The notes under the pieces: generated by a model
Told to the model about the DNA's origin: nothing
The model's input: only the letters and a program-made list of their open reading frames with translations
Databases searched by the model: none
Made by a program: the position numbers and the translations under genes
Shown here: positions 1 through 37,256 of the stretch, in pieces
How the letters are laid out: every line of letters begins with the position of its first letter
Numbering within the stretch: the first letter of the stretch is position 1
Source: a virus
Direction: 5' to 3' (one strand)
Virus record (IMG/VR): IMGVR_UViG_3300008018_000002
Length of the DNA stretch: 37,256 nucleotides

Positions 1-112
1 ACCGTCGATTTGACGATTACGGGCGCACAGGTCGCCCGACGATCATCACGGGAGAGATGGAAAGGGCGATCCGATCCATCCCAAAAGCCCGCAAAAATAA
101 TTGTGCCGAACG
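1..112. repeat. terminal direct repeat, left copy
   Basis: 1-112 is base-for-base identical to 37145-37256 and the match runs to both window edges. Unit genome length is 37144 bp. Either a circular-assembly overlap or true terminal redundancy. Confidence 0.95.
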
Positions 113-437
113 ATCAAGAGGAGGCACGCCGCAAATGAGTAACGAATCCAAGAAAGGCGCTGATCGGCGTTGCCTCCCTCGCCTTGTTCGGCTTGAGCGG
201 GGCGACGGGCAAGCCGTGAATCCTGCCTACTCATCGGACGGCTACGAAGAGTTTTGCCAGCGCGAAAAAGACAAGGGTCTTCGACGCGACCTGTGGGACA
301 AACTCCCAGAATTGTGGGAGCGAGAGCTTGAGTTCCGAGCCAAGTTTGAGGCGGCACTGGCAAAATTTTCTGAGCCGAACGATCAAGAGGAGGCATCCGC
401 CGACGAGAACCTCAACCGAAGCCAGAAAACTTTATGA
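3..437 (+). CDS. HTH-domain protein, 3' part of an ORF that starts at 37051 and crosses the terminal repeat (176 aa on the circular map)
   Basis: The frame is continuous with 37051..37256 through the repeat. The stop TGA overlaps the next ATG (ATGA at 434). An in-frame internal ATG at 135 is preceded by AAGAGGAGG. Confidence 0.6.
   Translation, partial: RRFDDYGRTGRPTIITGEMERAIRSIPKARKNNCAERSRGGTPQMSNESKKGADRRCLPRLVRLERGDGQAVNPAYSSDGYEEFCQREKDKGLRRDLWDKLPELWERELEFRAKFEAALAKFSEPNDQEEASADENLNRSQKTL
105..126 (+). repeat. 22-bp perfect direct repeat, copy 1 (GCCGAACGATCAAGAGGAGGCA)
   Basis: Identical 22-mer at 374-395. Translated here as AERSRGG. Confidence 0.9.
374..395 (+). repeat. 22-bp perfect direct repeat, copy 2
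   Basis: Identical to 105-126 but read in a different codon phase of the same ORF (EPNDQEEA). Confidence 0.9.
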
Positions 438-1021
438 TACCAGACACCTTTGAAGAAACGCTAGAAGGCGGATTACCATCCGCGCCTTGTTCCCCGTCTT
501 TTCGGCGAGTGTGGGCGATGCCGAACTCAGACACGTTCAGCGTGCCGCCGATGGGCGACATGGTGAAGCGATACCTGCGGACGGCAAAAGTCTCGGTCGA
601 TCCCTTCGCCCGAAACAAACGATGGGCGACCCACACGAACGATCTAAACCCCGAGACAGAAGCGGAACACCACATGGACGCTGAGGAGTTCCTATGGATG
701 CTCCGGGATCAGGGCGTGCGGTGTGATCTCGCTATCCTTGACCCGCCATACTCCCCGCGCCAAATCTCCGAATGCTACAAGGCGGCTGGCCTGTCGGTGG
801 GTATGAAGGAGACGCAAAACGCTGCGCTCTACTCCCGCGTGAAACACGCCTTGTCGCAAATCCTGACCCCGGAAGCAATCGTCCTCAGCTTCGGCTGGAA
901 CAGCTGTGGGATGGGCAAGAAATATGGTATGGAGATCATCGAAATGATGAACGTGTGCCACGGCGGGGCGCACAACGACACGATCTGCATCGCCGAAAAA
1001 CAAGAACCACGACTCCTATGA
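434..1021 (+). CDS. DNA methyltransferase, N6-adenine/N4-cytosine type (DPPY motif)
   Basis: ILDPPYSP catalytic motif. Upstream VDPFARN resembles the AdoMet-binding motif. ATGA coupling to the upstream ORF. Confidence 0.75.
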   Translation: MIPDTFEETLEGGLPSAPCSPSFRRVWAMPNSDTFSVPPMGDMVKRYLRTAKVSVDPFARNKRWATHTNDLNPETEAEHHMDAEEFLWMLRDQGVRCDLAILDPPYSPRQISECYKAAGLSVGMKETQNAALYSRVKHALSQILTPEAIVLSFGWNSCGMGKKYGMEIIEMMNVCHGGAHNDTICIAEKQEPRLL

Positions 1022-1218
1022 AATACAAATACGAAATCAACCCGTGCCGCCGTGATGGCGACAGCTTCGAGAAATGCGACGAAACAGCGACGGACATCGC
1101 CACATGGAGCGTCTATCGACGCGGAGACGATGACCTCGCGGAATGGTTGAGCGACCACGAAACGAAAGTCGCCGCCGAAACCGAGATGGAGCGTCTTCAG
1201 TCTTCGGGGAACGCTTAA
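1018..1218 (+). CDS. hypothetical protein (66 aa)
   Basis: The ATG overlaps the methyltransferase stop (ATGA). The acidic sequence looks protein-like. Confidence 0.5.
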   Translation: MKYKYEINPCRRDGDSFEKCDETATDIATWSVYRRGDDDLAEWLSDHETKVAAETEMERLQSSGNA

Positions 1219-1235
1219 ATCCTCCTACCGCTGCC

Positions 1236-2171
1236 ATGAACTCCACTCCGATAGCTCCCGCGACTCCTAACCAACTTCCCGCTGGTCGGCATATCATCCC
1301 GATCAGCGGGAAAGATTCGTTGGCGACGGCCATCATCCAGACCGCACACCAGCCCGATCTGGAATACGAATACATCTACAACGACACCCGGATGGAGCTG
1401 CCGGAAACCTACGCTTGGATAGACAATGTGGAAACGGTAATGGGGATCACAATCACCCGCGCAGGAAAGAGTCTGGCCGCGATCATCGCGGAACAAAAAA
1501 TACTGCCGTCGCCGATGACGCGATACTGCACCAAATACGCGAAAATCTTCCCGATGCGCGACTACATCGGAAAGGATGCGGCAACGATCTACATCGGAAT
1601 CCGTGCCGACGAAGATCGCCCAGGCGCTCAGGAAACCAAAAACCTCACAGTCCGCTATCCACTCAAGGAAATGGGTGTGAATCTCGCCCTCGTGTATCGC
1701 CTCGTGGAAGGCAAAGACCTAATGCCTCCAGCCTTCTTCTGGCAGCGCATCTATGACGGCGTAGTCGCCGCCCTTGGCTCTGAATCATGGATCATCACCG
1801 AACTACCAAAATGGATCTTCGACCGAACCTTCGCATGGCGCTCACGCCCCAACTGCTACATGTGCTTCTACCAACGCCGCTACGAATGGTGCGGACTGCT
1901 GGAACATCACCCGGATCTCTTCGCCGAGGCGGAAGCCATCGAATCGCGGCACGGCTACTCGGAAAACACCAAGAAACACGCCTTCCTGTGGATCGGGCAG
2001 GACATGCCACTGTCCTACATCCGCGACAACTTCGAGCGGATCGTGCAAACGCGGATCGATGCGGTCGCGAAGCTCCTGCGGAAGCGACTGCAAATGGATC
2101 TCTTCACCGATGCACTCTTCGACGAACTCGAAGCCGCTCAAACGTCCTGCGGCCTATACTGCGGGAAATGA
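1236..2171 (+). CDS. PP-loop ATPase, PAPS-reductase-like (IbrA/DndC-type)
   Basis: N-terminal IPISGKDSLATAI resembles the SGGKDS PP-loop. The C-terminal SCGLYCGK resembles the ECGLH tail of PAPS/APS reductases. This is the first ATG after the upstream stop. Confidence 0.7.
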   Translation: MNSTPIAPATPNQLPAGRHIIPISGKDSLATAIIQTAHQPDLEYEYIYNDTRMELPETYAWIDNVETVMGITITRAGKSLAAIIAEQKILPSPMTRYCTKYAKIFPMRDYIGKDAATIYIGIRADEDRPGAQETKNLTVRYPLKEMGVNLALVYRLVEGKDLMPPAFFWQRIYDGVVAALGSESWIITELPKWIFDRTFAWRSRPNCYMCFYQRRYEWCGLLEHHPDLFAEAEAIESRHGYSENTKKHAFLWIGQDMPLSYIRDNFERIVQTRIDAVAKLLRKRLQMDLFTDALFDELEAAQTSCGLYCGK

Positions 2172-2221
2172 AATTCTCTCCCCTGAACGCCACAAGCTAG
2201 GCATCCCAGCCCTCAGAAAGC

Positions 2222-2250
2222 TTACACGATGCCCTCAAAATCCATATAAT
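2222..2250 (+). promoter_or_regulatory. sigma70-type promoter candidate TTACAC-17 nt-TATAAT
   Basis: TTACAC at 2222-2227 and TATAAT at 2245-2250, in the 147-nt gap upstream of ATG 2319. Confidence 0.55.
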
Positions 2251-2318
2251 CAAACAACCCCGATCAGTCCAGCGGCTGGGATTGCCTACGCTGACTTGTT
2301 CGATCTCTTCAATTCATT

Positions 2319-2912
2319 ATGCCGTATAAAGATAAAGACGCTGCAAAACGCAGAAAGCGCGAATGGTATCTGAAAAACCGGGAACGCCTACTTGCCGAAT
2401 CCGCCGAGAAATACAAAGAGAATGCCGACGAAATCAAAGCCAAGGTGAACGCTCACTACCATGAGAACAGGGATGAAATCCGAAAGCGGCGCGACGAACT
2501 GAATGCCGCCAACCCAGAGCAGAAGAAGCGATGGGATGCGCGATACAGGGAGGCAAATCGTGACAAGATCAATGAATGGGTGAAGGCGAATCGTGAAATC
2601 GTAAATGCGTGGAAAAAACGCCACTACAAGAGGCACGGGGAAAAGGTGAAAGCCTACAACCGATCCAAAAACAACGGATGGGAGAAAGCTCCCCAACGGA
2701 TGCAACTATGGGAAATCCACGATGACGCAATGCTCTTCAACTCCGAACTATCAGACAAGGATCTCGCTAAGGAATTAGGCCGTAGTGTGATGGCCGTAAG
2801 CACTCGCCGCTCTATACTTAAGAGTGAATACGGCGACGACGAAATTTCTTCATCGAACGTCAAGGTGAAGTGCGGCAACGCCTCGCCTCCAACCAAATCA
2901 GACGGCGAGTAG
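2319..2912 (+). CDS. basic repeat protein with C-terminal HTH-like segment
   Basis: Degenerate K/R/E-rich repeats of the form (W/Y)xxN(R/K)(D/E)x(I/L), e.g. WYLKNRERL, YHENRDEI, YREANRDKI, VKANREIV. The C-terminal LSDKDLAKELGRSVMAVSTRRSILK is HTH-like. Confidence 0.6.
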   Translation: MPYKDKDAAKRRKREWYLKNRERLLAESAEKYKENADEIKAKVNAHYHENRDEIRKRRDELNAANPEQKKRWDARYREANRDKINEWVKANREIVNAWKKRHYKRHGEKVKAYNRSKNNGWEKAPQRMQLWEIHDDAMLFNSELSDKDLAKELGRSVMAVSTRRSILKSEYGDDEISSSNVKVKCGNASPPTKSDGE

Positions 2913-2920
2913 CCGTCACT

Positions 2921-2938
2921 TCGACCGCCTTGTTAGGC
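2921..2938 (+). repeat. recurrent intergenic 18-mer TCGACCGCCTTGTTAGGC
   Basis: 17/18 identical to 35945-35962. Both copies end 32-34 nt before the next ATG. Related copies lie at 3845-3865 and 181-194. Confidence 0.8.
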
Positions 2939-2970
2939 TTCTTCCGAACTAATCTCAAACCTCGAATACC

Positions 2971-3546
2971 ATGAAACTACTGCCTGAAAACCCTACGCAA
3001 TTCGACTACCTGCACGCCATCCGCGCCCTAGCTGCGAGGGGAGATATGAGCGCCGTCCCGAAGCTTAAAGAGATATTCAATCTAGCGGACGCTGGGATGT
3101 TCGCCAAAAAGGAACCGCCAGCGCATATTCGCCTCTGCGGATGGCGCGGGATGGCGGGCGGTGACGGTTGTATCCTTCCGCTCGGACACGATGGCGGGCA
3201 TGGATTCAGGGACGGCTCCGGTTATCTGCCTAACGTCATAGGAGATGTGGCGGCGGCTTGCACGCCCAAAAAAGATCAGACGGCTTCCTCGCCGTCACAT
3301 CCTCCGGCTTGTTCGCTTTTCTTCGATTGCGAGATAACGCCACCGCCCGATAACGTGCGGGTTGTGTTCTTCATCATGCCTTATCGTGTGTGGTGGTTCG
3401 GGAAAATGATGTATGGGGAAATCTGTATGCCTACCGCACCGCCCAAGGCAAAAGCCATCTACTGGATTCCCCTTCCGTTGGTTCCAGAGTCACCGGATAC
3501 TGACCGCTGGGAAATCACTGAGTCGATGAAAGTCCGCAAAGCATGA
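2971..3546 (+). CDS. hypothetical protein (191 aa)
   Basis: Long ORF in the co-directional gene array. No motif recognised. Its 3' end overlaps the convergent ORF 3459..3728 by 88 nt. Confidence 0.5.
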   Translation: MKLLPENPTQFDYLHAIRALAARGDMSAVPKLKEIFNLADAGMFAKKEPPAHIRLCGWRGMAGGDGCILPLGHDGGHGFRDGSGYLPNVIGDVAAACTPKKDQTASSPSHPPACSLFFDCEITPPPDNVRVVFFIMPYRVWWFGKMMYGEICMPTAPPKAKAIYWIPLPLVPESPDTDRWEITESMKVRKA

Positions 3547-3728
3547 AACTGATTCGAAATTCTCGACCAATCTTCCTGCCTCTTAGAATAGCTCTTATGA
3601 CTGGAAAGCTCCTTCAAATGATTCCTCAGATAACCAGAATGTTCATCAATGTAGTTGCTCTGGTAGTTGTCGCATTCTCTCAAGAGCGCCTTAACTGCCG
3701 CAAAATCTTCGTATTCAAGGGGTTCCAT
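3459..3728 (-). CDS. hypothetical protein (89 aa), - strand, low-GC island
   Basis: ATG start at 3728, preceded by a conserved upstream element shared with the other - strand gene. The translation looks helical and protein-like. Confidence 0.45.
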   Translation of the reverse strand: MEPLEYEDFAAVKALLRECDNYQSNYIDEHSGYLRNHLKELSSHKSYSKRQEDWSRISNQFHALRTFIDSVISQRSVSGDSGTNGRGIQ

Positions 3729-3735
3729 AATTTAT

Positions 3736-3760
3736 TAGCGAACGTCAGAGTCTATCCACC
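3736..3760 (-). promoter_or_regulatory. conserved upstream element, copy 1 (+ strand TAGCGAACGTCAGAGTCTATCCACC)
   Basis: 21 of 24 aligned positions match 4395-4418. Lies 7 nt upstream of the - strand ATG at 3728. Contains the DnaA-box-like CTATCCACC. Confidence 0.6.
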
Positions 3761-3815
3761 CGCTCCCACTCAGCGCACTCCGCAGCACGAAAAAGGGGGT
3801 GACAAGTGAGCGGGT

Positions 3816-4382
3816 TCATTGGACGGCGGGGAGCGGGTTGGATACGACGCCTTGTTCGCTTCTTCTTTTTTCTTGGTAAGCCATGCCAGTCTTGGAGAGC
3901 CACCAACCTTTCGGGTTTGGAAATCCATCTCGCTGGGCGCCCCACTTCGGAGCGCCAGCCATCTTTGGAGTCATGCGCTCTAACCCGAAAAGAGCACTTT
4001 CAACATCTACGCGATTCCTCCCAGACTTCTCTTCAAGCTCCTCAAGGGTATATCGCTCAGGGTAATAGCAATACATTATATCCATCAGGGAATGCTGTAA
4101 TTCAGAAAACCTATCGTCGTGATTGGGATTCACTATTAGATCGGATAAACGTTGCCTTCTCGCTACACGATACGAGCACACCACAGCGATCAGCAATAAA
4201 TTCGCAATCGTGGAAACCCAGAGTGTGTATGCTAGGATTTTGTTGGCTGTGGATAACCCTGACCACAGTAGGAACAATGGAAGCACCAGAGTCCCGAATC
4301 CTAGAATCACTTTGGCAAATGTCTTTTGTAATGCCTCAACTTGGCTGGATAGCCATTCCTCTAATGATTCGGATAAAAGCAT
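3816..4382 (-). CDS. membrane protein, 2-3 predicted TM helices plus soluble C-terminal domain
   Basis: Hydrophobic stretches VILGFGTLVLPLFLLWSGL and ILAYTLWVSTIANLLLIAVVC. ATG at 4382 (the ORF track starts at TTG 4388). The opposite-strand ORF 3806..4438 looks non-coding. Confidence 0.55.
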   Translation of the reverse strand: MLLSESLEEWLSSQVEALQKTFAKVILGFGTLVLPLFLLWSGLSTANKILAYTLWVSTIANLLLIAVVCSYRVARRQRLSDLIVNPNHDDRFSELQHSLMDIMYCYYPERYTLEELEEKSGRNRVDVESALFGLERMTPKMAGAPKWGAQRDGFPNPKGWWLSKTGMAYQEKRRSEQGVVSNPLPAVQ

Positions 4383-4394
4383 CTTCAAATTTTC

Positions 4395-4418
4395 TAGCGA
4401 ACGTAGAGCCTATTCACG
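4395..4418 (-). promoter_or_regulatory. conserved upstream element, copy 2 (+ strand TAGCGAACGTAGAGCCTATTCACG)
   Basis: Matches 3736-3760. Lies 12 nt upstream of the - strand ATG at 4382. Confidence 0.6.
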
Positions 4419-4469
4419 GCGGGGAGGACTCCGCCTAAATCAGAGAGCTGGCCGCCGTTGAATACGGCG

Positions 4470-4478
4470 TCTACGTTC
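4470..4478 (+). promoter_or_regulatory. partial third copy TCTACGTTC, inverted relative to 4399-4407
   Basis: Reverse complement of GAACGTAGA at 4399-4407. Lies 32 nt upstream of ATG 4511, in the same orientation to its gene as the two long copies. Confidence 0.4.
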
Positions 4479-4510
4479 TCCACTCTTAATTCAACCCCAA
4501 GACTACGAAT

Positions 4511-4744
4511 ATGGAAACTGAAACACCTGAAACTGATGCTAAACACCACGAGATTGCACAACTTGATTGTAGCGATCTATACCGATACAGACACATGCAG
4601 CTACACGCCCGCAAGCTGGAACGCGATCTAAATAAATGCCAAGCAGCTCTCGTGAAGCTCGATCAAATCTACCGCGCCGGCCTATGCAATGAGCCTGTGC
4701 GCCCCGAGTGGATCGCAAAATGGATTCCCATGGAGAACAGCTAA
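4511..4744 (+). CDS. hypothetical protein (77 aa)
   Basis: ORF with an ATG start following the divergent intergenic region. Confidence 0.45.
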   Translation: METETPETDAKHHEIAQLDCSDLYRYRHMQLHARKLERDLNKCQAALVKLDQIYRAGLCNEPVRPEWIAKWIPMENS

Positions 4745-4769
4745 TTATACAGAACCAGAACCAACAACC

Positions 4770-5189
4770 ATGAGTCAAACAAAGAACTTACCCGAAATCC
4801 TCCAGAAAGTCCCGTTCGCAACGCTGATGACCGAGATCAACCGCCGAACCAGCCCATCGAAAGGAATGCACCTGATAAACGACACAGTAGCCGACACGTT
4901 CCGGCTCGACCCATACGAGCTACGTTTCGCAAGGCCGCACACACGATCAGTAGCGCCAGCCAGGTATGCAGCGATGATACTCATGAGGCGGCTAATGGAT
5001 GCGCGATGGGACGAAATCGCGACCTACTATGACGTAACCAAAGGCACAGCCGCTAAGTCGCTGGTCTATTTTGAGACCCATCGCAACCGGAGCGAGGAAT
5101 ACAGGGCGAGGGCTGAATGGGCTGAGGCACAACTACTCCAGTTAAATAATCGCAACTGCTTAAGGCAAATTGCACAGGAGCAAGCATAG
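4770..5189 (+). CDS. DnaA domain IV-like helix-turn-helix protein
   Basis: RSVAPARYAAMILMRRLMDARWDEIATYYDVTKGTAAKSLVYFE parallels the DnaA C-terminal DNA-binding domain pattern RSVAxPRQxAMxLxxxLTxxSLxxIGxxFGxRDHTTVxHA. Confidence 0.55.
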   Translation: MSQTKNLPEILQKVPFATLMTEINRRTSPSKGMHLINDTVADTFRLDPYELRFARPHTRSVAPARYAAMILMRRLMDARWDEIATYYDVTKGTAAKSLVYFETHRNRSEEYRARAEWAEAQLLQLNNRNCLRQIAQEQA

Positions 5190-5202
5190 GATAACAATTG
5201 TA

Positions 5203-5499
5203 ATGAAAGGTAAAATCATGTCAAGAAAGAACGATGTAGCCCTTATGGGGCAAGGGATGGGTAAAACGACGAGATCCTTTAAACAAGTGATGAAACGCAA
5301 GAATGATAGGCTTAGGCAAGTTGAGGACAGGTTAAACAAGGCATGCCTCAAGCTTGATGAGGCTACTGACGCGCTAAATCGAATCTTGAAGACCGAAGAT
5401 GATTGCAATCAATGCGATCCTTGGTCGGCGCTGGAATCCATTAGCGCAATCGCTCACAATGCACTAGCAGGCTTGATATTGGACGGGAAAGAGGGGTAG
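5203..5499 (+). CDS. hypothetical protein (98 aa; alternative start 5218)
   Basis: Low-GC ORF with a coiled-coil-like sequence. AAAGG lies 7 nt before ATG 5218, so the start is ambiguous. Confidence 0.4.
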   Translation: MKGKIMSRKNDVALMGQGMGKTTRSFKQVMKRKNDRLRQVEDRLNKACLKLDEATDALNRILKTEDDCNQCDPWSALESISAIAHNALAGLILDGKEG

Positions 5500-5661
5500 G
5501 ATCAGTGAGAACGATGAGAAAGGAACGAAATGCAGCGCGTAACAGCATGATAATCAACGACTTAGAAAAAGGTAACCTCTTAAACGACCGTTTAGAAGAG
5601 CGGAGTGCCGACTCCGGGGAAAACCTATGATTTTTGAAATCAAACAAAGTAACAAACCAAA

Positions 5662-6279
5662 ATGAACGAAACCAAACAGAAAATTGAGATGATGCGAACG
5701 GCGGATTTGATCCCCTATGCCCGCAACAGCAGGACTCACAGCGAAATGCAAGTGGCGCAGATCGCCGGAAGTATCCGAGAGTTTGGATGGACGAATCCTG
5801 TCCTGATCGACGCAGAGAACGGCATCATTGCCGGACATGGCCGGGTGATGGCAGCGCAGCTACTCGGCGCGGACAAGGTGCCGTGCATCCGGATCGAACA
5901 TCTGACTGAGACGCAGAAGCGGGCTTACATCATCGCGGACAACAAGCTGGCCCTCAACTCGGGATGGGATGAGGAGATGCTAGGACTGGAGCTGGCGGAC
6001 TTACGGGAAATGGACTTTGATCTTGGCTTGCTCGGATTCAGCGAGGAAGAGCTAGGCTCATTCGACATCGAAGAATCCGATATGCCGGATCTCTCCGACG
6101 CTGACAAGCAGCCCTTCCAGCAGATGACATTTACCGTGCATGATGAGCAGGCCGAGGATGTGGAGTCGGCAATCCGCAAGGCAAAGCAGATGGGACACGG
6201 AGAATCAGCCGTAAACGAAAACAGCAACGGCAACGCTCTCGCATTCATCTGCCAATCCTTCAACCGGGTGAATCCATGA
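5662..6279 (+). CDS. ParB-like N-terminal (nuclease/sulfiredoxin-like) domain protein
   Basis: LIPYARNSRTHSEMQVAQIAGSIREFGWTNPVLID...IIAGHGRVMAAQLLG is the typical ParB N-terminal domain signature. No partition HTH or ParA partner was seen. Confidence 0.8.
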   Translation: MNETKQKIEMMRTADLIPYARNSRTHSEMQVAQIAGSIREFGWTNPVLIDAENGIIAGHGRVMAAQLLGADKVPCIRIEHLTETQKRAYIIADNKLALNSGWDEEMLGLELADLREMDFDLGLLGFSEEELGSFDIEESDMPDLSDADKQPFQQMTFTVHDEQAEDVESAIRKAKQMGHGESAVNENSNGNALAFICQSFNRVNP

Positions 6280-7043
6280 TAAACACAAAATCAAATCCCG
6301 ATTTGCCGGATTGCCGGGTTGCTCCGATCAAGCTGGAAGATGCTCGCAAGATCACGGTTGCGAAGCACTACATGGGAACATGGCCGCAAGGCGCGAAGGT
6401 CGCCTTCGGTCTATTCAAGAAATCCAAATGCGTCGGTGTAATGGTGGCTGGCTATGCCCCAACAACAGAGAGGAAAGTTGCAAAGTGGTGCCGAAAAATC
6501 GAGAGAAGGCAATATATCGAACTGCAGCGGACATGGATCAGCGACGAGATGGGGCACAACACGGAATCATGGATGATGGCTCGCGTTATGCGAATCTTCA
6601 AGCAATCCGGGATGTGGCTCGTTATGACCCACAGCGGCGGGTGCAAGGATGATGTGGGATTCATCTTTCAGGCTTCCGGCTGGCTCTATTTCGGATGCGA
6701 TCCGTGCAATGACTTTTACGAAACCGAGCGGGGAGAATACAAGAATCTAGTAAGCGCAATGAGATTCGGTCGCGTCCCCAAGGAGATCTTAAAGCAGGGA
6801 CAGCAAGCTATCGGCGAACATCTTTTCGGAGCGGGCAAGATAGTTCATGCAAGACGACATCTCTACATCTACCCGATCAACCGAGGGCTTCGTCAGCGCC
6901 TCAAAAAACTCACCTTGCCATTTCCAAAGAATCCCGCATTATTTCGCCGTGATCAAGCATGGTCAATTAACGGAGGTGTGGACACGGGGTCTGAACTCTC
7001 ACCGGTTTCTGGGTCACTCCCGGACACCTCCGCCAAGCCATGA
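6276..7043 (+). CDS. Mom-like acyltransferase-fold protein, paralogue 1 (putative DNA base modification)
   Basis: PIKLEDARKITVAKHYMG...FGLF...CVGVM, ELQRTW...NTESWMMARVMRIF, IFQASGWLYFG and HLYIYPI...LPFPK match the family pattern I recall for phage Mu Mom relatives. ATGA coupling on both sides. Confidence 0.55.
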   Translation: MINTKSNPDLPDCRVAPIKLEDARKITVAKHYMGTWPQGAKVAFGLFKKSKCVGVMVAGYAPTTERKVAKWCRKIERRQYIELQRTWISDEMGHNTESWMMARVMRIFKQSGMWLVMTHSGGCKDDVGFIFQASGWLYFGCDPCNDFYETERGEYKNLVSAMRFGRVPKEILKQGQQAIGEHLFGAGKIVHARRHLYIYPINRGLRQRLKKLTLPFPKNPALFRRDQAWSINGGVDTGSELSPVSGSLPDTSAKP

Positions 7044-7771
7044 GCGCTAAGGACATAATCGTCCGTCCGATCAAGGCTGCGGATGCAAACAGGATCGTCA
7101 AATCCTGCCATTACTCTGGCAAGGTCGTTCCGAACTCGCAGCTCCATTTCGGAGTTTTCCTCGAAGGCAAATGCGGAGGCGCGATGCAGTTCGGGCCATC
7201 AATGCGCAAAGACCTGATCCGTCCGCTTGTAGCTGGCACCAAATGGAACGGATTCATCGAGTTGAATCGCATGGCGTTTGCTGACTGGTTGCCGCGCAAC
7301 TCCGAGAGCCGCGCCATTGCTGTTGCTATGCGGCTAATCCGCAAAACGTATCCTCACATCGATTGGATCGTCAGCTTTGCGGACGGAACGCAATGCGGAG
7401 ACGGGACAATCTACAGGGCTAGCGGATTCATTCTAACGGGGATCAAAAAGAATACGGAGCTAGTCGTGAACCCAAGGACTGGCGAGACAATGGCAACCAT
7501 GGCAGCATACCACAAAGGATTTGCATCGGAGATTTCAACATGGGAGAGGCTTTCCGGCCACATGTTCCGATACCTCTACTTCCTCAATCCGGGAGCACGA
7601 TCCCGATTGACAGTTCCGGTAATCCCGTTTAGTGAAATCCAACGCCGGGGAGCAGGTATGTATCTCGGCAAACCAAAACGCGCCGGAAGTGACACTTCGG
7701 ACACGCCAGCTTTCCAAGCTGGAGAGGGCGGCTCACTACCGACCCCGGCGCTCCATTCTCCCGAGATATGA
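7040..7771 (+). CDS. Mom-like acyltransferase-fold protein, paralogue 2
   Basis: PIKAADANRIVKSCHYSG...FGVF...CGGAM, ELNRMAF...NSESRAIAVAMRLI, VSFADG...GTIYRASGFILTG and FRYLYFL...IPFSE are colinear with paralogue 1. ATGA coupling to terS. Confidence 0.55.
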   Translation: MSAKDIIVRPIKAADANRIVKSCHYSGKVVPNSQLHFGVFLEGKCGGAMQFGPSMRKDLIRPLVAGTKWNGFIELNRMAFADWLPRNSESRAIAVAMRLIRKTYPHIDWIVSFADGTQCGDGTIYRASGFILTGIKKNTELVVNPRTGETMATMAAYHKGFASEISTWERLSGHMFRYLYFLNPGARSRLTVPVIPFSEIQRRGAGMYLGKPKRAGSDTSDTPAFQAGEGGSLPTPALHSPEI

Positions 7772-8421
7772 AACCGCCCGTAATATCCCAAGACCAGCTT
7801 GATAAGATTCATCAAGCCAATGCCGCGAACCTCATCAAGAAGGTAAAGAGCGGTAAGACGCTGACGAGCGAGGAACGCCGCATACTGGAAGGCATGGCCG
7901 GGCATGATACGGAGTCGGTCACAACTTCCCGACTCGCTGAAATCTTCGGCGTAAACCGTAAGAGCATCGCGCAATGGCGCAAGGAGGGTAAGAATGTGCC
8001 GGACAAGGTAGGCGGCAAGGAACCGCTGGCCGAGTGGCGGCGATGGTTTGAAGATCACCCGGATGCAGGACATTTCGATGGGAAGCCGAGCAAGAGCCGT
8101 GAGGAGCTTCTTGCCGTCAAGGTAGCGGTGGAGATCGACCTGCTTGAAATCAGGCGAGACAAGGAACGCGGGAAGCTGATTTCCCGTGATGAAGTCAATG
8201 AAAGGGACGTTAGTATTGCGATGGCGCTAAAGGCAATGCTGAGACGATATGAGCGCGAAATACCGACATTATGCCTTGGACTACCACTTACCCAGTCAAT
8301 GCCTATCGTGAAGACCAAGGCGCGAGAGCTACAAGACAGGCTATCAGACATGACTGGCGAGTTCTGGGGGAATAACCCTGAATCCAATGAGCGAACCGTT
8401 TTGCCGCACAATCAAATCTGA
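7768..8421 (+). CDS. terS: terminase small subunit (Nu1-like HTH)
   Basis: LAEIFGVNRKSIAQWRKEGKNVP is an HTH, followed by a coiled-coil-like segment. Lies directly upstream of, and overlapping, terL. Confidence 0.7.
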   Translation: MKPPVISQDQLDKIHQANAANLIKKVKSGKTLTSEERRILEGMAGHDTESVTTSRLAEIFGVNRKSIAQWRKEGKNVPDKVGGKEPLAEWRRWFEDHPDAGHFDGKPSKSREELLAVKVAVEIDLLEIRRDKERGKLISRDEVNERDVSIAMALKAMLRRYEREIPTLCLGLPLTQSMPIVKTKARELQDRLSDMTGEFWGNNPESNERTVLPHNQI

Positions 8422-10135
8422 CTCCGACCTGCACCCGGCAGACTGGTGCGCGGAGTATGTCCACGTTGAGAACAGCGAGCGCGGGAGTAAGTTTGACCCG
8501 TCACAAACCCGATGGTGGAGGAAACCGATGGGATGTTATGCGGACTACGAGACGCGAAACATGGTCTGCATCATGCCGACCGGAGCGGGCAAGTCCACGT
8601 TCTTTGAGGCGATCAACTGCTGGATCGTTTCTGAGGCTCCCGGCTCCGTGCTGTATGCGTCCATCACCGATCCGAACGCGGAGCTTTGGGGAGAGACACG
8701 ATTCCTAAAGGCCGCGAAGAAATGCACGCCGCTGGATCACCTATGGCCAAAGAACCAGCGCAATGCGGTTCGGAAGGATGCGATCATATGGGCGCACATG
8801 TTCATGGTTCTAGGCGGTGCGAACATGTCCAACTTCCAGGAAGTCTCGATCACCTACGGGCAGGGGGACGAGGCATGGGCATGGAAGCCGGGCATGGTTC
8901 GGGAGTGGAATGCCCGATCCCACAACCGCGAAAATCGCAAATTCACGCTCGCATCGCAAGCCGGCATGATCGCCACCGAGGACGGCACGGGTGAGACTTC
9001 AGAGCTTCATGCCGAGCATGACAAATGCCGGAAATGGGATTTCGCTTGGAAGTGCGAATGTGGGCATGTCCAACCGTTCCGCTTTGAGCAGTTGAAATAT
9101 CCAGACAAAGGCACCGATCAGGAAAGGGCGGATGCGGTTGTGCGAGTCTGCGAAGGATGCGGGAAGGAACACGCCGACACTCACGAAAACAGAAGGGCGC
9201 TGCATGACAGCTACGAGGAAAACGACGGGTATCTCTGTGTGAACCCGGACGGGCAGCGCGGATACGAGGGCTTCCACCTCGACGCGGGCGGCATCTGGTG
9301 GATTCCGTGGGCGGAGGACGTATTGCAAAAGATCGCGGCGGACAAAGCGGCGGCGATGGGAGACTTTACCCAGCTTAGGCAATGGACGCAGAAGAGGCGG
9401 GCGGTCGGCTGGTCTGACAACCTGCAAGCCTCGGAAGTCACCCTAAAACCATCCGGCTACACACGCGCCGATTTCAGCGAGGGGCAAAAGATTGATGGCG
9501 AGGCAGTCCGGTTCTGCACGATTGACGCGGGCGGAGATCATTTCTGGCTAAGAATCCGCGCCTGGTGCCAGGGTGGAGAATCCAAGGGTTTGTTTTTCGG
9601 ATACATCAACAGCGAGGCGGAGTGTGATGAAATCCGGGAGCGTTACGGGGTGTTACCAAAGCATACTTTTCTGGATGTTGGATTCGACCAAGAGCGCATG
9701 GCAGGGCTTATCGTGCAATACGGCTGGCAGGGCATGAAAGGGGATGGCAATAAAAAATCCGGGTGGGATTGGCCGATCAAGAGTGACCCGAACAAGAAAG
9801 AAATCCGGCTCTACTCTAAACGCTGGTATGCACTCAGCAAGGAAAAGAAGCAAGCTACCTGCTGGCACATCGCCACCGAGCCGATTCAATACATCCTACA
9901 GCGGCTCATGTCCGGAGAGGGTGCTGAATGGCTTGTCGAGGACGATGCGCCGCCATCATACGCCAAGCACCTAAACAACGAGCGGTTGGAAACAGCCAAG
10001 GATTCGCGAGGGCGGGAGGTCAAGAAGTGGACGCGCCGGGGAGCGCAGCACGGCAGGGATACGGAGGTATATCAAGTCGCCGCCGCCCTAATGTTCCGAA
10101 TTTTCACACCACCAAAAACAACCGAAGATGAGTAA
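8387..10135 (+). CDS. terL: terminase large subunit, GpA (lambda) type
   Basis: Walker A IMPTGAGKST. Cys4 cluster CECGH...CEGCGKEH, as in GpA-family terminases. 582 aa, followed by lambda-like head gene order. Confidence 0.9.
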   Translation: MSEPFCRTIKSDSDLHPADWCAEYVHVENSERGSKFDPSQTRWWRKPMGCYADYETRNMVCIMPTGAGKSTFFEAINCWIVSEAPGSVLYASITDPNAELWGETRFLKAAKKCTPLDHLWPKNQRNAVRKDAIIWAHMFMVLGGANMSNFQEVSITYGQGDEAWAWKPGMVREWNARSHNRENRKFTLASQAGMIATEDGTGETSELHAEHDKCRKWDFAWKCECGHVQPFRFEQLKYPDKGTDQERADAVVRVCEGCGKEHADTHENRRALHDSYEENDGYLCVNPDGQRGYEGFHLDAGGIWWIPWAEDVLQKIAADKAAAMGDFTQLRQWTQKRRAVGWSDNLQASEVTLKPSGYTRADFSEGQKIDGEAVRFCTIDAGGDHFWLRIRAWCQGGESKGLFFGYINSEAECDEIRERYGVLPKHTFLDVGFDQERMAGLIVQYGWQGMKGDGNKKSGWDWPIKSDPNKKEIRLYSKRWYALSKEKKQATCWHIATEPIQYILQRLMSGEGAEWLVEDDAPPSYAKHLNNERLETAKDSRGREVKKWTRRGAQHGRDTEVYQVAAALMFRIFTPPKTTEDE

Positions 10136-10445
10136 GAGACGCGGGGCATACCGGAGCAGGAAGCGTGAGACGAAAAAGCGTGACGACGAGCGACGGCGTG
10201 AAAGCGGAATCTACTACGAGGACGGCGTGAGAAAATGGGTTAGCATCAAGAATAGGAAGGAAATCACGATACAGCCAAACCGCAGGCTTTACATCAAGAC
10301 CGAGGACATCGACCCGGAAACCGAGGCCGAGCTTGGCAACGCAATTGAGGGCAAGTCAAAAAGATTCGACCGATACGCGGCGGCACGGATGATCGTAGCG
10401 CAGGCGATGGCGAAGGGGATAATCATTGAGGGGGATGTTTGCTAA
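10128..10445 (+). CDS. hypothetical protein (105 aa), basic N-terminus
   Basis: Overlaps the terL stop by 8 nt. No motif recognised. Confidence 0.5.
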   Translation: MSKRRGAYRSRKRETKKRDDERRRESGIYYEDGVRKWVSIKNRKEITIQPNRRLYIKTEDIDPETEAELGNAIEGKSKRFDRYAAARMIVAQAMAKGIIIEGDVC

Positions 10446-10456
10446 ACCCTGCCCCG

Positions 10457-10491
10457 TTTGACTTTCGCCACCTTCGGGAAAATCCTTTCCC
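10457..10491 (+). promoter_or_regulatory. late promoter-like element, copy 1 (TTTGACTTTCGCC...AATCCT...ATG)
   Basis: TTGACT at 10458-10463, a 17-nt spacer, AATCCT at 10481-10486, then 5 nt and ATG 10492. No Shine-Dalgarno. Confidence 0.6.
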
Positions 10492-10770
10492 ATGGCATCG
10501 GCATTCAGGCAAGCACAGGGCATTTTCCGGGCGATCCGTGGCAACCCGGAGCTAATCGAGGAGCAGCGGGCGGCGTATGTCGCTGCCGAACGAAGCCTTA
10601 CGTCCACAACTGGCGGCATCCAGGTAGAATCCGCCACGGTCAACGGGCAATCATTTTCCGGCAAGGCGACATCAACGCCAGCCGAGCGTTTCGAGATCCT
10701 GCAAATCCTCATGGGCATGATCGACCGTGACTCTGCCGGAAACCGCACAACCATTGCCGGCTTTTTATGA
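10492..10770 (+). CDS. gpW-like head-tail joining protein (by position and loose similarity)
   Basis: 92 aa between terL and portal, as in lambda. The segment IQVESATVNGQSFSGKATSTPAERFEIL parallels the gpW core. Confidence 0.45.
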   Translation: MASAFRQAQGIFRAIRGNPELIEEQRAAYVAAERSLTSTTGGIQVESATVNGQSFSGKATSTPAERFEILQILMGMIDRDSAGNRTTIAGFL

Positions 10771-12218
10771 TACTTGACCAATACGGAAACGCCACATCCT
10801 CCTATTCCCGCCGACCATCACGCCACGCTAACCTTGGTGGGGGAGATAGGCCGAGCGAGTCAAGGAATCTGCGCGACCTGCACAAGGTTGTAACGAAGTA
10901 TGACCGTCAGACGCTTGTTTCAGCGAGCCGCACGCTTTACCTTAACAGCCCGTTGATGGTCGGCGCATCCAACCAGATCGGGATTTACTCGGTCGGCAAC
11001 GCATGGCTTCCAACCTACAAGGGCGACGATAAGGCGTTCGGAGACAAGGCGAAATACTGGCTCAAGGACGAGTGGTATTCGATCTGCAATATCATCGGAG
11101 ACGTTGCGGATTTCACATCCGACATGTTCGTTGATTCGGTTTCGCTAGACCGTGACGGAGAGGTTTTCGAGTATTCCACCAAGTCTCCGAACGGGTATCC
11201 ACAGATTCAACAAATCCCATCGCATCGCATTGAAAGCGGAGGACTTGCGGACGGCATCTTGCGTGATGGGAGGTATAAGGGTTATGATCTATACGACGGA
11301 ATCGTCTATTTCCCAAACACCTCAATCCCGGTCGCTTACTCCCTTTGCGACGTTGATAGACGGCACAAGCAGTTCATCGAAAAGAAGTTCATCCTCCACA
11401 TTTTCGACCGCTACTGGCCGGAGCAACGCCGGGGTCTGCCCCTTTTCTGGCATTCACTGAACAACCTGCGCGACATCCTCCAGAGCGAGGAATGGGAGCG
11501 CATGAACCTGCTCTCCATGTCGTCTCTCAACTATACGATTGAGAACGAATCCGGCGGCCCCGACATGGACGAGCCAGGATACGAGCCAGCTACCGAATGC
11601 GGTAAGCTCGCCGTGGAATATCTCCAAGGCGGGCGCATCACCTACGCGACGGCAGGGGCTGGCGAGAAGATCACGCAGCACCAGAACTTCCGCCCCGGCA
11701 ACCCTTGGCATGAGTTTTATGACATGCAGGCGCGGCAATGTTTGATCGGAGCAAGCCTCCCTGCATCGCTTTGGAAGCCATCTGGACAAGGCACCGCCGA
11801 ACGCGCCGACATTGGCAAGGCTTGCCGCTTTGTCGAAGATCGCCAATCCATGCTTGAGAAGATCGCGAAGTGGAGAGTCACCAAGGCTATCGCATGGGCA
11901 ATGGAAGCCGGGCGCATTCCGAAGTCGGATGAATGGTGGAAGTGGGAATTTACTAAGCCGCCAAAACTCACGATTGACGATGGCCGCAGCCTAAAAGAGA
12001 AGATGGAGCTTTACGATAAAGGGCTAGTCAACGCCACCGCCGTTATGGGTGAGCTTTCCACCGATTACGAGGAAACCATCCGCGAGCGGGCGCGTGAGGA
12101 GGCTATGCGCCTTGTTGCCGTCCGTGAGATCGGCGCGGAATACGGCGTGGAGATCGACCCCCGCAGCGTGAGACTTTTAACTTCAAACGAGCAACCAATC
12201 CAACCCACAGAAGAATGA
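10767..12218 (+). CDS. portal protein (lambda-family by context)
   Basis: 483 aa, between the gpW-like gene and the protease, ATGA-coupled on both sides. Confidence 0.8.
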   Translation: MILDQYGNATSSYSRRPSRHANLGGGDRPSESRNLRDLHKVVTKYDRQTLVSASRTLYLNSPLMVGASNQIGIYSVGNAWLPTYKGDDKAFGDKAKYWLKDEWYSICNIIGDVADFTSDMFVDSVSLDRDGEVFEYSTKSPNGYPQIQQIPSHRIESGGLADGILRDGRYKGYDLYDGIVYFPNTSIPVAYSLCDVDRRHKQFIEKKFILHIFDRYWPEQRRGLPLFWHSLNNLRDILQSEEWERMNLLSMSSLNYTIENESGGPDMDEPGYEPATECGKLAVEYLQGGRITYATAGAGEKITQHQNFRPGNPWHEFYDMQARQCLIGASLPASLWKPSGQGTAERADIGKACRFVEDRQSMLEKIAKWRVTKAIAWAMEAGRIPKSDEWWKWEFTKPPKLTIDDGRSLKEKMELYDKGLVNATAVMGELSTDYEETIRERAREEAMRLVAVREIGAEYGVEIDPRSVRLLTSNEQPIQPTEE

Positions 12219-13252
12219 TCACCATCGAAAACAAAGCAGGAAAAGTGAAACTGAATGAAGCTGTCACACAGGACAGCATCAAACGCATGATTGATGAGAT
12301 CGGCAAAATGTTCGGAGCCGCAGCAGTAGCTGAAGGCGCGGACTTTGGCGAGATTATGAACGCGGCAGAGAATGCCGTTGATGTTCTCGACATCGAGATC
12401 AACAGCCCGGGCGGCAGCGTGTTTGATGGATACAAAATCTATCAGGAAATCCGCTCGCTTCGGGATCGTGGCGTAGTTGTCAATGCCTGCATCACCGGAA
12501 TGGCCGCGAGCATGGCAAGTGTCATCGCTATGGCAGCGGATAAAATCTCCATTGTTAAGCACGGGCGCATGATGATCCATGACGCATCCAGCGCAGCGCA
12601 AGGCAACGCGGAATCACTCCGTAAGACCGCTGACCTACTAGACGGAATCAGTGGAGACATTGCCGATATTTACGCCGAGCGCACGGGTATTGATAAGGAA
12701 GAAGTCCGCGAAATGATGAAGCGTGAAACATGGATGACCGCTCGCGAAAGCATTGCAAACGGATTTGTTGACGAGGTGGTCGGGGAGCAAGTTGACATTC
12801 GCCAAGCATCAGCGGATTCTTCGCATATGAGCTTTCTTAATCGCCTCACGAACCCATCTTCCGAAGAGTCTATCGAACGCATTGCTGCGCTTGAAGCCGA
12901 CATCACCGCGCAAGCCGCTGACTACCAGGTCAAGCTAGACGCAGCCGAAGCCGCTTTGCAAGAAGCCGCCCAGCTCAGCACCGAAAACGTGGAGCTTCGC
13001 ATTCAGGCAGAGCTTGTCCCAAGCCTCCAGGCGAAGATCATCGAACTGGAAGCAGCAAACACCATCAACGCCGAAAAGATCGACAACGCAGCCGCACAAA
13101 AGCTCGCCGCGATGGGTCACGGCGAGCCGCTTGATCTTGGTGCGCAAAATCCAACTGATAAGATCAGCTCCAAAACGCTTACTGAGTTCCGCGAGTTACA
13201 ACCGCACGCTCAAATGGCCTTCATTAGGGGCGGAGGCAAGCTTATTGACTAA
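12215..13252 (+). CDS. head maturation protease (ClpP/S49 type) fused to scaffold-like coiled-coil C-terminus
   Basis: INSPGGSVFDGYKIYQEI and ITGMAASMASVIAMAAD are serine protease signatures. The C-terminal part is Ala/Glu/Gln-rich and helical. Confidence 0.8.
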   Translation: MITIENKAGKVKLNEAVTQDSIKRMIDEIGKMFGAAAVAEGADFGEIMNAAENAVDVLDIEINSPGGSVFDGYKIYQEIRSLRDRGVVVNACITGMAASMASVIAMAADKISIVKHGRMMIHDASSAAQGNAESLRKTADLLDGISGDIADIYAERTGIDKEEVREMMKRETWMTARESIANGFVDEVVGEQVDIRQASADSSHMSFLNRLTNPSSEESIERIAALEADITAQAADYQVKLDAAEAALQEAAQLSTENVELRIQAELVPSLQAKIIELEAANTINAEKIDNAAAQKLAAMGHGEPLDLGAQNPTDKISSKTLTEFRELQPHAQMAFIRGGGKLID

Positions 13253-13285
13253 ACAATCTCACAAACAATCTAAAAACAAACGACC

Positions 13286-14455
13286 ATGGCTAATACCCTT
13301 ACAGACCTAGTATCAGACTCCTTCGCCGCGCTTGACGTGGTTTCTCGCGAACTCGTCGGATTTGTTCCGTCGGTTACTCGCGACGCAAGCGTTGATCGCG
13401 TTGCGCTCAACCAAACCGTTCGCGTTCCAAAGTCTCGCGCAAATTCGGCGGGGCGTGACATTACGCCTGCTATGGCGTTCCCGGCTGCTAACGACCAAAC
13501 TGTTGACAATTCCGGGCTTACTATCACAAAGGTTCGCGCATTCCCTTTCTCTTGGACTGGTGAAGAGCGTTACACTCTCGACCGTGGCCCCGGAGCATTG
13601 ACCGTTTCACAAGGATGGATCGCACAAGCTCTTCGCGCTGCCGTCAATGAGGTGGAAACCGACATCGCAACCGCAGCGTATCTCGGTGCATCCCGCGCAT
13701 TCGGCATAGCTGGGACAACCCCATTCGCTTCCGATCTTGGTGCATCCGCCCAGATGAAGAAAATCCTCGACGACAACGGCGCACCCGGAACCGGACGATC
13801 GCTGGTGATCAACACCACCGCTGGTGCATCGCTTCGCACGCTTCTGAATAACCCGCTGAACGCAAATACATCACTCAACGGGGATTCCACCCGCCAAGGA
13901 ATGATCATGGATGTCAACGGATTCAAATTCCGCGAATCCGCGCAAGTTCCAACAGTTGCAGCTGGAGCAATGGCATCCGCCACCAGCACAAACGCCGCGT
14001 TTACTGTTGGGCAGACGGTTATTCCGCTTGCTACCGCAGGAACCGGAGTGGTTGCCGCTGGTGATATCATCACCTTCGCAAACGACACCAACAAGTATGT
14101 CGTCGCATCGGTTAGCTTTGCGGGTGCGAACCCAGCATCGGGCGACACCATCACGCTTGCCGCCCCGGGACTGCGTGTGGCTCAGTCCGCCGCTACCCGT
14201 GCAATCACTGTGGTTTCCACCAGCGCCCGCAGTGCGGGATTCAGCGAAAACGCCATCGTGCTAGCCGCTCGGCTCCCCGAGGTTGACCCTGACGGCGATC
14301 TTGCCGCTATGCGCGAAACGATCACTGACCCTGTTTCAGGTCTTTCTTTCGAGATCGCGGCGTATCCGGGATACCGCATGATGACCTATGAAGTATCGCT
14401 CGCTTGGGGCGTTAAGGTCATCAAGCCCGAACACCTCGCTGTTCTCCTCGGCTAA
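13286..14455 (+). CDS. major capsid protein
   Basis: 389 aa directly after the protease-scaffold gene, with an A/C-rich unstructured leader, followed by a strong terminator. Confidence 0.8.
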   Translation: MANTLTDLVSDSFAALDVVSRELVGFVPSVTRDASVDRVALNQTVRVPKSRANSAGRDITPAMAFPAANDQTVDNSGLTITKVRAFPFSWTGEERYTLDRGPGALTVSQGWIAQALRAAVNEVETDIATAAYLGASRAFGIAGTTPFASDLGASAQMKKILDDNGAPGTGRSLVINTTAGASLRTLLNNPLNANTSLNGDSTRQGMIMDVNGFKFRESAQVPTVAAGAMASATSTNAAFTVGQTVIPLATAGTGVVAAGDIITFANDTNKYVVASVSFAGANPASGDTITLAAPGLRVAQSAATRAITVVSTSARSAGFSENAIVLAARLPEVDPDGDLAAMRETITDPVSGLSFEIAAYPGYRMMTYEVSLAWGVKVIKPEHLAVLLG

Positions 14456-14493
14456 TCTCCCGGCATCTGTTGTATTTGTTTACTCATTGCAGT

Positions 14494-14530
14494 CCGCCCC
14501 GCATACAACCATGCGGGGCGGATTTGTTTT
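14494..14530 (+). terminator. rho-independent terminator after capsid gene
   Basis: CCGCCCCGCAT-ACAACC-ATGCGGGGCGG forms a perfect 11-bp stem, followed by ATTTGTTTT. Confidence 0.85.
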
Positions 14531-14537
14531 GACCTGT

Positions 14538-14572
14538 TTTGACATTCGCCGGGATACACGCAACCCTAGCGC
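14538..14572 (+). promoter_or_regulatory. late promoter-like element, copy 2 (TTTGACATTCGCC...AACCCT...ATG)
   Basis: TTGACA at 14539-14544, a 17-nt spacer, AACCCT at 14562-14567, then 5 nt and ATG 14573. A second TTTGAC lies 10 nt upstream, in the terminator tail. Confidence 0.55.
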
Positions 14573-14908
14573 ATGTCCATCCTGAGCGAGTTCATTTCCT
14601 CCGTTGCTCCAATCGCCAGAGCCGTGATTGGAGCGGAGACGCTATCCATTGCGGGCGGAACAGCAATCAGCGGGACGTTCAACGAGGCTCGCCATTCACG
14701 CGATTACGAGGAAGGCGGATTTGATCGGGATGCGATGATGGATTTCGTGGTCGAGACAGCAACATTCGCATCGGCCTATGCCGGATCGGTAACGGACTAC
14801 CTAGGCAAAGCGGCGACCGCAAGGGACGATTCATGGCGCGTTTCATCCATCAGCAAGGGCGCGTTTTTCGTCACGGTGGGATTGGTTTCAACGAACAAAT
14901 CGGCATGA
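14573..14908 (+). CDS. head-tail connector/completion protein (by position)
   Basis: 111-aa ORF, first gene after the capsid terminator. Confidence 0.5.
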   Translation: MSILSEFISSVAPIARAVIGAETLSIAGGTAISGTFNEARHSRDYEEGGFDRDAMMDFVVETATFASAYAGSVTDYLGKAATARDDSWRVSSISKGAFFVTVGLVSTNKSA

Positions 14909-15672
14909 TATCCGGAAAGATCGACACCCGTGAACTAGACCGGCAGATGCGATCCCTCGCCGCTGATTTCGGTGATACAAATGAAACCGCAATCGCACGC
15001 TGGGGCGTGGCAACATGCCGCTCGCTTGTCAAGGGGACGCAGGCTTGGGGAGATGACACCGACGCAAAGAAGAACCAGGAAGCATCTATCAAAAAAGATG
15101 CAAACAGGGCGGTTTACAGCGTGAGCAAGGCTGCATACGTCAACGGCGTGGCATCCGGCAAGTTGTCCGGTCTGGTTATCAACGGTTCGCTTGTGACATT
15201 CACGCCGGATCGCATATTGAAAACCCCGCAGGAAATCAACGCATTCATCGAGCGCAAGCGAACCGGGAAAAACAACCGCGTGCCGACAATGAAGCGGAAT
15301 GACAAGGCCATCACTTCCGTTCCGGCAATGAACAAAGCGTTGCGCATCCGTTTCAAGAAATCCGGGGAGGCAAAGGGCGGATGGATCGGAGCCGGTATAT
15401 CAATCGGCGCGAAGCAACGCAAAGGATCACGCATCACGATTGGAAAGAACGTGGCAGGCTATGCTCACAAGTTCAAGGGAGGTGGCACATCGAGGCTCAC
15501 CCGCTCGCAATGGAACCCCATCGGGAAGATCATCAATAACATCCCGTATGTTTCAACCAATTACGTTTTGAAGAAATCGGACGCTATCGACGCAATCAAC
15601 AACGGCGGTAAAATGACGGTGAAATGGTATGAATCCGCCATCAGGGCAAAACTCAAACGAAAAAAAAGATGA
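14905..15672 (+). CDS. structural protein (head-tail region, by position)
   Basis: ATGA overlap with the upstream stop. 255 aa with a basic C-terminus. Confidence 0.5.
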   Translation: MISGKIDTRELDRQMRSLAADFGDTNETAIARWGVATCRSLVKGTQAWGDDTDAKKNQEASIKKDANRAVYSVSKAAYVNGVASGKLSGLVINGSLVTFTPDRILKTPQEINAFIERKRTGKNNRVPTMKRNDKAITSVPAMNKALRIRFKKSGEAKGGWIGAGISIGAKQRKGSRITIGKNVAGYAHKFKGGGTSRLTRSQWNPIGKIINNIPYVSTNYVLKKSDAIDAINNGGKMTVKWYESAIRAKLKRKKR

Positions 15673-16091
15673 CCACTGACAAACTACTAGACGCATGGAA
15701 ACGATGGGTGCAACGCGGAACATCGCTTCCCGTGGCGATGCGCGACGATGCAACCGTGAAGCAATACCCCGGAATCTATATCGAGGGCGACAGCGCATCC
15801 AGGTTTGAATCAGGCGGGGTGCAGGATAGTAATACCTTCACCATCGAATGGGACACGAAGCTCGTAACAACCCCCGGCGAGGACGCGCAGCAAGCGACAA
15901 GCAAGCTGGCACATGGGGGCCTGCGTGATGCAATCTCCGAGCATATCGAATCTTGCCAAGCGGAGCCGTGGATGGATAGCCAAATTGGAATCCGTGTTTT
16001 CCAGCTACTCATAAACACTCCAGAGACAAGCGAGGAGGACGGCTATCGGGTGACGACATGGAAGGGATCTGCGGTCGCTTGCGTAATTTGA
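15669..16091 (+). CDS. head-tail/tail completion protein (by position)
   Basis: ATGA-coupled, 140 aa. Its stop TGA lies inside the TTTGAC of the next promoter-like element. Confidence 0.5.
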   Translation: MTTDKLLDAWKRWVQRGTSLPVAMRDDATVKQYPGIYIEGDSASRFESGGVQDSNTFTIEWDTKLVTTPGEDAQQATSKLAHGGLRDAISEHIESCQAEPWMDSQIGIRVFQLLINTPETSEEDGYRVTTWKGSAVACVI

Positions 16092-16122
16092 CTTTCGCCA
16101 CGGTTCGCGGGAATCTTTTGGC
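16087..16122 (+). promoter_or_regulatory. late promoter-like element, copy 3 (TTTGACTTTCGCC...AATCTT...ATG)
   Basis: TTGACT at 16088-16093, an 18-nt spacer, AATCTT at 16112-16117, then 5 nt and ATG 16123. Confidence 0.6.
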
Positions 16123-16548
16123 ATGGCTGCACGCAACTTTTCCCTATCCCGTTTTGGCACCGTTGATGAGTCTTCGGCAACAGGTCTTTTCCTTGGTGAA
16201 ATTACCTATGATTACCAGTCCGATAAGGTTGACATCAAGAACCACATCAGTTCAACGGTTGGATTCACTCTCGCCGACCCAAGGACGGACGTTAAGCTTT
16301 CCGGCGTAGTCACAACCAAGACGGCTGGATTCACCCCGGCCATTGCGTCGGTTCTTACGCTAGCCAATAGCTCTGCTGACACACTTTCTCTTAACTCCAA
16401 GGGAATCTTTGGAACCCCGGTAGGAAACGCCGGAGTGGTCGTCTATGCCGCAATGCTCAAGCGCGTGAACGGCGATTTCGAGACTGGAGATTGCTCCGGG
16501 ATTTTCCATCCCGAGACTGTTACGAACGCTCCGGTTAGCCTTACCTGA
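16123..16548 (+). CDS. major tail tube protein (by position)
   Basis: 141 aa, Thr/Ser/Gly-rich and beta-like, upstream of the chaperone and tape measure genes. Confidence 0.55.
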   Translation: MAARNFSLSRFGTVDESSATGLFLGEITYDYQSDKVDIKNHISSTVGFTLADPRTDVKLSGVVTTKTAGFTPAIASVLTLANSSADTLSLNSKGIFGTPVGNAGVVVYAAMLKRVNGDFETGDCSGIFHPETVTNAPVSLT

Positions 16549-16566
16549 TCCATAACACCATGAAAT

Positions 16567-17124
16567 ATGACACCGCAACTCTCTACCCATCGAACGGGCG
16601 ACATTAACTTTTTTGCCGCTTGCATGAGCATCGGCATAGCACCGGACTTGATCGAGCCGTCCGAGGTCATCCAATCCGATGATGGGCATGACTACCTATC
16701 GTTTCGGCTTAACTCGGCTTCTGAATGCGGACAATACGTGACCCAGGAAATGAATCGCGCATGGAGCAAACCAGACCATTTCCGGCGTGAGTTCCCATCG
16801 CATCCGTTTGTAATGGTTATGGATTTCGCCAAGTATGCACGCGGAGCTAAGTCAAAGCTTGACTGGATCGAAAAGGGAGCATCGTTCCTTGGCGTGTCCC
16901 GTGACTCGATCCGCAAGGACTTGACCCGAGTGTCCCAGCTTGAATACGAGCTTCCGGACTCGCCGCTGACATACGTGATTTGCTACATCGTCAACCGATG
17001 GGCGGCAATCGCATGGGCGAAATCCGCAATTCCAAAAACCGTAGTTAACGCGGGGCCATCTATCGTGATGCTTGACGGCAACCTACCAAAAAGAAAACAA
17101 CTCGAAATCCTTTCCTACATATGA
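16567..17124 (+). CDS. hypothetical protein (185 aa) inserted between tube and chaperone genes
   Basis: Solid ORF, ATGA-coupled to the chaperone gene. Not part of the canonical tube-G-GT-tape measure order. Confidence 0.55.
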   Translation: MTPQLSTHRTGDINFFAACMSIGIAPDLIEPSEVIQSDDGHDYLSFRLNSASECGQYVTQEMNRAWSKPDHFRREFPSHPFVMVMDFAKYARGAKSKLDWIEKGASFLGVSRDSIRKDLTRVSQLEYELPDSPLTYVICYIVNRWAAIAWAKSAIPKTVVNAGPSIVMLDGNLPKRKQLEILSYI

Positions 17125-17507
17125 AATCAGCACCAGCATACGCAACGCCGCGCACAGTCGCCGGCCAGAAAGTCTATCCATGCGCTTACGGACATATCCA
17201 TTGGCTAACGGAGCGCAAGAACCCCGTAATGACGCAGAAGGGCAACGCCGACGATTACGCGCTGGCGGAAATATGCTTTGCGTTCACGACCGACCCCAAG
17301 AGCCTCCAGAGCATCAAGGGGGCGCAGGCCAAGGCGCGGGTGACCACCTTTCTTATGGAATCAACCAGCAAGTCCCTGGCGGCGTTGTGGACGCACGCAA
17401 GCAAGGAGATCGAGCAATACTTTTCCTCCATGACCGTCCCAAAAAAAGCCCCGGCGCAGGCAACCAAAAGAAGCCGCAAACCTGCGACCCGTGCGCGGAA
17501 GCGGTAA
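17121..17507 (+). CDS. tail assembly chaperone (G analogue)
   Basis: 128-aa ORF immediately upstream of the tape measure gene. Contains a slippery A7 run near its 3' end. Confidence 0.7.
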   Translation: MKSAPAYATPRTVAGQKVYPCAYGHIHWLTERKNPVMTQKGNADDYALAEICFAFTTDPKSLQSIKGAQAKARVTTFLMESTSKSLAALWTHASKEIEQYFSSMTVPKKAPAQATKRSRKPATRARKR

Positions 17508-17716
17508 TCATTTACACTCTCGGAAAATGCAATCTCACCCGCGACCAGATCCTCTATGAACTCCCTGCGTCATTCATCAATCAACTCATGTCCTGTGCAT
17601 GGATCGAGGCCGGACGCGAAATCGAAGGGATCGCGGATCGAGGAAAAACAGCGGAAGATATCCACGCGAAACTATTAGCCATAGCAAGGCGACCGAAACC
17701 TAAATTTGACCTATGA
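17121..17716 (+). CDS. tail assembly chaperone, -1 frameshift fusion product (GT analogue), join(17121..17447,17447..17716), 198 aa
   Basis: The -1 frame is open from the A7 run to 17716 (…PKKSPGAGNQKK…KFDL). Its stop overlaps the tape measure ATG (ATGA at 17713). Confidence 0.7.
17441..17447 (+). promoter_or_regulatory. slippery heptamer A AAA AAA for programmed -1 frameshift
   Basis: The zero-frame codons CCA AAA AAA GCC allow tandem tRNA-Lys slippage. CGCAGG (17455-17460) and CCTGCG (17482-17487) can pair downstream. Confidence 0.65.
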
Positions 17717-19107
17717 GCATCAGCACTACATTTACGCTTAAATTCGCAGGCGCATCCGTCGAGCGAGGACTGAAGCGGGTTCAGTCAGGATTCAAGTCTT
17801 TGGGCGGTGTGGCGCTACGCATCGGAAAAAGTTTGCTTTCTCCGTTTGCGGCGCTGACAGCGATGCTTGGAACTGGCGCTCTAATAGCGGGAATGACTTC
17901 ATTTATTAAATCATCTTCGGAGGCGGCTTCGTCCGTCGAATCCCTAACCACTCAATTCACAACACTCCTTGGGAGCGCGACAGCGGCTAAGGATAGAATG
18001 GAGGAAATCACCAAGTTTGCAGCAAGTACCCCGTTTGAGATCCAGGAGTTAGCGGCAACATCAAGACTATTGGAGGTCATGGGCGGCAGCCTAATATCCA
18101 CTGGCGACGGATTACGTCTTGTAGGTGATGCGGCAGCAATGTCTGGACAAGCCCTCGGAGAGGTTGGTCTTCACATTGGGCGATTGTTTTCCGCCATCAC
18201 ATCCGGCACAAGCGCGGGCGAATCCGTGAACCGACTGCAAGAGCTGGGGCTAATCACCGGAGCTACAAAGATCAGATTTGAGGAGTTGGCGGCAGCACAA
18301 AAGAAGGGAAAGGCGGCAACGCTTACCGGAGCGGAGGCATTGAAGATGCTCCAAGGCGTTATGAGCAAAGCTCAGGGAGGTATGGCGGCGCTATCAGCTA
18401 CGACGGAGGGCAAGCTTTCTAATATGCGAGACAATATCGACCAACTCAAAGTCGCCTTCGGAACAGGCTTCAACGTCGGGCTAAAAAATGCGCTGGATCG
18501 AGTAAACGAGTTTCTTCCAAAGATGATGGAAAAATTCAAGGATTTTGGAAATGAGACAGGAAAGATAATGATCCAGTTAATGGACGCTTTCGAGCAAGGC
18601 AGGCTTGGTGATGTGGTGGAGGCGGCACTTATGGCTGGAGTGACCAGAGCGGGAGAAGAAATGGTTGCGGCCATGGTATTCGCTGGTAACGCCCTTTACG
18701 ACACCATATCGAAAAGAATGAAGGGATCAGAACTAGGTAAGCTATTCAACGCACCTGGAGCGGCTGGTAACACTCCGATATTTAATAAGATGCCAACAGC
18801 ATTAAAAGTAACGGGGCCAGCACAACTAATAAGAGCAGGAGAGGCAGCAATGTCCTTAAATTCTCACTTTAATCAGCAACAAGGCTCCACCGAATCATAT
18901 CAGGATGTAAGGAAAGGCTTTCGAGATGCGTTTGGGTCTGGTGAGTTTACACAGATATTGCGCGAGACAATGCAAAAGCAAGGCAACGTCCCGCAAGCCC
19001 CAGGATACAGATACGCACAGCCAGGCGAACCTGCTACAATTATGGATGGAGAGCGCGTGGTTAGAATACTGGCAAGCATCGAACGCAACCTAGCCCCGCA
19101 ACCATAA
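17713..19107 (+). CDS. tape measure protein
   Basis: 464 aa, Ala/Gly/Leu-rich and helical with hydrophobic segments. Follows the frameshifted chaperone. Confidence 0.8.
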   Translation: MSISTTFTLKFAGASVERGLKRVQSGFKSLGGVALRIGKSLLSPFAALTAMLGTGALIAGMTSFIKSSSEAASSVESLTTQFTTLLGSATAAKDRMEEITKFAASTPFEIQELAATSRLLEVMGGSLISTGDGLRLVGDAAAMSGQALGEVGLHIGRLFSAITSGTSAGESVNRLQELGLITGATKIRFEELAAAQKKGKAATLTGAEALKMLQGVMSKAQGGMAALSATTEGKLSNMRDNIDQLKVAFGTGFNVGLKNALDRVNEFLPKMMEKFKDFGNETGKIMIQLMDAFEQGRLGDVVEAALMAGVTRAGEEMVAAMVFAGNALYDTISKRMKGSELGKLFNAPGAAGNTPIFNKMPTALKVTGPAQLIRAGEAAMSLNSHFNQQQGSTESYQDVRKGFRDAFGSGEFTQILRETMQKQGNVPQAPGYRYAQPGEPATIMDGERVVRILASIERNLAPQP

Positions 19108-19934
19108 TGGCACTCAAGCAATTCCTCAAACCGTCAATCCCTTGGGTTCCACAACCCGGATTCTCAGTCGTCTATAACGAAAACGGCGGAATCGAAGCGT
19201 CGCAGGATGTTCTAATTCGCAACGCCGACCTGCAAGCCGGGTCGGTGCTGACGGCATTTGTTCGCAGAGCTAGATGGGAAACGATCTTCGCAAAGGTTCC
19301 TCCAATCTATCGGAATCTGACGATGAAGACATTCGACCCGACAGACCGGGGAGATGGTTATTCAATCGTTAAATGCACGTTTACCGGCTATCAGTTCGCG
19401 GGCAACGGATCAAGCGGGGAGGAGCAGGAACAGGCGACCAGCACGCTCTCAGGGCAGCTTAATCCTGAATCGCTTTCATCACATCCGAAATGGGAACCGC
19501 TATCCCAAACAGCAAAAACCGTCCTTGGATATTTGATTTCCGGACAATACGTATGGGACGCAAGCGACAGCAAGATCAAGATCATTCAGGAAGACGGCAG
19601 CCTGACTGCAAACGATACGCTTTCCGCATATATAACTGGAGATGCTATCTTTTTTGCGAACATCATCACGGAAGGCGACCAGACATGGGACAAGGGCGGC
19701 TGGACATACAGCTATCACACCGAATCCGAAACAGGATTTACCGAGGCGCAACTAAACGCTCTTGGCAAGATCGTAGCGACACCGCCCGGAGATCCGGTTA
19801 AGCCGAACACCGGATGGACATGGCAGCTTGTTTCACCAAACCAAACTCAGTCGGGGCCAGATAGATTCATGAAAACGCTTGATTTCAGACTTATCCGCGA
19901 CAACACCAAGAACCAATTCCTTTACGGCCCATGA
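19107..19934 (+). CDS. minor tail protein (distal tail position)
   Basis: TAATG overlap with the tape measure stop. 275 aa. Confidence 0.55.
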   Translation: MALKQFLKPSIPWVPQPGFSVVYNENGGIEASQDVLIRNADLQAGSVLTAFVRRARWETIFAKVPPIYRNLTMKTFDPTDRGDGYSIVKCTFTGYQFAGNGSSGEEQEQATSTLSGQLNPESLSSHPKWEPLSQTAKTVLGYLISGQYVWDASDSKIKIIQEDGSLTANDTLSAYITGDAIFFANIITEGDQTWDKGGWTYSYHTESETGFTEAQLNALGKIVATPPGDPVKPNTGWTWQLVSPNQTQSGPDRFMKTLDFRLIRDNTKNQFLYGP

Positions 19935-20503
19935 GACTTTGGTTAAAGGGCAACATCACAATTCCACCTAAGCCCCGCACGGTCGGAGGACTGGTAGTAT
20001 GGGCGCGTGGGGTCAACAGGGCGCTGGCTGAACTACGGGATCGCAAGATCGTCGGCGGCGTTGCTCCGGGGCGAGGTGGCGGTGCATCGCCGCTAAAGCT
20101 TACGCTGAAGCAAGGCACGGAGGCTGACAAATTACAGGTGATTCCCGGCACGGTAAACGGGGAAATGCCGACGCTGGCCGGGACGGCGCTGGACGCAACG
20201 GTTGGCGATCCGGCCTTGCCTCCCGAGATAACCGTAGCGGTAGATACATGGGTATGGATCAAATGCGTTGGGACATTCGGCGACCCGGACACCTACGTTG
20301 TAACGATTGTCACGGAAACCACGGACGCGCCGCCAGCCGGGACGGCAATTTCAGCGACGGGGTTTACCTCGTTTGAAAACATAGGATACATTACGGTTGA
20401 CACTGCGCCCGACCCGGACGCCTACGAGATAACAAATGTCCACGGTGGGGGCAATCTCGGGGTGGATAGCTGGGGTCTCTACAACCATTGGTGGAGGGCG
20501 TAA
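19931..20503 (+). CDS. minor tail protein (by position)
   Basis: ATGA-coupled, 190 aa. Confidence 0.5.
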   Translation: MRLWLKGNITIPPKPRTVGGLVVWARGVNRALAELRDRKIVGGVAPGRGGGASPLKLTLKQGTEADKLQVIPGTVNGEMPTLAGTALDATVGDPALPPEITVAVDTWVWIKCVGTFGDPDTYVVTIVTETTDAPPAGTAISATGFTSFENIGYITVDTAPDPDAYEITNVHGGGNLGVDSWGLYNHWWRA

Positions 20504-20506
20504 CCC

Positions 20507-21265
20507 ATGTCACTGACCCCGAAAGACATACGAGTTGAAGGCCCCGATGTTTTTGGTAATCTGGCTGTTGTGACCTTGGGTGAGCCGTCCGGCATTGATG
20601 CCCCTCCGTTCTATGAGAGCTTCCACGGCGAACTCACAATGAACGGTTCATATTACGGGTCGGGATTTTATTCAAACATCGAGTATGTCTACTCATCCGT
20701 CCTTATGGAAACCCAGGAACTCACCCGGATAGGTCTTCGCGACCCACTTCTGGATGTGATGGCTTTTGAGGAGGGTTACGAGGTAGTCCGTAACACCGAC
20801 CCATCGGGATTTGCTGACATAGGCGGGACAACAGCATCGGCGGATGGGAAATGCGCGGCGTTCTGCGGTTTCGTCCAAGCGCCTTCGGGTCAATTCGTTC
20901 CGCTCTCCGTGCCATGGTTTACTTCCGCTGGCTCGCCGTCTTTTGATCCTGATCCGGGCATCGGGGTCAGGAGAGACCATGACGATGACCCGGTGACTGA
21001 GATCGACATACTGGTGTATCCCTCATTCACAGGCCCCTATTTCACCGGGACAATCGGAGAGTCGGATTTCAGAATGAAATTCGGAGTCCGCGTTACTTTT
21101 TTCACGACGACCGGGGAACTGAACCCGGATGTGAGGAGTTTCGAGGTCGAGGTTGACGTTTCGGCGTGGACAAGTTTCAACTTCCGGGACATCCGAGGAA
21201 CCTACGGAGCGACCAGCTACGACGTAAACGGGATCGAATACGTCTGGAGCATCACGCTAGCTTGA
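20507..21265 (+). CDS. minor tail/baseplate protein (by position)
   Basis: 252-aa ORF starting 3 nt after the upstream stop. Confidence 0.5.
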   Translation: MSLTPKDIRVEGPDVFGNLAVVTLGEPSGIDAPPFYESFHGELTMNGSYYGSGFYSNIEYVYSSVLMETQELTRIGLRDPLLDVMAFEEGYEVVRNTDPSGFADIGGTTASADGKCAAFCGFVQAPSGQFVPLSVPWFTSAGSPSFDPDPGIGVRRDHDDDPVTEIDILVYPSFTGPYFTGTIGESDFRMKFGVRVTFFTTTGELNPDVRSFEVEVDVSAWTSFNFRDIRGTYGATSYDVNGIEYVWSITLA

Positions 21266-21330
21266 TGGCATGGAAAATATCACAGCCCTGTCTTCTTGCT
21301 CGCTGATTGAACCATAATAACTTTTCCCAT

Positions 21331-21350
21331 CGCCCCCCTCGCGGGGGGCG
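21331..21350 (+). other. GC-only hairpin (8-bp stem CGCCCCCC/GGGGGGCG, loop TCGC) without U-tract
   Basis: Lies in the 193-nt gap between 21265 and 21459. May be a terminator or an RNA-stability element. Confidence 0.4.
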
Positions 21351-21423
21351 CGGATTGAAACATAGTGGAAGGAATCTACGCACGATCCAAGGATCAAGGC
21401 AAGCGGGAAGTGAAAGCTTGAAA

Positions 21424-21458
21424 TTTGACTTTCGCCCCAATTCGGAAAAACCTTCGGT
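21424..21458 (+). promoter_or_regulatory. late promoter-like element, copy 4 (TTTGACTTTCGCC...AAACCT...ATG)
   Basis: TTGACT at 21425-21430, a 17-nt spacer, AAACCT at 21448-21453, then 5 nt and ATG 21459. Confidence 0.6.
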
Positions 21459-22325
21459 ATGACTCTTTCCGGCTCAGAAGTCCGATATGGCGTATTGGCA
21501 ACAACAGATCCGAACGCAATCAATGTTTCCGGCTCACAGCAGATCGGAACCGCCCTTTCCACCCTGCGATATGAATACGCGCCAAACGTCGCGTATTCGT
21601 TCGGGATGCTGATTCAAGCTGGCGATACGCTATCAATGGACATGTCCACCGGGATAATCACCGGAACCGTGGCAGGAACGGCGCAAGTCGAAACCGCTAC
21701 GATTGTAGCTGCCGCTGGTGCTACCACGGCGGGCGACCTTAATGTAACGGTTACGAGCGCTCTTGTCACCGGATCACCGCTAGTCATTCCGGTTGCGCTG
21801 CTGCTTACCGATAACACCGCATCACTCGTAGCAGCTAAAGTCCGAACAGCCCTAGGCGCAACCGCAGCTATTACCGATCATTACACGGTTGGCGGCACTG
21901 GGGCTAGCTACTCGCTGACCACATCAGCAGTCGATAAAGCGGCAAACGACGCAACGCTAAACCTCGCTCACGCAAACGGCACATCGGCTGGCATTACGAC
22001 CGCGACCACATCAGCGGACACCACCGCAGGGGTCGGAACAAGTCGGGCGTATAAATTCTCCGGGGTCACTTGGGATGCGACCGACTATGAGGGGCGCGAT
22101 TTGCCGACGATGACAAAGGTTCATTCCGTCCTTATCCGCTCCGCATCAACTGCCGGATCCGTGGTGATTGACGACGCAACGCAATCCATGGACGTTGCCG
22201 TGCCTTTCGTCTCGCTGACAGCAAGCCCCAACGGCGATCACCCATACACGGCGGCGGCGGCACTAACATTCACAGCCGCAACCGCACCGATCACTCTCAT
22301 TGTTGACATTCACGCTGGCGAATAA
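21459..22325 (+). CDS. Ala/Thr-rich structural protein (tail-associated by position)
   Basis: 288 aa with low-complexity A/T/G/V stretches. Has its own promoter-like element. Confidence 0.55.
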   Translation: MTLSGSEVRYGVLATTDPNAINVSGSQQIGTALSTLRYEYAPNVAYSFGMLIQAGDTLSMDMSTGIITGTVAGTAQVETATIVAAAGATTAGDLNVTVTSALVTGSPLVIPVALLLTDNTASLVAAKVRTALGATAAITDHYTVGGTGASYSLTTSAVDKAANDATLNLAHANGTSAGITTATTSADTTAGVGTSRAYKFSGVTWDATDYEGRDLPTMTKVHSVLIRSASTAGSVVIDDATQSMDVAVPFVSLTASPNGDHPYTAAAALTFTAATAPITLIVDIHAGE

Positions 22326-22326
22326 T

Positions 22327-22644
22327 ATGGCCGATACAATCTACCTAATCAGAGGACAAGACCTAGACCTGACGGCTGTATTCAATGATGAAGCTGGCGC
22401 TCCGATTGTGATTGACGAGACCTACACGATCACAAGCTCCATGCGGTCAATGAAGGGGTGCCAGGATTCATTTGCGCTATCTCCCGCTGTTTCCGATGGG
22501 GCCGTGACGATCAACAGGGTGACTGATGACCTTGCAGATCCTAAATATGTTTTCGACATTATCGTAAAGCCATCATCCGGGTCACGCGACATCACCACGC
22601 GGATTTACCTGCAACTTGAGCAACCCATCACCCCATTGACATGA
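22327..22644 (+). CDS. hypothetical tail-region protein (105 aa)
   Basis: First ATG in the ORF (the track start 22300 is TTG). ATGA-coupled to the fibre gene. Confidence 0.5.
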   Translation: MADTIYLIRGQDLDLTAVFNDEAGAPIVIDETYTITSSMRSMKGCQDSFALSPAVSDGAVTINRVTDDLADPKYVFDIIVKPSSGSRDITTRIYLQLEQPITPLT

Positions 22645-24614
22645 GCACCGCCAACGTAACGCAGACCGGACAAGCCTCCACTGTAACCGTAACCGTATCC
22701 CGTGGGCTTCCCGGAATCCCCGGAATCCCCGGAATCCCCGGCACAACCGACTACAACGAGCTAGACAACGTCCCGGAATCGTTCACCCCGTCCCTGCACG
22801 CATCAACGCACGCAACAGGAGGCACCGATCCGATCACGCCCGCCAGCATCGGAGCGGCTACACAGGCCGATATTGACGCAGCAACTAGCGATGCAACGGC
22901 GCTGACGCTAGTTAAGCGCGGCGCAAATGGTGAGGCGGAGTTTGGGGATTCTTCGTTTGAAAACGAATTTTCCGGCAATGGACTTGAAAGCTATTCCTTT
23001 TCTGGAAACGGTCTTTACGGTGAATCGGCCACAGGGGTTGGTGTTCGTGGGGATGGCGGGCTAGGCATCGGCGGTTTTTTTGTGGGGCAGACTCTCCATG
23101 CGGTTTTTGGGATTTCGGGGACTAGTCCTGGATCGTCGTATATTGACTCAAACGGAGCCTACGGATGGAATCGCGCACCGTTCGGCGCGACGCTGAACGC
23201 TCCGGCTGTAACAGCGACTAGGGCATGGACGCTTCCCGACGCATCTGGCACGCTTGAGACCCAAGCCGGAGCCGCCGCGCAGATCGAGGCAATCGCCACG
23301 CCATCATATCTCGACAGGTTCACGCTGCGGGCGGATGCGACCGACATAGTCAACGGCACCACCCCTGAAATCGGCAACCCCTATTTCTTACACCTAACGC
23401 CGACATCGACGGGGAATCCTCCCCGCATCGCCGCGACTGGCGGGCTGGTTGGAAAACCTGGAGTCCCGTCAGCGGAGGGTCTGTTTTATCTCGGCGGGCG
23501 GGTTGTAGAGGGTATCAGGAGTTTTGGGATCGACCTTACATATTCGTCCGTTCCCGGTGGGACTGATGCGCGGCGCGGCGTAACGATGGCGTTTTCACTC
23601 GCCCCCCTGTTCACCGAACTTGGAGCCATCCAATTACCGGCTGACATGTTGCACATCAAACTAAACAACCAAGGGATCTCAAAATTCGGGATCGGGAACG
23701 GCGGAGCTAGTTTTTCCCCAATCGAAAAAATACGCCCAACAAATCCGGGCAACCTTACCCCGTGGACGGCGAGCCAGACCACTGGTGGTGGGATAGTTTT
23801 TGCCAAGCGGTTCCACGTGATTTTTGAGTTCGCACCCGGCGAGTGTCGCATCAAGGCATTTAACCAGACGCACATTTACCGGGATGCGCGGATCGTCGTG
23901 CCGCTCGACTGGTGGTATGAATCGGCTGGAGCGCACACGGACAGCCGTGAATATCCGACCCTCTACGCCGCATGGGCAAACGCCCCTTACATGGATTCCG
24001 CCACGGTAAGCTCCACATTTCTCGGCGAGATTGGAACCAGTGGTCCACTTGTTTTCCCACATTCGTCCGTGTCATTTAACGGGATTACAGTGAATGGGGC
24101 TTTCCTGGCGGGCACCAATATGAGGTTCACCCCATTCGCCGGTTGGGCACCTAAACCCGTGGTGGCCAACCTCGCGACCAAAATCACCAATGACCTGTTA
24201 TCCGGCGCAGGGGATGACTATACGACCGACACACTACTGGCGATGGAAGGGCGGGCGCTCGCTCTCGGCTCGGTTAACACCTACGAAATCACCGGGTTTT
24301 TCGGCAATACTGACAATGACCGGAGGATCGCGATCAGCGAGGAGTTCTCCGGCGATATTTTTGACTCCGGAGTTCTCGCTGCCGCCGACGTGAAAAACCG
24401 GCTCTGGGTGATGCGAATCACTGTGCAGCGCACCGGATCAAACTCAAAACGCTTTATGACCCATTTGGCAATCCACGGTGGACCAAACATCATCCGGACT
24501 GATACTGCATCATCCGCAGCGGCCTCAAACCTGAATTTCCGGACTACATCCGTAGCGGCTGGTGATGTGTCCATCTATACATATTTCGCCCGCACGGAAG
24601 CATACGCGCCGTAG
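22641..24614 (+). CDS. tail fibre protein with short collagen-like repeat
   Basis: GLPGIPGIPGIPGT near the N-terminus. 657 aa, last structural gene before the lysis genes. Confidence 0.7.
   Translation: MSTANVTQTGQASTVTVTVSRGLPGIPGIPGIPGTTDYNELDNVPESFTPSLHASTHATGGTDPITPASIGAATQADIDAATSDATALTLVKRGANGEAEFGDSSFENEFSGNGLESYSFSGNGLYGESATGVGVRGDGGLGIGGFFVGQTLHAVFGISGTSPGSSYIDSNGAYGWNRAPFGATLNAPAVTATRAWTLPDASGTLETQAGAAAQIEAIATPSYLDRFTLRADATDIVNGTTPEIGNPYFLHLTPTSTGNPPRIAATGGLVGKPGVPSAEGLFYLGGRVVEGIRSFGIDLTYSSVPGGTDARRGVTMAFSLAPLFTELGAIQLPADMLHIKLNNQGISKFGIGNGGASFSPIEKIRPTNPGNLTPWTASQTTGGGIVFAKRFHVIFEFAPGECRIKAFNQTHIYRDARIVVPLDWWYESAGAHTDSREYPTLYAAWANAPYMDSATVSSTFLGEIGTSGPLVFPHSSVSFNGITVNGAFLAGTNMRFTPFAGWAPKPVVANLATKITNDLLSGAGDDYTTDTLLAMEGRALALGSVNTYEITGFFGNTDNDRRIAISEEFSGDIFDSGVLAAADVKNRLWVMRITVQRTGSNSKRFMTHLAIHGGPNIIRTDTASSAAASNLNFRTTSVAAGDVSIYTYFARTEAYAP
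22711..22737 (+). repeat. 9-bp tandem repeat CCGGAATCC x3 (encodes GIP repeats)
   Basis: Three perfect adjacent copies plus a partial CCGG. Confidence 0.9.
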
Positions 24615-24665
24615 AGCGCAGGAACTGTAATTGAAAACCCTGCCGATCATCCACCTCTCCGACTC

Positions 24666-25121
24666 ATGAACTGGTTCCAGGAAAAACTCTTCTACTCCGC
24701 AACAGTGATGCTCTCGTCCGGCTGCCTCTGGCTCGGCACCATACTGAGCGTGGGCGATGTCCGGTGGTTATACGCAACCGGAGCTGCCTCGTTGATGACC
24801 AGCGGCTTCGTCGGCCTCGCTCTCCGAAAAGACGGCGACTCCATCCGCATCCTCATCTCCCGGACGGGCATCGGTTTCGTTGGCGGGGTGTTCGGCACAA
24901 AACTGGTGCTCCATTGGTTCTCAGCCCTCGACCATATCCGCGTCCAGTCCGAAACCGACCTCATCCTCCTCTGCGGGATCGCGACGCTGGTCTCCATCGT
25001 CTCCCACACCCTGGGCTACTCCATCATCAAATCCGCCGACGACTCCGCCGCAAACATCGCCAGCCGCCTCCTCGACCGCCTCCTCATGTTCCTCGGAATC
25101 TCCCGCCAGAACAAGCCATGA
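24666..25121 (+). CDS. membrane protein, about 4 TM helices (holin candidate by position)
   Basis: Four hydrophobic segments. First gene of a cassette that ends with a peptidase. Confidence 0.5.
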   Translation: MNWFQEKLFYSATVMLSSGCLWLGTILSVGDVRWLYATGAASLMTSGFVGLALRKDGDSIRILISRTGIGFVGGVFGTKLVLHWFSALDHIRVQSETDLILLCGIATLVSIVSHTLGYSIIKSADDSAANIASRLLDRLLMFLGISRQNKP

Positions 25122-25501
25122 ACAAATTCTCCACCCCCATCGATTTCGTAAAGCACTGCTGGTCGGCCGGATCATTGATCGTCCGCACCACGAACAATGT
25201 CGAGTTCCAAAGCGACAGATTCGGCGACATCGAGATCCCATCCGGAACACTCTCCGACGGCGCATCCGTCCCCCGGATGTTCTGGCCGATCTTCTCCCCG
25301 TTCGACGGCGACTATTTCGACTCCGCCGTCCTACACGACATGATCTACCGCGACCGCGCCACCAAGTTCACCCGCGCGGAAGCCGACCTGATTTTCCTCG
25401 AAGCCATGAAATCCCTCGGAGTCGGATGGTTCAAGCGCACCCTCGTCTATCGCGCCGTCCGCATCGGAGGCGCAGCCCCTTGGAGAAACGCCAGAACATG
25501 A
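25118..25501 (+). CDS. DUF1353-like protein
   Basis: IPSGTLSDGASVPRMFW...DSAVLHDMIY matches the remembered DUF1353 pattern. ATGA-coupled on both sides. Confidence 0.5.
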   Translation: MNKFSTPIDFVKHCWSAGSLIVRTTNNVEFQSDRFGDIEIPSGTLSDGASVPRMFWPIFSPFDGDYFDSAVLHDMIYRDRATKFTRAEADLIFLEAMKSLGVGWFKRTLVYRAVRIGGAAPWRNART

Positions 25502-25647
25502 AAACATCACTCATCACCGCCGCCCTCGCCCTCCTCGCCCTGTATTTCCTAACAAGCTGCACCCTCACCGTCTCACCGGACGGAACGCGGACATGGGGCA
25601 TGGACGGGGAGCAAGCTGCAAGAGCCATCATCATCTACGCAAAATGA
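25498..25647 (+). CDS. small lipoprotein (spanin-like candidate)
   Basis: Signal peptide MKTSLITAALALLALYFLTSC with an L-T-S-C lipobox. 49 aa, ATGA-coupled. Confidence 0.6.
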   Translation: MKTSLITAALALLALYFLTSCTLTVSPDGTRTWGMDGEQAARAIIIYAK

Positions 25648-26210
25648 CACGCCAGGAAATCACCGAAACACAGCGCCGGATTGGAACCGTCCCCGATGGA
25701 TTCTGGGGAGCTAAGAGCATCGCCGCTTGCCAGAAACATCTTCGGGCGCTCATGCCAAATCCGAAGCCGTGGCCTGCCTCATCGCAAGCCGCCCTCACCG
25801 CCTTCTACGGCGCTCCCGGCGATGAATCCCAACTGATCGGGATCAGCGTAACAGGACTAGGCGTTAAATACGAGGGGCAGGCCGTCCGCTCAATCCGCTG
25901 CCATCGCAAAGTGGCTGACTCACTCCTGCGGATCGTAACCGCCCTTTCACAGATCCCCGAAGGCCGCGAAATCATTGGTAAATATGCCGGGGTCTATAAT
26001 AACCGACCGATGCGCGGAGGCTCGCTGCCGTCACTACATGCACGGGGCGCTGCTATCGACCTCGACCCAGGCTCAAACCGCAATAAACAGGCATGGCCGG
26101 TATCAGCAACCATGCCGCTCGCCGTGATGGAGGCTTTCGCCGCCGAGGGATGGCTGTCCGCCGGCGCATTCTGGGGGCGCGATGCAATGCATTTCCAGGC
26201 TACTCAATAG
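25644..26210 (+). CDS. endolysin, M15-family zinc peptidase with N-terminal peptidoglycan-binding-like segment
   Basis: SLHARGAAIDLD and GRDAMHFQ are the H-x6-D...H metal ligands of the VanY/M15 type. VPDGFWGAKSIAACQKHL is PG-binding-like. Confidence 0.75.
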   Translation: MTRQEITETQRRIGTVPDGFWGAKSIAACQKHLRALMPNPKPWPASSQAALTAFYGAPGDESQLIGISVTGLGVKYEGQAVRSIRCHRKVADSLLRIVTALSQIPEGREIIGKYAGVYNNRPMRGGSLPSLHARGAAIDLDPGSNRNKQAWPVSATMPLAVMEAFAAEGWLSAGAFWGRDAMHFQATQ

Positions 26211-26239
26211 CTGGCGAGGATCGAAATCATGGAACGTCG

Positions 26240-26410
26240 TCACCCGCTGACCTTCCCCCTCAGCCTCTCCAGTATATCCGGCTGTTGCCACTTAGGAGGC
26301 TTGCGGCGACCACTGAGCCAGTCGTAGGCCGTCGCTTTTTTGCAGCCGACCGCCTCGGAGATTTGCGCGGCGCTGTAACCGCTGAGTGATTTCGCGAATG
26401 TTTTTTTCAT
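26240..26410 (-). CDS. small HTH regulator (Cro/CI- or YdaS-like), 56 aa
   Basis: YSAAQISEAVGCKKATAYDWLSGRRKPP is an HTH. Divergent from the early operon. ATG at 26410 (the track start 26431 is TTG). Confidence 0.6.
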   Translation of the reverse strand: MKKTFAKSLSGYSAAQISEAVGCKKATAYDWLSGRRKPPKWQQPDILERLRGKVSG

Positions 26411-26446
26411 CGGCAAATCCTTGCGCCGCAAAGCGTTTTAGTCAAA
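26411..26446 (-). promoter_or_regulatory. promoter-like element on - strand (TTTGACT 36 nt before ATG 26410)
   Basis: The - strand reads TTTGACTAAAACGCTTTGCGGCGCAAGGATTTGCCG-ATG, the same distance as the late copies. AAGGAT could instead be a Shine-Dalgarno. Confidence 0.4.
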
Positions 26447-26470
26447 GCCTAAAAAAAGATAAAAAAGATG

Positions 26471-26498
26471 TTGCAAATCGTTCGGCATTGCCTAGACT
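26471..26498 (+). promoter_or_regulatory. early rightward promoter candidate TTGCAA-16 nt-TAGACT
   Basis: Lies back-to-back with the - strand element across an A-rich tract that carries AAAAAAGAT twice. Confidence 0.5.
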
Positions 26499-26551
26499 GA
26501 TTTCAGTTGAGCGAGACGCGCTCACAAAAAACAAACCAACCGACCAAGAAA

Positions 26552-26746
26552 ATGAACAACACCATCAACACCGACCAACTCACCGAGTTCAGCGTAGTTT
26601 ACGTATCTGATTTTCAGCCTCTATCTGATTTCCATGACGAGTGCAATTTTGAGACACTGGCAGAGGCCGAGGCCGTTATCGCCACGGATGACGCGGAATA
26701 CGTTTACCACCGCGATGAAGACGGTGAATGGATCAACATTTGCTAG
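26552..26746 (+). CDS. very acidic small protein (64 aa), first early gene
   Basis: By my count, 16 Asp/Glu versus 1 Arg/Lys. First ATG in the ORF. Confidence 0.5.
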   Translation: MNNTINTDQLTEFSVVYVSDFQPLSDFHDECNFETLAEAEAVIATDDAEYVYHRDEDGEWINIC

Positions 26747-26814
26747 AATCTCCCAACCCTCCCGCGCTTTTCCTTGGTCGGTTGACCGGGAGGCGCGGGG
26801 AACTCCTTAAAATA

Positions 26815-27015
26815 ATGAACGAATTACCACCACCCCCAAAAGGATACGAACTCGCCGGAATCCTTGGCGATTACGAAGGCGACGTTTACGGACATGTCTG
26901 CCCCAAAGGCGAATGGTTCGGGCCATGCGAATGGAACGGCATGAAGGGAGGAGCGGACATAACGAGCTACCACTGGCCGTTTGCAAAACTCATCCAAGAG
27001 GAGGGCGCACAATGA
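26815..27015 (+). CDS. hypothetical protein (66 aa)
   Basis: ATG preceded by an A-rich leader. The stop overlaps the next start. Confidence 0.45.
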   Translation: MNELPPPPKGYELAGILGDYEGDVYGHVCPKGEWFGPCEWNGMKGGADITSYHWPFAKLIQEEGAQ

Positions 27016-27242
27016 GGCTTTTTTACGCAGGGGTTTTGCCATCCATTGAGGACGAAACACGCTACGCAGCGCCGCCGGATGATCGCGACGAGGACCACAT
27101 CGAGCTTACCCCTTTCGAGGAAGGCCAGGAGGCTCACGAATACTACCACGGGATCGAAACGAATCCCTACGGCTACGAACGCCACCCGGATTACCACGAC
27201 GAATGGGTGAGGGGATGGTATTCGGAGGGGGTGACAATCTAA
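27012..27242 (+). CDS. small acidic protein, possible Rmf/CrpP-like fold
   Basis: EEGQEAHEYYHGIETNPYGY...DEWVRGWYSEG resembles the Gx2Ax3Gx4(C/N)PYx..Wx2GW pattern. Confidence 0.4.
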   Translation: MRLFYAGVLPSIEDETRYAAPPDDRDEDHIELTPFEEGQEAHEYYHGIETNPYGYERHPDYHDEWVRGWYSEGVTI

Positions 27243-27267
27243 AGCTTTCGATGACTATCTTAAATCA

Positions 27268-27297
27268 CCCGCTGAGTTCGCAAGAGCCAGCGGGTTT
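27268..27297 (+). terminator. hairpin with GCAA tetraloop followed by TTT (weak terminator or structured RNA)
   Basis: CCCGCTG/CAGCGGG forms the outer stem, GTTC/GAGC the inner stem (one G-U pair, one bulged A), and GCAA the loop, followed by TTTCGGGG. Confidence 0.4.
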
Positions 27298-27396
27298 CGG
27301 GGTGCCAGCCCCTAGGACGGGCGCACAACCAATGGAGGTAATCAGATGAAGTAATTCCACAGCATTCGGGCAGCGATCCGTCACGGCAAATTTATT

Positions 27397-27654
27397 ATGA
27401 AGAACCCCGCTGGCATACCGGGACCCGTATGCCACCACTTTCCACGACTAGAACACATGCAGCCAATACCCGACAAATGCCGGACCCTGGCAAAACCTGG
27501 ATACATCGCGATAATCACGCACAGGGGCGCGGAGATCGCAATTTACCACCCGAGCCTGACCGGACTGGAAACAGCCCACAAAATCATCACCGGGACGACC
27601 GCGCCGATCAGCCCCGAGAACATAACACTAGTAAACATCAAGAAAGCACCATGA
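27397..27654 (+). CDS. hypothetical protein (85 aa)
   Basis: ORF after a 154-nt structured gap. Confidence 0.4.
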   Translation: MKNPAGIPGPVCHHFPRLEHMQPIPDKCRTLAKPGYIAIITHRGAEIAIYHPSLTGLETAHKIITGTTAPISPENITLVNIKKAP

Positions 27655-27670
27655 CAACCACCAAACAACA

Positions 27671-27874
27671 ATGAACGAATACATCCCAAACAAATCCGTA
27701 ATCGACATCACAAACGAAATCGAACTGATCCGCCGCATGTCTCCCAGCCGTAACCTTAACCGTCGACGCAAGCATCGGAGCCTTGATTGGGTCTGGATAT
27801 TGTTTCTGCGAGTCATCATGGCTGTTTGGATCATATCACTGCTATGCCTCGTCGCGTATCTCTTCATCGGATAA
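27671..27874 (+). CDS. small tail-anchored membrane protein (67 aa)
   Basis: C-terminal hydrophobic helix WVWILFLRVIMAVWIISLLCLVAYLFI after a basic stretch. Confidence 0.45.
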   Translation: MNEYIPNKSVIDITNEIELIRRMSPSRNLNRRRKHRSLDWVWILFLRVIMAVWIISLLCLVAYLFIG

Positions 27875-28048
27875 ATCTACAAAACAAACTTCTCCCGCCA
27901 TGACCCGAGAGGGTAGGGATAGCCGCAACGCATGGGAAGGCACGGCTCGGAAACTAGTAAAACGCAAATGCGGGAAACCAATTCTCAATAGCTAGCAAAA
28001 ATCGGGACAGCCGGAAAGACGGCAACACTCTCCAAAACAAACGATAAT

Positions 28049-28846
28049 ATGAGCAACCAAATAGCAACACTACGAAACACGATATCATCACCCGCAATGC
28101 AAAAGCAATTCGCTGCCGCATTGCCCCGGCATTTGTCCGCCGAAAGATTCGGACGCATCGCAATCACGGCATTGACGCGCACCCCGAAGCTGGTGGACTG
28201 CACACAAGAAAGCCTTTTTAAATGCCTGCTCGACCTTTCCGCGATGGGACTTGAGCCGGACGGAAGACGCGCCCACTTGATCCCGTATGGAAAGGAATGC
28301 ACCCTTGTAGTGGATTACAAAGGCCTGGTCGAGCTTGTCCGTAGATCCGGCGACGTTGCGAAAATCCACGCCGATACGGTATGCGAGAACGACGAGTTTG
28401 AGCATTCGATGGGCGAGGTAACGCGGCATACCTACGACCTCAAGAATGATCGAGGAGAGCCATACGCGGCATACGCGCAAGTCACGCTGAAGGATGGCAG
28501 TGTGCAAGCTGAAATCATGTCCAAGGCTGATATCGAGAAGATCCGCAAATCATCGAAGGCGGGACAGTCGGGGCCATGGGTCGCGCATTGGAGCGAGATG
28601 GCAAAAAAGACCGCATTCCGCCGCCTTACGAAATGGCTAACGCTTTGCCCTGAGATCCAGGACAGCATCGCTAAGGCCGATTCCTACGAGTTCCCGCAGA
28701 TGCGAAACGCCACCCCGCAGCAGCATGTCCTGCCCGACACCAACCCGTTTCGGAAAAAGGAAGAGGTTCCGGTGATCGATGAAGATTCCGCGCCCGATGA
28801 CGACAAGTGGGAAGCTGAACCAAAAGAGGAGGAGGAAGGACAATGA
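28049..28846 (+). CDS. recT: RecT-family single-strand annealing protein
   Basis: FAAALPRHLSAERFGRIAITALTRTPKLVDCTQESLFKCLLDLSAMGLEPDGRRAHLIPYG is the typical RecT N-terminal core. Confidence 0.85.
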   Translation: MSNQIATLRNTISSPAMQKQFAAALPRHLSAERFGRIAITALTRTPKLVDCTQESLFKCLLDLSAMGLEPDGRRAHLIPYGKECTLVVDYKGLVELVRRSGDVAKIHADTVCENDEFEHSMGEVTRHTYDLKNDRGEPYAAYAQVTLKDGSVQAEIMSKADIEKIRKSSKAGQSGPWVAHWSEMAKKTAFRRLTKWLTLCPEIQDSIAKADSYEFPQMRNATPQQHVLPDTNPFRKKEEVPVIDEDSAPDDDKWEAEPKEEEEGQ

Positions 28847-29118
28847 GCGCAACCAATGACGGAGGTTCTATCGCCCCAAATATGATCCACCGGACGCAGT
28901 ACGGAAATCATATCGAAAGCATGATAACTCTTGAGGCGGACGGCTGTCTTTCCATGCGCGACTGGTTCGCTGGCATGGCAATCACTGGAACCATTGATGC
29001 CTGCCAATTCGATATGTTGAACAACGGGGAAACTATCCAGCAAATGTTTGCAAGGAAAGCATATGCTCTTGCCGACGCAATGCTAGCTGCCCGCGAAGCA
29101 AAGGAGGAAGGACAATGA
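28843..29118 (+). CDS. hypothetical protein (91 aa)
   Basis: GGAGGAAGGACA precedes the ATG. MRDWFAGMAITG...AYALADAMLAAR is a pattern seen in many phage small proteins. Confidence 0.5.
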   Translation: MSATNDGGSIAPNMIHRTQYGNHIESMITLEADGCLSMRDWFAGMAITGTIDACQFDMLNNGETIQQMFARKAYALADAMLAAREAKEEGQ

Positions 29119-29381
29119 AAGAGATAGTCACCACGACCGCTAATTTCCTCGCTGTCATAGCTGGCGGGAAACTTAGGCCGGAGATTGAGGTGGGGCTGGT
29201 TCTCAGTGAGCCGACCTACCGCCCGGATCATGGGGGAGAGATGATCCGTGAAAGGAAATTTGAAACCGTTAGGTTCTCCGCTAGCCCTCACATACTGCGA
29301 CGGATGGCTGAGGGCCTGATAGAGTTTGCTGACGATGCTGAAAAAGAGATCGTCGGCATGATCGAAGGAGGGATGAAATGA
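29115..29381 (+). CDS. hypothetical protein (88 aa)
   Basis: AAGGAGGAAGGACA-ATG. ATGA-coupled. Confidence 0.5.
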   Translation: MKEIVTTTANFLAVIAGGKLRPEIEVGLVLSEPTYRPDHGGEMIRERKFETVRFSASPHILRRMAEGLIEFADDAEKEIVGMIEGGMK

Positions 29382-29623
29382 AAATCAAAATCACATTAAA
29401 AGATCCTGATGGATTCTATGAGGCGATCAGGGAAGCCGCTGAAAAGCAGGTATTGGAAACCATAGGGCATAGCCAACTTGGAACTGAAGAACTTATTGAA
29501 GAACTTATTGAAAAACGCCATGAAGCTATTGCCGAATACTTAAAAAGATGGGTTGATTATGGCGAATATGTAAGTATCGAATTTGACCTAGACCAAGCAA
29601 CCACAACCGTAATCAAGCAATGA
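29378..29623 (+). CDS. hypothetical protein (81 aa)
   Basis: GAAGGAGGG upstream of the ATG. Low GC. Contains the 12-bp tandem repeat GAAGAACTTATT x2 at 29486-29509 (ELIEELIE). Confidence 0.5.
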   Translation: MKIKITLKDPDGFYEAIREAAEKQVLETIGHSQLGTEELIEELIEKRHEAIAEYLKRWVDYGEYVSIEFDLDQATTTVIKQ

Positions 29624-30444
29624 ACCACCTATTCCCAGACTGCAAAATCCACACCATGCCCCAAAGGAGCGAGGCATGGTATGAGATCCGAAAAGACAAG
29701 CTCACCGCTTCCATCATTGGCTCATGGCTCGCAGAAGCACCCGTCGCACGCATCACGGTTGACGAGATTAAGACCATCCTCGACCGATTCGCGCTGCCCT
29801 ACAAGAAGAGCGGAGCAAAGCCCGAGCTTATGGCCTTGCTCCCGCCCGAGATGCTGCCGCGACCGGACATTAGCCAAGGATCCAAGGACGCTCGCCACAC
29901 GTCCATCTGTCGCATCATCGGGGCAATGTCCAACTGCGCCGTTCCCGACCAATGGGAGGTTGACCCCGATGGCCCACCGCCGCGCAATCCGGCTATGTGG
30001 GCAATCTGGAACGGTATCAGGCAGGAAGCTGCCGCCGTGAGAGCATTTGAGGCGTGGAGCGGAGAAACCATCCTAGAGGTCGGATTCTGCGAGCATAAAT
30101 CAGGCGTGGCAGGATGCTCGCCGGATGGGATTATCGTCGTCAAACCAATCGGATTTGAAGGCAAGGCACCTATGCCGGCGACTCACGTTGGATACGTCCT
30201 GAATCCTGACAGCCTGGTCAAAACCTACGGAGATCAATGCCATTTTTCGATGGCTACAACTGGCGCTCAGGCATGGTGGCTGCAATCATACTGCCCCGGA
30301 CTGCCGACTGTTCGCGTCCTTATCGAGCGCGACGACTATACGGAGCGCATGGCCGCTGGAATTGATGAGTTCGCGGAACACCTGGAATCTGCGCGGGATG
30401 AAATCGCCAGCCTTTGGGATGCTGAATTTGAGGCGAAAATTTGA
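29620..30444 (+). CDS. YqaJ/lambda-Exo-type recombination exonuclease with SAP/HeH-like insert
   Basis: QRSEAWYEIRKDKLTASIIG is the YqaJ N-motif. GCSPDGII and FEGKAP match the PD-(D/E)xK core. Partner of RecT. Confidence 0.75.
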   Translation: MNHLFPDCKIHTMPQRSEAWYEIRKDKLTASIIGSWLAEAPVARITVDEIKTILDRFALPYKKSGAKPELMALLPPEMLPRPDISQGSKDARHTSICRIIGAMSNCAVPDQWEVDPDGPPPRNPAMWAIWNGIRQEAAAVRAFEAWSGETILEVGFCEHKSGVAGCSPDGIIVVKPIGFEGKAPMPATHVGYVLNPDSLVKTYGDQCHFSMATTGAQAWWLQSYCPGLPTVRVLIERDDYTERMAAGIDEFAEHLESARDEIASLWDAEFEAKI

Positions 30445-30459
30445 GAACCGAACAACAAT

Positions 30460-30678
30460 ATGAAACCATACTACTACATATACCGACCTGGATATAGTCA
30501 GCCAACAGTCAAGCATTCCAGCTTGAACAAAGCGCAAGAAGAGTCGCTAAGGCTTGCCGCGAAACATCCCGGCGCTCAATTTGAGATCCTGCAATGCGTC
30601 GCGATCACGATGACAACGACCCCACGGACGTTCTGGATGGACGGCGTTGACCCATCTAATGAGGAGGGCGGGCAATGA
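30460..30678 (+). CDS. hypothetical protein (72 aa)
   Basis: ORF with an ATG start. The stop overlaps the next start. Confidence 0.45.
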   Translation: MKPYYYIYRPGYSQPTVKHSSLNKAQEESLRLAAKHPGAQFEILQCVAITMTTTPRTFWMDGVDPSNEEGGQ

Positions 30679-30980
30679 GTAAATCACAACACACGCCGGG
30701 GCCATGGTCATTCTCGAGTGAGGGACACGGATCATTTTACATCAGAGACAACAATGGGCATCAGCTCATATGGCTTGGACATTCCTCTCAGTTCGATGAT
30801 GGAGAAAATGAAGCGAACGCCCGACTGATAGCCGCCGCTCCGGACTTTTTAGTATCCGCGCAAGCCTTAGTTGACCGATGGGAAACGCCGATGTGGAAGG
30901 ATGCGTCTCATACCGCGAAATACATTGATGATTTAAAAAAAGCAATCAACAAAGCAACCGGAAAGGAAGTCACACTATGA
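30675..30980 (+). CDS. conserved phage protein of unknown function (101 aa)
   Basis: HTPGPW...EANARLIAAAPDFL is a motif I recall from many phage and prophage ORFs. GAGGAGGGCGGGCA-ATG. Confidence 0.55.
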   Translation: MSKSQHTPGPWSFSSEGHGSFYIRDNNGHQLIWLGHSSQFDDGENEANARLIAAAPDFLVSAQALVDRWETPMWKDASHTAKYIDDLKKAINKATGKEVTL

Positions 30981-31261
30981 ACGAACTATTTGACATACCG
31001 GAAAGCAAGTCGCCAAGACTGCAATGGATCGAGCGTGAACGTATCCTAACGCATCAAGCATCACATATGCCGGAGCCTTGGATGGCTATACAGCCTTTAC
31101 TTATCGACGCGGGAAAAGACCTGCCGACGATCATGGAGGAATCATGCCGGATATACGAGGAATACAATATCATTGGTTACGGCCAATCAGAGGACGATGC
31201 GATCACAAATCTTGCCAAGGCCATCGGGCTTAAGCTTTGGAATGAGGAGGGCGCTGTATGA
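30977..31261 (+). CDS. hypothetical protein (94 aa)
   Basis: ATGA-coupled on both sides. Confidence 0.5.
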   Translation: MNELFDIPESKSPRLQWIERERILTHQASHMPEPWMAIQPLLIDAGKDLPTIMEESCRIYEEYNIIGYGQSEDDAITNLAKAIGLKLWNEEGAV

Positions 31262-31509
31262 ATGGCCTGAAAACACACAGCCCCGACAAATGCTCCGGGA
31301 GTCATTGCTGTATCCACAACCCATCCGATCACCACATGCGCGAATGGCCTATGTCATGGCGTGACGATAAGGGCGTGATGGAGCGGATATGCCCGCACGG
31401 CATAGGCCATCCAGATCCAGATGACGTAGCGCATGGAATCCGCATTGGCCGCGACGAATCATTGAACATCCATGGTTGCGACGGATGTTGCAGGGAGGGA
31501 GCTGTATGA
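31258..31509 (+). CDS. Cys/His-rich small protein (83 aa), probable metal-binding
   Basis: CSGSHCCIHNPSDHH...CPHGIGHPDPDD...HGCDGCC. Confidence 0.5.
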   Translation: MNGLKTHSPDKCSGSHCCIHNPSDHHMREWPMSWRDDKGVMERICPHGIGHPDPDDVAHGIRIGRDESLNIHGCDGCCREGAV

Positions 31510-31892
31510 AGCCGGGCAAGGAAAACAAGGCATATCTGCTCCACACCCTGCAAACCCTATTCGGAACCGAGGAGGTCGTATGCGAACACAGATTCCACCC
31601 TGTCAGGATGTGGCGATTCGACTACGCAATTCCCAGCATCAAGCTTGCGTTAGAATATCAGGGCCATGCCGGATTCGTTCGTCCTGGAGCGTCCGGCCAT
31701 AGCTCAATCAAAGGACTAACAAACGACGCGGAGAAGTTCAACCAAGCCAATGCCCACGGCTGGCGGGTGCTATGCTTTACCGCTCTGCATTTTAGGATGA
31801 AGGATCGCCAGAAGCATAAGCTCAAACTACCGAAGGACACCATCATGGAGGTTCTGGGGATGATGCAAAACGAGAGAGAAAAACAACAATGA
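31506..31892 (+). CDS. PD-(D/E)xK endonuclease, Vsr/DUF559-like
   Basis: RFDYAIPSIKLALEYQG gives a D...E-x-Q/K core. ATGA-coupled start at 31506. Confidence 0.5.
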   Translation: MKPGKENKAYLLHTLQTLFGTEEVVCEHRFHPVRMWRFDYAIPSIKLALEYQGHAGFVRPGASGHSSIKGLTNDAEKFNQANAHGWRVLCFTALHFRMKDRQKHKLKLPKDTIMEVLGMMQNEREKQQ

Positions 31893-32092
31893 ACGAACTA
31901 AAATACTACAAACGAAACGGCTACGAGTTCCAGGTCGTCCAGCGATCCGGCGACGTATGCCGGGCAATCGGGCGACGGGGCAAAACGGAGATCCACCAGG
32001 TTATCGACCACGGGAAGTTCAGGACATTCTCCAGCGAGGAACAGGCCGTCGATCTATTCACGGAGCTATCCGAAATCGAGGGTAAGCCATGA
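31889..32092 (+). CDS. hypothetical protein (67 aa)
   Basis: ATGA-coupled. Confidence 0.45.
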   Translation: MNELKYYKRNGYEFQVVQRSGDVCRAIGRRGKTEIHQVIDHGKFRTFSSEEQAVDLFTELSEIEGKP

Positions 32093-32355
32093 AATATCCA
32101 TTTACGCGAAAAACTCTAAACGATGGATACCGAAGAGAAGTATCCTACAAAGTTGATGGATTCTGGCCAGCGATCATGATTAGGATATGTCAGTCAAAGG
32201 GCATAGATGGAGAATGGAGAGACACCGAGATATCGTGGAGCGCAGGAGGCAGGGACGGGAGTTTAAATGGTGCGGATGCCGCTTGGAACATATCATGCGC
32301 GATCCGTGATGCCGTGAAAATCGCCCGGAAATGGGACAAGAAGAAACAGCCATGA
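32089..32355 (+). CDS. hypothetical protein (88 aa)
   Basis: ATGA-coupled. Confidence 0.45.
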   Translation: MKYPFTRKTLNDGYRREVSYKVDGFWPAIMIRICQSKGIDGEWRDTEISWSAGGRDGSLNGADAAWNISCAIRDAVKIARKWDKKKQP

Positions 32356-32489
32356 AACCCCCACCGATCATCACCAAGTACGAGCAAATCCGCGATCTCA
32401 AACGAACGCTTGAAAAGACAAGGGGGCAGCTTGAAGCGGCGCTGAATGAAATTGTGAGGTTTACATTGGAGGCAAACAAGCCAAATTAA
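32352..32489 (+). CDS. small hypothetical protein (45 aa)
   Basis: Not in the ORF track because it is under 60 aa. ATGA overlap with the upstream stop. Helical sequence KYEQIRDLKRTLEKTRGQLEAALNEI. Confidence 0.4.
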   Translation: MKPPPIITKYEQIRDLKRTLEKTRGQLEAALNEIVRFTLEANKPN

Positions 32490-32621
32490 ACCCGTCGCCT
32501 AGCGCGACCAGTCCGTGACAACCGGAATGAGAACAAAACAAATAATGCGCCCTTGTGCGTTCGTGTGCCGTCGTTATGCGTCGGGTTGTCCACACGGACT
32601 GCAAGGGCGATCCTCTTCCTA

Positions 32622-33377
32622 ATGTTACCATCTGCATTCATACCAGCATGGCTCAATGCCGCAAAACTCTCACAGGCAGAGTTTAGGGTTTATTGCTGTC
32701 TATCCGCAAGGGCTGATAACAAAACCAAGATCGCTTGGCCGAAAGCCGAGACAATTTCAAGTGATTGCTTAATGGCTAGAAATACAGTTTGGAAATCTCT
32801 CAAGTCACTATCCGAAAAGGGGTTGATAAGGAGGGCTGGGAAGCGTTTTGCTGACTCAAACAGGTATGAAATCCTTATCCCTATCGGCGCAAATGGAACG
32901 CCAATAGAGGATGGCTGCAATAGGCGCAAATCAGATACTACTATTGGCGCAAATGAAATACCGAAGGGCGATCTTCCTATTGGCGCAAATGGAGCGCCGC
33001 CTATTGGCGCAAATGGAGTAGCGCCTTTGGCGCAAATGGATAGCCGGGAAGGTATAAACAATAACAGTAACCAAGGAACAGTAACCAATAAGGAGGTCGC
33101 CTTGCCTTTTGGATCAGATGAATTTTCAGTGGCTTGGAGTGAATGGGTGCAGCACCGCAAGGAGATCAAAAAGAAAATGACAGCGCTTACCATCAAGAAG
33201 CAACTTAACGCTCTATCCAAAATTGGTGAGAGCAGATCAATTGCGGCAATTGAGAATAGCATAACCAAGGGCTACCAAGGAATTTACGAGGAAACGAACT
33301 ACCAATCGAAACCAGCCCAACCCGCCCACCGCCAGAGAAACAACAACTACAACGAAACACAGGATCTACCGATATGA
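32622..33377 (+). CDS. replication initiator (winged-helix, lambda O-like role)
   Basis: N-terminal wHTH LSQAEFRVYCCLSARAD...ISSDCLMARNTVWKSLKSLSEKGLI. Iterons lie inside the gene. Followed by loader and helicase genes. First ATG (the track start 32553 is TTG). Confidence 0.7.
   Translation: MLPSAFIPAWLNAAKLSQAEFRVYCCLSARADNKTKIAWPKAETISSDCLMARNTVWKSLKSLSEKGLIRRAGKRFADSNRYEILIPIGANGTPIEDGCNRRKSDTTIGANEIPKGDLPIGANGAPPIGANGVAPLAQMDSREGINNNSNQGTVTNKEVALPFGSDEFSVAWSEWVQHRKEIKKKMTALTIKKQLNALSKIGESRSIAAIENSITKGYQGIYEETNYQSKPAQPAHRQRNNNYNETQDLPI
32881..33040 (+). repeat. six iterons (core GGCGCAAAT, mostly ATTGGCGCAAATGGA): candidate replication origin
   Basis: Cores start at 32886, 32923, 32946, 32982, 33006 and 33029, giving spacings of 37, 23, 36, 24 and 23 nt. 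Several extend to the inverted GGCGC...GCGCC. Confidence 0.8.
33063..33087 (+). repeat. AT-rich tract with 11-bp direct repeat AACAGTAACCA x2 (possible unwinding element)
   Basis: Copies at 33063-33073 and 33077-33087, immediately downstream of the iterons. Confidence 0.5.
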
Positions 33378-33475
33378 AAACAAACACCGACACCCCTAAA
33401 AATCCGCAGGAACCTTCCTCGGAATCGCCATCTACGCATTATAACCCTCACCAATACTCAAACAACAACCAATGA
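33374..33475 (+). CDS. small low-complexity ORF (33 aa)
   Basis: ATGA overlaps at both ends bridge the initiator and loader genes. Coding status uncertain. Confidence 0.3.
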   Translation: MKTNTDTPKNPQEPSSESPSTHYNPHQYSNNNQ

Positions 33476-34131
33476 AACAATACCAATCACCCGCCCTGTA
33501 TTCCCCCGACGATCCGGAGATTATCGAATCAACCCAAGGCGACCCCGAATCCGCCAAGCGCAAATGCGACGAGCTAAACGCCAAGATCATCACCAACGCC
33601 ATCGGAACCGCTACCGGATGGCCGTCGAAATGGACGAAGGAAATCGAGACCGAGCCGCACGGAGCCGAATGGCTGGCAGCGAGGAAGGATGCTTACGAGA
33701 TCACCAAAGCCAACGGAATCCTGATACTGCACGGCAAACGCGGCGGGGGCAAAACACGTATGGCCGCAGAACTGGCGCTCGCTGCCGGCCATTCGCGATA
33801 CCGGACGGCGATGAGGTTTTTCCTTGAGATCCGGGCGACGTTCAAGGACTCGACCAAATCCGAGCTTGCGATCATCGACGAACTGCGCGGCGCGGAACTC
33901 CTGATAATTGACGAGCTACAGGAGCGCGGTGACACGGCGTTTGAGGATCGGCTTCTCACTCACCTGATTGACGCGAGGTATGCCGACAACAGGCCGACCA
34001 TCCTGATTGCCAACCTGACACGCCGGGAGCTTCGGGAATCGCTTGGAACGGCCATCGTTGACCGCGTGAGGGAAAACGGGAAAAGCATTGAATTTACGTG
34101 GGCATCATACCGCACACCGAAGCAAGTATGA
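33472..34131 (+). CDS. DnaC/IstB-like AAA+ helicase loader
   Basis: Walker A HGKRGGGKT and Walker B LLIIDEL. Lies directly upstream of the helicase. Confidence 0.75.
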   Translation: MKQYQSPALYSPDDPEIIESTQGDPESAKRKCDELNAKIITNAIGTATGWPSKWTKEIETEPHGAEWLAARKDAYEITKANGILILHGKRGGGKTRMAAELALAAGHSRYRTAMRFFLEIRATFKDSTKSELAIIDELRGAELLIIDELQERGDTAFEDRLLTHLIDARYADNRPTILIANLTRRELRESLGTAIVDRVRENGKSIEFTWASYRTPKQV

Positions 34132-35492
34132 TCGACCAAACCCACATCGAAGCCCTACCCCACTCCGTAGGCTGTGAAAAAGCCGTCCTGAGCGTGCTAA
34201 TGCAGTTTCCCGACTACTGGCACGAAACGGGCGACCTAGCCGAGGATTGGTTTTACATGCCCGCCAATCGGGCGCTATTCGGGGCGATGAAGGAGGTTGT
34301 GGACGCGGGCGGGACTATCGAGCTTGTCGGATTCGGGCAGAAGCTGCTGGACTCCGGACGCATGAATGCGGTCGGCGGAATGAGCTACCTTGCGGAAATC
34401 TACACCTACCAGCCCACTGACGGGCATTTTCACCAGCATCTTGCCGAGCTGAGGGTAAAGGCCGCGTGTCGCCTCACCATTATGACAGCTCGCAAAATGC
34501 AGGAAACCGCTTTTGGCGCTCCAGACGGACTGGAACTACTGGACGCGACTTCTGCGCCTGTTACTGCCATCCATGAACTAATCACGGCTTCTAGGCCATC
34601 CCCTGACGCAAAGGAGCTAGGCAGGGAATGGTTTGCCAACTACGAAAAGCTAATCCGGGGCGAAAAGCTGCCGATGGGTATCCGCACGGGCATTTTCGAG
34701 ATTGACCAGGCATTGCGCGGATTGCACCCCGGAATGGTCGGCGTGATTTCGGCTCGATCATCCGGCGGCAAATCGACGCTAGCGACTCAGATCATGTGTG
34801 GAGTAGCTAGTCCGGAAACGCCCGCGATATACCTCCCGCTGGAGGGGACGGTTGACGCGGCATATTCCCGCTGCATCATCCAGCTGTCACGCTTAGAGGC
34901 CGCCGCGATCACCGCCCCGGCTGAATACGCGCAACTCAACGGGCGCAGCACAATCTCCAAGGAGGAAAAGGAAAAGGTTGGCGCTGCTCTTCGTAGGCTT
35001 ATTTCAGGCGGATTCCACTTTGACCCGCCATCTAACAGGCAGATCACAACCGTCCTCTCCACGATACGCCGAGCGCACCGGAAACACGGGATCAAGGTCG
35101 CGTTCGTGGACTACGTTCAGCTGATCCGTGGTGAGCGAGGAATCAGCAAGGAACAGGAAATCATGGGTATTTCCAACAGCATCCAAGAGCTTGCCGCCGA
35201 GCTTGGGATTTTCGTATGTCTAATGAGCCAGGAAAACAGCGACGGCGACACGAAACACGCCAAGGCCATCGAAGAGGATTCCGACTGGACGCTCTCAGTC
35301 GTGCAGGGCCAGGACAAGAAGCGTGATGACTACAAAAATCACAAGCATATCCTCATCACCAAGGATCGGCATAACGGGCGAGGGGGAGAGAAACTGCCGC
35401 TTATTCTCGACCGGAAGCATGTTCGATTCGTAACTGGCCGGGATGAATCCGAGGATGAAAAGCCGAAAAAGAAAGGATTTGCCAGCTTCTGA
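34128..35492 (+). CDS. dnaB: replicative DNA helicase, DnaB family
   Basis: N-terminal LPHSVGCEKAVLSVLM, Walker A ISARSSGGKSTLATQI, and VDYVQLI. ATGA-coupled start. Confidence 0.85.
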   Translation: MIDQTHIEALPHSVGCEKAVLSVLMQFPDYWHETGDLAEDWFYMPANRALFGAMKEVVDAGGTIELVGFGQKLLDSGRMNAVGGMSYLAEIYTYQPTDGHFHQHLAELRVKAACRLTIMTARKMQETAFGAPDGLELLDATSAPVTAIHELITASRPSPDAKELGREWFANYEKLIRGEKLPMGIRTGIFEIDQALRGLHPGMVGVISARSSGGKSTLATQIMCGVASPETPAIYLPLEGTVDAAYSRCIIQLSRLEAAAITAPAEYAQLNGRSTISKEEKEKVGAALRRLISGGFHFDPPSNRQITTVLSTIRRAHRKHGIKVAFVDYVQLIRGERGISKEQEIMGISNSIQELAAELGIFVCLMSQENSDGDTKHAKAIEEDSDWTLSVVQGQDKKRDDYKNHKHILITKDRHNGRGGEKLPLILDRKHVRFVTGRDESEDEKPKKKGFASF

Positions 35493-35526
35493 AAAGAAAT
35501 AGGCATTGCCAAAGAAAGAGCTTGCC

Positions 35527-35925
35527 ATGCAGGGCGATACCGTGAAGATTGGAGGCAGCGAGAGCTGCCTAACTACATACACAGCGATGAAACCAGAAAT
35601 CAACACCGAAGCGGCGGAAACCGTCCAAACAGGGATCGACCAGGCGGTTGCTCAGGAGAGACTGGTTCGGTGTTTCTTGGATGATCCCGACATGCCGCAA
35701 TGCTGCTGCAACTGTTCGCTGCATATCGAAATCTGCAAACCGTGGACAAACTGTGGGAATCCGCCCGGAGGCTGCGACTGTGGAACGCGCAAGGAGTGGG
35801 GATGCGCGGCATTTCTCCCAGAAGGCAAGATAATCGGAGACTGGCCGGAACATTCTTGCGGATGCGAAATGTATTCACCGAACGTCAAGGTGAGGCACGG
35901 CGCGGAGGACGCTGACCTCGACTAG
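35527..35925 (+). CDS. Cys-rich protein (132 aa; alternative start 35587)
   Basis: PQCCCNCSLHIEICKPWTNCGNPPGGCDCG...GCAAF...HSCGCEMY. Confidence 0.5.
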   Translation: MQGDTVKIGGSESCLTTYTAMKPEINTEAAETVQTGIDQAVAQERLVRCFLDDPDMPQCCCNCSLHIEICKPWTNCGNPPGGCDCGTRKEWGCAAFLPEGKIIGDWPEHSCGCEMYSPNVKVRHGAEDADLD

Positions 35926-35944
35926 AAACTTTCCCGCCGTTGCC

Positions 35945-35962
35945 TCGACCGTCTTGTTAGGC
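35945..35962 (+). repeat. recurrent intergenic 18-mer TCGACCGTCTTGTTAGGC
   Basis: 17/18 identical to 2921-2938. The flanks (35938-35974) are colinear with 168-207 (CGTTGCCTC...CTTGTT...GGGGCGACG). Confidence 0.8.
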
Positions 35963-35996
35963 ATTGGGGCGACGCGGAAAACCAGAAGACAAACAT

Positions 35997-36167
35997 ATGA
36001 CTAAACAGCAAATAAAAGAGACGCGGGAAGCCGCATACGGAATGTCGATCAACAACCTCAACCCTGAGGACGTGGATCAATACATGGCAATCGCTAAAGC
36101 GTGCGCCGTGCTCGAAAGCCGCTACGCCGTCAATGACGGCATATCGGAGGACACAACACCGCAATAA
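35997..36167 (+). CDS. hypothetical protein (56 aa)
   Basis: First ATG (the track start is TTG). Confidence 0.45.
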   Translation: MTKQQIKETREAAYGMSINNLNPEDVDQYMAIAKACAVLESRYAVNDGISEDTTPQ

Positions 36168-36220
36168 AAAAAATCGCACGGCGCGAAAATAATGCTTGCG
36201 TTATTATTCGCGCCGTGCGA
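36166..36220 (-). terminator. 19-bp-stem hairpin preceded on + strand by A8, i.e. canonical intrinsic terminator for - strand transcription
   Basis: TCGCACGGCGCGAAAATAA (36174-36192), loop TGCTTGCG, then TTATTATTCGCGCCGTGCGA (36201-20) with one bulge. The A-run 36166-36173 becomes U8 on the - strand RNA. Confidence 0.55.
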
Positions 36221-36230
36221 GTCTCCACCC

Positions 36231-36584
36231 ATGAGCAACACCGCACTGCACCCAATAAATCAAGCCAAGCAAATCGCCGAGGAAATCTTCGGATCGCCTG
36301 TCTTCGGATTCCGCTGCCTCCCTACTGGAAATCCCCGCTACGAGATCGGCGAGAAAATGGACAACTCCATGGACTGGCAAGACGACGAATGCACAGGCGA
36401 AGAACGTCCGGGCGCGTGCTGCCTCAACGAAAAAATCGGATTGGAAGAAGCAATCCGCATCTTGAAAAGCTACCACGGCAAAGACTGCGCGATCTACATC
36501 GTATTCGGAGCGGATGGGTTGCGCGGCCAAGACCCCGGAGAAATCATCATCAACCAGCCGCACGTCGGCGCGATCATCCAATGA
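36231..36584 (+). CDS. hypothetical protein (117 aa)
   Basis: The ATG at 36231 lies just past the hairpin, whereas the track start 36192 lies in the hairpin loop. The stop overlaps the next start. Confidence 0.5.
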   Translation: MSNTALHPINQAKQIAEEIFGSPVFGFRCLPTGNPRYEIGEKMDNSMDWQDDECTGEERPGACCLNEKIGLEEAIRILKSYHGKDCAIYIVFGADGLRGQDPGEIIINQPHVGAIIQ

Positions 36585-37054
36585 AAAAGTGGCAAAGCAT
36601 AAACTGGGAAACAGGAAACTCAGACCTCTCCAAAGATTTAGGTGTCTCAATGGAGACAATCCGCCGAAACCGTAAAAAATACGGAAAGGGCATCATACCT
36701 CAAAAAAGCGACGCGCAAATAAAACAGGCATCCAACCAGTCAAAAATCCGAAAAGGCAGGCGCATTGAAGGACTCGGGAAAAAGCTCAGCTCAAAATTCC
36801 TTGCGCTTGGAGAGAATCACTTCTCCGCCAAAAATCATTCGCTTATCGACCCAAAGGGGAGAGTCCACGAAATCTCAAATCTGGCCGACTTTGTGAGAAA
36901 AAACCCTGAGCTTTTTGAGGCGAAGGATCTAGGCCAGCGGCTCAAAACAAACCGCAAAGGAGAAATGACCAAGTCAACGTGCAACTCCACAGCGATGCTC
37001 CAGGAAGTATCATCTGGCCGCAAAAACATCTGGAAAGGGTGGGTAAAAGCATGA
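36581..37054 (+). CDS. DNA-binding protein with HTH and homing-endonuclease-type DNA-binding-like modules, no nuclease motif seen
   Basis: SKDLGVSMETIRRNRKKYG is an HTH. SDAQIKQASNQSKIRKGRR is NUMOD3-like. LIDPKGRVHEISNLADFVRKN...GRKNIWKGW resembles the C-termini of free-standing homing endonucleases. A-rich, lower GC. Confidence 0.4.
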   Translation: MKKWQSINWETGNSDLSKDLGVSMETIRRNRKKYGKGIIPQKSDAQIKQASNQSKIRKGRRIEGLGKKLSSKFLALGENHFSAKNHSLIDPKGRVHEISNLADFVRKNPELFEAKDLGQRLKTNRKGEMTKSTCNSTAMLQEVSSGRKNIWKGWVKA

Positions 37055-37256
37055 CTCCCACCGAATACAAATCCGCGTGCGAAGCAACTGGTCGCACGCT
37101 CCAGGAAATCGCCGACATTCTCGGGGTCGCGCTCTCTACCCTCTACCGTCGATTTGACGATTACGGGCGCACAGGTCGCCCGACGATCATCACGGGAGAG
37201 ATGGAAAGGGCGATCCGATCCATCCCAAAAGCCCGCAAAAATAATTGTGCCGAACG
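37051..37256 (+). CDS. HTH-domain protein, 5' part (continues at 3..437 across the repeat)
   Basis: ATGA overlap with the upstream stop. GRTLQEIADILGVALSTLYRRF is an HTH. The ORF is open to the window end. Confidence 0.6.
   Translation, partial: MTPTEYKSACEATGRTLQEIADILGVALSTLYRRFDDYGRTGRPTIITGEMERAIRSIPKARKNNCAE
37145..37256. repeat. terminal direct repeat, right copy
   Basis: Identical to 1-112. Confidence 0.95.

Follow-up and report, generated by a model that had tools for sequence, protein, structure and literature searches.

A ParB–Mom cassette ahead of the terminase genes, and two probably separate accessory genes, in a circular 37.1-kb phage genome

Introduction

Do the putative DNA-modification genes found ahead of the terminase genes of this phage belong to one pathway or to several? 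The window considered here is the whole stretch of 37,256 nt (IMG/VR record IMGVR_UViG_3300008018_000002), and the phage genome is complete, circular and 37.1 kb in size. Five plus-strand ORFs with nucleic-acid-modification signatures are present at the positions given in an earlier note on this DNA (Table 1). That note took them for a single multi-enzyme block in front of the terminase, the products of which would together make one complex hypermodified base. We favour, with moderate confidence, a different arrangement, in which the region carries three independent DNA-modification or counter-defence modules, located after the replication genes and ahead of the late operon.

Table 1. Features of the region and the evidence for their assignment
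Feature	Position	Strand	Evidence
Small DPPY (motif IV) methyltransferase-like protein	434..1021	+	phrog_11619 1e-34, DPPY
66-aa ORF	1018..1218	+	Annotated on identical contigs; start overlaps methyltransferase stop
Orphan SspD-family PP-loop (PAPS-reductase fold) protein	1236..2171	+	PF01507, PADLOC SspD
DnaA-C-like helix-turn-helix protein	4689..5189	+	PF08299 5e-6, under curated cut-off
Stand-alone ParB/Srx-fold NTP-binding protein, 205 aa	5662..6279	+	phrog_620, Foldseek
Mom paralogue I (MomI), 255 aa	6276..7043	+	PF25680 7e-36
Mom paralogue J (MomJ), 243 aa	7040..7771	+	PF25680 8.5e-52
Small terminase subunit (terS)	7768..8421	+	phrog_57 1.3e-11; start overlaps MomJ stop (ATGA)
Large terminase subunit (terL), lambda GpA type	8387..10135	+	PF05876 7.5e-16, PF20454 3.8e-9

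Results

Gene order and co-occurrence

The reading of the five genes as a block was not borne out: the ParB-like gene lies 3.5 kb downstream of the methyltransferase-like and PAPS-reductase-like genes. At least six unrelated ORFs, one of them on the minus strand, occupy the interval, and only ParB, MomI and MomJ are found directly before terS. These three are chained to one another and to terS by ATGA overlaps at 6276, 7040 and 7768, just as the earlier note had described. Co-occurrence in relatives divides the genes in the same way, in that ParB accompanies Mom (see below), but relatives of the methyltransferase and PAPS-reductase genes were never found together with ParB or Mom in about 190 related loci. 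Neither of these two families is represented in the 58 non-redundant loci that carry a relative of MomJ or MomI, the seven loci with PAPS-reductase relatives hold no ParB or Mom, and none of the 18 loci with methyltransferase relatives has a PAPS-reductase, ParB or Mom gene nearby.

A single pathway, in which the methyltransferase, the PP-loop enzyme and ParB feed or tailor a Mom adduct to give one complex hypermodified base, is highly improbable on this evidence. Each of the five families could plausibly modify nucleic acids, and the genes fit on one strand of a 7.3-kb stretch. The combination is not unique, as a cultured phage of Psychrobacter, vB_PmaS_Y8A (OQ059336), likewise has two Moms together with a PAPS reductase and ParB. 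However, no related locus holds both of the gene groups that are separated in the window, the Y8A genes are scattered too, and Mu Mom does not depend on other phage enzymes (PMC13219725). In Y8A, ParB (54% identical) is followed by a Mom (55% identical, annotated as 'hypothetical protein') and then terS, while the PAPS reductase comes after the replication genes. It differs from the window in that its second Mom is an early-region gene and not part of a tandem, the PAPS reductase is of another subfamily (23% identical, with SGGKDS), the terminase is of the Terminase_3 type, and the small DPPY methyltransferase is missing.

The methyltransferase-like and SspD-like genes

The product of the first gene matches a PHROG family annotated 'DNA methyltransferase' but gives no Pfam match. 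Its DPPY (residues 103–106) is invariant in 15 homologues, as is the DPFA of a motif I that reads DPFA(R/K)N and is without Gly-x-Gly. PDB matches of the family profile are weak, comprise RsmD-like proteins and DpnA only, and lie around the DPPY. The earlier assignment as a DPPY methyltransferase is thus a putative one, with the PHROG match, motif IV and the weak PDB matches in its favour and the missing Pfam match and the non-canonical SAM-binding motif I against it. Identical contigs annotate the gene as 518–1021, and 518 is probably the true start. The 66-aa ORF that sits between this gene and the SspD-like gene has no PHROG match.

For the second gene, three lines of evidence agree with the earlier description as PP-loop PAPS-reductase-like: a match to PF01507 (PAPS_reduct; 36.3 bits, 7e-9, cut-off 22.5 bits), an invariant SGKDS PP-loop, and an AF2 model (pLDDT 85.5) for which APS/PAPS reductases are the best matches (top 2goy). 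Within PADLOC, the SspD profile matches at 3.6e-52 with 240 of its 277 positions covered, BrxP at just 2e-6, and DndC not at all. Plasmid homologues, with 32–37% identity over about 85% of the length, are situated within sspA-sspB(DUF4007)-sspC-sspD-DUF262 clusters and have in common with the phage protein the PP-loop and Cys98, Cys207, Cys210, Cys305 and Cys309, five columns that are invariant in comparison with the pVS127 and Devosia SspD sequences.

In fold, PP-loop and all five cysteines the protein agrees with SspD from the SspABCD–SspE phosphorothioation system, but the phage gene is an orphan, without sspA, sspB, sspC or sspE, and its clade has SGKDS in place of SGGKDS (a one-residue PP-loop deletion) as well as an insertion of about 30 residues. 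Profile searches of selected ORFs identified no sspA, sspB or sspC in the window or in seven related phage loci, and in the latter no ssp partner, ParB or Mom among the selected neighbours of the SspD-like genes. The gene is therefore filed here as an SspD homologue and not as an Ssp system, and the PP-loop deletion and lack of ssp partners make its activity uncertain. Located in the post-replication region, it would be a separate accessory gene for a PP-loop, Fe-S-type protein that probably either disturbs the DNA phosphorothioation of Ssp-type systems in the host or turns it to the phage's use.

An identity as IbrA was rejected, there being no DUF3440 match and the protein being an SspD homologue, and with it goes the earlier suggestion of an IbrA/IbrB-like pair (a PAPS reductase–DUF3440 protein plus a ParB-like protein). 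PAPS-reductase-fold and ParB-fold proteins are indeed encoded in one genome, but the genes are 3.5 kb apart and do not co-occur in relatives, and the conserved neighbour of the window's ParB is Mom rather than a PP-loop enzyme.

The methyltransferase-like and SspD-like genes might still form a module of two, one product methylating the DNA to which the other applies PP-loop chemistry. They are neighbours, with only the 66-aa ORF between them; in one related locus (L076) an SspD-like gene overlaps a Dam-type methyltransferase gene that is followed by a C5 methylase gene, and in another (L097) a Dam-type gene lies 2.5 kb from the SspD-like gene. Such a module is nevertheless very unlikely, since the methyltransferases that neighbour SspD-like genes come from unrelated families, no SspD-like gene accompanies any of the 18 genes related to the methyltransferase gene of the window, and three loci (L075, L095 and L096) have SspD-like genes without an adjoining methyltransferase. 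On balance, the small methyltransferase-like gene is probably a stand-alone accessory gene, constituting a third module.

Two divergent Mom paralogues

Profile searches place both MomI and MomJ in the Mom family, and the SspD-like protein in the PP-loop family, as the earlier note had anticipated. The Mom scores for PF25680 (124.2 bits for MomI, 176.2 for MomJ) are far above the cut-off of 27.1, both proteins match phrog_1384, and the Mu Mom structure (PDB 8bv8) is matched at 1e-11 by MomI and 2.4e-28 by MomJ. The catalytic residues of Mu Mom are retained within ELNR and NSES in MomJ, and within ELQR and NTES in MomI; they correspond to Arg111 and Ser124 in the numbering of the Mom paper (R101 and S114 in GenBank), and both are essential in Mu Mom according to that paper (PMC13219725). 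The Ser column is invariant across nine diverse Moms. An HTH-like insertion region (about 175–209 in Mu), which is needed for activity, aligns with short gaps in MomJ and at low confidence in MomI.

The two paralogues are only 26% identical, and their identity to Mu Mom is 37% for MomJ and about 24–26% for MomI. Each belongs to a subfamily of its own, and the motifs that follow the catalytic Ser differ between the two. MomI is divergent, and no more than about one related cassette in four has it; MomJ, with more than 8000 database relatives, is the ancestral ParB partner in this cassette. Like the mom gene of Mu, the two lie next to packaging functions and would be expressed late, with a presumed role in anti-restriction. 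In contrast, Mu has a single Mom, standing alone under Com, C and Dam control, and the Mu type carries an N-terminal extension of about 30 residues that both window proteins lack, while the window combines two paralogues with an upstream ParB gene and a direct link into terS.

Most likely the two Moms are Mu-like and act after replication on double-stranded DNA. They would move an aminoacyl group, which in Mu is glycine, from a charged tRNA to the N6 of adenine, and the adduct would then rearrange to N6-carbamoylmethyl-adenine, blocking many restriction enzymes. Alternatively, one or both could use a different aminoacyl-tRNA, acyl donor or target base, yielding one different adduct or two different ones. 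The low identities, the distinct subfamilies with their post-Ser motifs and the missing N-terminal extension would fit such a divergence. As the authors of the Mom structure themselves state, sequence does not reveal the chemistry of donor and product, and GNAT substrate specificity is not predictable from the fold. It is unlikely even so, because both paralogues keep the essential Arg and Ser as well as the overall length, with the HTH-like insertion region included although MomI aligns there at low confidence, and two randomly picked metagenomic Mom homologues are described as active (PMC13219725). Having two paralogues probably widens sequence coverage or, less probably, allows different aminoacyl-tRNAs to be used.

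The ParB-like protein and its partners

The ParB/sulfiredoxin-like N-terminal domain recognised by the earlier note is confirmed by matches to phrog_620 (5e-56), to the N-terminal parts of phrog_498 (ParB–methyltransferase, 2e-54) and PADLOC MTase_II (1e-40), and, with Foldseek, of the predicted model to Noc and ParB-CDP structures (5e-7); the Pfam ParB_N score of 24.1 bits is slightly under the 26.3-bit threshold. Box II (GHGR) is invariant. The 205-aa protein has no HTH match in Pfam, and the C-terminal half of the model is of low confidence (pLDDT 35–60).

ParB N-domains 70–84% identical to that of the window are found elsewhere with other partners. The N-domain is conserved, the C-terminal 80 or so residues vary with the partner, and similarity past residue ~120–150 is retained only beside MomJ-type enzymes. 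Among the 77 loci whose ParB N-domains are nearest to that of the window, Mom is downstream in 40, and another 23 are long ORFs, all ten of those tested being fusions to an N6_N4 methyltransferase. The other partners are Tet_JBP, C5 methylase, separate N6_N4 methyltransferase and ABC-type ATPase proteins, and a protein combining a His-phosphatase with a cytidylyltransferase. The fusions (phrog_498, PADLOC MTase_II and the 'ParB-Tls locus' cited in PMC4738411) share the pre-terminase position, and their N-terminal ~120 residues, with identities reaching 84%, fall into one ParB subfamily with the window's. They differ in that ParB is covalently joined to its enzyme, whereas here it is separate, with a C-terminal region of its own, and the enzyme is a Mom.

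For the Tet/JBP partner there is a functional precedent: a phage ParB activates a thymine dioxygenase of this class on double-stranded DNA (2026; PMC13229309). The pair in that study is 5mYOX176 with ParB176; in one related locus (L150), the gene ahead of Tet_JBP encodes a ParB N-domain with 83% identity to that of the window. The enzyme there is an Fe/2OG dioxygenase, here a GNAT-fold, tRNA-dependent adenine modifier, and ParB dependence has been demonstrated for Tet/JBP only; for Mom we infer it.

What relatives conserve is a ParB–Mom(–Mom) unit with terminase genes behind it. In 55 of the 58 non-redundant loci, the gene immediately before Mom is ParB, with a median gap of 3 nt (0–3 nt in most). 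In one further locus (L070) ParB directly follows Mom, and the other two do not extend far enough to show the neighbour, so that ParB adjoins Mom in 56 of 56 informative loci. The pair precedes three terminase families (GpA, Terminase_6 and Terminase_3), and terL was the next large ORF in eight of ten loci tested. The pairing holds down to 29–35% ParB identity, and the divergences of ParB and Mom show a modest correlation (Pearson 0.45, ignoring phylogeny). The pair is also reported from non-phage islands of Dehalococcoides (PMC3146451). Mu-type Moms (Mu, PAN70, pAEv1818) occur alone, without ParB, which makes two Mom subclasses, Mu-type and ParB-coupled, plausible. The DnaA-C-like family recurs upstream of the ParB–Mom cassette in two loci (L001 and L004), and the member in the window is a possible late regulator.

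Discussion

The ParB–Mom linkage, the swappable ParB N-domain and the activation of a Tet/JBP enzyme by ParB lead us to infer a ParB-assisted subclass of Mom, producing an N6-carbamoylmethyl-type adenine late in infection. We propose, by analogy with the phage ParB that acts with Tet/JBP thymine dioxygenases (PMC13229309), that ParB is an activator or loader for the Mom enzymes. It would most likely be an NTP-binding adaptor, with the N-domain serving as a nucleotide switch or engaging DNA and the variable C-terminal part recognising the cognate enzyme, so that Mom is loaded or activated on double-stranded DNA.

The adjacency could also reflect a shared insertion hot-spot, as ParB-like genes before the terminase are common in phages, many without Mom (PHROG families), and the 'ParB-Tls locus' cited in PMC4738411 is of this kind. 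ParB would then be a packaging or terminase accessory protein or a nuclease filling the slot before terS, and the Moms morons inserted there with no functional interaction with it. Nicking and NTPase activities are reported for ParB domains (PMC5512222), MomI is clearly inserted between ParB and MomJ in some loci, and Mu Mom is self-sufficient, being active alone in vitro (PMC13219725). Weighing against this are the minimal gaps maintained before three terminase families, the change of the ParB C-terminal region with the kind of enzyme encoded next to it, the covalent fusion of the same N-domain to methyltransferases, the position of ParB ahead of a class of enzyme with demonstrated ParB dependence (PMC13229309), and the presence of the pair in genomic islands without terminase (PMC3146451). 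A hot-spot without interaction is, on these grounds, rather unlikely.

In the arrangement favoured here, the core module is ParB–MomI–MomJ, translationally coupled to terS and terL. Its position at the head of the late operon would keep a toxic activity in check until shortly before packaging, a timing that Mu achieves through Com, C and Dam control. Both Moms keep the two residues essential in Mu Mom and are translationally chained into terS, which favours the adenine modification and anti-restriction role put forward in the earlier note. It is very probable that the phage protects its DNA against restriction by modifying adenines late in infection.

Genome organization

Because its first 112 nt recur exactly at the other end, the window is circularly closed and represents a complete phage genome of 37,144 bp. 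Nearly all genes lie on the + strand. They run from terS, a GpA-type terL, the portal and structural genes, through lysis genes and the recombination genes RecT and YqaJ, to an HTH_36 initiator, a DnaC-like loader and DnaB, and then, across the record origin, into the modification region, which on the closed genome is immediately preceded by the replication genes. A search for near-identical DNA in the phage collection gave no match to the window, and a scan of the genome collection returned a single match, to a metagenome bin labelled Caulobacter, that is too weak for naming a host. A tRNA scan of the window detected none, and promoter and terminator scans gave the same counts as for shuffled sequence.

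In this part of the genome the minus strand has a single sizeable ORF, which encodes 190 aa with hydrophobic segments; its product is probably membrane-spanning. It has no match in Pfam, PHROG, NCBIfam or PADLOC, and looks like a moron, such as a superinfection-exclusion gene. In related phages, a DnaA-C-like helix-turn-helix protein, possibly a late-operon regulator, is again encoded a few genes ahead of the ParB-Mom cassette.

Positions of features in the window and in related loci (each locus in its own coordinates)
Sequence	Position	Strand	Feature
Window	1-112 and 37145-37256		Exact terminal repeat
Window	434/518-1021	+	DPPY methyltransferase-like gene
Window	1018-1218	+	66-aa ORF
Window	1236-2171	+	SspD-like PP-loop gene
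Window	3816-4388	-	Predicted membrane protein
Window	4689-5189	+	DnaA-C-like helix-turn-helix protein
Window	5662-6279	+	Stand-alone ParB
Window	6276-7043	+	MomI, first Mom paralogue
Window	7040-7771	+	MomJ, second Mom paralogue
Window	32.5-35.5 kb		Replication genes
L001	7123-7404		DnaA-C-like helix-turn-helix protein
L004	4660-4953		DnaA-C-like helix-turn-helix protein
L008/L103	2283-2624		Second, partial ParB
L054	11437-14982		Large terminase with intein
L098 (vB_PmaS_Y8A)	7125-7778		Mom between ParB and terS
L150	3498-4926		ParB N-domain subfamily
L160	3498-5065		ParB N-domain subfamily
L145	3498-4880		ParB N-domain subfamily
L184	3495-5187		ParB N-domain subfamily

Two separate groups of modification genes

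All five ORFs to which the earlier note had given nucleic-acid-modification signatures are present. The two Mom assignments are very strong (PF25680, 7e-36 and 8.5e-52), and both proteins match the Mu Mom structure 8bv8. The PP-loop protein scores above threshold for PF01507, its SGKDS motif is invariant, and APS/PAPS reductases are the best structural matches of its AF2 model (pLDDT 85.5). The ParB call is borne out by a PHROG match (5e-56) and Foldseek matches to Noc and ParB-CDP, with a Pfam score slightly under threshold. The methyltransferase is the weakest of the five: DPPY is invariant in its family and it matches phrog_11619 (1e-34), but the SAM loop, DPFA(R/K)N, lacks Gly-x-Gly, a Pfam search gave no match, the family profile yields just weak RsmD-like and DpnA matches, and a PDB sequence search returned nothing significant. 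The fold is a putative one, assigned from motifs and PHROG. A 66-aa ORF without a family match, called on identical contigs, overlaps the methyltransferase stop by ATGA and lies just before the SspD-like gene.

The three ATGA overlaps that had been described from ParB into terS are real, while the single block that they were said to belong to is not. The methyltransferase and PP-loop genes follow the replication genes, and ParB starts 3.5 kb further on, beyond at least six unrelated ORFs, one of which is the minus-strand gene. For a test of co-occurrence, relatives of each gene were collected and searched with all window proteins. Relatives of the methyltransferase or PP-loop protein were found in none of the 58 non-redundant loci with MomJ or MomI, and ParB or Mom in none of the 7 loci with PP-loop relatives and none of the 18 with methyltransferase relatives. 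The two groups thus never co-occur in these related loci and the five genes do not behave as a pathway, contrary to the five-enzyme hypermodification pathway proposed earlier. A methyltransferase-SspD pairing was likewise rejected on co-occurrence. So too was the suggested IbrA/IbrB-like pair, as the PP-loop protein moreover has no DUF3440 and is not adjacent to ParB.

ParB-Mom as a conserved unit

The survey of Mom genes covered MomJ relatives to about 50% identity, plus weaker Moms reached through ParB. In 55 of the 58 non-redundant loci the gene directly upstream of Mom is ParB, the aligned ends lying a median of 3 nt apart; in one other it is directly downstream, and two contigs do not extend far enough for a call. 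The order is ParB-MomJ in 40 loci, ParB-MomI-MomJ in 11, and ParB-MomJ-MomI and ParB-MomI in 2 each, from which it follows that MomJ is the ancestral partner of ParB and MomI a later addition. The pairing is kept though ParB identity drops to about 30%, and it is found ahead of terminases of the GpA, Terminase_6 and Terminase_3 types, frequently with no terS in between. Mu-type Moms (Mu, PAN70, pAEv1818) have no accompanying ParB, and are extended at the N-terminus by about 30 residues.

In one locus, the large terminase downstream of the pair bears an intein that contains a LAGLIDADG homing endonuclease. One close relative has a second, partial ParB (114 residues, 87% identical) directly after MomJ, which suggests recombination within the cassette. 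The pair was noted in 2011, unexplained, in Dehalococcoides genomic islands (PMC3146451). According to that paper, a 76-bp tRNA-like sequence is embedded in a mom homologue of the ssrA islands there, which is curious since Mom uses charged tRNA; no tRNA was detected in the window.

The closest cultured example of the unit is Psychrobacter phage vB_PmaS_Y8A (OQ059336), in which a ParB 54% identical to that of the window is followed by a Mom and then terS. This Mom is 55% identical to MomJ and is annotated 'hypothetical protein'. A second Mom, separate from this one, and a distant PAPS reductase are encoded by the phage as well, so that one alone of its two Mom genes is annotated as such. The phage could be used as a model for experiments.

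Exchangeable partners of ParB

A search of IMG/VR with ParB gave at least 599 matches, and the best 80 of these, when examined, yielded 77 loci. In 40 of these 77, Mom is the next gene after a stand-alone ParB, and in 14 another gene takes that place; in the other 23 the ParB N-domain, with identities of up to 84% across residues 7–120, is part of an ORF of 380–510 aa. All ten of the long ORFs tested are fusions to a PF01555 N6/N4 DNA methyltransferase. Non-Mom partners among those tested comprise a separate N6/N4 methyltransferase, a Tet/JBP dioxygenase, a C5 cytosine methylase, an ABC-type ATPase, and a histidine-phosphatase plus cytidylyltransferase protein. Neither of the latter two has an evident role in modifying DNA, and they may point to a modification chemistry not yet described. 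The N-domains of L121–L197 form one subfamily, 70–84% identical over ~115 residues across these differing partners.

Past residue ~120–150, likeness to the window ParB is kept only where a MomJ-type enzyme comes next, a pattern indicating that, at the sequence level, the C-terminal ~80 residues co-vary with the partner enzyme. In 2026, phage ParBs were reported to activate a cognate Tet/JBP thymine dioxygenase on double-stranded DNA, in a pair-specific manner that needs both the nucleotide-binding and the C-terminal domain (PMC13229309). The window ParB has the same anatomy. From this analogy, together with linkage and fusion, we infer that it probably serves the Mom enzymes as adaptor or activator. 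Mu Mom itself works without a partner (PMC13219725).

As a tentative proposal, which we hold to be possible rather than probable, a large, uncharacterised subclass of Moms would depend on ParB, an NTP-binding adaptor that would use its partner-specific C-terminal domain to load Mom on, or activate it on, double-stranded phage DNA at packaging. The same swappable ParB would serve methyltransferases, Tet/JBP enzymes, C5 methylases and others as a general phage 'modification-enzyme clamp', and MomI and MomJ would install two different N6-aminoacyl-derived adducts.

Mom chemistry and timing

According to PMC13219725, Mu Mom uses Gly-tRNA(Gly) as donor and places its glycine on N6 of adenine in double-stranded DNA, after which the adduct rearranges to N6-carbamoylmethyl-adenine. 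The essential residues are R111 and S124, numbered R101 (ELNR) and S114 (NSES) in GenBank. Both residues are kept in MomJ (ELNR, NSES) and in MomI (ELQR, NTES), so our best guess from sequence is that the two paralogues would make the same type of adenine modification as Mu Mom. Being just 26% identical and of distinct subfamilies, they possibly differ in sequence preference or aminoacyl donor. Their position at the head of the late operon, and translational coupling to terS, would confine toxic Mom activity to the packaging period. Mu limits such activity with dedicated regulators.

An orphan SspD-like gene

The PADLOC SspD model matches the PP-loop protein at 3.6e-52, with 240 of 277 positions covered; BrxP scores 2e-6, DndC gives no match, and a PDB sequence search gave nothing significant. 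Plasmid homologues (32–37% identity), which share with it the PP-loop and five cysteines, are the PAPS-reductase genes of operons that also encode a cysteine desulfurase, DUF4007, a large ATPase and DUF262, and that constitute Ssp phosphorothioation systems. The phage clade differs in two features conserved across 37 homologues: its PP-loop is shorter by a one-residue deletion, reading SGKDS in place of the canonical SGGKDS, and it has about 30 inserted residues (~165–195) that cellular SspD lacks. This clade is an orphan: in related loci the gene is typically a lone accessory gene after DnaB, and cultured phages have almost no counterpart. It is plausible, but speculative, that the protein co-opts or disturbs phosphorothioation-based immunity of the host. 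Phage PAPS reductases are listed among anti-defence candidates in PMC13551039, which cites work on a phage PAPS reductase promoting Dnd evasion. The orphan homologue is a separate, testable counter-defence candidate against such immunity.

Implications

Each family is already known, the presence of several Mom paralogues in a single phage has a precedent (PMC7824862), and DNA modification at packaging by ParB-terminase loci is an idea from Iyer et al. 2013, as cited in PMC4738411. Iyer et al. 2009/2013 aside, the nearly obligate association of ParB with Mom across a large clade, the partner-specific C-terminal region of ParB, and the tandem of two divergent Moms, both predicted to be active, appear to be undescribed; the accessible part of the 2026 Mom paper (PMC13219725) makes no mention of ParB.

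Mom has recently been shown to be a tRNA-dependent DNA-modifying enzyme working alone (PMC13219725), and ParB to be an activator for one class of the enzymes with which phages modify DNA (PMC13229309). The window and several hundred related loci connect these findings, with most Mom relatives of this clade accompanied by a cognate ParB. If the dependence on ParB is true, phages would be using ParB as a general adaptor for modifying DNA after replication, which would account for the long-noted ParB genes ahead of terminase genes and would provide a rule for reviving silent metagenomic modification enzymes: co-express the neighbouring ParB.

Follow-up and report, generated by a model that had tools for sequence, protein, structure and literature searches.

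We found that positions 2182-4738 of the window, i.e., the whole stretch of 37,256 nt that was analysed (IMGVR_UViG_3300008018_000002), which represents the complete genome of a tailed phage, assembled as a circle of 37,144 bp, form an integron-type cassette array without an integrase (CALIN), a reading to which we give a probability of roughly 85%. A second, looser cluster of attC sites lies at 35877-495 and spans the circular junction. The initial annotation had set apart a low-GC accessory island at 3459-5661; the actual unit is the cassette array, which differs from that interval on both sides. While phage CALINs themselves have been known since 2023, the present genome adds natural evidence for cassette turnover as well as a probable host assignment.

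A covariance model built from 100 sites of bacterial genomes only (R1) placed six attC sites in the window, each of them on the minus strand (E 6.5e-19 to 2.7e-5), and the plus strand of the detected loci scored far lower. A seventh, attC b, was recognised not by R1 but from its fold and from the points at which variant genomes break. Four R1-supported sites and this one fall inside 2182-4481, all on the minus strand, with two more at 35877-35962 and 105-192, in agreement with the definition of a CALIN as at least two attC sites near each other and in the same orientation. The sites are as follows.

4396-4481, minus strand: attC a, R'' GGAGAAC, R' GTTCGCT (4402 to 4396), preceding the 188-aa cassette; R1 29.0 bits, E 1.2e-5 (plus strand just 9.7 bits); fold z -3.8
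3737-3860, minus strand: attC b, 124 nt, long-loop type, from R'' AGCGAAC to R' GTTCGCT, overlapping the 3' end of the 188-aa gene
3228-3317, minus strand: attC c, R'' AGCGAAC, R' GTTAGGC (canonical); R1 78.5 bits, E 6.5e-19
2852-2938, minus strand: attC d, R'' GCCTAAC, R' GTTCGAT; R1 44.5 bits, E 8.5e-10; fold z -3.7
2182-2304, minus strand: attC e, 123 nt, the final site of the array; R1 29.5 bits, E 2e-5
105-192, minus strand: attC of the second cluster, R'' GCCGAAC, R' GTTCGGC; R1 46.9 bits, E 1.9e-10 (plus strand 14.8 bits)
35877-35962, minus strand: attC of the second cluster, R'' GCCTAAC, R' GTTCGGT, overlapping the 3' end of a 139-aa ORF (35506-35925); R1 43.7 bits, E 1.3e-9
374-495, minus strand: degenerate attC-like site, R1 just 12.3 bits, with five non-standard pairs

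An attC site is an imperfect palindrome of ~57-141 nt that runs from an inverse core (...AAC) to a core (GTT...), with an unpaired spacer, bulged base(s) and a variable loop. The AAC and the GTT are present in 8 of the 8 sites, at lengths of 86-124 nt, and in DNA folds of the sites the R boxes are paired, the spacer is unpaired and a long stem carries single-base bulges on one arm. For attC b, in which R1 gives no detection, the fold (-29 kcal/mol, z -3.4, 0 of 200 shuffles as good) has paired R boxes, internal loops, a long stem and bulges; in attC e the R boxes are paired and a 17-bp stem has two bulges. The degenerate site at 374-495 folds no better than its shuffles, and its 3' half is identical to the 3' half of site 105-192. 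In a set of 17 distinct sites from phage and bacteria, 97.2% of the stem cells are paired and 15 of 15 stem pairs are changed on both sides, i.e., by compensatory changes; the observed values were reached by none of 500 shuffles, and slid controls were 37-61% paired. The second bulged base would be C, not the usual G, on the recombining strand, and the RYYY/RRRY consensus is only partly followed, with frequent deviations in the four variable R-box bases. An Rfam search gave no matches; Rfam holds no attC family.

Read on the minus strand, each unit of the array consists of a short leader, its content and the 86-124-nt attC palindrome, with R'' (...AAC) first and R' (GTT...) last, and the cassette boundaries fall at R'.

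4402-4737, minus strand: c0, the probable first cassette, 336 nt, with a 77-aa ORF (4511-4744) reversed on the plus strand
3743-4401, minus strand: c1, 659 nt, with the 188-aa gene (3816-4382, minus strand) and its own attC b; its start TTCGCT complements its own R'' AGCGAAC
3234-3742, minus strand: c2, 509 nt, with the 89-aa gene (3459-3728, minus strand) and its own attC c; start TTCGCT, own R'' AGCGAAC
2858-3233, minus strand: c3, 376 nt; its start TTAGGC complements its own R'' GCCTAAC, not the upstream R''
2188-2857, minus strand: c4, 670 nt, with a 197-aa ORF (2319-2912) on the plus strand, reversed relative to the array; its start TTCGAT complements its own R'' ATCGAAC

The integron rule, by which the six starting bases of a cassette complement the R'' of its own attC, is perfect for c0, c1, c2, c3, c4 and c6, and also in five cassettes of variant genomes (GTTCATG/CATGAAC, GTTCTCG/CGAGAAC, GTTCGCC/GGCGAAC twice and GTTCGCT/AGCGAAC). 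In bacterial arrays the rule is perfect in 101 of 179 cases for a cassette's own attC, and the count drops to 25 of 179 when the upstream attC is taken instead and to 17 of 179 when the pairs are shuffled. The boundary of c0 is given by GTTCTCC at 4738 to 4732, the exact complement of R'' of attC a and the unique such 7-mer in the window; as the start of c0 this match is no more than suggestive, as chance alone would give one within 260 nt with a probability of ~2%.

The 188-aa and 89-aa genes are, very probably, canonical forward cassettes, and they oppose all other phage genes because they are forward cassettes in an array whose attC sites lie on the minus strand. They are, as previously described, the sole clustered minus-strand genes, the rest of the window having one lone repressor-like HTH gene (26240-26431) and one 45-aa call on that strand. 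Their reverse orientation had been taken as a sign of independent expression; since it is explained by the orientation of the attC array, it provides no evidence of an independent transcription unit. Expression of the minus-strand cassettes would require a promoter upstream of 4402, and reversed cassettes would be carried on the plus-strand transcription of the phage. ORF and attC share their direction in 2 of 6 cassettes of the window vs. 85 of 97 in bacterial arrays, co-direction being typical of integrons, not defining. In c3 we found no convincing minus-strand ORF; the plus-strand ORF 2971-3546 begins inside c3, runs through attC c and, as first reported, overlaps the convergent 89-aa gene by 88 nt (3459-3546), and the AT skew of 3001-3500 is unusual for a plus-strand gene.

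In near-identical phage genomes of 37-38 kb from other samples, whole cassettes are deleted, inserted or replaced at G|TT, while the variant genomes are 99.98-100% identical over 11-12 kb apart from the cassette sites. One variant (L013) has lost exactly the 188-aa cassette c1, with attC a joined to the 89-aa cassette, and a 513-nt contig found in six samples (L017) equals window positions 3232-3744, i.e., the 89-aa cassette. An extra cassette of 675 nt is present at 3740-3744 in L360, L361, L366, L364 and L363, and another of 224 nt at 108-112, the R' of site 105-192, in L010, L360 and L366 (start GTTCTCG, own R'' CGAGAAC). Beside the 89-aa cassette, different cassettes (171, 111 and 166 aa) are present in L014 and L015: the 171-aa cassette is inserted at R' of attC e in L014, and the 166-aa cassette stands in place of c3 in L015, with its junction at 2863 in attC d; both are short contigs whose origin could be a host array instead of a phage genome. 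The R' of attC b coincides with breakpoints of L013, L014, L015, L017 and L360 and with the scaffold gap of L010. An IS91-family insertion at R'' of attC b is present in many phage copies.

The attC sites of the phage belong, as judged by a pattern search that took attC c as its source and recovered bacterial arrays, to the chromosomal-integron repeat family of Verrucomicrobiales (Luteolibacter, Akkermansiaceae, Prosthecobacter). The search matched metagenome contigs and genome stretches, at least 120 of each; ~115 of 120 genome stretches among the matches listed were from Verrucomicrobiota. The complete chromosome of Luteolibacter sp. AS25 has arrays in which as many as 14 copies lie on one strand within 8 kb. 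Adjoining the bacterial arrays and oriented divergently to them are integrases with 40-49% identity to IntI1, which in Luteolibacter sp. AS25 and a Verrucomicrobiales MAG match the TIGR02249 'integron integrase' model at 388 and 395 bits (cut-off 265), and IntI1-like hits lie beside the same attC family at at least 17 further loci. In the window itself, a tblastn search with IntI1 gave no hit at E <= 0.01. The shared repeat family points to Verrucomicrobiales as the probable host of the phage.

The interpretation with which the region was first described, moron-type, horizontally acquired cargo, would have low-GC genes entering by illegitimate or homologous recombination under their own promoters and serving exclusion, abortive-infection or toxin roles. 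Its compositional basis is real. The GC values first counted by hand agree with computation (40.0% at both 3541-3660 and 4081-4140, 60.0% at 13681-13740 and 66.7% at 25021-25080); GC is 48.3% in 3459-5661 vs. 54.2% in the remaining window, making it the lowest-GC 2.2-kb stretch of the window (as low in just 0.3% of sliding windows), and the genes for the 188-aa and 89-aa proteins rank lowest both in GC3 (0.50-0.53) and in the similarity of their codon use to that of core genes (0.65-0.67 vs. 0.73-0.79). However, the GC drop is a modest ~6 points that some 1-kb stretches match (e.g., 47.0% at 32531-33530), and the codon deviation is not unique to the island because the replication O-like gene deviates just as much (0.657). 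The backward genes, one of them for a membrane protein, and the presence or absence of cassettes among close genomes also fit such cargo, and horizontal acquisition is borne out for the left part of the proposed island, where cassettes come and go, but not for its right part, which is invariant among the close variants.

Concerning function, the 188-aa gene encodes a genuine, conserved protein that has seven homologues at 49-60% identity. Its homologues are met in unrelated contexts, among them a Luteolibacter chromosomal integron, which supports horizontal acquisition, and one cassette of the Luteolibacter sp. AS25 integron encodes a relative of its N-terminal domain. Of the 2-3 TM helices first proposed together with a soluble domain, two are supported by hydropathy (hydrophobic segments at about residues 21-44 and 49-74), and the predicted secondary structure of the C-terminal domain is helix-helix-helix-hairpin; we read it as a two-pass membrane protein whose soluble domain is probably winged-helix-like. 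The 89-aa product is helical, and the 197-aa protein has three homologues (67-97% identity) in short contigs. Searches of PADLOC, PHROGs, Pfam and NCBIfam gave no significant defence, exclusion or toxin family for the 188-, 89-, 77-, 197- and 98-aa proteins, the 89-aa protein having one weak, non-significant PADLOC match, and PHROGs, Pfam, NCBIfam and PDB gave no informative match for the cassette proteins. A role in superinfection exclusion, abortive infection or toxicity thus finds no significant family match among the window's own cassette proteins; a toxin-antitoxin-like pair, with an HTH_3 antitoxin-like gene, is confined to an extra cassette of variant genomes and speaks for such cargo there. 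A near-consensus sigma-70-like promoter lies on the minus strand at 5224 to 5197, but promoter-like matches do not exceed their frequency in shuffles (4 vs. 3.4); terminator-like matches also occur at chance frequency, and a small hairpin with a T-rich tail falls inside an attC loop. Since generic cargo of this kind fails to predict structured attC bounds, breakpoints at G|TT or R'/R'' complementarity within each cassette, we regard it as quite unlikely.

The same boundaries could in principle be conserved short repeats used for homologous recombination, driven by the RecT and RecE-like exonuclease that the phage encodes, in the manner of promoter-stem-loop shuffling in T4-type phages, with no integrase involved. 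Adjacent sites are near-identical over 17-30 nt, and one variant (L011) has a patchy exchange within the 3' arm of attC b, both in keeping with homology. Yet the mapped variant junctions all lie at the R' end (108-112, 2185, 2863, 3232, 3740-3750 and 4388-4402, at a resolution set by the shared GTT(C) bases) and are not scattered through the repeat, and the stem sequences vary while their pairing is kept, which leaves less usable homology. The cassette-specific complementarity of R' and R'' moreover implies circular intermediates closed at G|TT, and the identical site family adjoins IntI genes in bacteria. These observations make repeat-driven exchange highly unlikely. That reads of a host chromosomal integron were misjoined to phage contigs at the repeats can be credited hardly at all: contigs and one scaffold do end precisely at attC junctions and many variant contigs are short, but a cassette-polymorphic population would itself give breaks there, the arrangement recurs in 37-38 kb contigs at 100% identity, attC sites cannot collapse in assembly because they are shorter than k = 141 and mutually non-identical, and the array lies between phage genes in many samples and in assemblies made by MEGAHIT (k141), SPAdes and JGI. 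Phage and array were assembled together in at least 53 index blocks that cover several samples and several assemblers (longest contig with the 139-aa gene 20-50 kb, none longer).

The integron-type array suggests a mechanism in which phage DNA inside an integron-bearing host of the Verrucomicrobiales type would be acted on by the host's integron integrase, which would recombine folded attC strands at G|TT and so excise, insert and replace cassettes in the phage genome. The first cassette would probably have entered at a secondary GTT site. By extension, a phage without an integrase might use attC as an interface with the host IntI, trading with the host's cassette bank during infection, and possibly even moving its whole 37-kb genome as a giant cassette into and out of a host integron, which would amount to integrase-less lysogeny; we consider this extension unlikely. 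The lone repressor-like HTH gene, the IS91-family insertions and the excess of cassettes with ORFs that run along phage transcription give some hint that the phage spends time within cells and that cassettes are selected for phage use.

Chromosomal integrons of the sedentary type have homogeneous attC repeats, the textbook case being the Vibrio cholerae superintegron. With the Verrucomicrobiales integrons, the phage array shares the attC family (bacterial sites have 88% mean identity), a similar cassette size (median 515 nt), short leaders, the R'/R'' rule and toxin-antitoxin-like cassettes in reverse. It differs from chromosomal integrons in having few cassettes with mostly reversed ORFs, in attC sites more diverged from the consensus (29-47 bits for resident phage sites vs. 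78-110 for host-type sites), and in standing outside a complete integron, with neither an intI nor an identified attI or Pc beside it, the latter two not being recognisable by sequence. A moron of the lambdoid phages has, by definition, a promoter and a terminator of its own and lacks any site for site-specific recombination, and in T4-type phages cassettes bounded by promoter-stem-loops are shuffled. The phage array resembles both in placing small accessory genes, variable in close relatives and bounded by hairpin-forming elements, between conserved phage genes; unlike morons, its units have integron attC sites as their bounds and travel in the way of integron cassettes.

The closest precedent is the phage CALINs, in which tailed phages carry attC sites and cassettes but no intI, IntI1 recombines the sites, and mixed ORF directions and several ORFs between sites occur (Qi et al. 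2023, PMC9892861). The present array is like them in its several attC sites and cassettes, lack of intI, mixed ORF directions, cases of several ORFs between sites and, as there, DNA methyltransferases among the attC-flanked genes. Unlike them, its sites come from a recognisable host-lineage attC family (Verrucomicrobiales), it comprises ~2.6 kb plus a second cluster elsewhere, and the gain, loss and replacement of whole cassettes, unreported there, can be followed in its natural sister genomes; conversely, recombination by IntI1 was shown there, whereas the evidence given here comes from sequence. As regards a first cassette, a preprint describes cassette insertion outside att sites (attG, and isolated single attC), shown in E. 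coli (Loot et al., bioRxiv 10.1101/2022.09.11.507474). In this way a genome without attI or attC could acquire its first cassette, which GTTCTCC at 4738 and GTTCAGG at 2188 would fit; the targets there were bacterial and the insertions experimental, whereas here the target is a phage and the event is deduced.

Two stretches that adjoin the array stand apart from it.

496-2181, plus strand: phage backbone block with a DNA methyltransferase (518-1021) and a PAPS-reductase-like gene (1236-2171), from PHROG and Pfam matches; attC clusters lie on both sides
4739-5661, plus strand: small low-GC genes outside the array, encoding 139 aa (weak DnaA_C-like match) and 98 aa, with a 38-aa call in the gap

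R' of attC e (GTTCAGG) is the junction between array and phage backbone, a short way past the stop codon of the PAPS-reductase gene. The 1.7-kb methyltransferase/PAPS-reductase block and a 1.37-kb segment that spans the circular junction both sit between attC sites and are not cassette-like: the former fails the R'/R'' rule (GTTCAGG vs. GGGGAAC) and has core-like codon use (0.79), and the latter matches at 6 of 7 positions. The stretch 4739-5661 gave zero attC hits. The presence or absence of the island among related phages thus holds for the cassettes, but not for 4739-5661, which is identical across all close variants, and which is missing from 98 related viral contigs, i.e., distant relatives. 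The resemblance of its 139-aa protein to DnaA domain IV does appear as a weak Bac_DnaA_C match (E 5e-6, 26.9 bits) but falls below the Pfam cut-off of 31.5 bits, so that the protein can be regarded only as a possible HTH of this kind; TIGR00362 matches it over 66 residues at E 0.0011, and among 5.8 billion proteins it matched only itself. Together with those of the cassettes, the 98-aa ORF (5203-5499, plus strand) was recovered as annotated. The AT-rich gap of 162 nt at 5500-5661 has 41.4% GC, and public gene calls place the 38-aa ORF in it.

The window is a complete phage genome, whose gene set comprises a GpA-type large terminase, portal, ClpP-type protease, endolysin and RecT, with an O-like initiator, a DnaC-like loader and a DnaB-like helicase for replication. 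Since bases 1-112 recur at 37145-37256 as a terminal repeat, the circle amounts to 37,144 bp. Positions 1-12000 matched none of 50,697 phage records (megablast), and positions 1-6000 gave no match in Rfam. The initial annotation had described 3459-5661 as a low-GC accessory island, and its hand counts of GC were exact (40.0% for 3541-3660 and 4081-4140, 60.0% for 13681-13740 and 66.7% for 25021-25080). No 2.2-kb stretch of the window is poorer in GC than this interval (48.3%, compared with 54.2% elsewhere), although the dip is only ~6 points; other 1-kb stretches are as low in GC. All the ORFs listed for the island are present, as is the 88-nt convergent overlap between the 89-aa gene and ORF 2971-3546, and two hydrophobic segments in the 188-aa protein bear out the proposed membrane protein. 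The - strand genes are also the only clustered ones, all other called genes lying on the + strand bar an isolated HTH gene (26240-26431) and a 45-aa call. The match of the protein likened to DnaA domain IV falls short of Pfam’s threshold.

We assign a probability of about 0.85 to the reading that the window carries an integron cassette array without integrase (CALIN) in a Verrucomicrobiales phage. Integron attC sites run from an inverse core (R'') through paired L''/L' arms, with a variable loop, to a core R' where crossover takes place at G|TT. Each unit of the array, read on the - strand, closes with an 86-124-nt imperfect palindrome that starts with xxxxAAC-AAG.CG and ends with ...GAC-GTTxxxx, and the palindromes bounding the units have this attC layout, with the textbook GCCTAAC or GTTAGGC present in two sites. 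A search pattern from site 3228-3317 matched at least 120 metagenome contigs, some of them with 3-5 same-strand copies 300-1500 nt apart, and at least 120 stretches of species-representative genomes, ~115 of which belong to Verrucomicrobiota; the complete chromosome of Luteolibacter sp. AS25 holds up to 14 copies per 8 kb at roughly 1.86-1.98 Mb. Adjoining the bacterial arrays, in divergent orientation, are proteins 40-49% identical to IntI1, a lead only as the IntI1 query was approximate; the NCBIfam model TIGR02249 (“integron integrase”, cut-off 265) then confirmed the lead with scores of 388 and 395 bits. A covariance model built from 100 bacterial sites alone (88% mean identity when aligned) picked out six window sites, every one of them on the - strand, while the opposite strand of the same loci scored 10-15 bits.

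attC sites retrieved in the window by the bacterial covariance model
3228-3317, - strand, attC site (c of array A), E 6.5e-19
105-192, - strand, attC site, E 1.9e-10
2852-2938, - strand, attC site (d of array A), E 8.5e-10
35877-35962, - strand, attC site, E 1.3e-9
4396-4481, - strand, attC site (a of array A), E 1.2e-5
2182-2304, - strand, attC site (e of array A), E 2e-5

Site b of array A (3737-3860) is of a longer type that the model missed, and its fold far beats shuffles (z -3.4); positions 374-495 hold a degenerate attC-like site. Compared over 17 distinct sites from phage and bacteria, in an alignment fitted to the covariance model and hence biased towards structure, the long stem is 97% paired, 15 of 15 pairs are altered on both sides and compensatory changes occupy 69 cells vs. 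19 in shuffles. Slid controls were 37-61% paired, and the stem values were reached by none of 500 shuffles; given the effect size and the raw alignments, the conclusion that the stem is conserved is safe.

Cassettes of array A (2182-4738, - strand, in array order) and cassette c6, with cassette start and own R''
c0, probable first cassette: 77-aa ORF, reversed
c1: 188-aa gene, forward; start TTCGCT, own R'' AGCGAAC
c2: 89-aa gene, forward; start TTCGCT, own R'' AGCGAAC
c3: no clear forward ORF; start TTAGGC, own R'' GCCTAAC
c4: 197-aa ORF, reversed; start TTCGAT, own R'' ATCGAAC
c6: start TTCGGC, own R'' GCCGAAC

In a cassette that has been excised as a circle and re-inserted, the first six bases (TTxxxx) complement R'' of its own attC instead of the upstream one. 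A perfect match of the four variable bases was seen in bacterial arrays for 101 of 179 own attC sites, compared with 25 of 179 upstream sites and 17 of 179 shuffled pairs. The rule is perfect in the window for c1, c2, c3, c4 and c6, and five variant cassettes obey it as well (GTTCATG/CATGAAC, GTTCTCG/CGAGAAC, GTTCGCC/GGCGAAC twice and GTTCGCT/AGCGAAC). GGAGAAC, which is unique in the window (4732-4738), matches the complement expected of a first cassette c0 ending in attC a. We also considered the block 496-2181 (methyltransferase and PAPS-reductase) as a cassette and rejected it; since the rule fails there and codon use is core-like, we read it as phage backbone between the two attC clusters. 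The left limit of the island (3459) falls inside c2, and its right limit overshoots array A into 4739-5661, where the covariance model found no attC site and all close variants have the same sequence. This segment has a low GC content and is missing from distant relatives, and its 139-aa protein has no homologue except itself. What stands of the accessory island is accessory cargo in its left part, while its boundaries and mechanism found no support. A generic moron island, to which low GC and clustered - strand genes would also belong, appears unlikely beside units that each close with an attC site.

Natural variants, found by looking up the 188-, 89- and 139-aa proteins in public assemblies, include many contigs whose only departures from the window, at 99.98-100% identity otherwise, are sharp block differences. 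One contig (L013) is without exactly the 188-aa unit, and another (L017, 513 nt, six samples) equals window 3232-3744, i.e., the 89-aa unit. There are 675 additional bases at 3740-3744 in L360, L361, L366, L364 and L363 and 224 at 108-112 in L010, L360 and L366, and in L014 and L015 the 89-aa unit adjoins other small genes (171, 111 and 166 aa). The sequence identity of the variants ends at the GTT of attC, and attC 3737-3860 is the place of five variant junctions and one scaffold gap. Recombination between repeats driven by RecT, a gene that the phage does encode, is less probable still than a moron island when set beside junctions at GTT and cassette starts that complement their own R''. An assembly artefact is the least credible alternative, and the breaking of assemblies at cassette junctions is expected if the population is polymorphic there. 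The 100-N gap of the L010 scaffold (L010:9835-9934) sits exactly at R' of attC b, and an apparent 155-nt insertion in L010 was rejected, since it consists of a 100-N scaffold gap plus a duplicate of a 55-mer. An apparently truncated 188-aa gene in L363 and L365 was likewise dismissed, as the gene caller’s start differs and the DNA is identical there.

A tblastn search of the window with IntI1 (approximate query) found no integron integrase in the phage. The simplest account of the cassette array would be that IntI supplied by the host works in trans on the phage DNA while the cell is infected, trading cassettes between the host cassette pool and the phage attC sites and also deleting or reordering resident cassettes. 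The newly seen 171- and 166-aa cassettes have host-consensus attC sites (88-108 bits), whereas most resident phage sites are more diverged (29-47 bits), which fits recent acquisition upon an older array. The first cassette would have entered at a secondary GTT site, a type of entry for which bioRxiv 10.1101/2022.09.11.507474 indicates experimental precedent in bacteria.

Four variants (L001-L003 and L362) depart from the window at 3854 into an IS91-family element, whose ORF matches Y2_Tnp (7.9e-38) and Zn_Tnp_IS91 (3.5e-24). IS91/ISCR-type rolling-circle capture of cassettes was rejected, as the Y2-transposase element occurs in some variants only and joins the array at a GTTC target, on the downstream side of the transposase gene; in IS91 biology such a junction is the ordinary insertion site and not the side mobilising adjacent DNA. 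The element (L001:10530-11921, L014:1553-1605, L362:1-1392) adjoins GCGAAC| of R'' in two different attC sites, one after the 188-aa cassette and the other after the 111-aa cassette, with the same end (CCCAAAGATAGC...) at both. The phage copy, which is common (7 similar places), cuts the last 11 codons off the 188-aa gene.

Integrons are usually viewed as gene-capture devices of bacteria, and their cassette reservoir in hosts is rich in anti-phage defence genes. CALINs were defined by Cury et al. 2016 (PMC4889954), who note integrons in Verrucomicrobia, and phage-borne attC clusters were first reported in 2023 as static features of few genomes (Qi et al. 2023, PMC9892861). The latter study includes cases in which ORFs face both ways and several of them share the interval between sites, lists methyltransferases among phage-associated cassettes, and found that five of six phage attC sites assayed recombined with attI1 under IntI1. 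Within limited literature coverage, no earlier account came to light of cassettes turning over in a natural phage population or of the Verrucomicrobiales-type attC family in phages. The natural variants, the assignment to a host lineage and the bias towards reversed ORFs are what this genome adds to known phage CALINs. In one uncultured phage population, whole cassettes are gained and lost at the canonical crossover point, and the recombination sites point to the chromosomal integrons of one bacterial lineage, which offers a natural system for asking whether phages draw from the cassette reservoir of the host and also return cassettes to it. Membership of an attC family could further tie uncultured phages to hosts, here to Verrucomicrobiales.

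In four of the six cassettes of the window, ORFs are reversed with respect to attC and thus run with phage transcription, compared with 85 of 97 forward in bacterial arrays; this excess may reflect selection for cassettes that the phage can express, a lead only given the few cassettes. ORF 2971-3546 (+) begins in c3 and passes through an attC site into an overlap with the 89-aa gene, and L015 has the same tail joined to a different N-terminus, so that at least part of it is probably an artefact of cassette juxtaposition; such “ORFs” call for caution in annotation. The superinfection-exclusion, abortive-infection or toxin-like functions proposed for the island are unsupported, PHROGs, Pfam, NCBIfam and PADLOC having returned nothing informative for its ORFs. 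The 188-aa protein has seven homologues at 49-60% identity, and conservation of its - strand frame exceeds that of the antisense frame. In PDB sequence searches, neither the 188-aa profile nor the 89-aa protein rose above chance-level matches, and the AlphaFold2 model of the 188-aa family (mean pLDDT 54) was too low in confidence for a fold search. In the prediction, two TM helices come first and three helices with a beta-hairpin after them, an order that suggests a winged-helix-like domain tethered to the membrane; for the 188-aa protein we would guess, with low confidence, a role in modulating the infected cell or excluding other phages. A Luteolibacter sp. AS25 integron cassette encodes a homologue of the membrane domain, with a leader of the same kind.

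The attC loop (3279-3296 and 2901-2917, - strand; also the bacterial consensus) contains a small GC hairpin followed by a TGATTAAATT-like sequence, which provides stops in two frames; it is inside this loop that several cassette ORFs terminate, sharing an attC-encoded C-terminus (...ANKAEM.TPRK..D). The 675-nt variant cassette (L360:8296-8970, inserted at 3740-3744) holds a reversed pair of 93- and 63-aa genes, the 63-aa product matching HTH_3 (E 2.4e-7), with an operator-like palindrome (ATTATTTGCG...CGCAAATAAT) upstream, and looks like a toxin-antitoxin cassette. Between the 139- and 98-aa genes, a near-consensus sigma-70-like promoter candidate (5197-5224, - strand; TTGACA, 16 nt, TACAAT; 11/12) faces the array and could drive the - strand cassettes, promoter-like matches overall occurring at chance frequency.

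Among phages related via ParB (80 loci) and TerL (18 loci), the island genes occur in none, and attC is found only in L345, as a single site (L345:3431-3517, - strand) of the same family (E 9e-7). The large terminase of this phage is 66% identical, and its attC lies on the strand opposite to the genes, ~2.2 kb upstream of the terminase. The module at 5662-7771 encodes a ParB-N-domain protein and two Mom-family proteins; its ParB is 77-84% identical in many viral contigs, where the terminase is only ~30% identical and the upstream genes are unrelated, and the module, one of DNA modification, itself appears to pass from phage to phage. The terminal overlap of the window stops exactly at R' of attC 105-192. 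Within the stretch that spans the circular junction, 36578-37054 (+) codes for a 158-aa HTH protein without a Pfam match; it contains a motif similar to DNA-binding modules of homing endonucleases. The lone 63-aa HTH gene (26240-26431, - strand; HTH_31, E 7.7e-5), which follows directly on the endolysin where the early region begins, looks like a repressor, and a 45% identical homologue lies in an integron region of a Luteolibacter MAG (L216:1695-1856).

Follow-up and report, generated by a model that had tools for sequence, protein, structure and literature searches.

Mom, the DNA-modifying enzyme of phage Mu, has so far been known to work only with glycine and with host tRNA. In 2026 it was shown to transfer glycine from Gly-tRNA(Gly), a step followed by rearrangement on the base, and this chemistry supersedes the older acyl, or methylcarbamoyl, picture on which a preliminary description of the locus examined here had relied (PMC13219725). 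The enzyme reads the body of the tRNA, rejecting both Ala-tRNA(Ala) and Gly-tRNA(Ala), and its essential residues, including the roles of R111 and S124, have been described (PMC13219725). Mu carries a single mom gene that has neither a linked tRNA-like gene nor a ParB partner and is regulated by Com, Dam and C.

A non-proteogenic tRNA-Gly of staphylococci retains GlyRS determinants, carries TGC rather than TTC in its T-loop, and serves FmhB, FemA and FemB outside translation; poor binding to EF-Tu and to the ribosome characterizes this kind of tRNA, and such tRNAs have been stated to be known only in staphylococci (PMC7826273). This system is cellular, acts on peptidoglycan precursors, uses glycine throughout and employs full cloverleaves. 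An acceptor stem and a T-arm with G3·U70 and A73 constitute the minimal architecture that is charged by AlaRS. The 3' tRNA-like structures of plant RNA viruses are also aminoacylatable, and act in cis in genome replication and translation. In bacteria, the identity set of tRNA-Gly consists of U73, G1-C72, C2-G71, G3-C70, C35 and C36; that of tRNA-Ala of G3·U70, A73, G2-C71 and G4-C69, with no need of an anticodon; and that of tRNA-Ser, likewise anticodon-independent, of G1-C72, G2-C71, G73 and a long variable arm (PMC9976931). The G3·U70 rule for AlaRS is given in two papers (PMC9976931, PMC6451123).

In this study, we analysed by computation a viral locus lying in a stretch of 37,256 nucleotides (IMG/VR record IMGVR_UViG_3300008018_000002), hereafter the window. 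The analysis covered the assignment of its proteins to families, the conservation of their residues, co-inheritance, the structure and covariation of its RNAs, and enzyme-RNA associations. The preliminary description, made from the sequence of the window, had placed here two tandem ORFs, P1 and P2, at coordinates with which ours agree (Table 1). Two embedded tRNA-like genes and an upstream ParB/Srx partner were absent from that description. The locus is probably a four-part DNA-hypermodification module composed of the ParB/Srx-like gene, P1 with its RNA, and P2 with its RNA.

Table 1. Features of the locus and its downstream boundary (positions in the window)
Feature	Position	Strand	Evidence and remarks
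ParB/Srx-like gene	5662..6279	+	phrog_620 5e-56; Pfam ParB_N below threshold (24 bits)
P1, divergent Mom paralogue	6276..7043	+	255 aa; PF25680 7e-36
P1-linked mini tRNA-like RNA, type B	6972..7035	+	model R3 81.5 bits; covariation
P2, mainstream Mom-type	7040..7771	+	243 aa; PF25680 8.5e-52
P2-linked tRNA-Gly-like gene	7680..7755	+	model R1 63.2 bits, E = 4e-15
Terminase small subunit	7768..8421	+	phrog_57 1.3e-11; marks the module's downstream boundary
TerL	8387-10135

Both ORFs belong to the Mom family and have a GNAT fold. They are 26% identical over 209 residues (BLASTP, E = 1e-16), far beyond chance, and each matches the Pfam Mom profile PF25680 over positions 2-202 of 202, P1 with 124 bits and P2 with 176 bits against a curated cutoff of 27.1 bits. 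Both also match phrog_1384, as well as Mu Mom (8BV8), by sequence (2.4e-28 for P2) and by predicted fold. In Foldseek searches 8BV8 was the top match of the P1 model (E = 3e-14, TM 0.69-0.73) and of the P2 model (E = 8e-19, TM 0.70-0.76); generic GNATs scored 1e-6 or weaker. The earlier reading of the ORFs as two tandem, diverged Mom-like paralogues is correct. Every motif block on which that reading was built is present in P1 and P2, respectively: PIKL/PIKA, HYMG/HYSG, FGLF/FGVF, CVGVM/CGGAM, ELQR/ELNR, NTES/NSES, IFQASGW/IYRASGF, LYIY/RYLY and LPFP/IPFS, together with the exchange of THSGGCKDD in P1 for VSFADGTQCGD in P2. With at least 8000 homologues, P2 is a mainstream Mom. P1 represents a rare subfamily of 74 clusters: relatives at E<=1e-30 amounted to only 4 representatives among 1.84 billion, and no P1-type gene was detected in 50,697 GenBank phage records.

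AF2 models of the two proteins had mean pLDDT values of 84.8 (P1) and 79.6 (P2), with folded domains spanning approximately residues 1-231 and 1-206, respectively. As in Mu Mom, the GNAT core is followed by an insertion, which includes helices at 158-184 in P1 and is shorter in P2. The pLDDT falls below 50 in the tails (residues 207-243 in P2); residues 232-255 of P1 and 214-239 of P2 are translations of the RNA elements embedded in the genes.

P1 and P2 also share with Mu Mom the residues H58, Y59, R111, N121, E123 and S124, and by homology both would modify adenine N6 in dsDNA in a reaction that depends on aminoacyl-tRNA. R111 and S124, plus H58 and Y59, are invariant in 73 P1-type and 120 P2-type sequences, and all six residues are kept in 71-73 of 73 P1 sequences. 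Unlike Mu Mom, neither family conserves W48 or has R151, which is replaced by Thr in 119/120 P2 and by Cys in 73/73 P1 sequences. R151 is thus not family-wide in Mom, and since it is missing from the entire P2 family, we dropped it as a criterion for activity. D149, a residue that matters in Mu, is invariant in the P2 family (motif SFADGTQCGDG), where Y159 is kept as well; in P1, position 149 is occupied by Gly (73/73), and Y159 of Mu corresponds to Phe in the window's clade. The THSGGCKDD motif, which provides P1's own invariant residues T118, G121, G122, C123, K124 and D126, takes the place of the D149/R151 loop, and this part of P1 is remodelled relative to the Mu active site. At least 40 positions of P1, this private motif included, are invariant even among sequences that share as little as 40% identity.

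P1 has evolved at the same slow pace as P2, and the divergence of one follows that of the other (slope 0.99, Pearson 0.83, Mantel 0/2000). Their inheritance is asymmetric: P1 is almost always accompanied by an adjacent P2, close relatives of P2 often stand alone, and P1 has been lost repeatedly across loci. In a single locus, the deletion variant L016, P1 and both RNAs are kept and P2 is missing. An earlier suggestion, that the pair forms a heteromer with one non-catalytic subunit, is disfavoured, because P1 retains the six shared residues listed above, possesses an invariant active-site motif of its own and diverges no faster than P2.

The P1 and P2 ORFs of the window overlap by ATGA. Start-stop overlaps of 1-22 nt are found in ~40% of loci, and the two ORFs of many lineages are separated by an RNA gene or by a spacer of 36-64 nt (268 nt in L001-L005); no natural P1-P2 fusion protein was seen. 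The stop of the ParB/Srx-like gene in turn overlaps the P1 start codon. In nearly all loci, paired or single, a homologue of this gene abuts the Mom gene that comes first, and the same holds for Psychrobacter phage Y8A and for ENA contigs; the gene is thus a regular companion of this Mom clade on its upstream side. In profile searches it also matched the N-terminal domain of phrog_498 methyltransferases. The arrangement is similar to that of the ParB-methyltransferase fusions of phrog_498, in which a ParB/Srx domain directly precedes a modification enzyme, except that ParB/Srx is a separate protein here.

The C-terminal tail of each Mom gene is a translated RNA gene. In 96 loci, the reading frame runs through the RNA in 62, stops inside it in 19 and stops before it in 15. 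Inverted copies of the RNAs still adjoin Mom genes, and where gene order is reversed the RNAs remain at the end of the module. Because the stop position varies and the copies stay in place when inverted or reordered, the conserved object is the RNA gene. We also considered the tails 'GSLPDTSA' and 'GGSLPTPAL' as a protein motif and rejected this in view of the variable stop, the inverted and intergenic copies, and the pLDDT below 50. Within the window, ARAGORN made no call, and Rfam gave no match at E<=1 in positions 6200-8000; the window's own two RNA copies are the most degenerate ones.

The element linked to P2 has the pairs G1-C72, C2-G71 and G3-C70, U73, an anticodon loop UUUCCAA (UCC), an encoded CCA, a bulged A in the T-stem and the non-canonical T-loop CUCACUA, and so holds the complete bacterial Gly identity set. 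Model R1, built without the window's copy, matched it over its full length. Such a cloverleaf lies beside this Mom clade in >110 loci; R1 matched the Mom 3' end in 59/66 and 55/55 sources, and for orthologous copies in 13 loci ARAGORN called tRNA-Gly. Covariation is extensive, with 99.6% pairing and compensatory changes in 14 of the 21 pairs. G1, C2, U73, C35, C36 and the bulged A are present in 80/80 unique copies, and G3 in 71/80. Elsewhere the RNA is variable: position 33 is U in only 35/62, position 34 is U, A (16 copies) or C and never G, the D-arm is absent in 13 copies, and GG occurs in the D-loop of 38/80. The T-loop of the 80 unique copies starts with TGC in 30 versus TTC in 23; that of the window starts with CUC. 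Judging from these patterns, the P2-linked RNA has kept the bacterial GlyRS identity set and seems to have lost features needed for decoding. Like the staphylococcal tRNA-Gly, it combines retained GlyRS determinants with unusual D and T regions.

The RNA at the P1 3' end belongs to a separate family. That it might be the same tRNA-Gly-like element was considered and rejected, as R1 did not match it; the window's copy was matched by neither R1 nor R2. When 3' ends of P1 from mixed clades were folded with RNAalifold, the poor alignment recovered the T-arm only, and alignments were made within clades. Two types emerged. Type A, found in most P1 clades, consists of stand-alone genes of 47-59 nt that have no anticodon arm. 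It has G3·U70 in 15/15 sequences and A73, its pairs 5-7 and T-stem covary, and in most P1 lineages other than the window's it carries the bacterial Ala identity set. With its acceptor stem and T-arm and no anticodon arm, type A is similar to the AlaRS minihelix and to the tRNA-like domain of tmRNA; unlike tmRNA, it has no mRNA-like domain, is not called as tmRNA by ARAGORN and is tied to a Mom paralogue.

In type B, present in the window, the acceptor stem comprises 7 bp (GGAGGUG/CACCUCC), a single A serves as spacer, the discriminator is G and CCA is encoded. A D-like hairpin, whose loop reads ACGGG, and a T-like arm with the loop GUCACUC can be recognized, as can a second hairpin, directly 5' of the T-arm, that contains no conserved anticodon. 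In nine sequences, 97.8% of cells pair, compared with 38-52% in slid controls, and compensatory changes occur in 11/20 pairs. G1-C72, G2-C71 and G73, which also figure in the bacterial Ser identity set, are found in 9/9, and the second hairpin might take the place of a variable arm. In one locus (L144) the element is wholly intergenic. In contrast to the AlaRS minihelix, the window's copy has lost G3·U70 and A73; having A3-U70 and G73, it lacks the bacterial Ala identity set. By elimination, serine is the best guess for its amino acid, although this RNA might carry no amino acid at all. The P1 residues by which type A and type B lineages can be told apart are concentrated in active-site motifs, in a partition that is confounded by phylogeny.

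Enzymes and RNAs are associated one to one. Between them, the models of type A and of type B matched 60/64 P1-containing sources, two of the four misses being contigs that end at this point. The type A model matched 0/54 P2-only loci and the type B model 0/36; R3 matched only P1-containing loci. In out-of-sample ENA and Logan contigs, both RNAs occurred at the predicted positions. No linked tRNA-like element was found at the Mom-like genes of Liebe, SerPounce, Porphyromonas 013a, VSiP and Mu, and since these distant cultured genes do without it, the link between RNA and Mom is specific to this clade.

On balance, we favor the explanation that P1 and P2 are both aminoacyl transferases dependent on tRNA, and that the virus encodes a dedicated donor RNA for either one. 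We infer that the RNAs are charged by host synthetases, that each enzyme uses the neighboring RNA, and what the products would be. By homology, P2 would transfer glycine from glycyl-tRNA onto adenine N6 in double-stranded DNA, and its product would rearrange to N6-carbamoylmethyl-adenine. Unlike Mu, the P2 clade would bring its own donor, a tRNA-Gly-like RNA that keeps exactly what GlyRS needs and seems to have shed the features required by the ribosome and EF-Tu, such that activated glycine would be reserved for Mom. P1 would likewise be an aminoacyl transferase competent for catalysis, with its acceptor/donor loop remodelled and an RNA of its own. In most lineages this donor would be the anticodon-less, minihelix-like RNA with the AlaRS identity set, and in the window's lineage the G73 variant, for which serine was suggested above. 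The two enzymes would then place on phage DNA two adducts derived from different amino acids, which would widen its escape from restriction. The proposal of two specificities in the preliminary description survives in this altered form, as two aminoacyl donors and not merely two DNA targets.

Compared with staphylococci, the RNAs are virus-encoded and fused to enzyme genes, the putative target is DNA, and there is a second RNA with another identity set. Like the plant-virus mimics, they are viral, have a CCA end and synthetase identity elements, and sit 3'-terminally in a coding region; unlike those mimics, they belong to a DNA phage, are not bound to one orientation and accompany an aminoacyl transferase. 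Several observations weigh against the two-donor explanation. An independent P1 should sometimes occur without P2, and does so in L016 only; P1 has no D149; and the window's RNA copies are the most degenerate and are called by neither ARAGORN nor Rfam. Moreover, a private tRNA is not required by the chemistry, because Mu Mom works with host tRNAs.

The dependence of P1 on P2 could also be explained if the enzymes acted in series, as in the successive acyl-transfer steps proposed in the preliminary description, P2 glycylating adenine N6 and P1 adding to this product a second amino acid from its own RNA donor to give a dipeptidyl or otherwise extended adduct. This would account for the frequent occurrence of P2 alone, and the loss of D149 and gain of Gly-Gly in P1 near the flipped adenine, which the D149 loop surrounds in the published model of Mom (PMC13219725), would suit a different, bulkier or more nucleophilic acceptor. 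FmhB, FemA and FemB provide a precedent for paralogous tRNA-dependent transferases working in series (PMC7826273). We nonetheless regard this scheme as rather unlikely: the rearranged product ends in a carboxamide, which is no good nucleophile, a trapped glycyl intermediate would be an N6-acyl adenine, for which calculations indicate instability and a clash with base pairing (PMC13219725), and L016 has P1 and both RNAs and no P2.

It is unlikely, too, that P1 acts only as a partner subunit of P2 in an obligate heterodimer, retuning specificity for the DNA sequence or the donor. Mu Mom is a tight dimer whose monomeric W48A variant is nearly inactive (PMC13219725), and the dependence of P1 on P2, the overlapping start and stop codons and the co-divergence of the genes are all consistent with a heterodimer. 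However, linkage alone gives co-divergence, W48 is conserved in neither family, and an RNA gene or spacer parts the ORFs in many lineages. A heterodimer is compatible with the two-donor explanation and does not exclude it.

The RNAs might not be donors at all and instead represent ordinary phage tRNAs or decayed ones, decoys for defences that target tRNA, RNase P/Z processing signals or tRNA mimics by which Mom would control its own toxic expression. In Mu, Mom is a toxic protein under tight control, excision of the RNA would remove the stop codon in the 62 read-through loci, and the window's copies have degenerate T-loops. Against this, the anticodon-less type A is unable to decode, the conserved features are exactly two synthetase identity sets and not decoding features, inverted copies cannot act in cis on mom mRNA, each RNA type strictly tracks one paralogue, and compensatory changes are abundant; we consider such roles improbable. 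Strongly disfavoured, finally, and very improbable in our view is a decaying duplicate or pseudoenzyme: P1 has lost D149 and R151 (and Y159 in the window's clade) and has itself been lost repeatedly, but its rate of divergence, its invariant positions, its confident AF2 model and its dedicated, covarying RNA partner all argue otherwise.

More tentatively, the locus may belong to a widespread phage clade with private, translation-insulated donors, in which enzyme and RNA have co-diversified into a small amino-acid 'code' for DNA. Standard annotation systematically misses these RNA genes, reporting conserved C-terminal protein tails in their place, and one published phage genome declared tRNA-free carries two of them. 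If the two-donor explanation is true, phage-encoded dedicated donors would add a second case to the 'non-proteogenic tRNA' principle, the first from a virus, and members of the Mom family may have turned to amino acids other than glycine. The DNA of environmental phages may then contain adenine adducts not yet described, for example an analogue derived from alanine, with consequences for escape from restriction, for sequencing and for the calling of modifications. The system would also offer a clean, testable case of co-evolution among enzyme, tRNA and synthetase identity outside translation.

The overlapping ORFs P1 and P2 (overlap ATGA) are both members of the Mom family. Each matches Pfam Mom PF25680 (P1, 7e-36; P2, 8.5e-52; cutoff, 27.1 bits), phrog_1384 and, at the sequence level, Mu Mom (8BV8), and the two share 26% identity (BLASTP, E = 1e-16). 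AlphaFold2 monomer models (mean pLDDT 84.8 for P1 and 79.6 for P2) had 8BV8 as their best Foldseek match (E = 3e-14 and 8e-19, respectively), with generic GNATs ranking far behind. Thus alignment of the ORFs to each other and to Mu Mom, family profiles and predicted structures all bear out the preliminary description, which had proposed two tandem, diverged Mom-like paralogues at 6276-7771; every motif block it quoted is found in P1/P2.

Coordinates of the features in the window and in related sequences
Feature	Sequence	Coordinates	Strand	Remarks
P1 ORF	window	6276..7043	+	255 aa; Mom family
P2 ORF	window	7040..7771	+	243 aa; Mom family
ParB/Srx-like gene	window	5662-6279	+	adjoins the first Mom gene in virtually every locus, paired or single
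P1-linked type B RNA	window	6972-7035	+	64 nt; four-helix form; type of the window's lineage
P2-linked tRNA-Gly-like gene	window	7680-7755	+	end-to-end match to covariance model R1; 63.2 bits, E = 4e-15
Hairpin, then UCCA	window	37075-37103		GCGUGCG...CGCACGC
DNA methyltransferase gene	window	434-1018		phrog_11619
PAPS-reductase-like gene	window	1143-2168		phrog_424
ORF upstream of the module	window	4689-5189		weak DnaA C-terminal HTH match (Bac_DnaA_C 5e-06, below cutoff)
Locus with P2 remnant	L016	636-1700
Type B RNA	L016	1404-1469
tRNA-Gly-like gene	L016	1555-1630
Insert between P1 and P2	L005	6768-7043		268 nt
Extra Mom-like ORF	L030	3550-4494		very weak; 59 bits to P1 profile
Tandem tRNA-Gly-like elements of phage Y8A	L136	4647-4714, 4719-4787		unannotated; OQ059336 7786-7853, 7858-7926
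ORF69 of phage Y8A	L146	794-1558		Mom-like

P2 represents the mainstream Mom family, with at least 8000 homologues. The P1 subfamily comprises 74 clusters (42-86% identity); among 1.84 billion 50%-identity representatives, the P1 search found only 4 at E<=1e-30, the Mom family accounting for 612 at E<=1e-3, and none of 50,697 GenBank phage records contained a P1-type gene. A P2-type gene directly adjoins the P1 relative on the same strand in 65 of 70 viral contigs, 62 of which have the order P1 then P2 and three (L064, L065, L068) the opposite order. Of the five remaining contigs, four are truncated by the contig boundary; the only true absence, and the only evaluable locus without P2, is L016, where an internal deletion left ~13 N-terminal P2 codons and a frameshift, and which retains P1, its RNA and the tRNA-Gly-like gene. 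The pair also occurs in four MAG contigs, including Caulobacter, Microbacteriaceae and Thalassospiraceae, and in independent ENA and Logan contigs. P2 alone is present in 36 evaluable loci (of 60 retrieved with P2), with up to 80% identity to the window P2. These single-P2 loci nest inside paired clades of the P2 tree, indicating that P1 was lost repeatedly and P2 almost never. Where both are present, P1 has diverged in step with P2 (Pearson 0.83, slope 0.99, Mantel 0/2000), which argues that P1 is not decaying. The window's closest relatives (L001-L005) carry an insert between the two genes that is absent from the window and encodes a 91-aa plus-strand or a 75-aa minus-strand ORF. One contig, L030, has an extra Mom-like ORF ~1.5 kb upstream of the pair.

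According to Silva et al. 2026 (PMC13219725), Gly-tRNA(Gly) is the glycine donor of Mu Mom, which attaches the amino acid to N6 of adenine in dsDNA; a rearrangement on the base then turns the adduct into N6-carbamoylmethyl-adenine. The enzyme refuses both Ala-tRNA(Ala) and mischarged Gly-tRNA(Ala), and so recognises the tRNA in addition to the amino acid that it carries. It forms a tight dimer (W48A is monomeric and almost inactive), in which R111, S124, R151 and an HTH-like insertion are required and D149, H58, Y59, Y159 and W181 are important (PMC13219725). In Mu numbering, H58, Y59, R111, N121, E123 and S124 are invariant in both families (120 P2-type and 73 P1-type sequences). D149 is Asp in 120/120 P2-type and Gly in 73/73 P1-type proteins, R151 is Thr in 119/120 and Cys in 73/73, and Y159 is Tyr in the P2 family and Phe or Tyr in the P1 family. 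Since Thr also replaces R151 in the Mom of a cultured Psychrobacter phage, R151 is no family-wide requirement. The P1 family has its own invariant motif (T118, G121, G122, C123, K124, D126), and this residue pattern marks P1 as a conserved enzyme whose loop has been remodelled at the site where the flipped adenine and the tRNA 3' end meet in the published Mom model (PMC13219725).

Locus L016 keeps the DNA of P2's last ~130 nt despite the loss of P2, with compensatory changes in a hairpin, and in the window the corresponding stretch folds into a cloverleaf with UCCA at its end. ARAGORN called no tRNA anywhere in the window. In 13 other loci it recognised a tRNA-Gly (UCC, ACC or CCC) at the P2-type gene's 3' end; in 11 of the called copies pairing reached 99.6% (32-42% in slid controls), and 14 of 21 pairs had changed in a compensatory way. 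Covariance model R1, built from the called copies with the window left out, matched the window element, 59 of 66 sources of the P1-retrieved set (misses were mostly contig ends, plus L044 and Mu) and all 55 P2-retrieved loci, in every case where a Mom gene, or a pair of them, ends. Seven inverted copies still abut Mom, and where the gene order is reversed the element comes after P1. Of 96 loci, 62 have the Mom stop past the element, 19 within it and 15 ahead of it, and the translated element (P2 residues 207-243) is disordered in the AlphaFold2 model. The variable stop, the inversions and the disordered tail identify the RNA gene as the conserved object; the "conserved C-terminal tail" of these Mom proteins is its incidental translation. 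Where the ORF reads through the whole tRNA-like gene, as in the window (7680-7771), excision by RNase P/Z would strip the stop codon from mom mRNA, hypothetically a way to limit a toxic protein. Opposite-strand tRNA-like genes abut Mom in L049, L050, L053, L055, L059, L130 and L131. A weak, partial R1 match to the hairpin near the window's end (10.6 bits, E = 0.65) is probably due to chance.

All 80 unique copies of the tRNA-Gly-like element have G1, C2, U73, C35, C36 and a T-stem with a bulged A; 71 have G3 and 49 encode CCA. This conserved set is the bacterial GlyRS identity set (compared with PMC9976931). Of the 62 anticodon loops with seven nucleotides, only 35 have U33 (loops in the other 18 copies differ in size); position 34 is U in 40, A in 16, C in 6 and never G. 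D-loop GG occurs in only 38 copies, the D-arm is absent from 13, and T-loops start with TGC (30), TTC (23) or CTC (13). The features lost appear to be those needed for decoding. One single-P2 clade (L117-L123, L128, L133) has lost the D-arm fully (67-69 nt), keeping the acceptor stem, NCC loop, bulged-A T-arm and UCCA. The same logic, with GlyRS determinants kept, is seen in staphylococcal non-proteogenic tRNA-Gly, which has TGC/TGT T-loops, binds EF-Tu poorly and supplies Fem transferases; such tRNAs were stated to be known only in staphylococci (PMC7826273).

A structured RNA is also present at the 3' end of P1. In most P1 lineages it is of type A: 47-59 nt in length, it lacks an anticodon arm and combines a 7-bp acceptor stem with a canonical T-arm (UUCGAAC) and a small hairpin. 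G1-C72, G2-C71, G3·U70, G4-C69 and A73 are kept across ~13 different acceptor sequences. In an alignment of 15 copies (97.8% paired; covariation score, 0.77 vs 0.18), all 15 have G·U at 3:70, with covariation at pairs 5-7 and in the T-stem. These residues make up the set by which bacterial AlaRS recognises its tRNA, and no anticodon position belongs to it (PMC9976931). The window's lineage has type B, with G1-C72, G2-C71, G73, encoded CCA, a hairpin directly 5' of the T-arm and a variable 3:70 pair (A-U in the window); in the nine sequences from which its structure was derived, 97.8% of cells pair and 11 of 20 pairs show compensatory changes (slid controls, 38-52%). The type A model (R2) had 44 matches in P1-containing loci and 0 in 54 P2-only loci, its sole match among 55 P2-retrieved loci being a P1 carrier (L124); the type B model (R3) had 21 matches, all in P1-containing loci, and 0 in 36 P2-only loci. 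Together they cover 60 of 64 P1-containing sources, missing two contig ends, L061 and L066. L053, L055 and L059 have the two RNA types downstream of P2 as one inverted cassette, and in L144 the type B element is wholly intergenic. Marine contigs from ENA, which had no part in model building, carry a type A element where P1 stops and a Gly-like RNA where P2 ends.

The window's type B element is ruled out as a Gly RNA and, having no G3·U70 and G73 in place of A73, as an Ala RNA. Without a conserved anticodon, it would need an anticodon-independent synthetase; LeuRS needs A73, AlaRS needs G3·U70, and SerRS uses G73, G1-C72, G2-C71 and the variable arm (PMC9976931). By elimination, serine is our best, weak guess; alternatively, the RNA may go uncharged. 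Type B-linked P1 proteins differ from type A-linked ones at eight positions with an almost perfect partition, six of them in or next to active-site motifs (83, 101, 120, 127, 129 and 131, the last equivalent to Mu Y159). This would fit a coupled switch of enzyme and RNA, but phylogeny confounds the partition.

The window is a tailed-phage genome with methyltransferase, PAPS-reductase-like, terminase, portal, major capsid protein and DnaB-like helicase genes, the first two a few kb upstream of the module. The ParB/Srx-like partner, constant upstream of this Mom clade and absent from Mu, may serve Mom by loading onto DNA or by targeting it. In the cultured Psychrobacter phage vB_PmaS_Y8A the order is ParB, Mom, two tandem tRNA-Gly-like elements and TerS, although the paper on this phage reported that it lacks tRNA genes. 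Y8A further encodes a PAPS reductase and an unlinked second Mom-like gene, ORF69, of a third lineage (24-29% identity to Mu, P1 and P2). Linked tRNA-like RNA is absent from Mu and four distant cultured Mom-like genes.

The best-supported reading is that P1 and P2 are both tRNA-dependent aminoacyl transferases and that the virus encodes a dedicated donor RNA for each: P2 would use glycine to form the Mu-type adduct, and P1 would use a second amino acid, alanine in most lineages and, as a weak guess, serine in the window's own. Its main gap is P1's dependence on P2, which it leaves unexplained. Heterodimerisation of P1 and P2, a live rival compatible with the donor-RNA reading, would account for this dependence, Mom being an obligate dimer. 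So would Fem-like action of P1 on P2's product, also a live rival, although Mu's published chemistry makes simple extension of the rearranged product unattractive. That P1 is a pseudoenzyme is strongly disfavoured. Full-text literature searches found no report of tandem Mom paralogues or mom-linked tRNA-like genes, and the main text of PMC13219725 mentions neither. The Mom system itself is already known; virus-encoded, translation-insulated and partly anticodon-less donor RNAs are potentially a new principle.

Follow-up and report, generated by a model that had tools for sequence, protein, structure and literature searches.

A recurrent extended −35 element ahead of structural genes in an uncultured siphovirus: candidate promoters for leaderless mRNAs

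The stretch of DNA analysed here (the window, 37,256 nucleotides) is the complete, circular genome of a siphovirus, ~37.1 kb, to which no cultured phage is closely related. Its structural module carries five + strand copies of a short element, each placed shortly before an ATG (Table 1). Element A precedes a gene for 92 aa, after which come the portal and protease genes. Element B lies within the prohead protease ORF. Element C follows directly after a strong intrinsic terminator, itself 3' of the capsid gene (13286–14455), and precedes a gene for 111 aa. Element D precedes a gene for a protein of 141 aa, which only synteny identifies as the putative major tail protein, its AlphaFold model being too poor for the fold to be confirmed; the tape-measure protein gene lies downstream at 17713–19107. 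Element E precedes the gene for a 288-aa Ala/Thr-rich tail-region protein.

Table 1. Positions of the elements and neighbouring features in the window
Feature	Position	Strand	Details
Element A	10457..10494	+	TTTGACTTTCGCC; −35 TTGACT 10458–10463, extension TTCGCC, 17-nt spacer, AATCCT 10481–10486, 5 nt ending C, ATG 10492
Prohead protease ORF	12215..13252	+	Pfam CLP_protease, E 6e-31; ClpP domain residues 52–191
Element B	12791..12829	+	GTTGACATTCGCC, 18-nt spacer, ATTCTT 12816–12821, 5 nt ending T, ATG 12827
Intrinsic terminator	14491..14524	+	Strong; 14-bp stem, 9 G-C pairs, T-rich tail
Element C	14538..14575	+	TTTGACATTCGCC, 17-nt spacer, AACCCT 14562–14567, 5 nt ending C, ATG 14573
Element D	16087..16125	+	TTTGACTTTCGCC, 18-nt spacer, AATCTT 16112–16117, 5 nt ending C, ATG 16123
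Element E	21424..21461	+	TTTGACTTTCGCC, 17-nt spacer, AAACCT 21448–21453, 5 nt ending T, ATG 21459
Separate-class promoter candidate	26408..26446	−	TTGACT 26445–26440, 17 nt, AAGGAT 26422–26417, 6 nt, ATG 26410
Rightward early promoter candidate (for contrast)	26471..26498	+	TTGCAA, 16 nt, TAGACT; 8/12 matches, under consensus-scan threshold

The original prediction listed five sites, of which the four on the + strand are exact: TTTGAC(T/A)TTCGCC occurs on that strand exactly four times, at 10457, 14538, 16087 and 21424 (TTTGACWTTCGCC being an exact match at each), and the ATGs assigned to these copies, at 10492, 14573, 16123 and 21459, are indeed there and are the earliest possible start codons of their ORFs. 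The accompanying hexamers AATCCT, AACCCT, AATCTT and AAACCT also lie where they had been placed, 17–18 nt past TTGACW and ending 5 nt before the ATG. The remaining listed site, at 26446 on the − strand, has only TTTGACT and is without TTCGCC. The prediction had not included the copy at 12791 (element B), with which all five + strand copies read TTGACW, 17–18 nt, A(A/T)NCYT, 5 nt, ATG. The four exact 13-mers compare with an expectation of ~0.002 over 2 x 37 kb; with up to two mismatches (<=2) the genome contains seven matches, a number that none of 100 shuffles reached; a chance origin of the copies is excluded. A position-weight scan of the genome found no weaker copies, which leaves the total at exactly five, each on the + strand and within the structural module.

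A logo anchored on the ATG was built from 101 distinct instances (among them 20 of class A, 22 of B, 18 of C and 16 of E), counts that overstate the number of independent events because the instances are phylogenetically related. It has two conserved blocks, and the spacer between them varies in sequence, not in length; the −35 hexamer lies 34 or 35 nt, and the −10-like block 5 nt (rarely 6), from the ATG. This spacing is how a −35/−10 pair with a 17- or 18-nt spacer behaves. The −35 hexamer matches the consensus. The −10-like hexamer matches TATAAT at 3/6 positions, has no T at −12 and falls below a standard consensus scan, and in contig L189 and in clade 2 it is barely recognisable, with only A at −11 and W at −10 remaining. 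Position −11 is A in 97/101 instances, −10 is A in 90/101, −8 is C in 84/101 and −6 is T in 88/101, while positions −2 to −5 and the spacer sequence are unconserved. Every one of the 101 has C or T at position −1, as against 55% pyrimidine and 40% A at the 53 other gene starts in the window; Y(−1)R(+1) is a general transcription start site rule, one verrucomicrobial species included (PMC4782308). RNAalifold predicted no pairs and Rfam gave no match, which makes a conserved RNA structure unlikely. One detail counts against a start on the A of the ATG: with the hexamer ending 5 nt before the ATG, the A would sit at the near edge of the usual start-site range, the modal position being the T.

The pattern TTGACWTTCGCC-N11/12-ANNCYT-N5-ATG matched 68 stretches of IMG/VR contigs, against an estimated ~3 by chance, with 2–4 copies per contig on one strand only and ahead of the same five orthologous genes. 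This layout is common to >60 related uncultured viral contigs. A motif search in relatives had been named as a check in the original prediction, and in relatives chosen because they encode a homologue of the gene D protein, regardless of the motif, the element is kept at homologous gene starts: TTGACWTT lies 34–35 nt ahead of the ATG at site D in 26/26, and the element is present at site B in 8/8, at site C in 13 of 14 and at site E in 16/16. Some relatives carry a ligase-like insert between genes C and D, and in these a further element stands directly after the insert, before the next structural gene.

Site B is informative as it is embedded in coding sequence. The element begins ~35 nt ahead of an internal, in-frame ATG, residue 205 of the protease ORF and just past the ClpP domain, which opens a nested gene (12827–13252) for an Ala/Glu/Gln-rich protein of 141 aa. 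This protein has no match in PHROG or PDB, and from its position and composition we regard it as a putative scaffold. Contig L229 has the identical nested start, and site B is also found in clade 2 and in L189. The serine codon within the −10-like block is TCT in 25/25 sequences and adjacent third positions vary; an I-to-F change at this site uses the other base permitted at the W position; and in L189 the peptide VDIRQ has become VDIAS, fitting that contig's own variant, TTGCCA. These sequences indicate that the protein sequence at site B yields to the DNA motif.

The 4–6 bp that follow the −35 hexamer are uniform within a genome and have changed in concert within divergent lineages. The main clade has TTCGCC and clade 2 has TTCGCG; L189 reads TTGCCA at each of its four sites, and L187 reads TTGG--. 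In a fifth clade the motif is a different one, TCTAGCRG...TTAGGG, likewise 34–35 nt before ATGs. Such lineage-specific, genome-wide concerted change lends indirect support to the idea, part of the original prediction, that these are activator-dependent late promoters; a search of the genome for a sigma factor or activator found none. The core of that prediction, promoters for leaderless mRNAs, is supported by each in silico result that could have told against it, namely conservation, the two-block spacing, the pyrimidine at −1 and the lack of an RNA fold.

Taken together, the anatomy is that expected for sigma-70-type promoters starting on the A of the ATG and hence yielding leaderless mRNAs. 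We put at roughly 60% the probability that the five + strand elements are sigma-70-family promoters that initiate on, or within one base of, this A and produce leaderless structural-gene mRNAs, with an accessory factor acting on the extension. Host RNA polymerase with a sigma-70-family factor would read all five, whose weak −10-like hexamer retains A at −11 and T at −6, and five sets of structural genes would be made from AUG-first mRNAs, with no leader and no ribosome-binding site, that the host would translate. Element A would drive the portal and protease block; element B would give a transcript of its own, which would cover the nested putative scaffold gene plus the capsid gene and end at the terminator, straight after which element C would restart transcription; and elements D and E would drive the putative major tail protein and the distal tail genes, respectively. 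The 4–6 bp past the −35 hexamer would probably be read by an accessory factor that differs between phage lineages, placing the set under common, probably late, regulation.

The − strand site, ahead of a gene (26240–26410) for a 56-aa HTH regulator, is a candidate for a different promoter class without the extension, and its geometry would be leaderless too. The homologous HTH genes are preceded in L118 by TTGAAA, 16 nt, TACCAT, 6 nt, ATG and in L160 by TTGCCA, 17 nt, TAATCT, 7 nt, ATG; such ordinary −35/−10 pairs 6–7 nt before the ATG suggest that leaderless geometry is used elsewhere in these phages. The candidate early promoter on the opposite strand would instead give a ~48-nt A/C-rich leader, without a Shine-Dalgarno (SD) sequence, up to ATG 26553.

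The contrast originally drawn between these starts, which lack an SD, and many early genes of the genome was overstated, as a strong SD is found at 7/53 other gene starts and any SD 4-mer at 9/53; with so few, absence of an SD does not discriminate. The capsid gene has an A/C-rich leader without an SD, and gene C in L002 and L189 starts 3–6 nt past the terminator with no promoter. Given the gene C arrangement in these two contigs, and translation that dispenses with the SD anyway, SD-free internal initiation is possible and a leaderless mRNA is not strictly required. Some copies in relatives sit ahead of GTG, which, as E. coli ribosomes to our knowledge reject 5'-GUG on leaderless mRNA, also counts against the leaderless reading. 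In Akkermansia muciniphila 10% of the start sites that were mapped are leaderless, versus 0.4% in E. coli (PMC4782308), and some Verrucomicrobia are SD-scarce (PMC10783764). Relatives of the capsid are found in contigs binned as Verrucomicrobiaceae, and the host assignment is weak and conflicting.

The finding that TTGACW alone is constant in all lineages would also suit plain housekeeping-sigma leaderless promoters with no dedicated factor, the shared bases after the −35 hexamer reflecting descent, copy-and-paste of cassettes or a preference of the host polymerase and not a binding site. We consider this unlikely, though not far-fetched. The window and clade 2 share no candidate regulator despite almost identical motifs, and the sole small early protein that they do share is also encoded in a phage contig without the motif (~27 kb of 30.8 kb searched). 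In three unrelated-looking contigs (L121, L141 and L156), TTGACWTTYGCC is even accompanied by a better −10, ATACTT, 5 nt from an ATG, but three outside matches are about the number estimated to arise by chance. Gene conversion is a poor source of the identity, as 12–13 bases are too short for it and the downstream spacers are not alike from site to site. Within a genome, the uniformity moreover includes the coding-embedded site, where the protein changes to fit, and late timing would have no explanation if five unregulated consensus −35 promoters stood at structural genes.

The fixed distance to the start codon and an orientation that always follows the genes could alternatively reflect an RNA signal for SD-independent initiation on long polycistronic transcripts, serving, for example, to bind ribosomal protein S1, some other ribosomal component or a protein of the phage. 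SD-free translation evidently takes place in the host, and an RNA-binding partner could also produce the concerted change. We nevertheless find such a signal quite improbable, because the core that never varies is TTGACA/T, the −35 consensus, at the canonical 17–18 nt from a block that keeps A at −11, no structure or covariation was found, and the genome contains no complementary sequence anywhere else. In addition, the most highly expressed gene, that of the capsid, has its A/C-rich leader without the element, and the invariant pyrimidine at −1, for which we know of no role in translation, replaces the A preferred at other starts.

More doubtful still is that the 13-mers are not promoters but stoperator-like repressor or roadblock sites that suppress read-through into the structural genes altogether or gate it. 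An asymmetric site of 12–13 bp in a single orientation at gene boundaries, with a specificity that differs by lineage, would fit this role, but no copy lies in the regulatory region of the HTH gene (26.2–26.8 kb), only five copies exist, every one in the structural module, and the 34–35 nt to the ATG, the A−11/T−6 block and the −1 pyrimidine would all go unexplained. Least probable is that the elements are joints, conserved at boundaries, where phage modules recombine, and that they look like promoters incidentally: mosaic breakpoints do adjoin some of them, and family members have exchanged the capsid gene, located between B and C, as well as the genes flanking E, but joints need no fixed distance to an ATG, no variable spacer of constant length, no A at −11 and no pyrimidine at −1, and site B lies inside a gene conserved on both sides.

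Promoters for leaderless structural-gene mRNAs, the reading we prefer, have partial parallels in known systems. Lambda cI is leaderless when transcribed from PRM, and there, as in other leaderless phage regulator genes and as proposed here, a sigma-70-type promoter gives a transcript from the A of the AUG with no ribosome-binding site. The window's − strand HTH gene shows this geometry, as do its homologues; in lambda one regulatory gene is involved, whereas here five structural-gene units have a common extended −35 element. The Thermus phages phiYS40 and P23-45 (middle/late genes) likewise express their structural genes largely from leaderless mRNAs through a family of similar phage promoters. 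Those promoters are described as having an extended −10-type motif without a −35 element, in contrast to the consensus −35 and weak −10 seen here, and the host lineage is also different. Mycobacterium, Deinococcus and Akkermansia are rich in leaderless genes, and these resemble the present set in having a −10 element 6–7 nt before the start codon and Y(−1)R(+1), and for mycobacteria one account describes an ATG or GTG at the 5' end as sufficient (PMC4633059). Their −10 is TANNNT, often with no clear −35, whereas the phage set has AANCYT and a 12–13 bp −35 block.

T4 middle promoters similarly have a phage-specific block near −30 and form a temporal class read by host polymerase with a phage factor, as we infer here. 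In T4 the MotA box takes the place of the −35 and works with a good −10, whereas the elements described here keep the −35 consensus with a weak −10, and a search of the genome for MotA- or AsiA-like proteins gave none. The stoperators of mycobacteriophage L5 are also asymmetric, ~13 bp long, contain TTGACA-like bases and lie in one orientation at gene boundaries, but they number dozens, match the early-promoter operator and stand in no constant position relative to start codons, unlike the five copies described here, none of which is in the regulatory region and all of which lie 34–35 nt from an ATG. Finally, the nested gene recalls lambda C/Nu3, in which the scaffold is the same-frame 3' part of the protease ORF and has an internal start just past the protease domain. 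In lambda, translation of Nu3 starts internally on the mRNA it shares with the protease; here the protease is of ClpP type, and a promoter-like element B upstream of a nested start without an SD suggests a separate leaderless transcript.

The window holds exactly five copies of a promoter-like element, which we call A to E, all on the plus strand and all within the structural module. Each consists of a -35-like hexamer, TTGACA or TTGACT at all five sites, an extension (TTCGCC in the window), a spacer, a -10-like hexamer and 5 nt leading to a start codon, which is ATG in every case. Elements A, C and E have a 17-nt spacer, and their -35 block lies 34 nt from the ATG; in B and D the spacer is 18 nt and the distance 35 nt. 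The 13-mer TTTGAC(T/A)TTCGCC occurs exactly at A, C, D and E against a chance expectation of about 0.002 in the window sequence, and the seven matches obtained when up to two mismatches are allowed were not equalled in any of 100 shuffles; at each of these four sites the ATG is the earliest possible start of its ORF. These copies and their ATGs lie precisely where the original prediction had placed them, but its set of sites overlooked the near match at B. Its remaining site, on the minus strand before an HTH gene, has TTTGACT and the spacing to an ATG but lacks the rest of the element, i.e. TTCGCC. A position-weight scan of the genome, with a matrix built from all family instances, gave no weaker copies, and no copy of the element lies in 26.2-26.8 kb or elsewhere outside the structural module. 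Ordinary -35/-10 pairs precede the ATG by 6-7 nt at the HTH gene and at its homologues in two compared viral contigs (L118 and L160), which indicates that the leaderless geometry, in which the mRNA would begin at the AUG, is not limited to the extended element.

Positions of the elements and of associated features in the window and in compared viral contigs
Sequence	Feature	Position	Strand	Start codon	Remarks
Window	Terminal direct repeat	1-112 and 37145-37256			exact, 112 bp
Window	DNA-modification cluster	434-2171 and 5662-7771			DNA methyltransferase, PAPS-reductase-like, ParB-like, two tandem Mom-like genes
Window	DnaA_C-like HTH protein	4770-5189			139 aa; just upstream of late region
Window	Element A	10457	+	ATG 10492	exact; 92-aa gene, portal, ClpP protease gene
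Window	Protease ORF	12215-13252			contains element B and nested putative scaffold gene
Window	Element B	12791	+	ATG 12827	GTTGACATTCGCC, near match; 18-nt spacer, ATTCTT, 5 nt
Window	P22-type capsid gene	13286-14455
Window	Strong terminator	14491-14524			after capsid gene, before C
Window	Element C	14538	+	ATG 14573	exact; three head-to-tail genes
Window	Element D	16087	+	ATG 16123	exact; 141-aa protein, then chaperone-like pair, tape-measure protein, tail genes
Window	Element E	21424	+	ATG 21459	exact; 288-aa protein, then further tail or lysis genes
Window	Stray iteron-like 10-mer	22920
Window	HTH gene site	26446	-	ATG 26410	TTGACT, 17 nt, AAGGAT, 6 nt; without TTCGCC
Window	Small early genes with strong SD				gene starts 28843, 29115, 29378, 30675, 31258
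Window	HTH_36 initiator-like ORF	32553-33377
Window	Iteron-like repeats	32860-33040			six (T)ATTGGCGCAAATG copies, 23-60 nt apart
L002	Region upstream of gene C homologue	~7160-7196			no promoter-like element, no SD
L102	Extra element copy	1340-1376		GTG	before 256-aa head-to-tail gene
L189	Extra element copy	4705		GTG	before 256-aa head-to-tail gene
L228	Extra element copy	~8050		ATG	before 256-aa head-to-tail gene
L222	Sister-clade motif	~2550-2585, ~8735-8799
L228	Sister-clade motif	~2510-2546, ~8050-8084, ~9295-9358
L121	TTGACWTTYGCC	730	-
L141	TTGACWTTYGCC	2704, 2906
L156	TTGACWTTYGCC	1041	-

The terminal direct repeat shows the window to be complete, at ~37.1 kb, either as a circular assembly or as a terminally redundant genome. 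Gene order begins with DNA-modification genes (ParB-like and two Mom-like), followed by TerS, TerL and a 105-aa gene and then by the blocks behind A to E; a 56-aa HTH gene, transcribed leftward, lies downstream of the E block, and the early genes, rightward, encode RecT, a YqaJ-like protein, an initiator with iterons, a DnaC-like protein and DnaB. The HTH_36 initiator-like ORF contains six repeats that resemble the iterons of a replication origin, lying in the initiator gene as those of lambda O do. Among cultured phages the window has no near relative: GenBank phages gave no megablast match to its structural region, and the nearest cultured capsids found by protein search are at most 51% identical.

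A search of IMG/VR with the pattern TTGACWTTCGCC-N11/12-ANNCYT-N5-ATG returned 68 stretches, where we estimate about 3 by chance, with two to four copies per contig, always on the same strand. When occurrences of the 12-mer core beyond those demanded by the pattern are counted as well, nearly every one in the matched loci lies 34 or 35 nt before an ATG, a few preceding GTG. The genes that follow are five sets of orthologues, whose products begin MASAF/MSPF.., MSFLNRLT.., MSILSDF.., MAARNFSL.. and MTLSGTEV... As a guard against circularity, relatives were also fetched through homology to the gene D protein alone: TTGACWTT lies 34-35 nt before gene D in 26/26 of them, and in the loci so obtained the element is present at B in 8/8, at C in 13/14 and at E in 16/16. 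Absence from homologous positions in relatives, which the original prediction had named as counting against it, is thus not what is seen. The capsid protein, by comparison, proved a poor guide to the phage family: the 95 loci fetched with it are without the motif, an outcome explained by mosaicism of the capsid gene among family members. The capsid of the window is 74-76% identical to those of L001, L002 and L081, phages otherwise little alike, and in most motif-bearing members the place between this scaffold gene and element C is taken by another capsid gene. A survey for repeated k-mers in the capsid-fetched loci yielded nothing informative, and TTGACW 34-36 nt before ORF starts showed a weak excess in capsid-related loci (24 observed versus ~11 expected).

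Aligned on the start codon, 101 distinct instances define the element further, although they are kin by descent and the raw counts exaggerate their independence. TTGACW is invariant in all 101, and also in divergent lineages, while A is found at position -11 in 97, A at -10 in 90, C at -8 in 84 and T at -6 in 88. The base at -1 is a pyrimidine in 101/101 (72 C, 29 T), exchanging C and T within every site class and never becoming a purine; of the 53 remaining gene starts in the window only 55% have a pyrimidine here, and A is the base most often found. Bacterial transcription start sites generally show a pyrimidine at -1 followed by a purine at +1, as observed for every species of a gut microbiome, Akkermansia included (PMC4782308). 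Positions -2 to -5, the spacer and the upstream flank show no conservation. The gap between the -10-like block and the ATG is 5 nt, rarely 6, across relatives, and this constancy, together with the 34 or 35 nt from the -35 block, points to a -35/-10 pair with a spacer of 17 or 18 nt.

The -10 is weak, as originally noted: AANCYT matches TATAAT at three of six positions, keeping the A at position 2 and the T at position 6, and a consensus scan with a four-of-six threshold does not pick up any of the five hexamers. The A of the ATG is 6 nt past the hexamer, which itself keeps A-11 relative to the ATG, and the 5-nt gap places this A close to the lower limit of the distances usual for a start site. 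The combination of a consensus -35, a spacer constant in length and variable in sequence, A-11, the pyrimidine-purine step and a lack of RNA structure argues for promoters, and the simplest reading of these sequences is that transcription would start on the A of the ATG. The leaderless-promoter interpretation is accordingly supported but unproven, with the caveat that a few relatives start with GTG at these sites. Readings of the element at the RNA level are rejected, as RNAalifold predicts 0 pairs over 24 diverse instances and the window contains neither an Rfam match nor a tRNA. Stoperator-type repressor sites are unlikely, since there are only five copies and none is at the early/immunity promoter region.

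If the elements are promoters, B would drive a transcript of scaffold and capsid ending at the strong terminator, C would restart transcription directly past it, and D would serve the putative major tail protein that it precedes, a division into units that is biologically sensible. The assignment of gene D to the tail tube stays putative, as no PHROG or PDB sequence match was found and the AlphaFold model has a pLDDT of 50.

The original prediction had also set the lack of Shine-Dalgarno (SD) sequences at its sites against their frequency among early genes. The five sites do lack an SD, but SDs are rare elsewhere too: a strong one is present at 7 of the other 53 gene starts and any SD 4-mer at 9, and A/C-rich leaders stand instead before many genes, that of the capsid among them. 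The absence at the five sites is thus uninformative by itself. The strong, GGAGG-type SDs cluster in small early genes, and two styles of initiation stand side by side in one genome. In the divergent relatives L002 and L189 the gene C homologue, lacking both a promoter-like element and an SD, begins 3-6 nt past the T-run of the terminator, which indicates that the hosts of these phages can initiate internally without one. The missing SDs fit an SD-scarce host, and some Verrucomicrobia are reported to be SD-scarce (PMC10783764); efficient translation of 5'-AUG mRNAs has support for one verrucomicrobial species (PMC4782308). The phage family is probably freshwater and its hosts are possibly Verrucomicrobia, a link that rests on capsid relatives in contigs binned as Verrucomicrobiaceae or Prosthecobacter and is partly contradicted by the ParB/Mom block, whose identity to contigs L076 and L089 is 75-80%, L089 having been binned as Caulobacter sp.

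Element B lies inside a gene. Its ATG is in frame, at codon 205 of the protease ORF and directly behind the ClpP protease domain (residues 52-191); the site is kept in relatives, and L229 was confirmed to have the nested start in frame. The nested product, of 141 aa, has no family or structure match, and we regard it as a putative scaffold from its helix-prone, Ala/Glu/Gln-rich composition and its position before the capsid gene. The serine codon within the -10-like block is always TCT while adjacent third positions vary, an Ile-to-Phe replacement corresponds to the other base permitted at the W position, and in L189 the peptide VDIRQ has become VDIAS, exactly spelling that contig's own variant of the motif. 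These data indicate that the constraint at B acts on nucleic acid, not on protein; codon statistics for the -35 block were left unused as circular, the regular expression having fixed those bases. With an intragenic promoter yielding a 5'-AUG mRNA, the nested gene could be expressed even where host ribosomes make no use of internal SD sites.

All lineages share TTGACW and keep it 34-35 nt from the start codon; they differ in the bases that follow. These are TTCGCC in the main clade, mostly TTCGCG with some TTCGCC in the divergent clade 2 (TerL ~66% identical), TTGCCA at all four sites of L189 and TTGG-- in L187; the sister clade (L221, L222, L225 and L228) has TTGACA or TTGCAC, then TCTAGCRG and TTAGGG, with two sites 34-35 nt before ATGs. 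Its tail-protein gene has a ~24-nt leader and an inverted repeat, TCTAGCGG...CCGCTAGA. Among the locus strands with at least two sites, 72/79 each keep one set of six bases after TTGACW at all their sites. In the main clade AANCYT is the -10-like hexamer; it is degenerate in L189 and clade 2, which keep no more of it than A at -11 (or -12) and W at -10. Where a ligase-like gene with a KxDG motif has been inserted between genes C and D (L102, L113, L189 and L228), an extra element directly behind the insert and ahead of the 256-aa head-to-tail gene carries the extension of its own clade, followed by GTG in L102, L113 and L189 and by ATG in L228; the window has neither the insert nor this sixth copy. 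The extension was also matched in unrelated-looking viral contigs of 40-47% GC (L121, L141 and L156), where early-type genes, including one for a 5'-3' exonuclease-like protein, have ATACTT-like -10 elements that end 5 nt short of their ATGs; these matches may be chance (~3 expected) or a wider promoter type that shares the extension.

Such concerted, lineage-specific change indirectly suggests a trans-acting reader that co-evolves with the extension. No sigma factor or known activator family was found with Pfam and PHROG among ~50 of the ~60 window proteins, early and late. The DnaA_C-like HTH protein, whose DnaA C-terminal-type HTH falls below the Pfam cutoff, was rejected because a search of 5.8 billion proteins returned only its own cluster. 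A 77-aa protein of L226, weakly sigma70_r4-like, is without a homologue in the window, and a 72-aa protein common to the window and clade 2 also occurs in contigs lacking the motif. We hold it possible, though on balance doubtful, that the extension (TTCGCC, TTCGCG, TTGCCA, TTGG-- or TCTAGCRG) is the address of a late transcription factor of a kind not recognised before, lineage-specific and acting with sigma region 4 on the retained TTGAC, leaving the -10 nearly dispensable and the structural regulon leaderless, with an intragenic promoter for the nested scaffold that would suit hosts whose ribosomes ignore SD sequences.

Should the starts map to the ATGs, an uncultured phage family would express leaderless structural mRNAs from a dedicated class of promoters. 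Copies of the element precede the scaffold and capsid genes and the putative major tail protein, and this would be one way in which phages of SD-poor hosts set protein ratios, and in which a gene nested in another is expressed without an internal ribosome-binding site. Gene callers mis-start or overlook such genes: in public gene calls gene A is missing from L230 (473-782) and gene E starts three codons early in L229 (13373 versus 13382), presumably because these starts have no ribosome-binding site. The motif can serve directly as a marker of the family and as bait for a factor that reads it.

Transcription that starts on the start codon is known from lambda PRM-cI, from the late genes of Thermus phages and from many mycobacterial, Deinococcus and Akkermansia genes, and the working principle is therefore not new. 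What is new is a -35 block, extended to 12-13 bp, by which five or six putative promoters of structural genes are marked out throughout a large family of uncultured phages, together with the concerted lineage-specific variation of this block and an element inside the protease gene before the putative nested scaffold start. The nesting itself has the same arrangement as lambda C/Nu3, in which the 3' portion of the prohead protease gene contains the scaffold gene.
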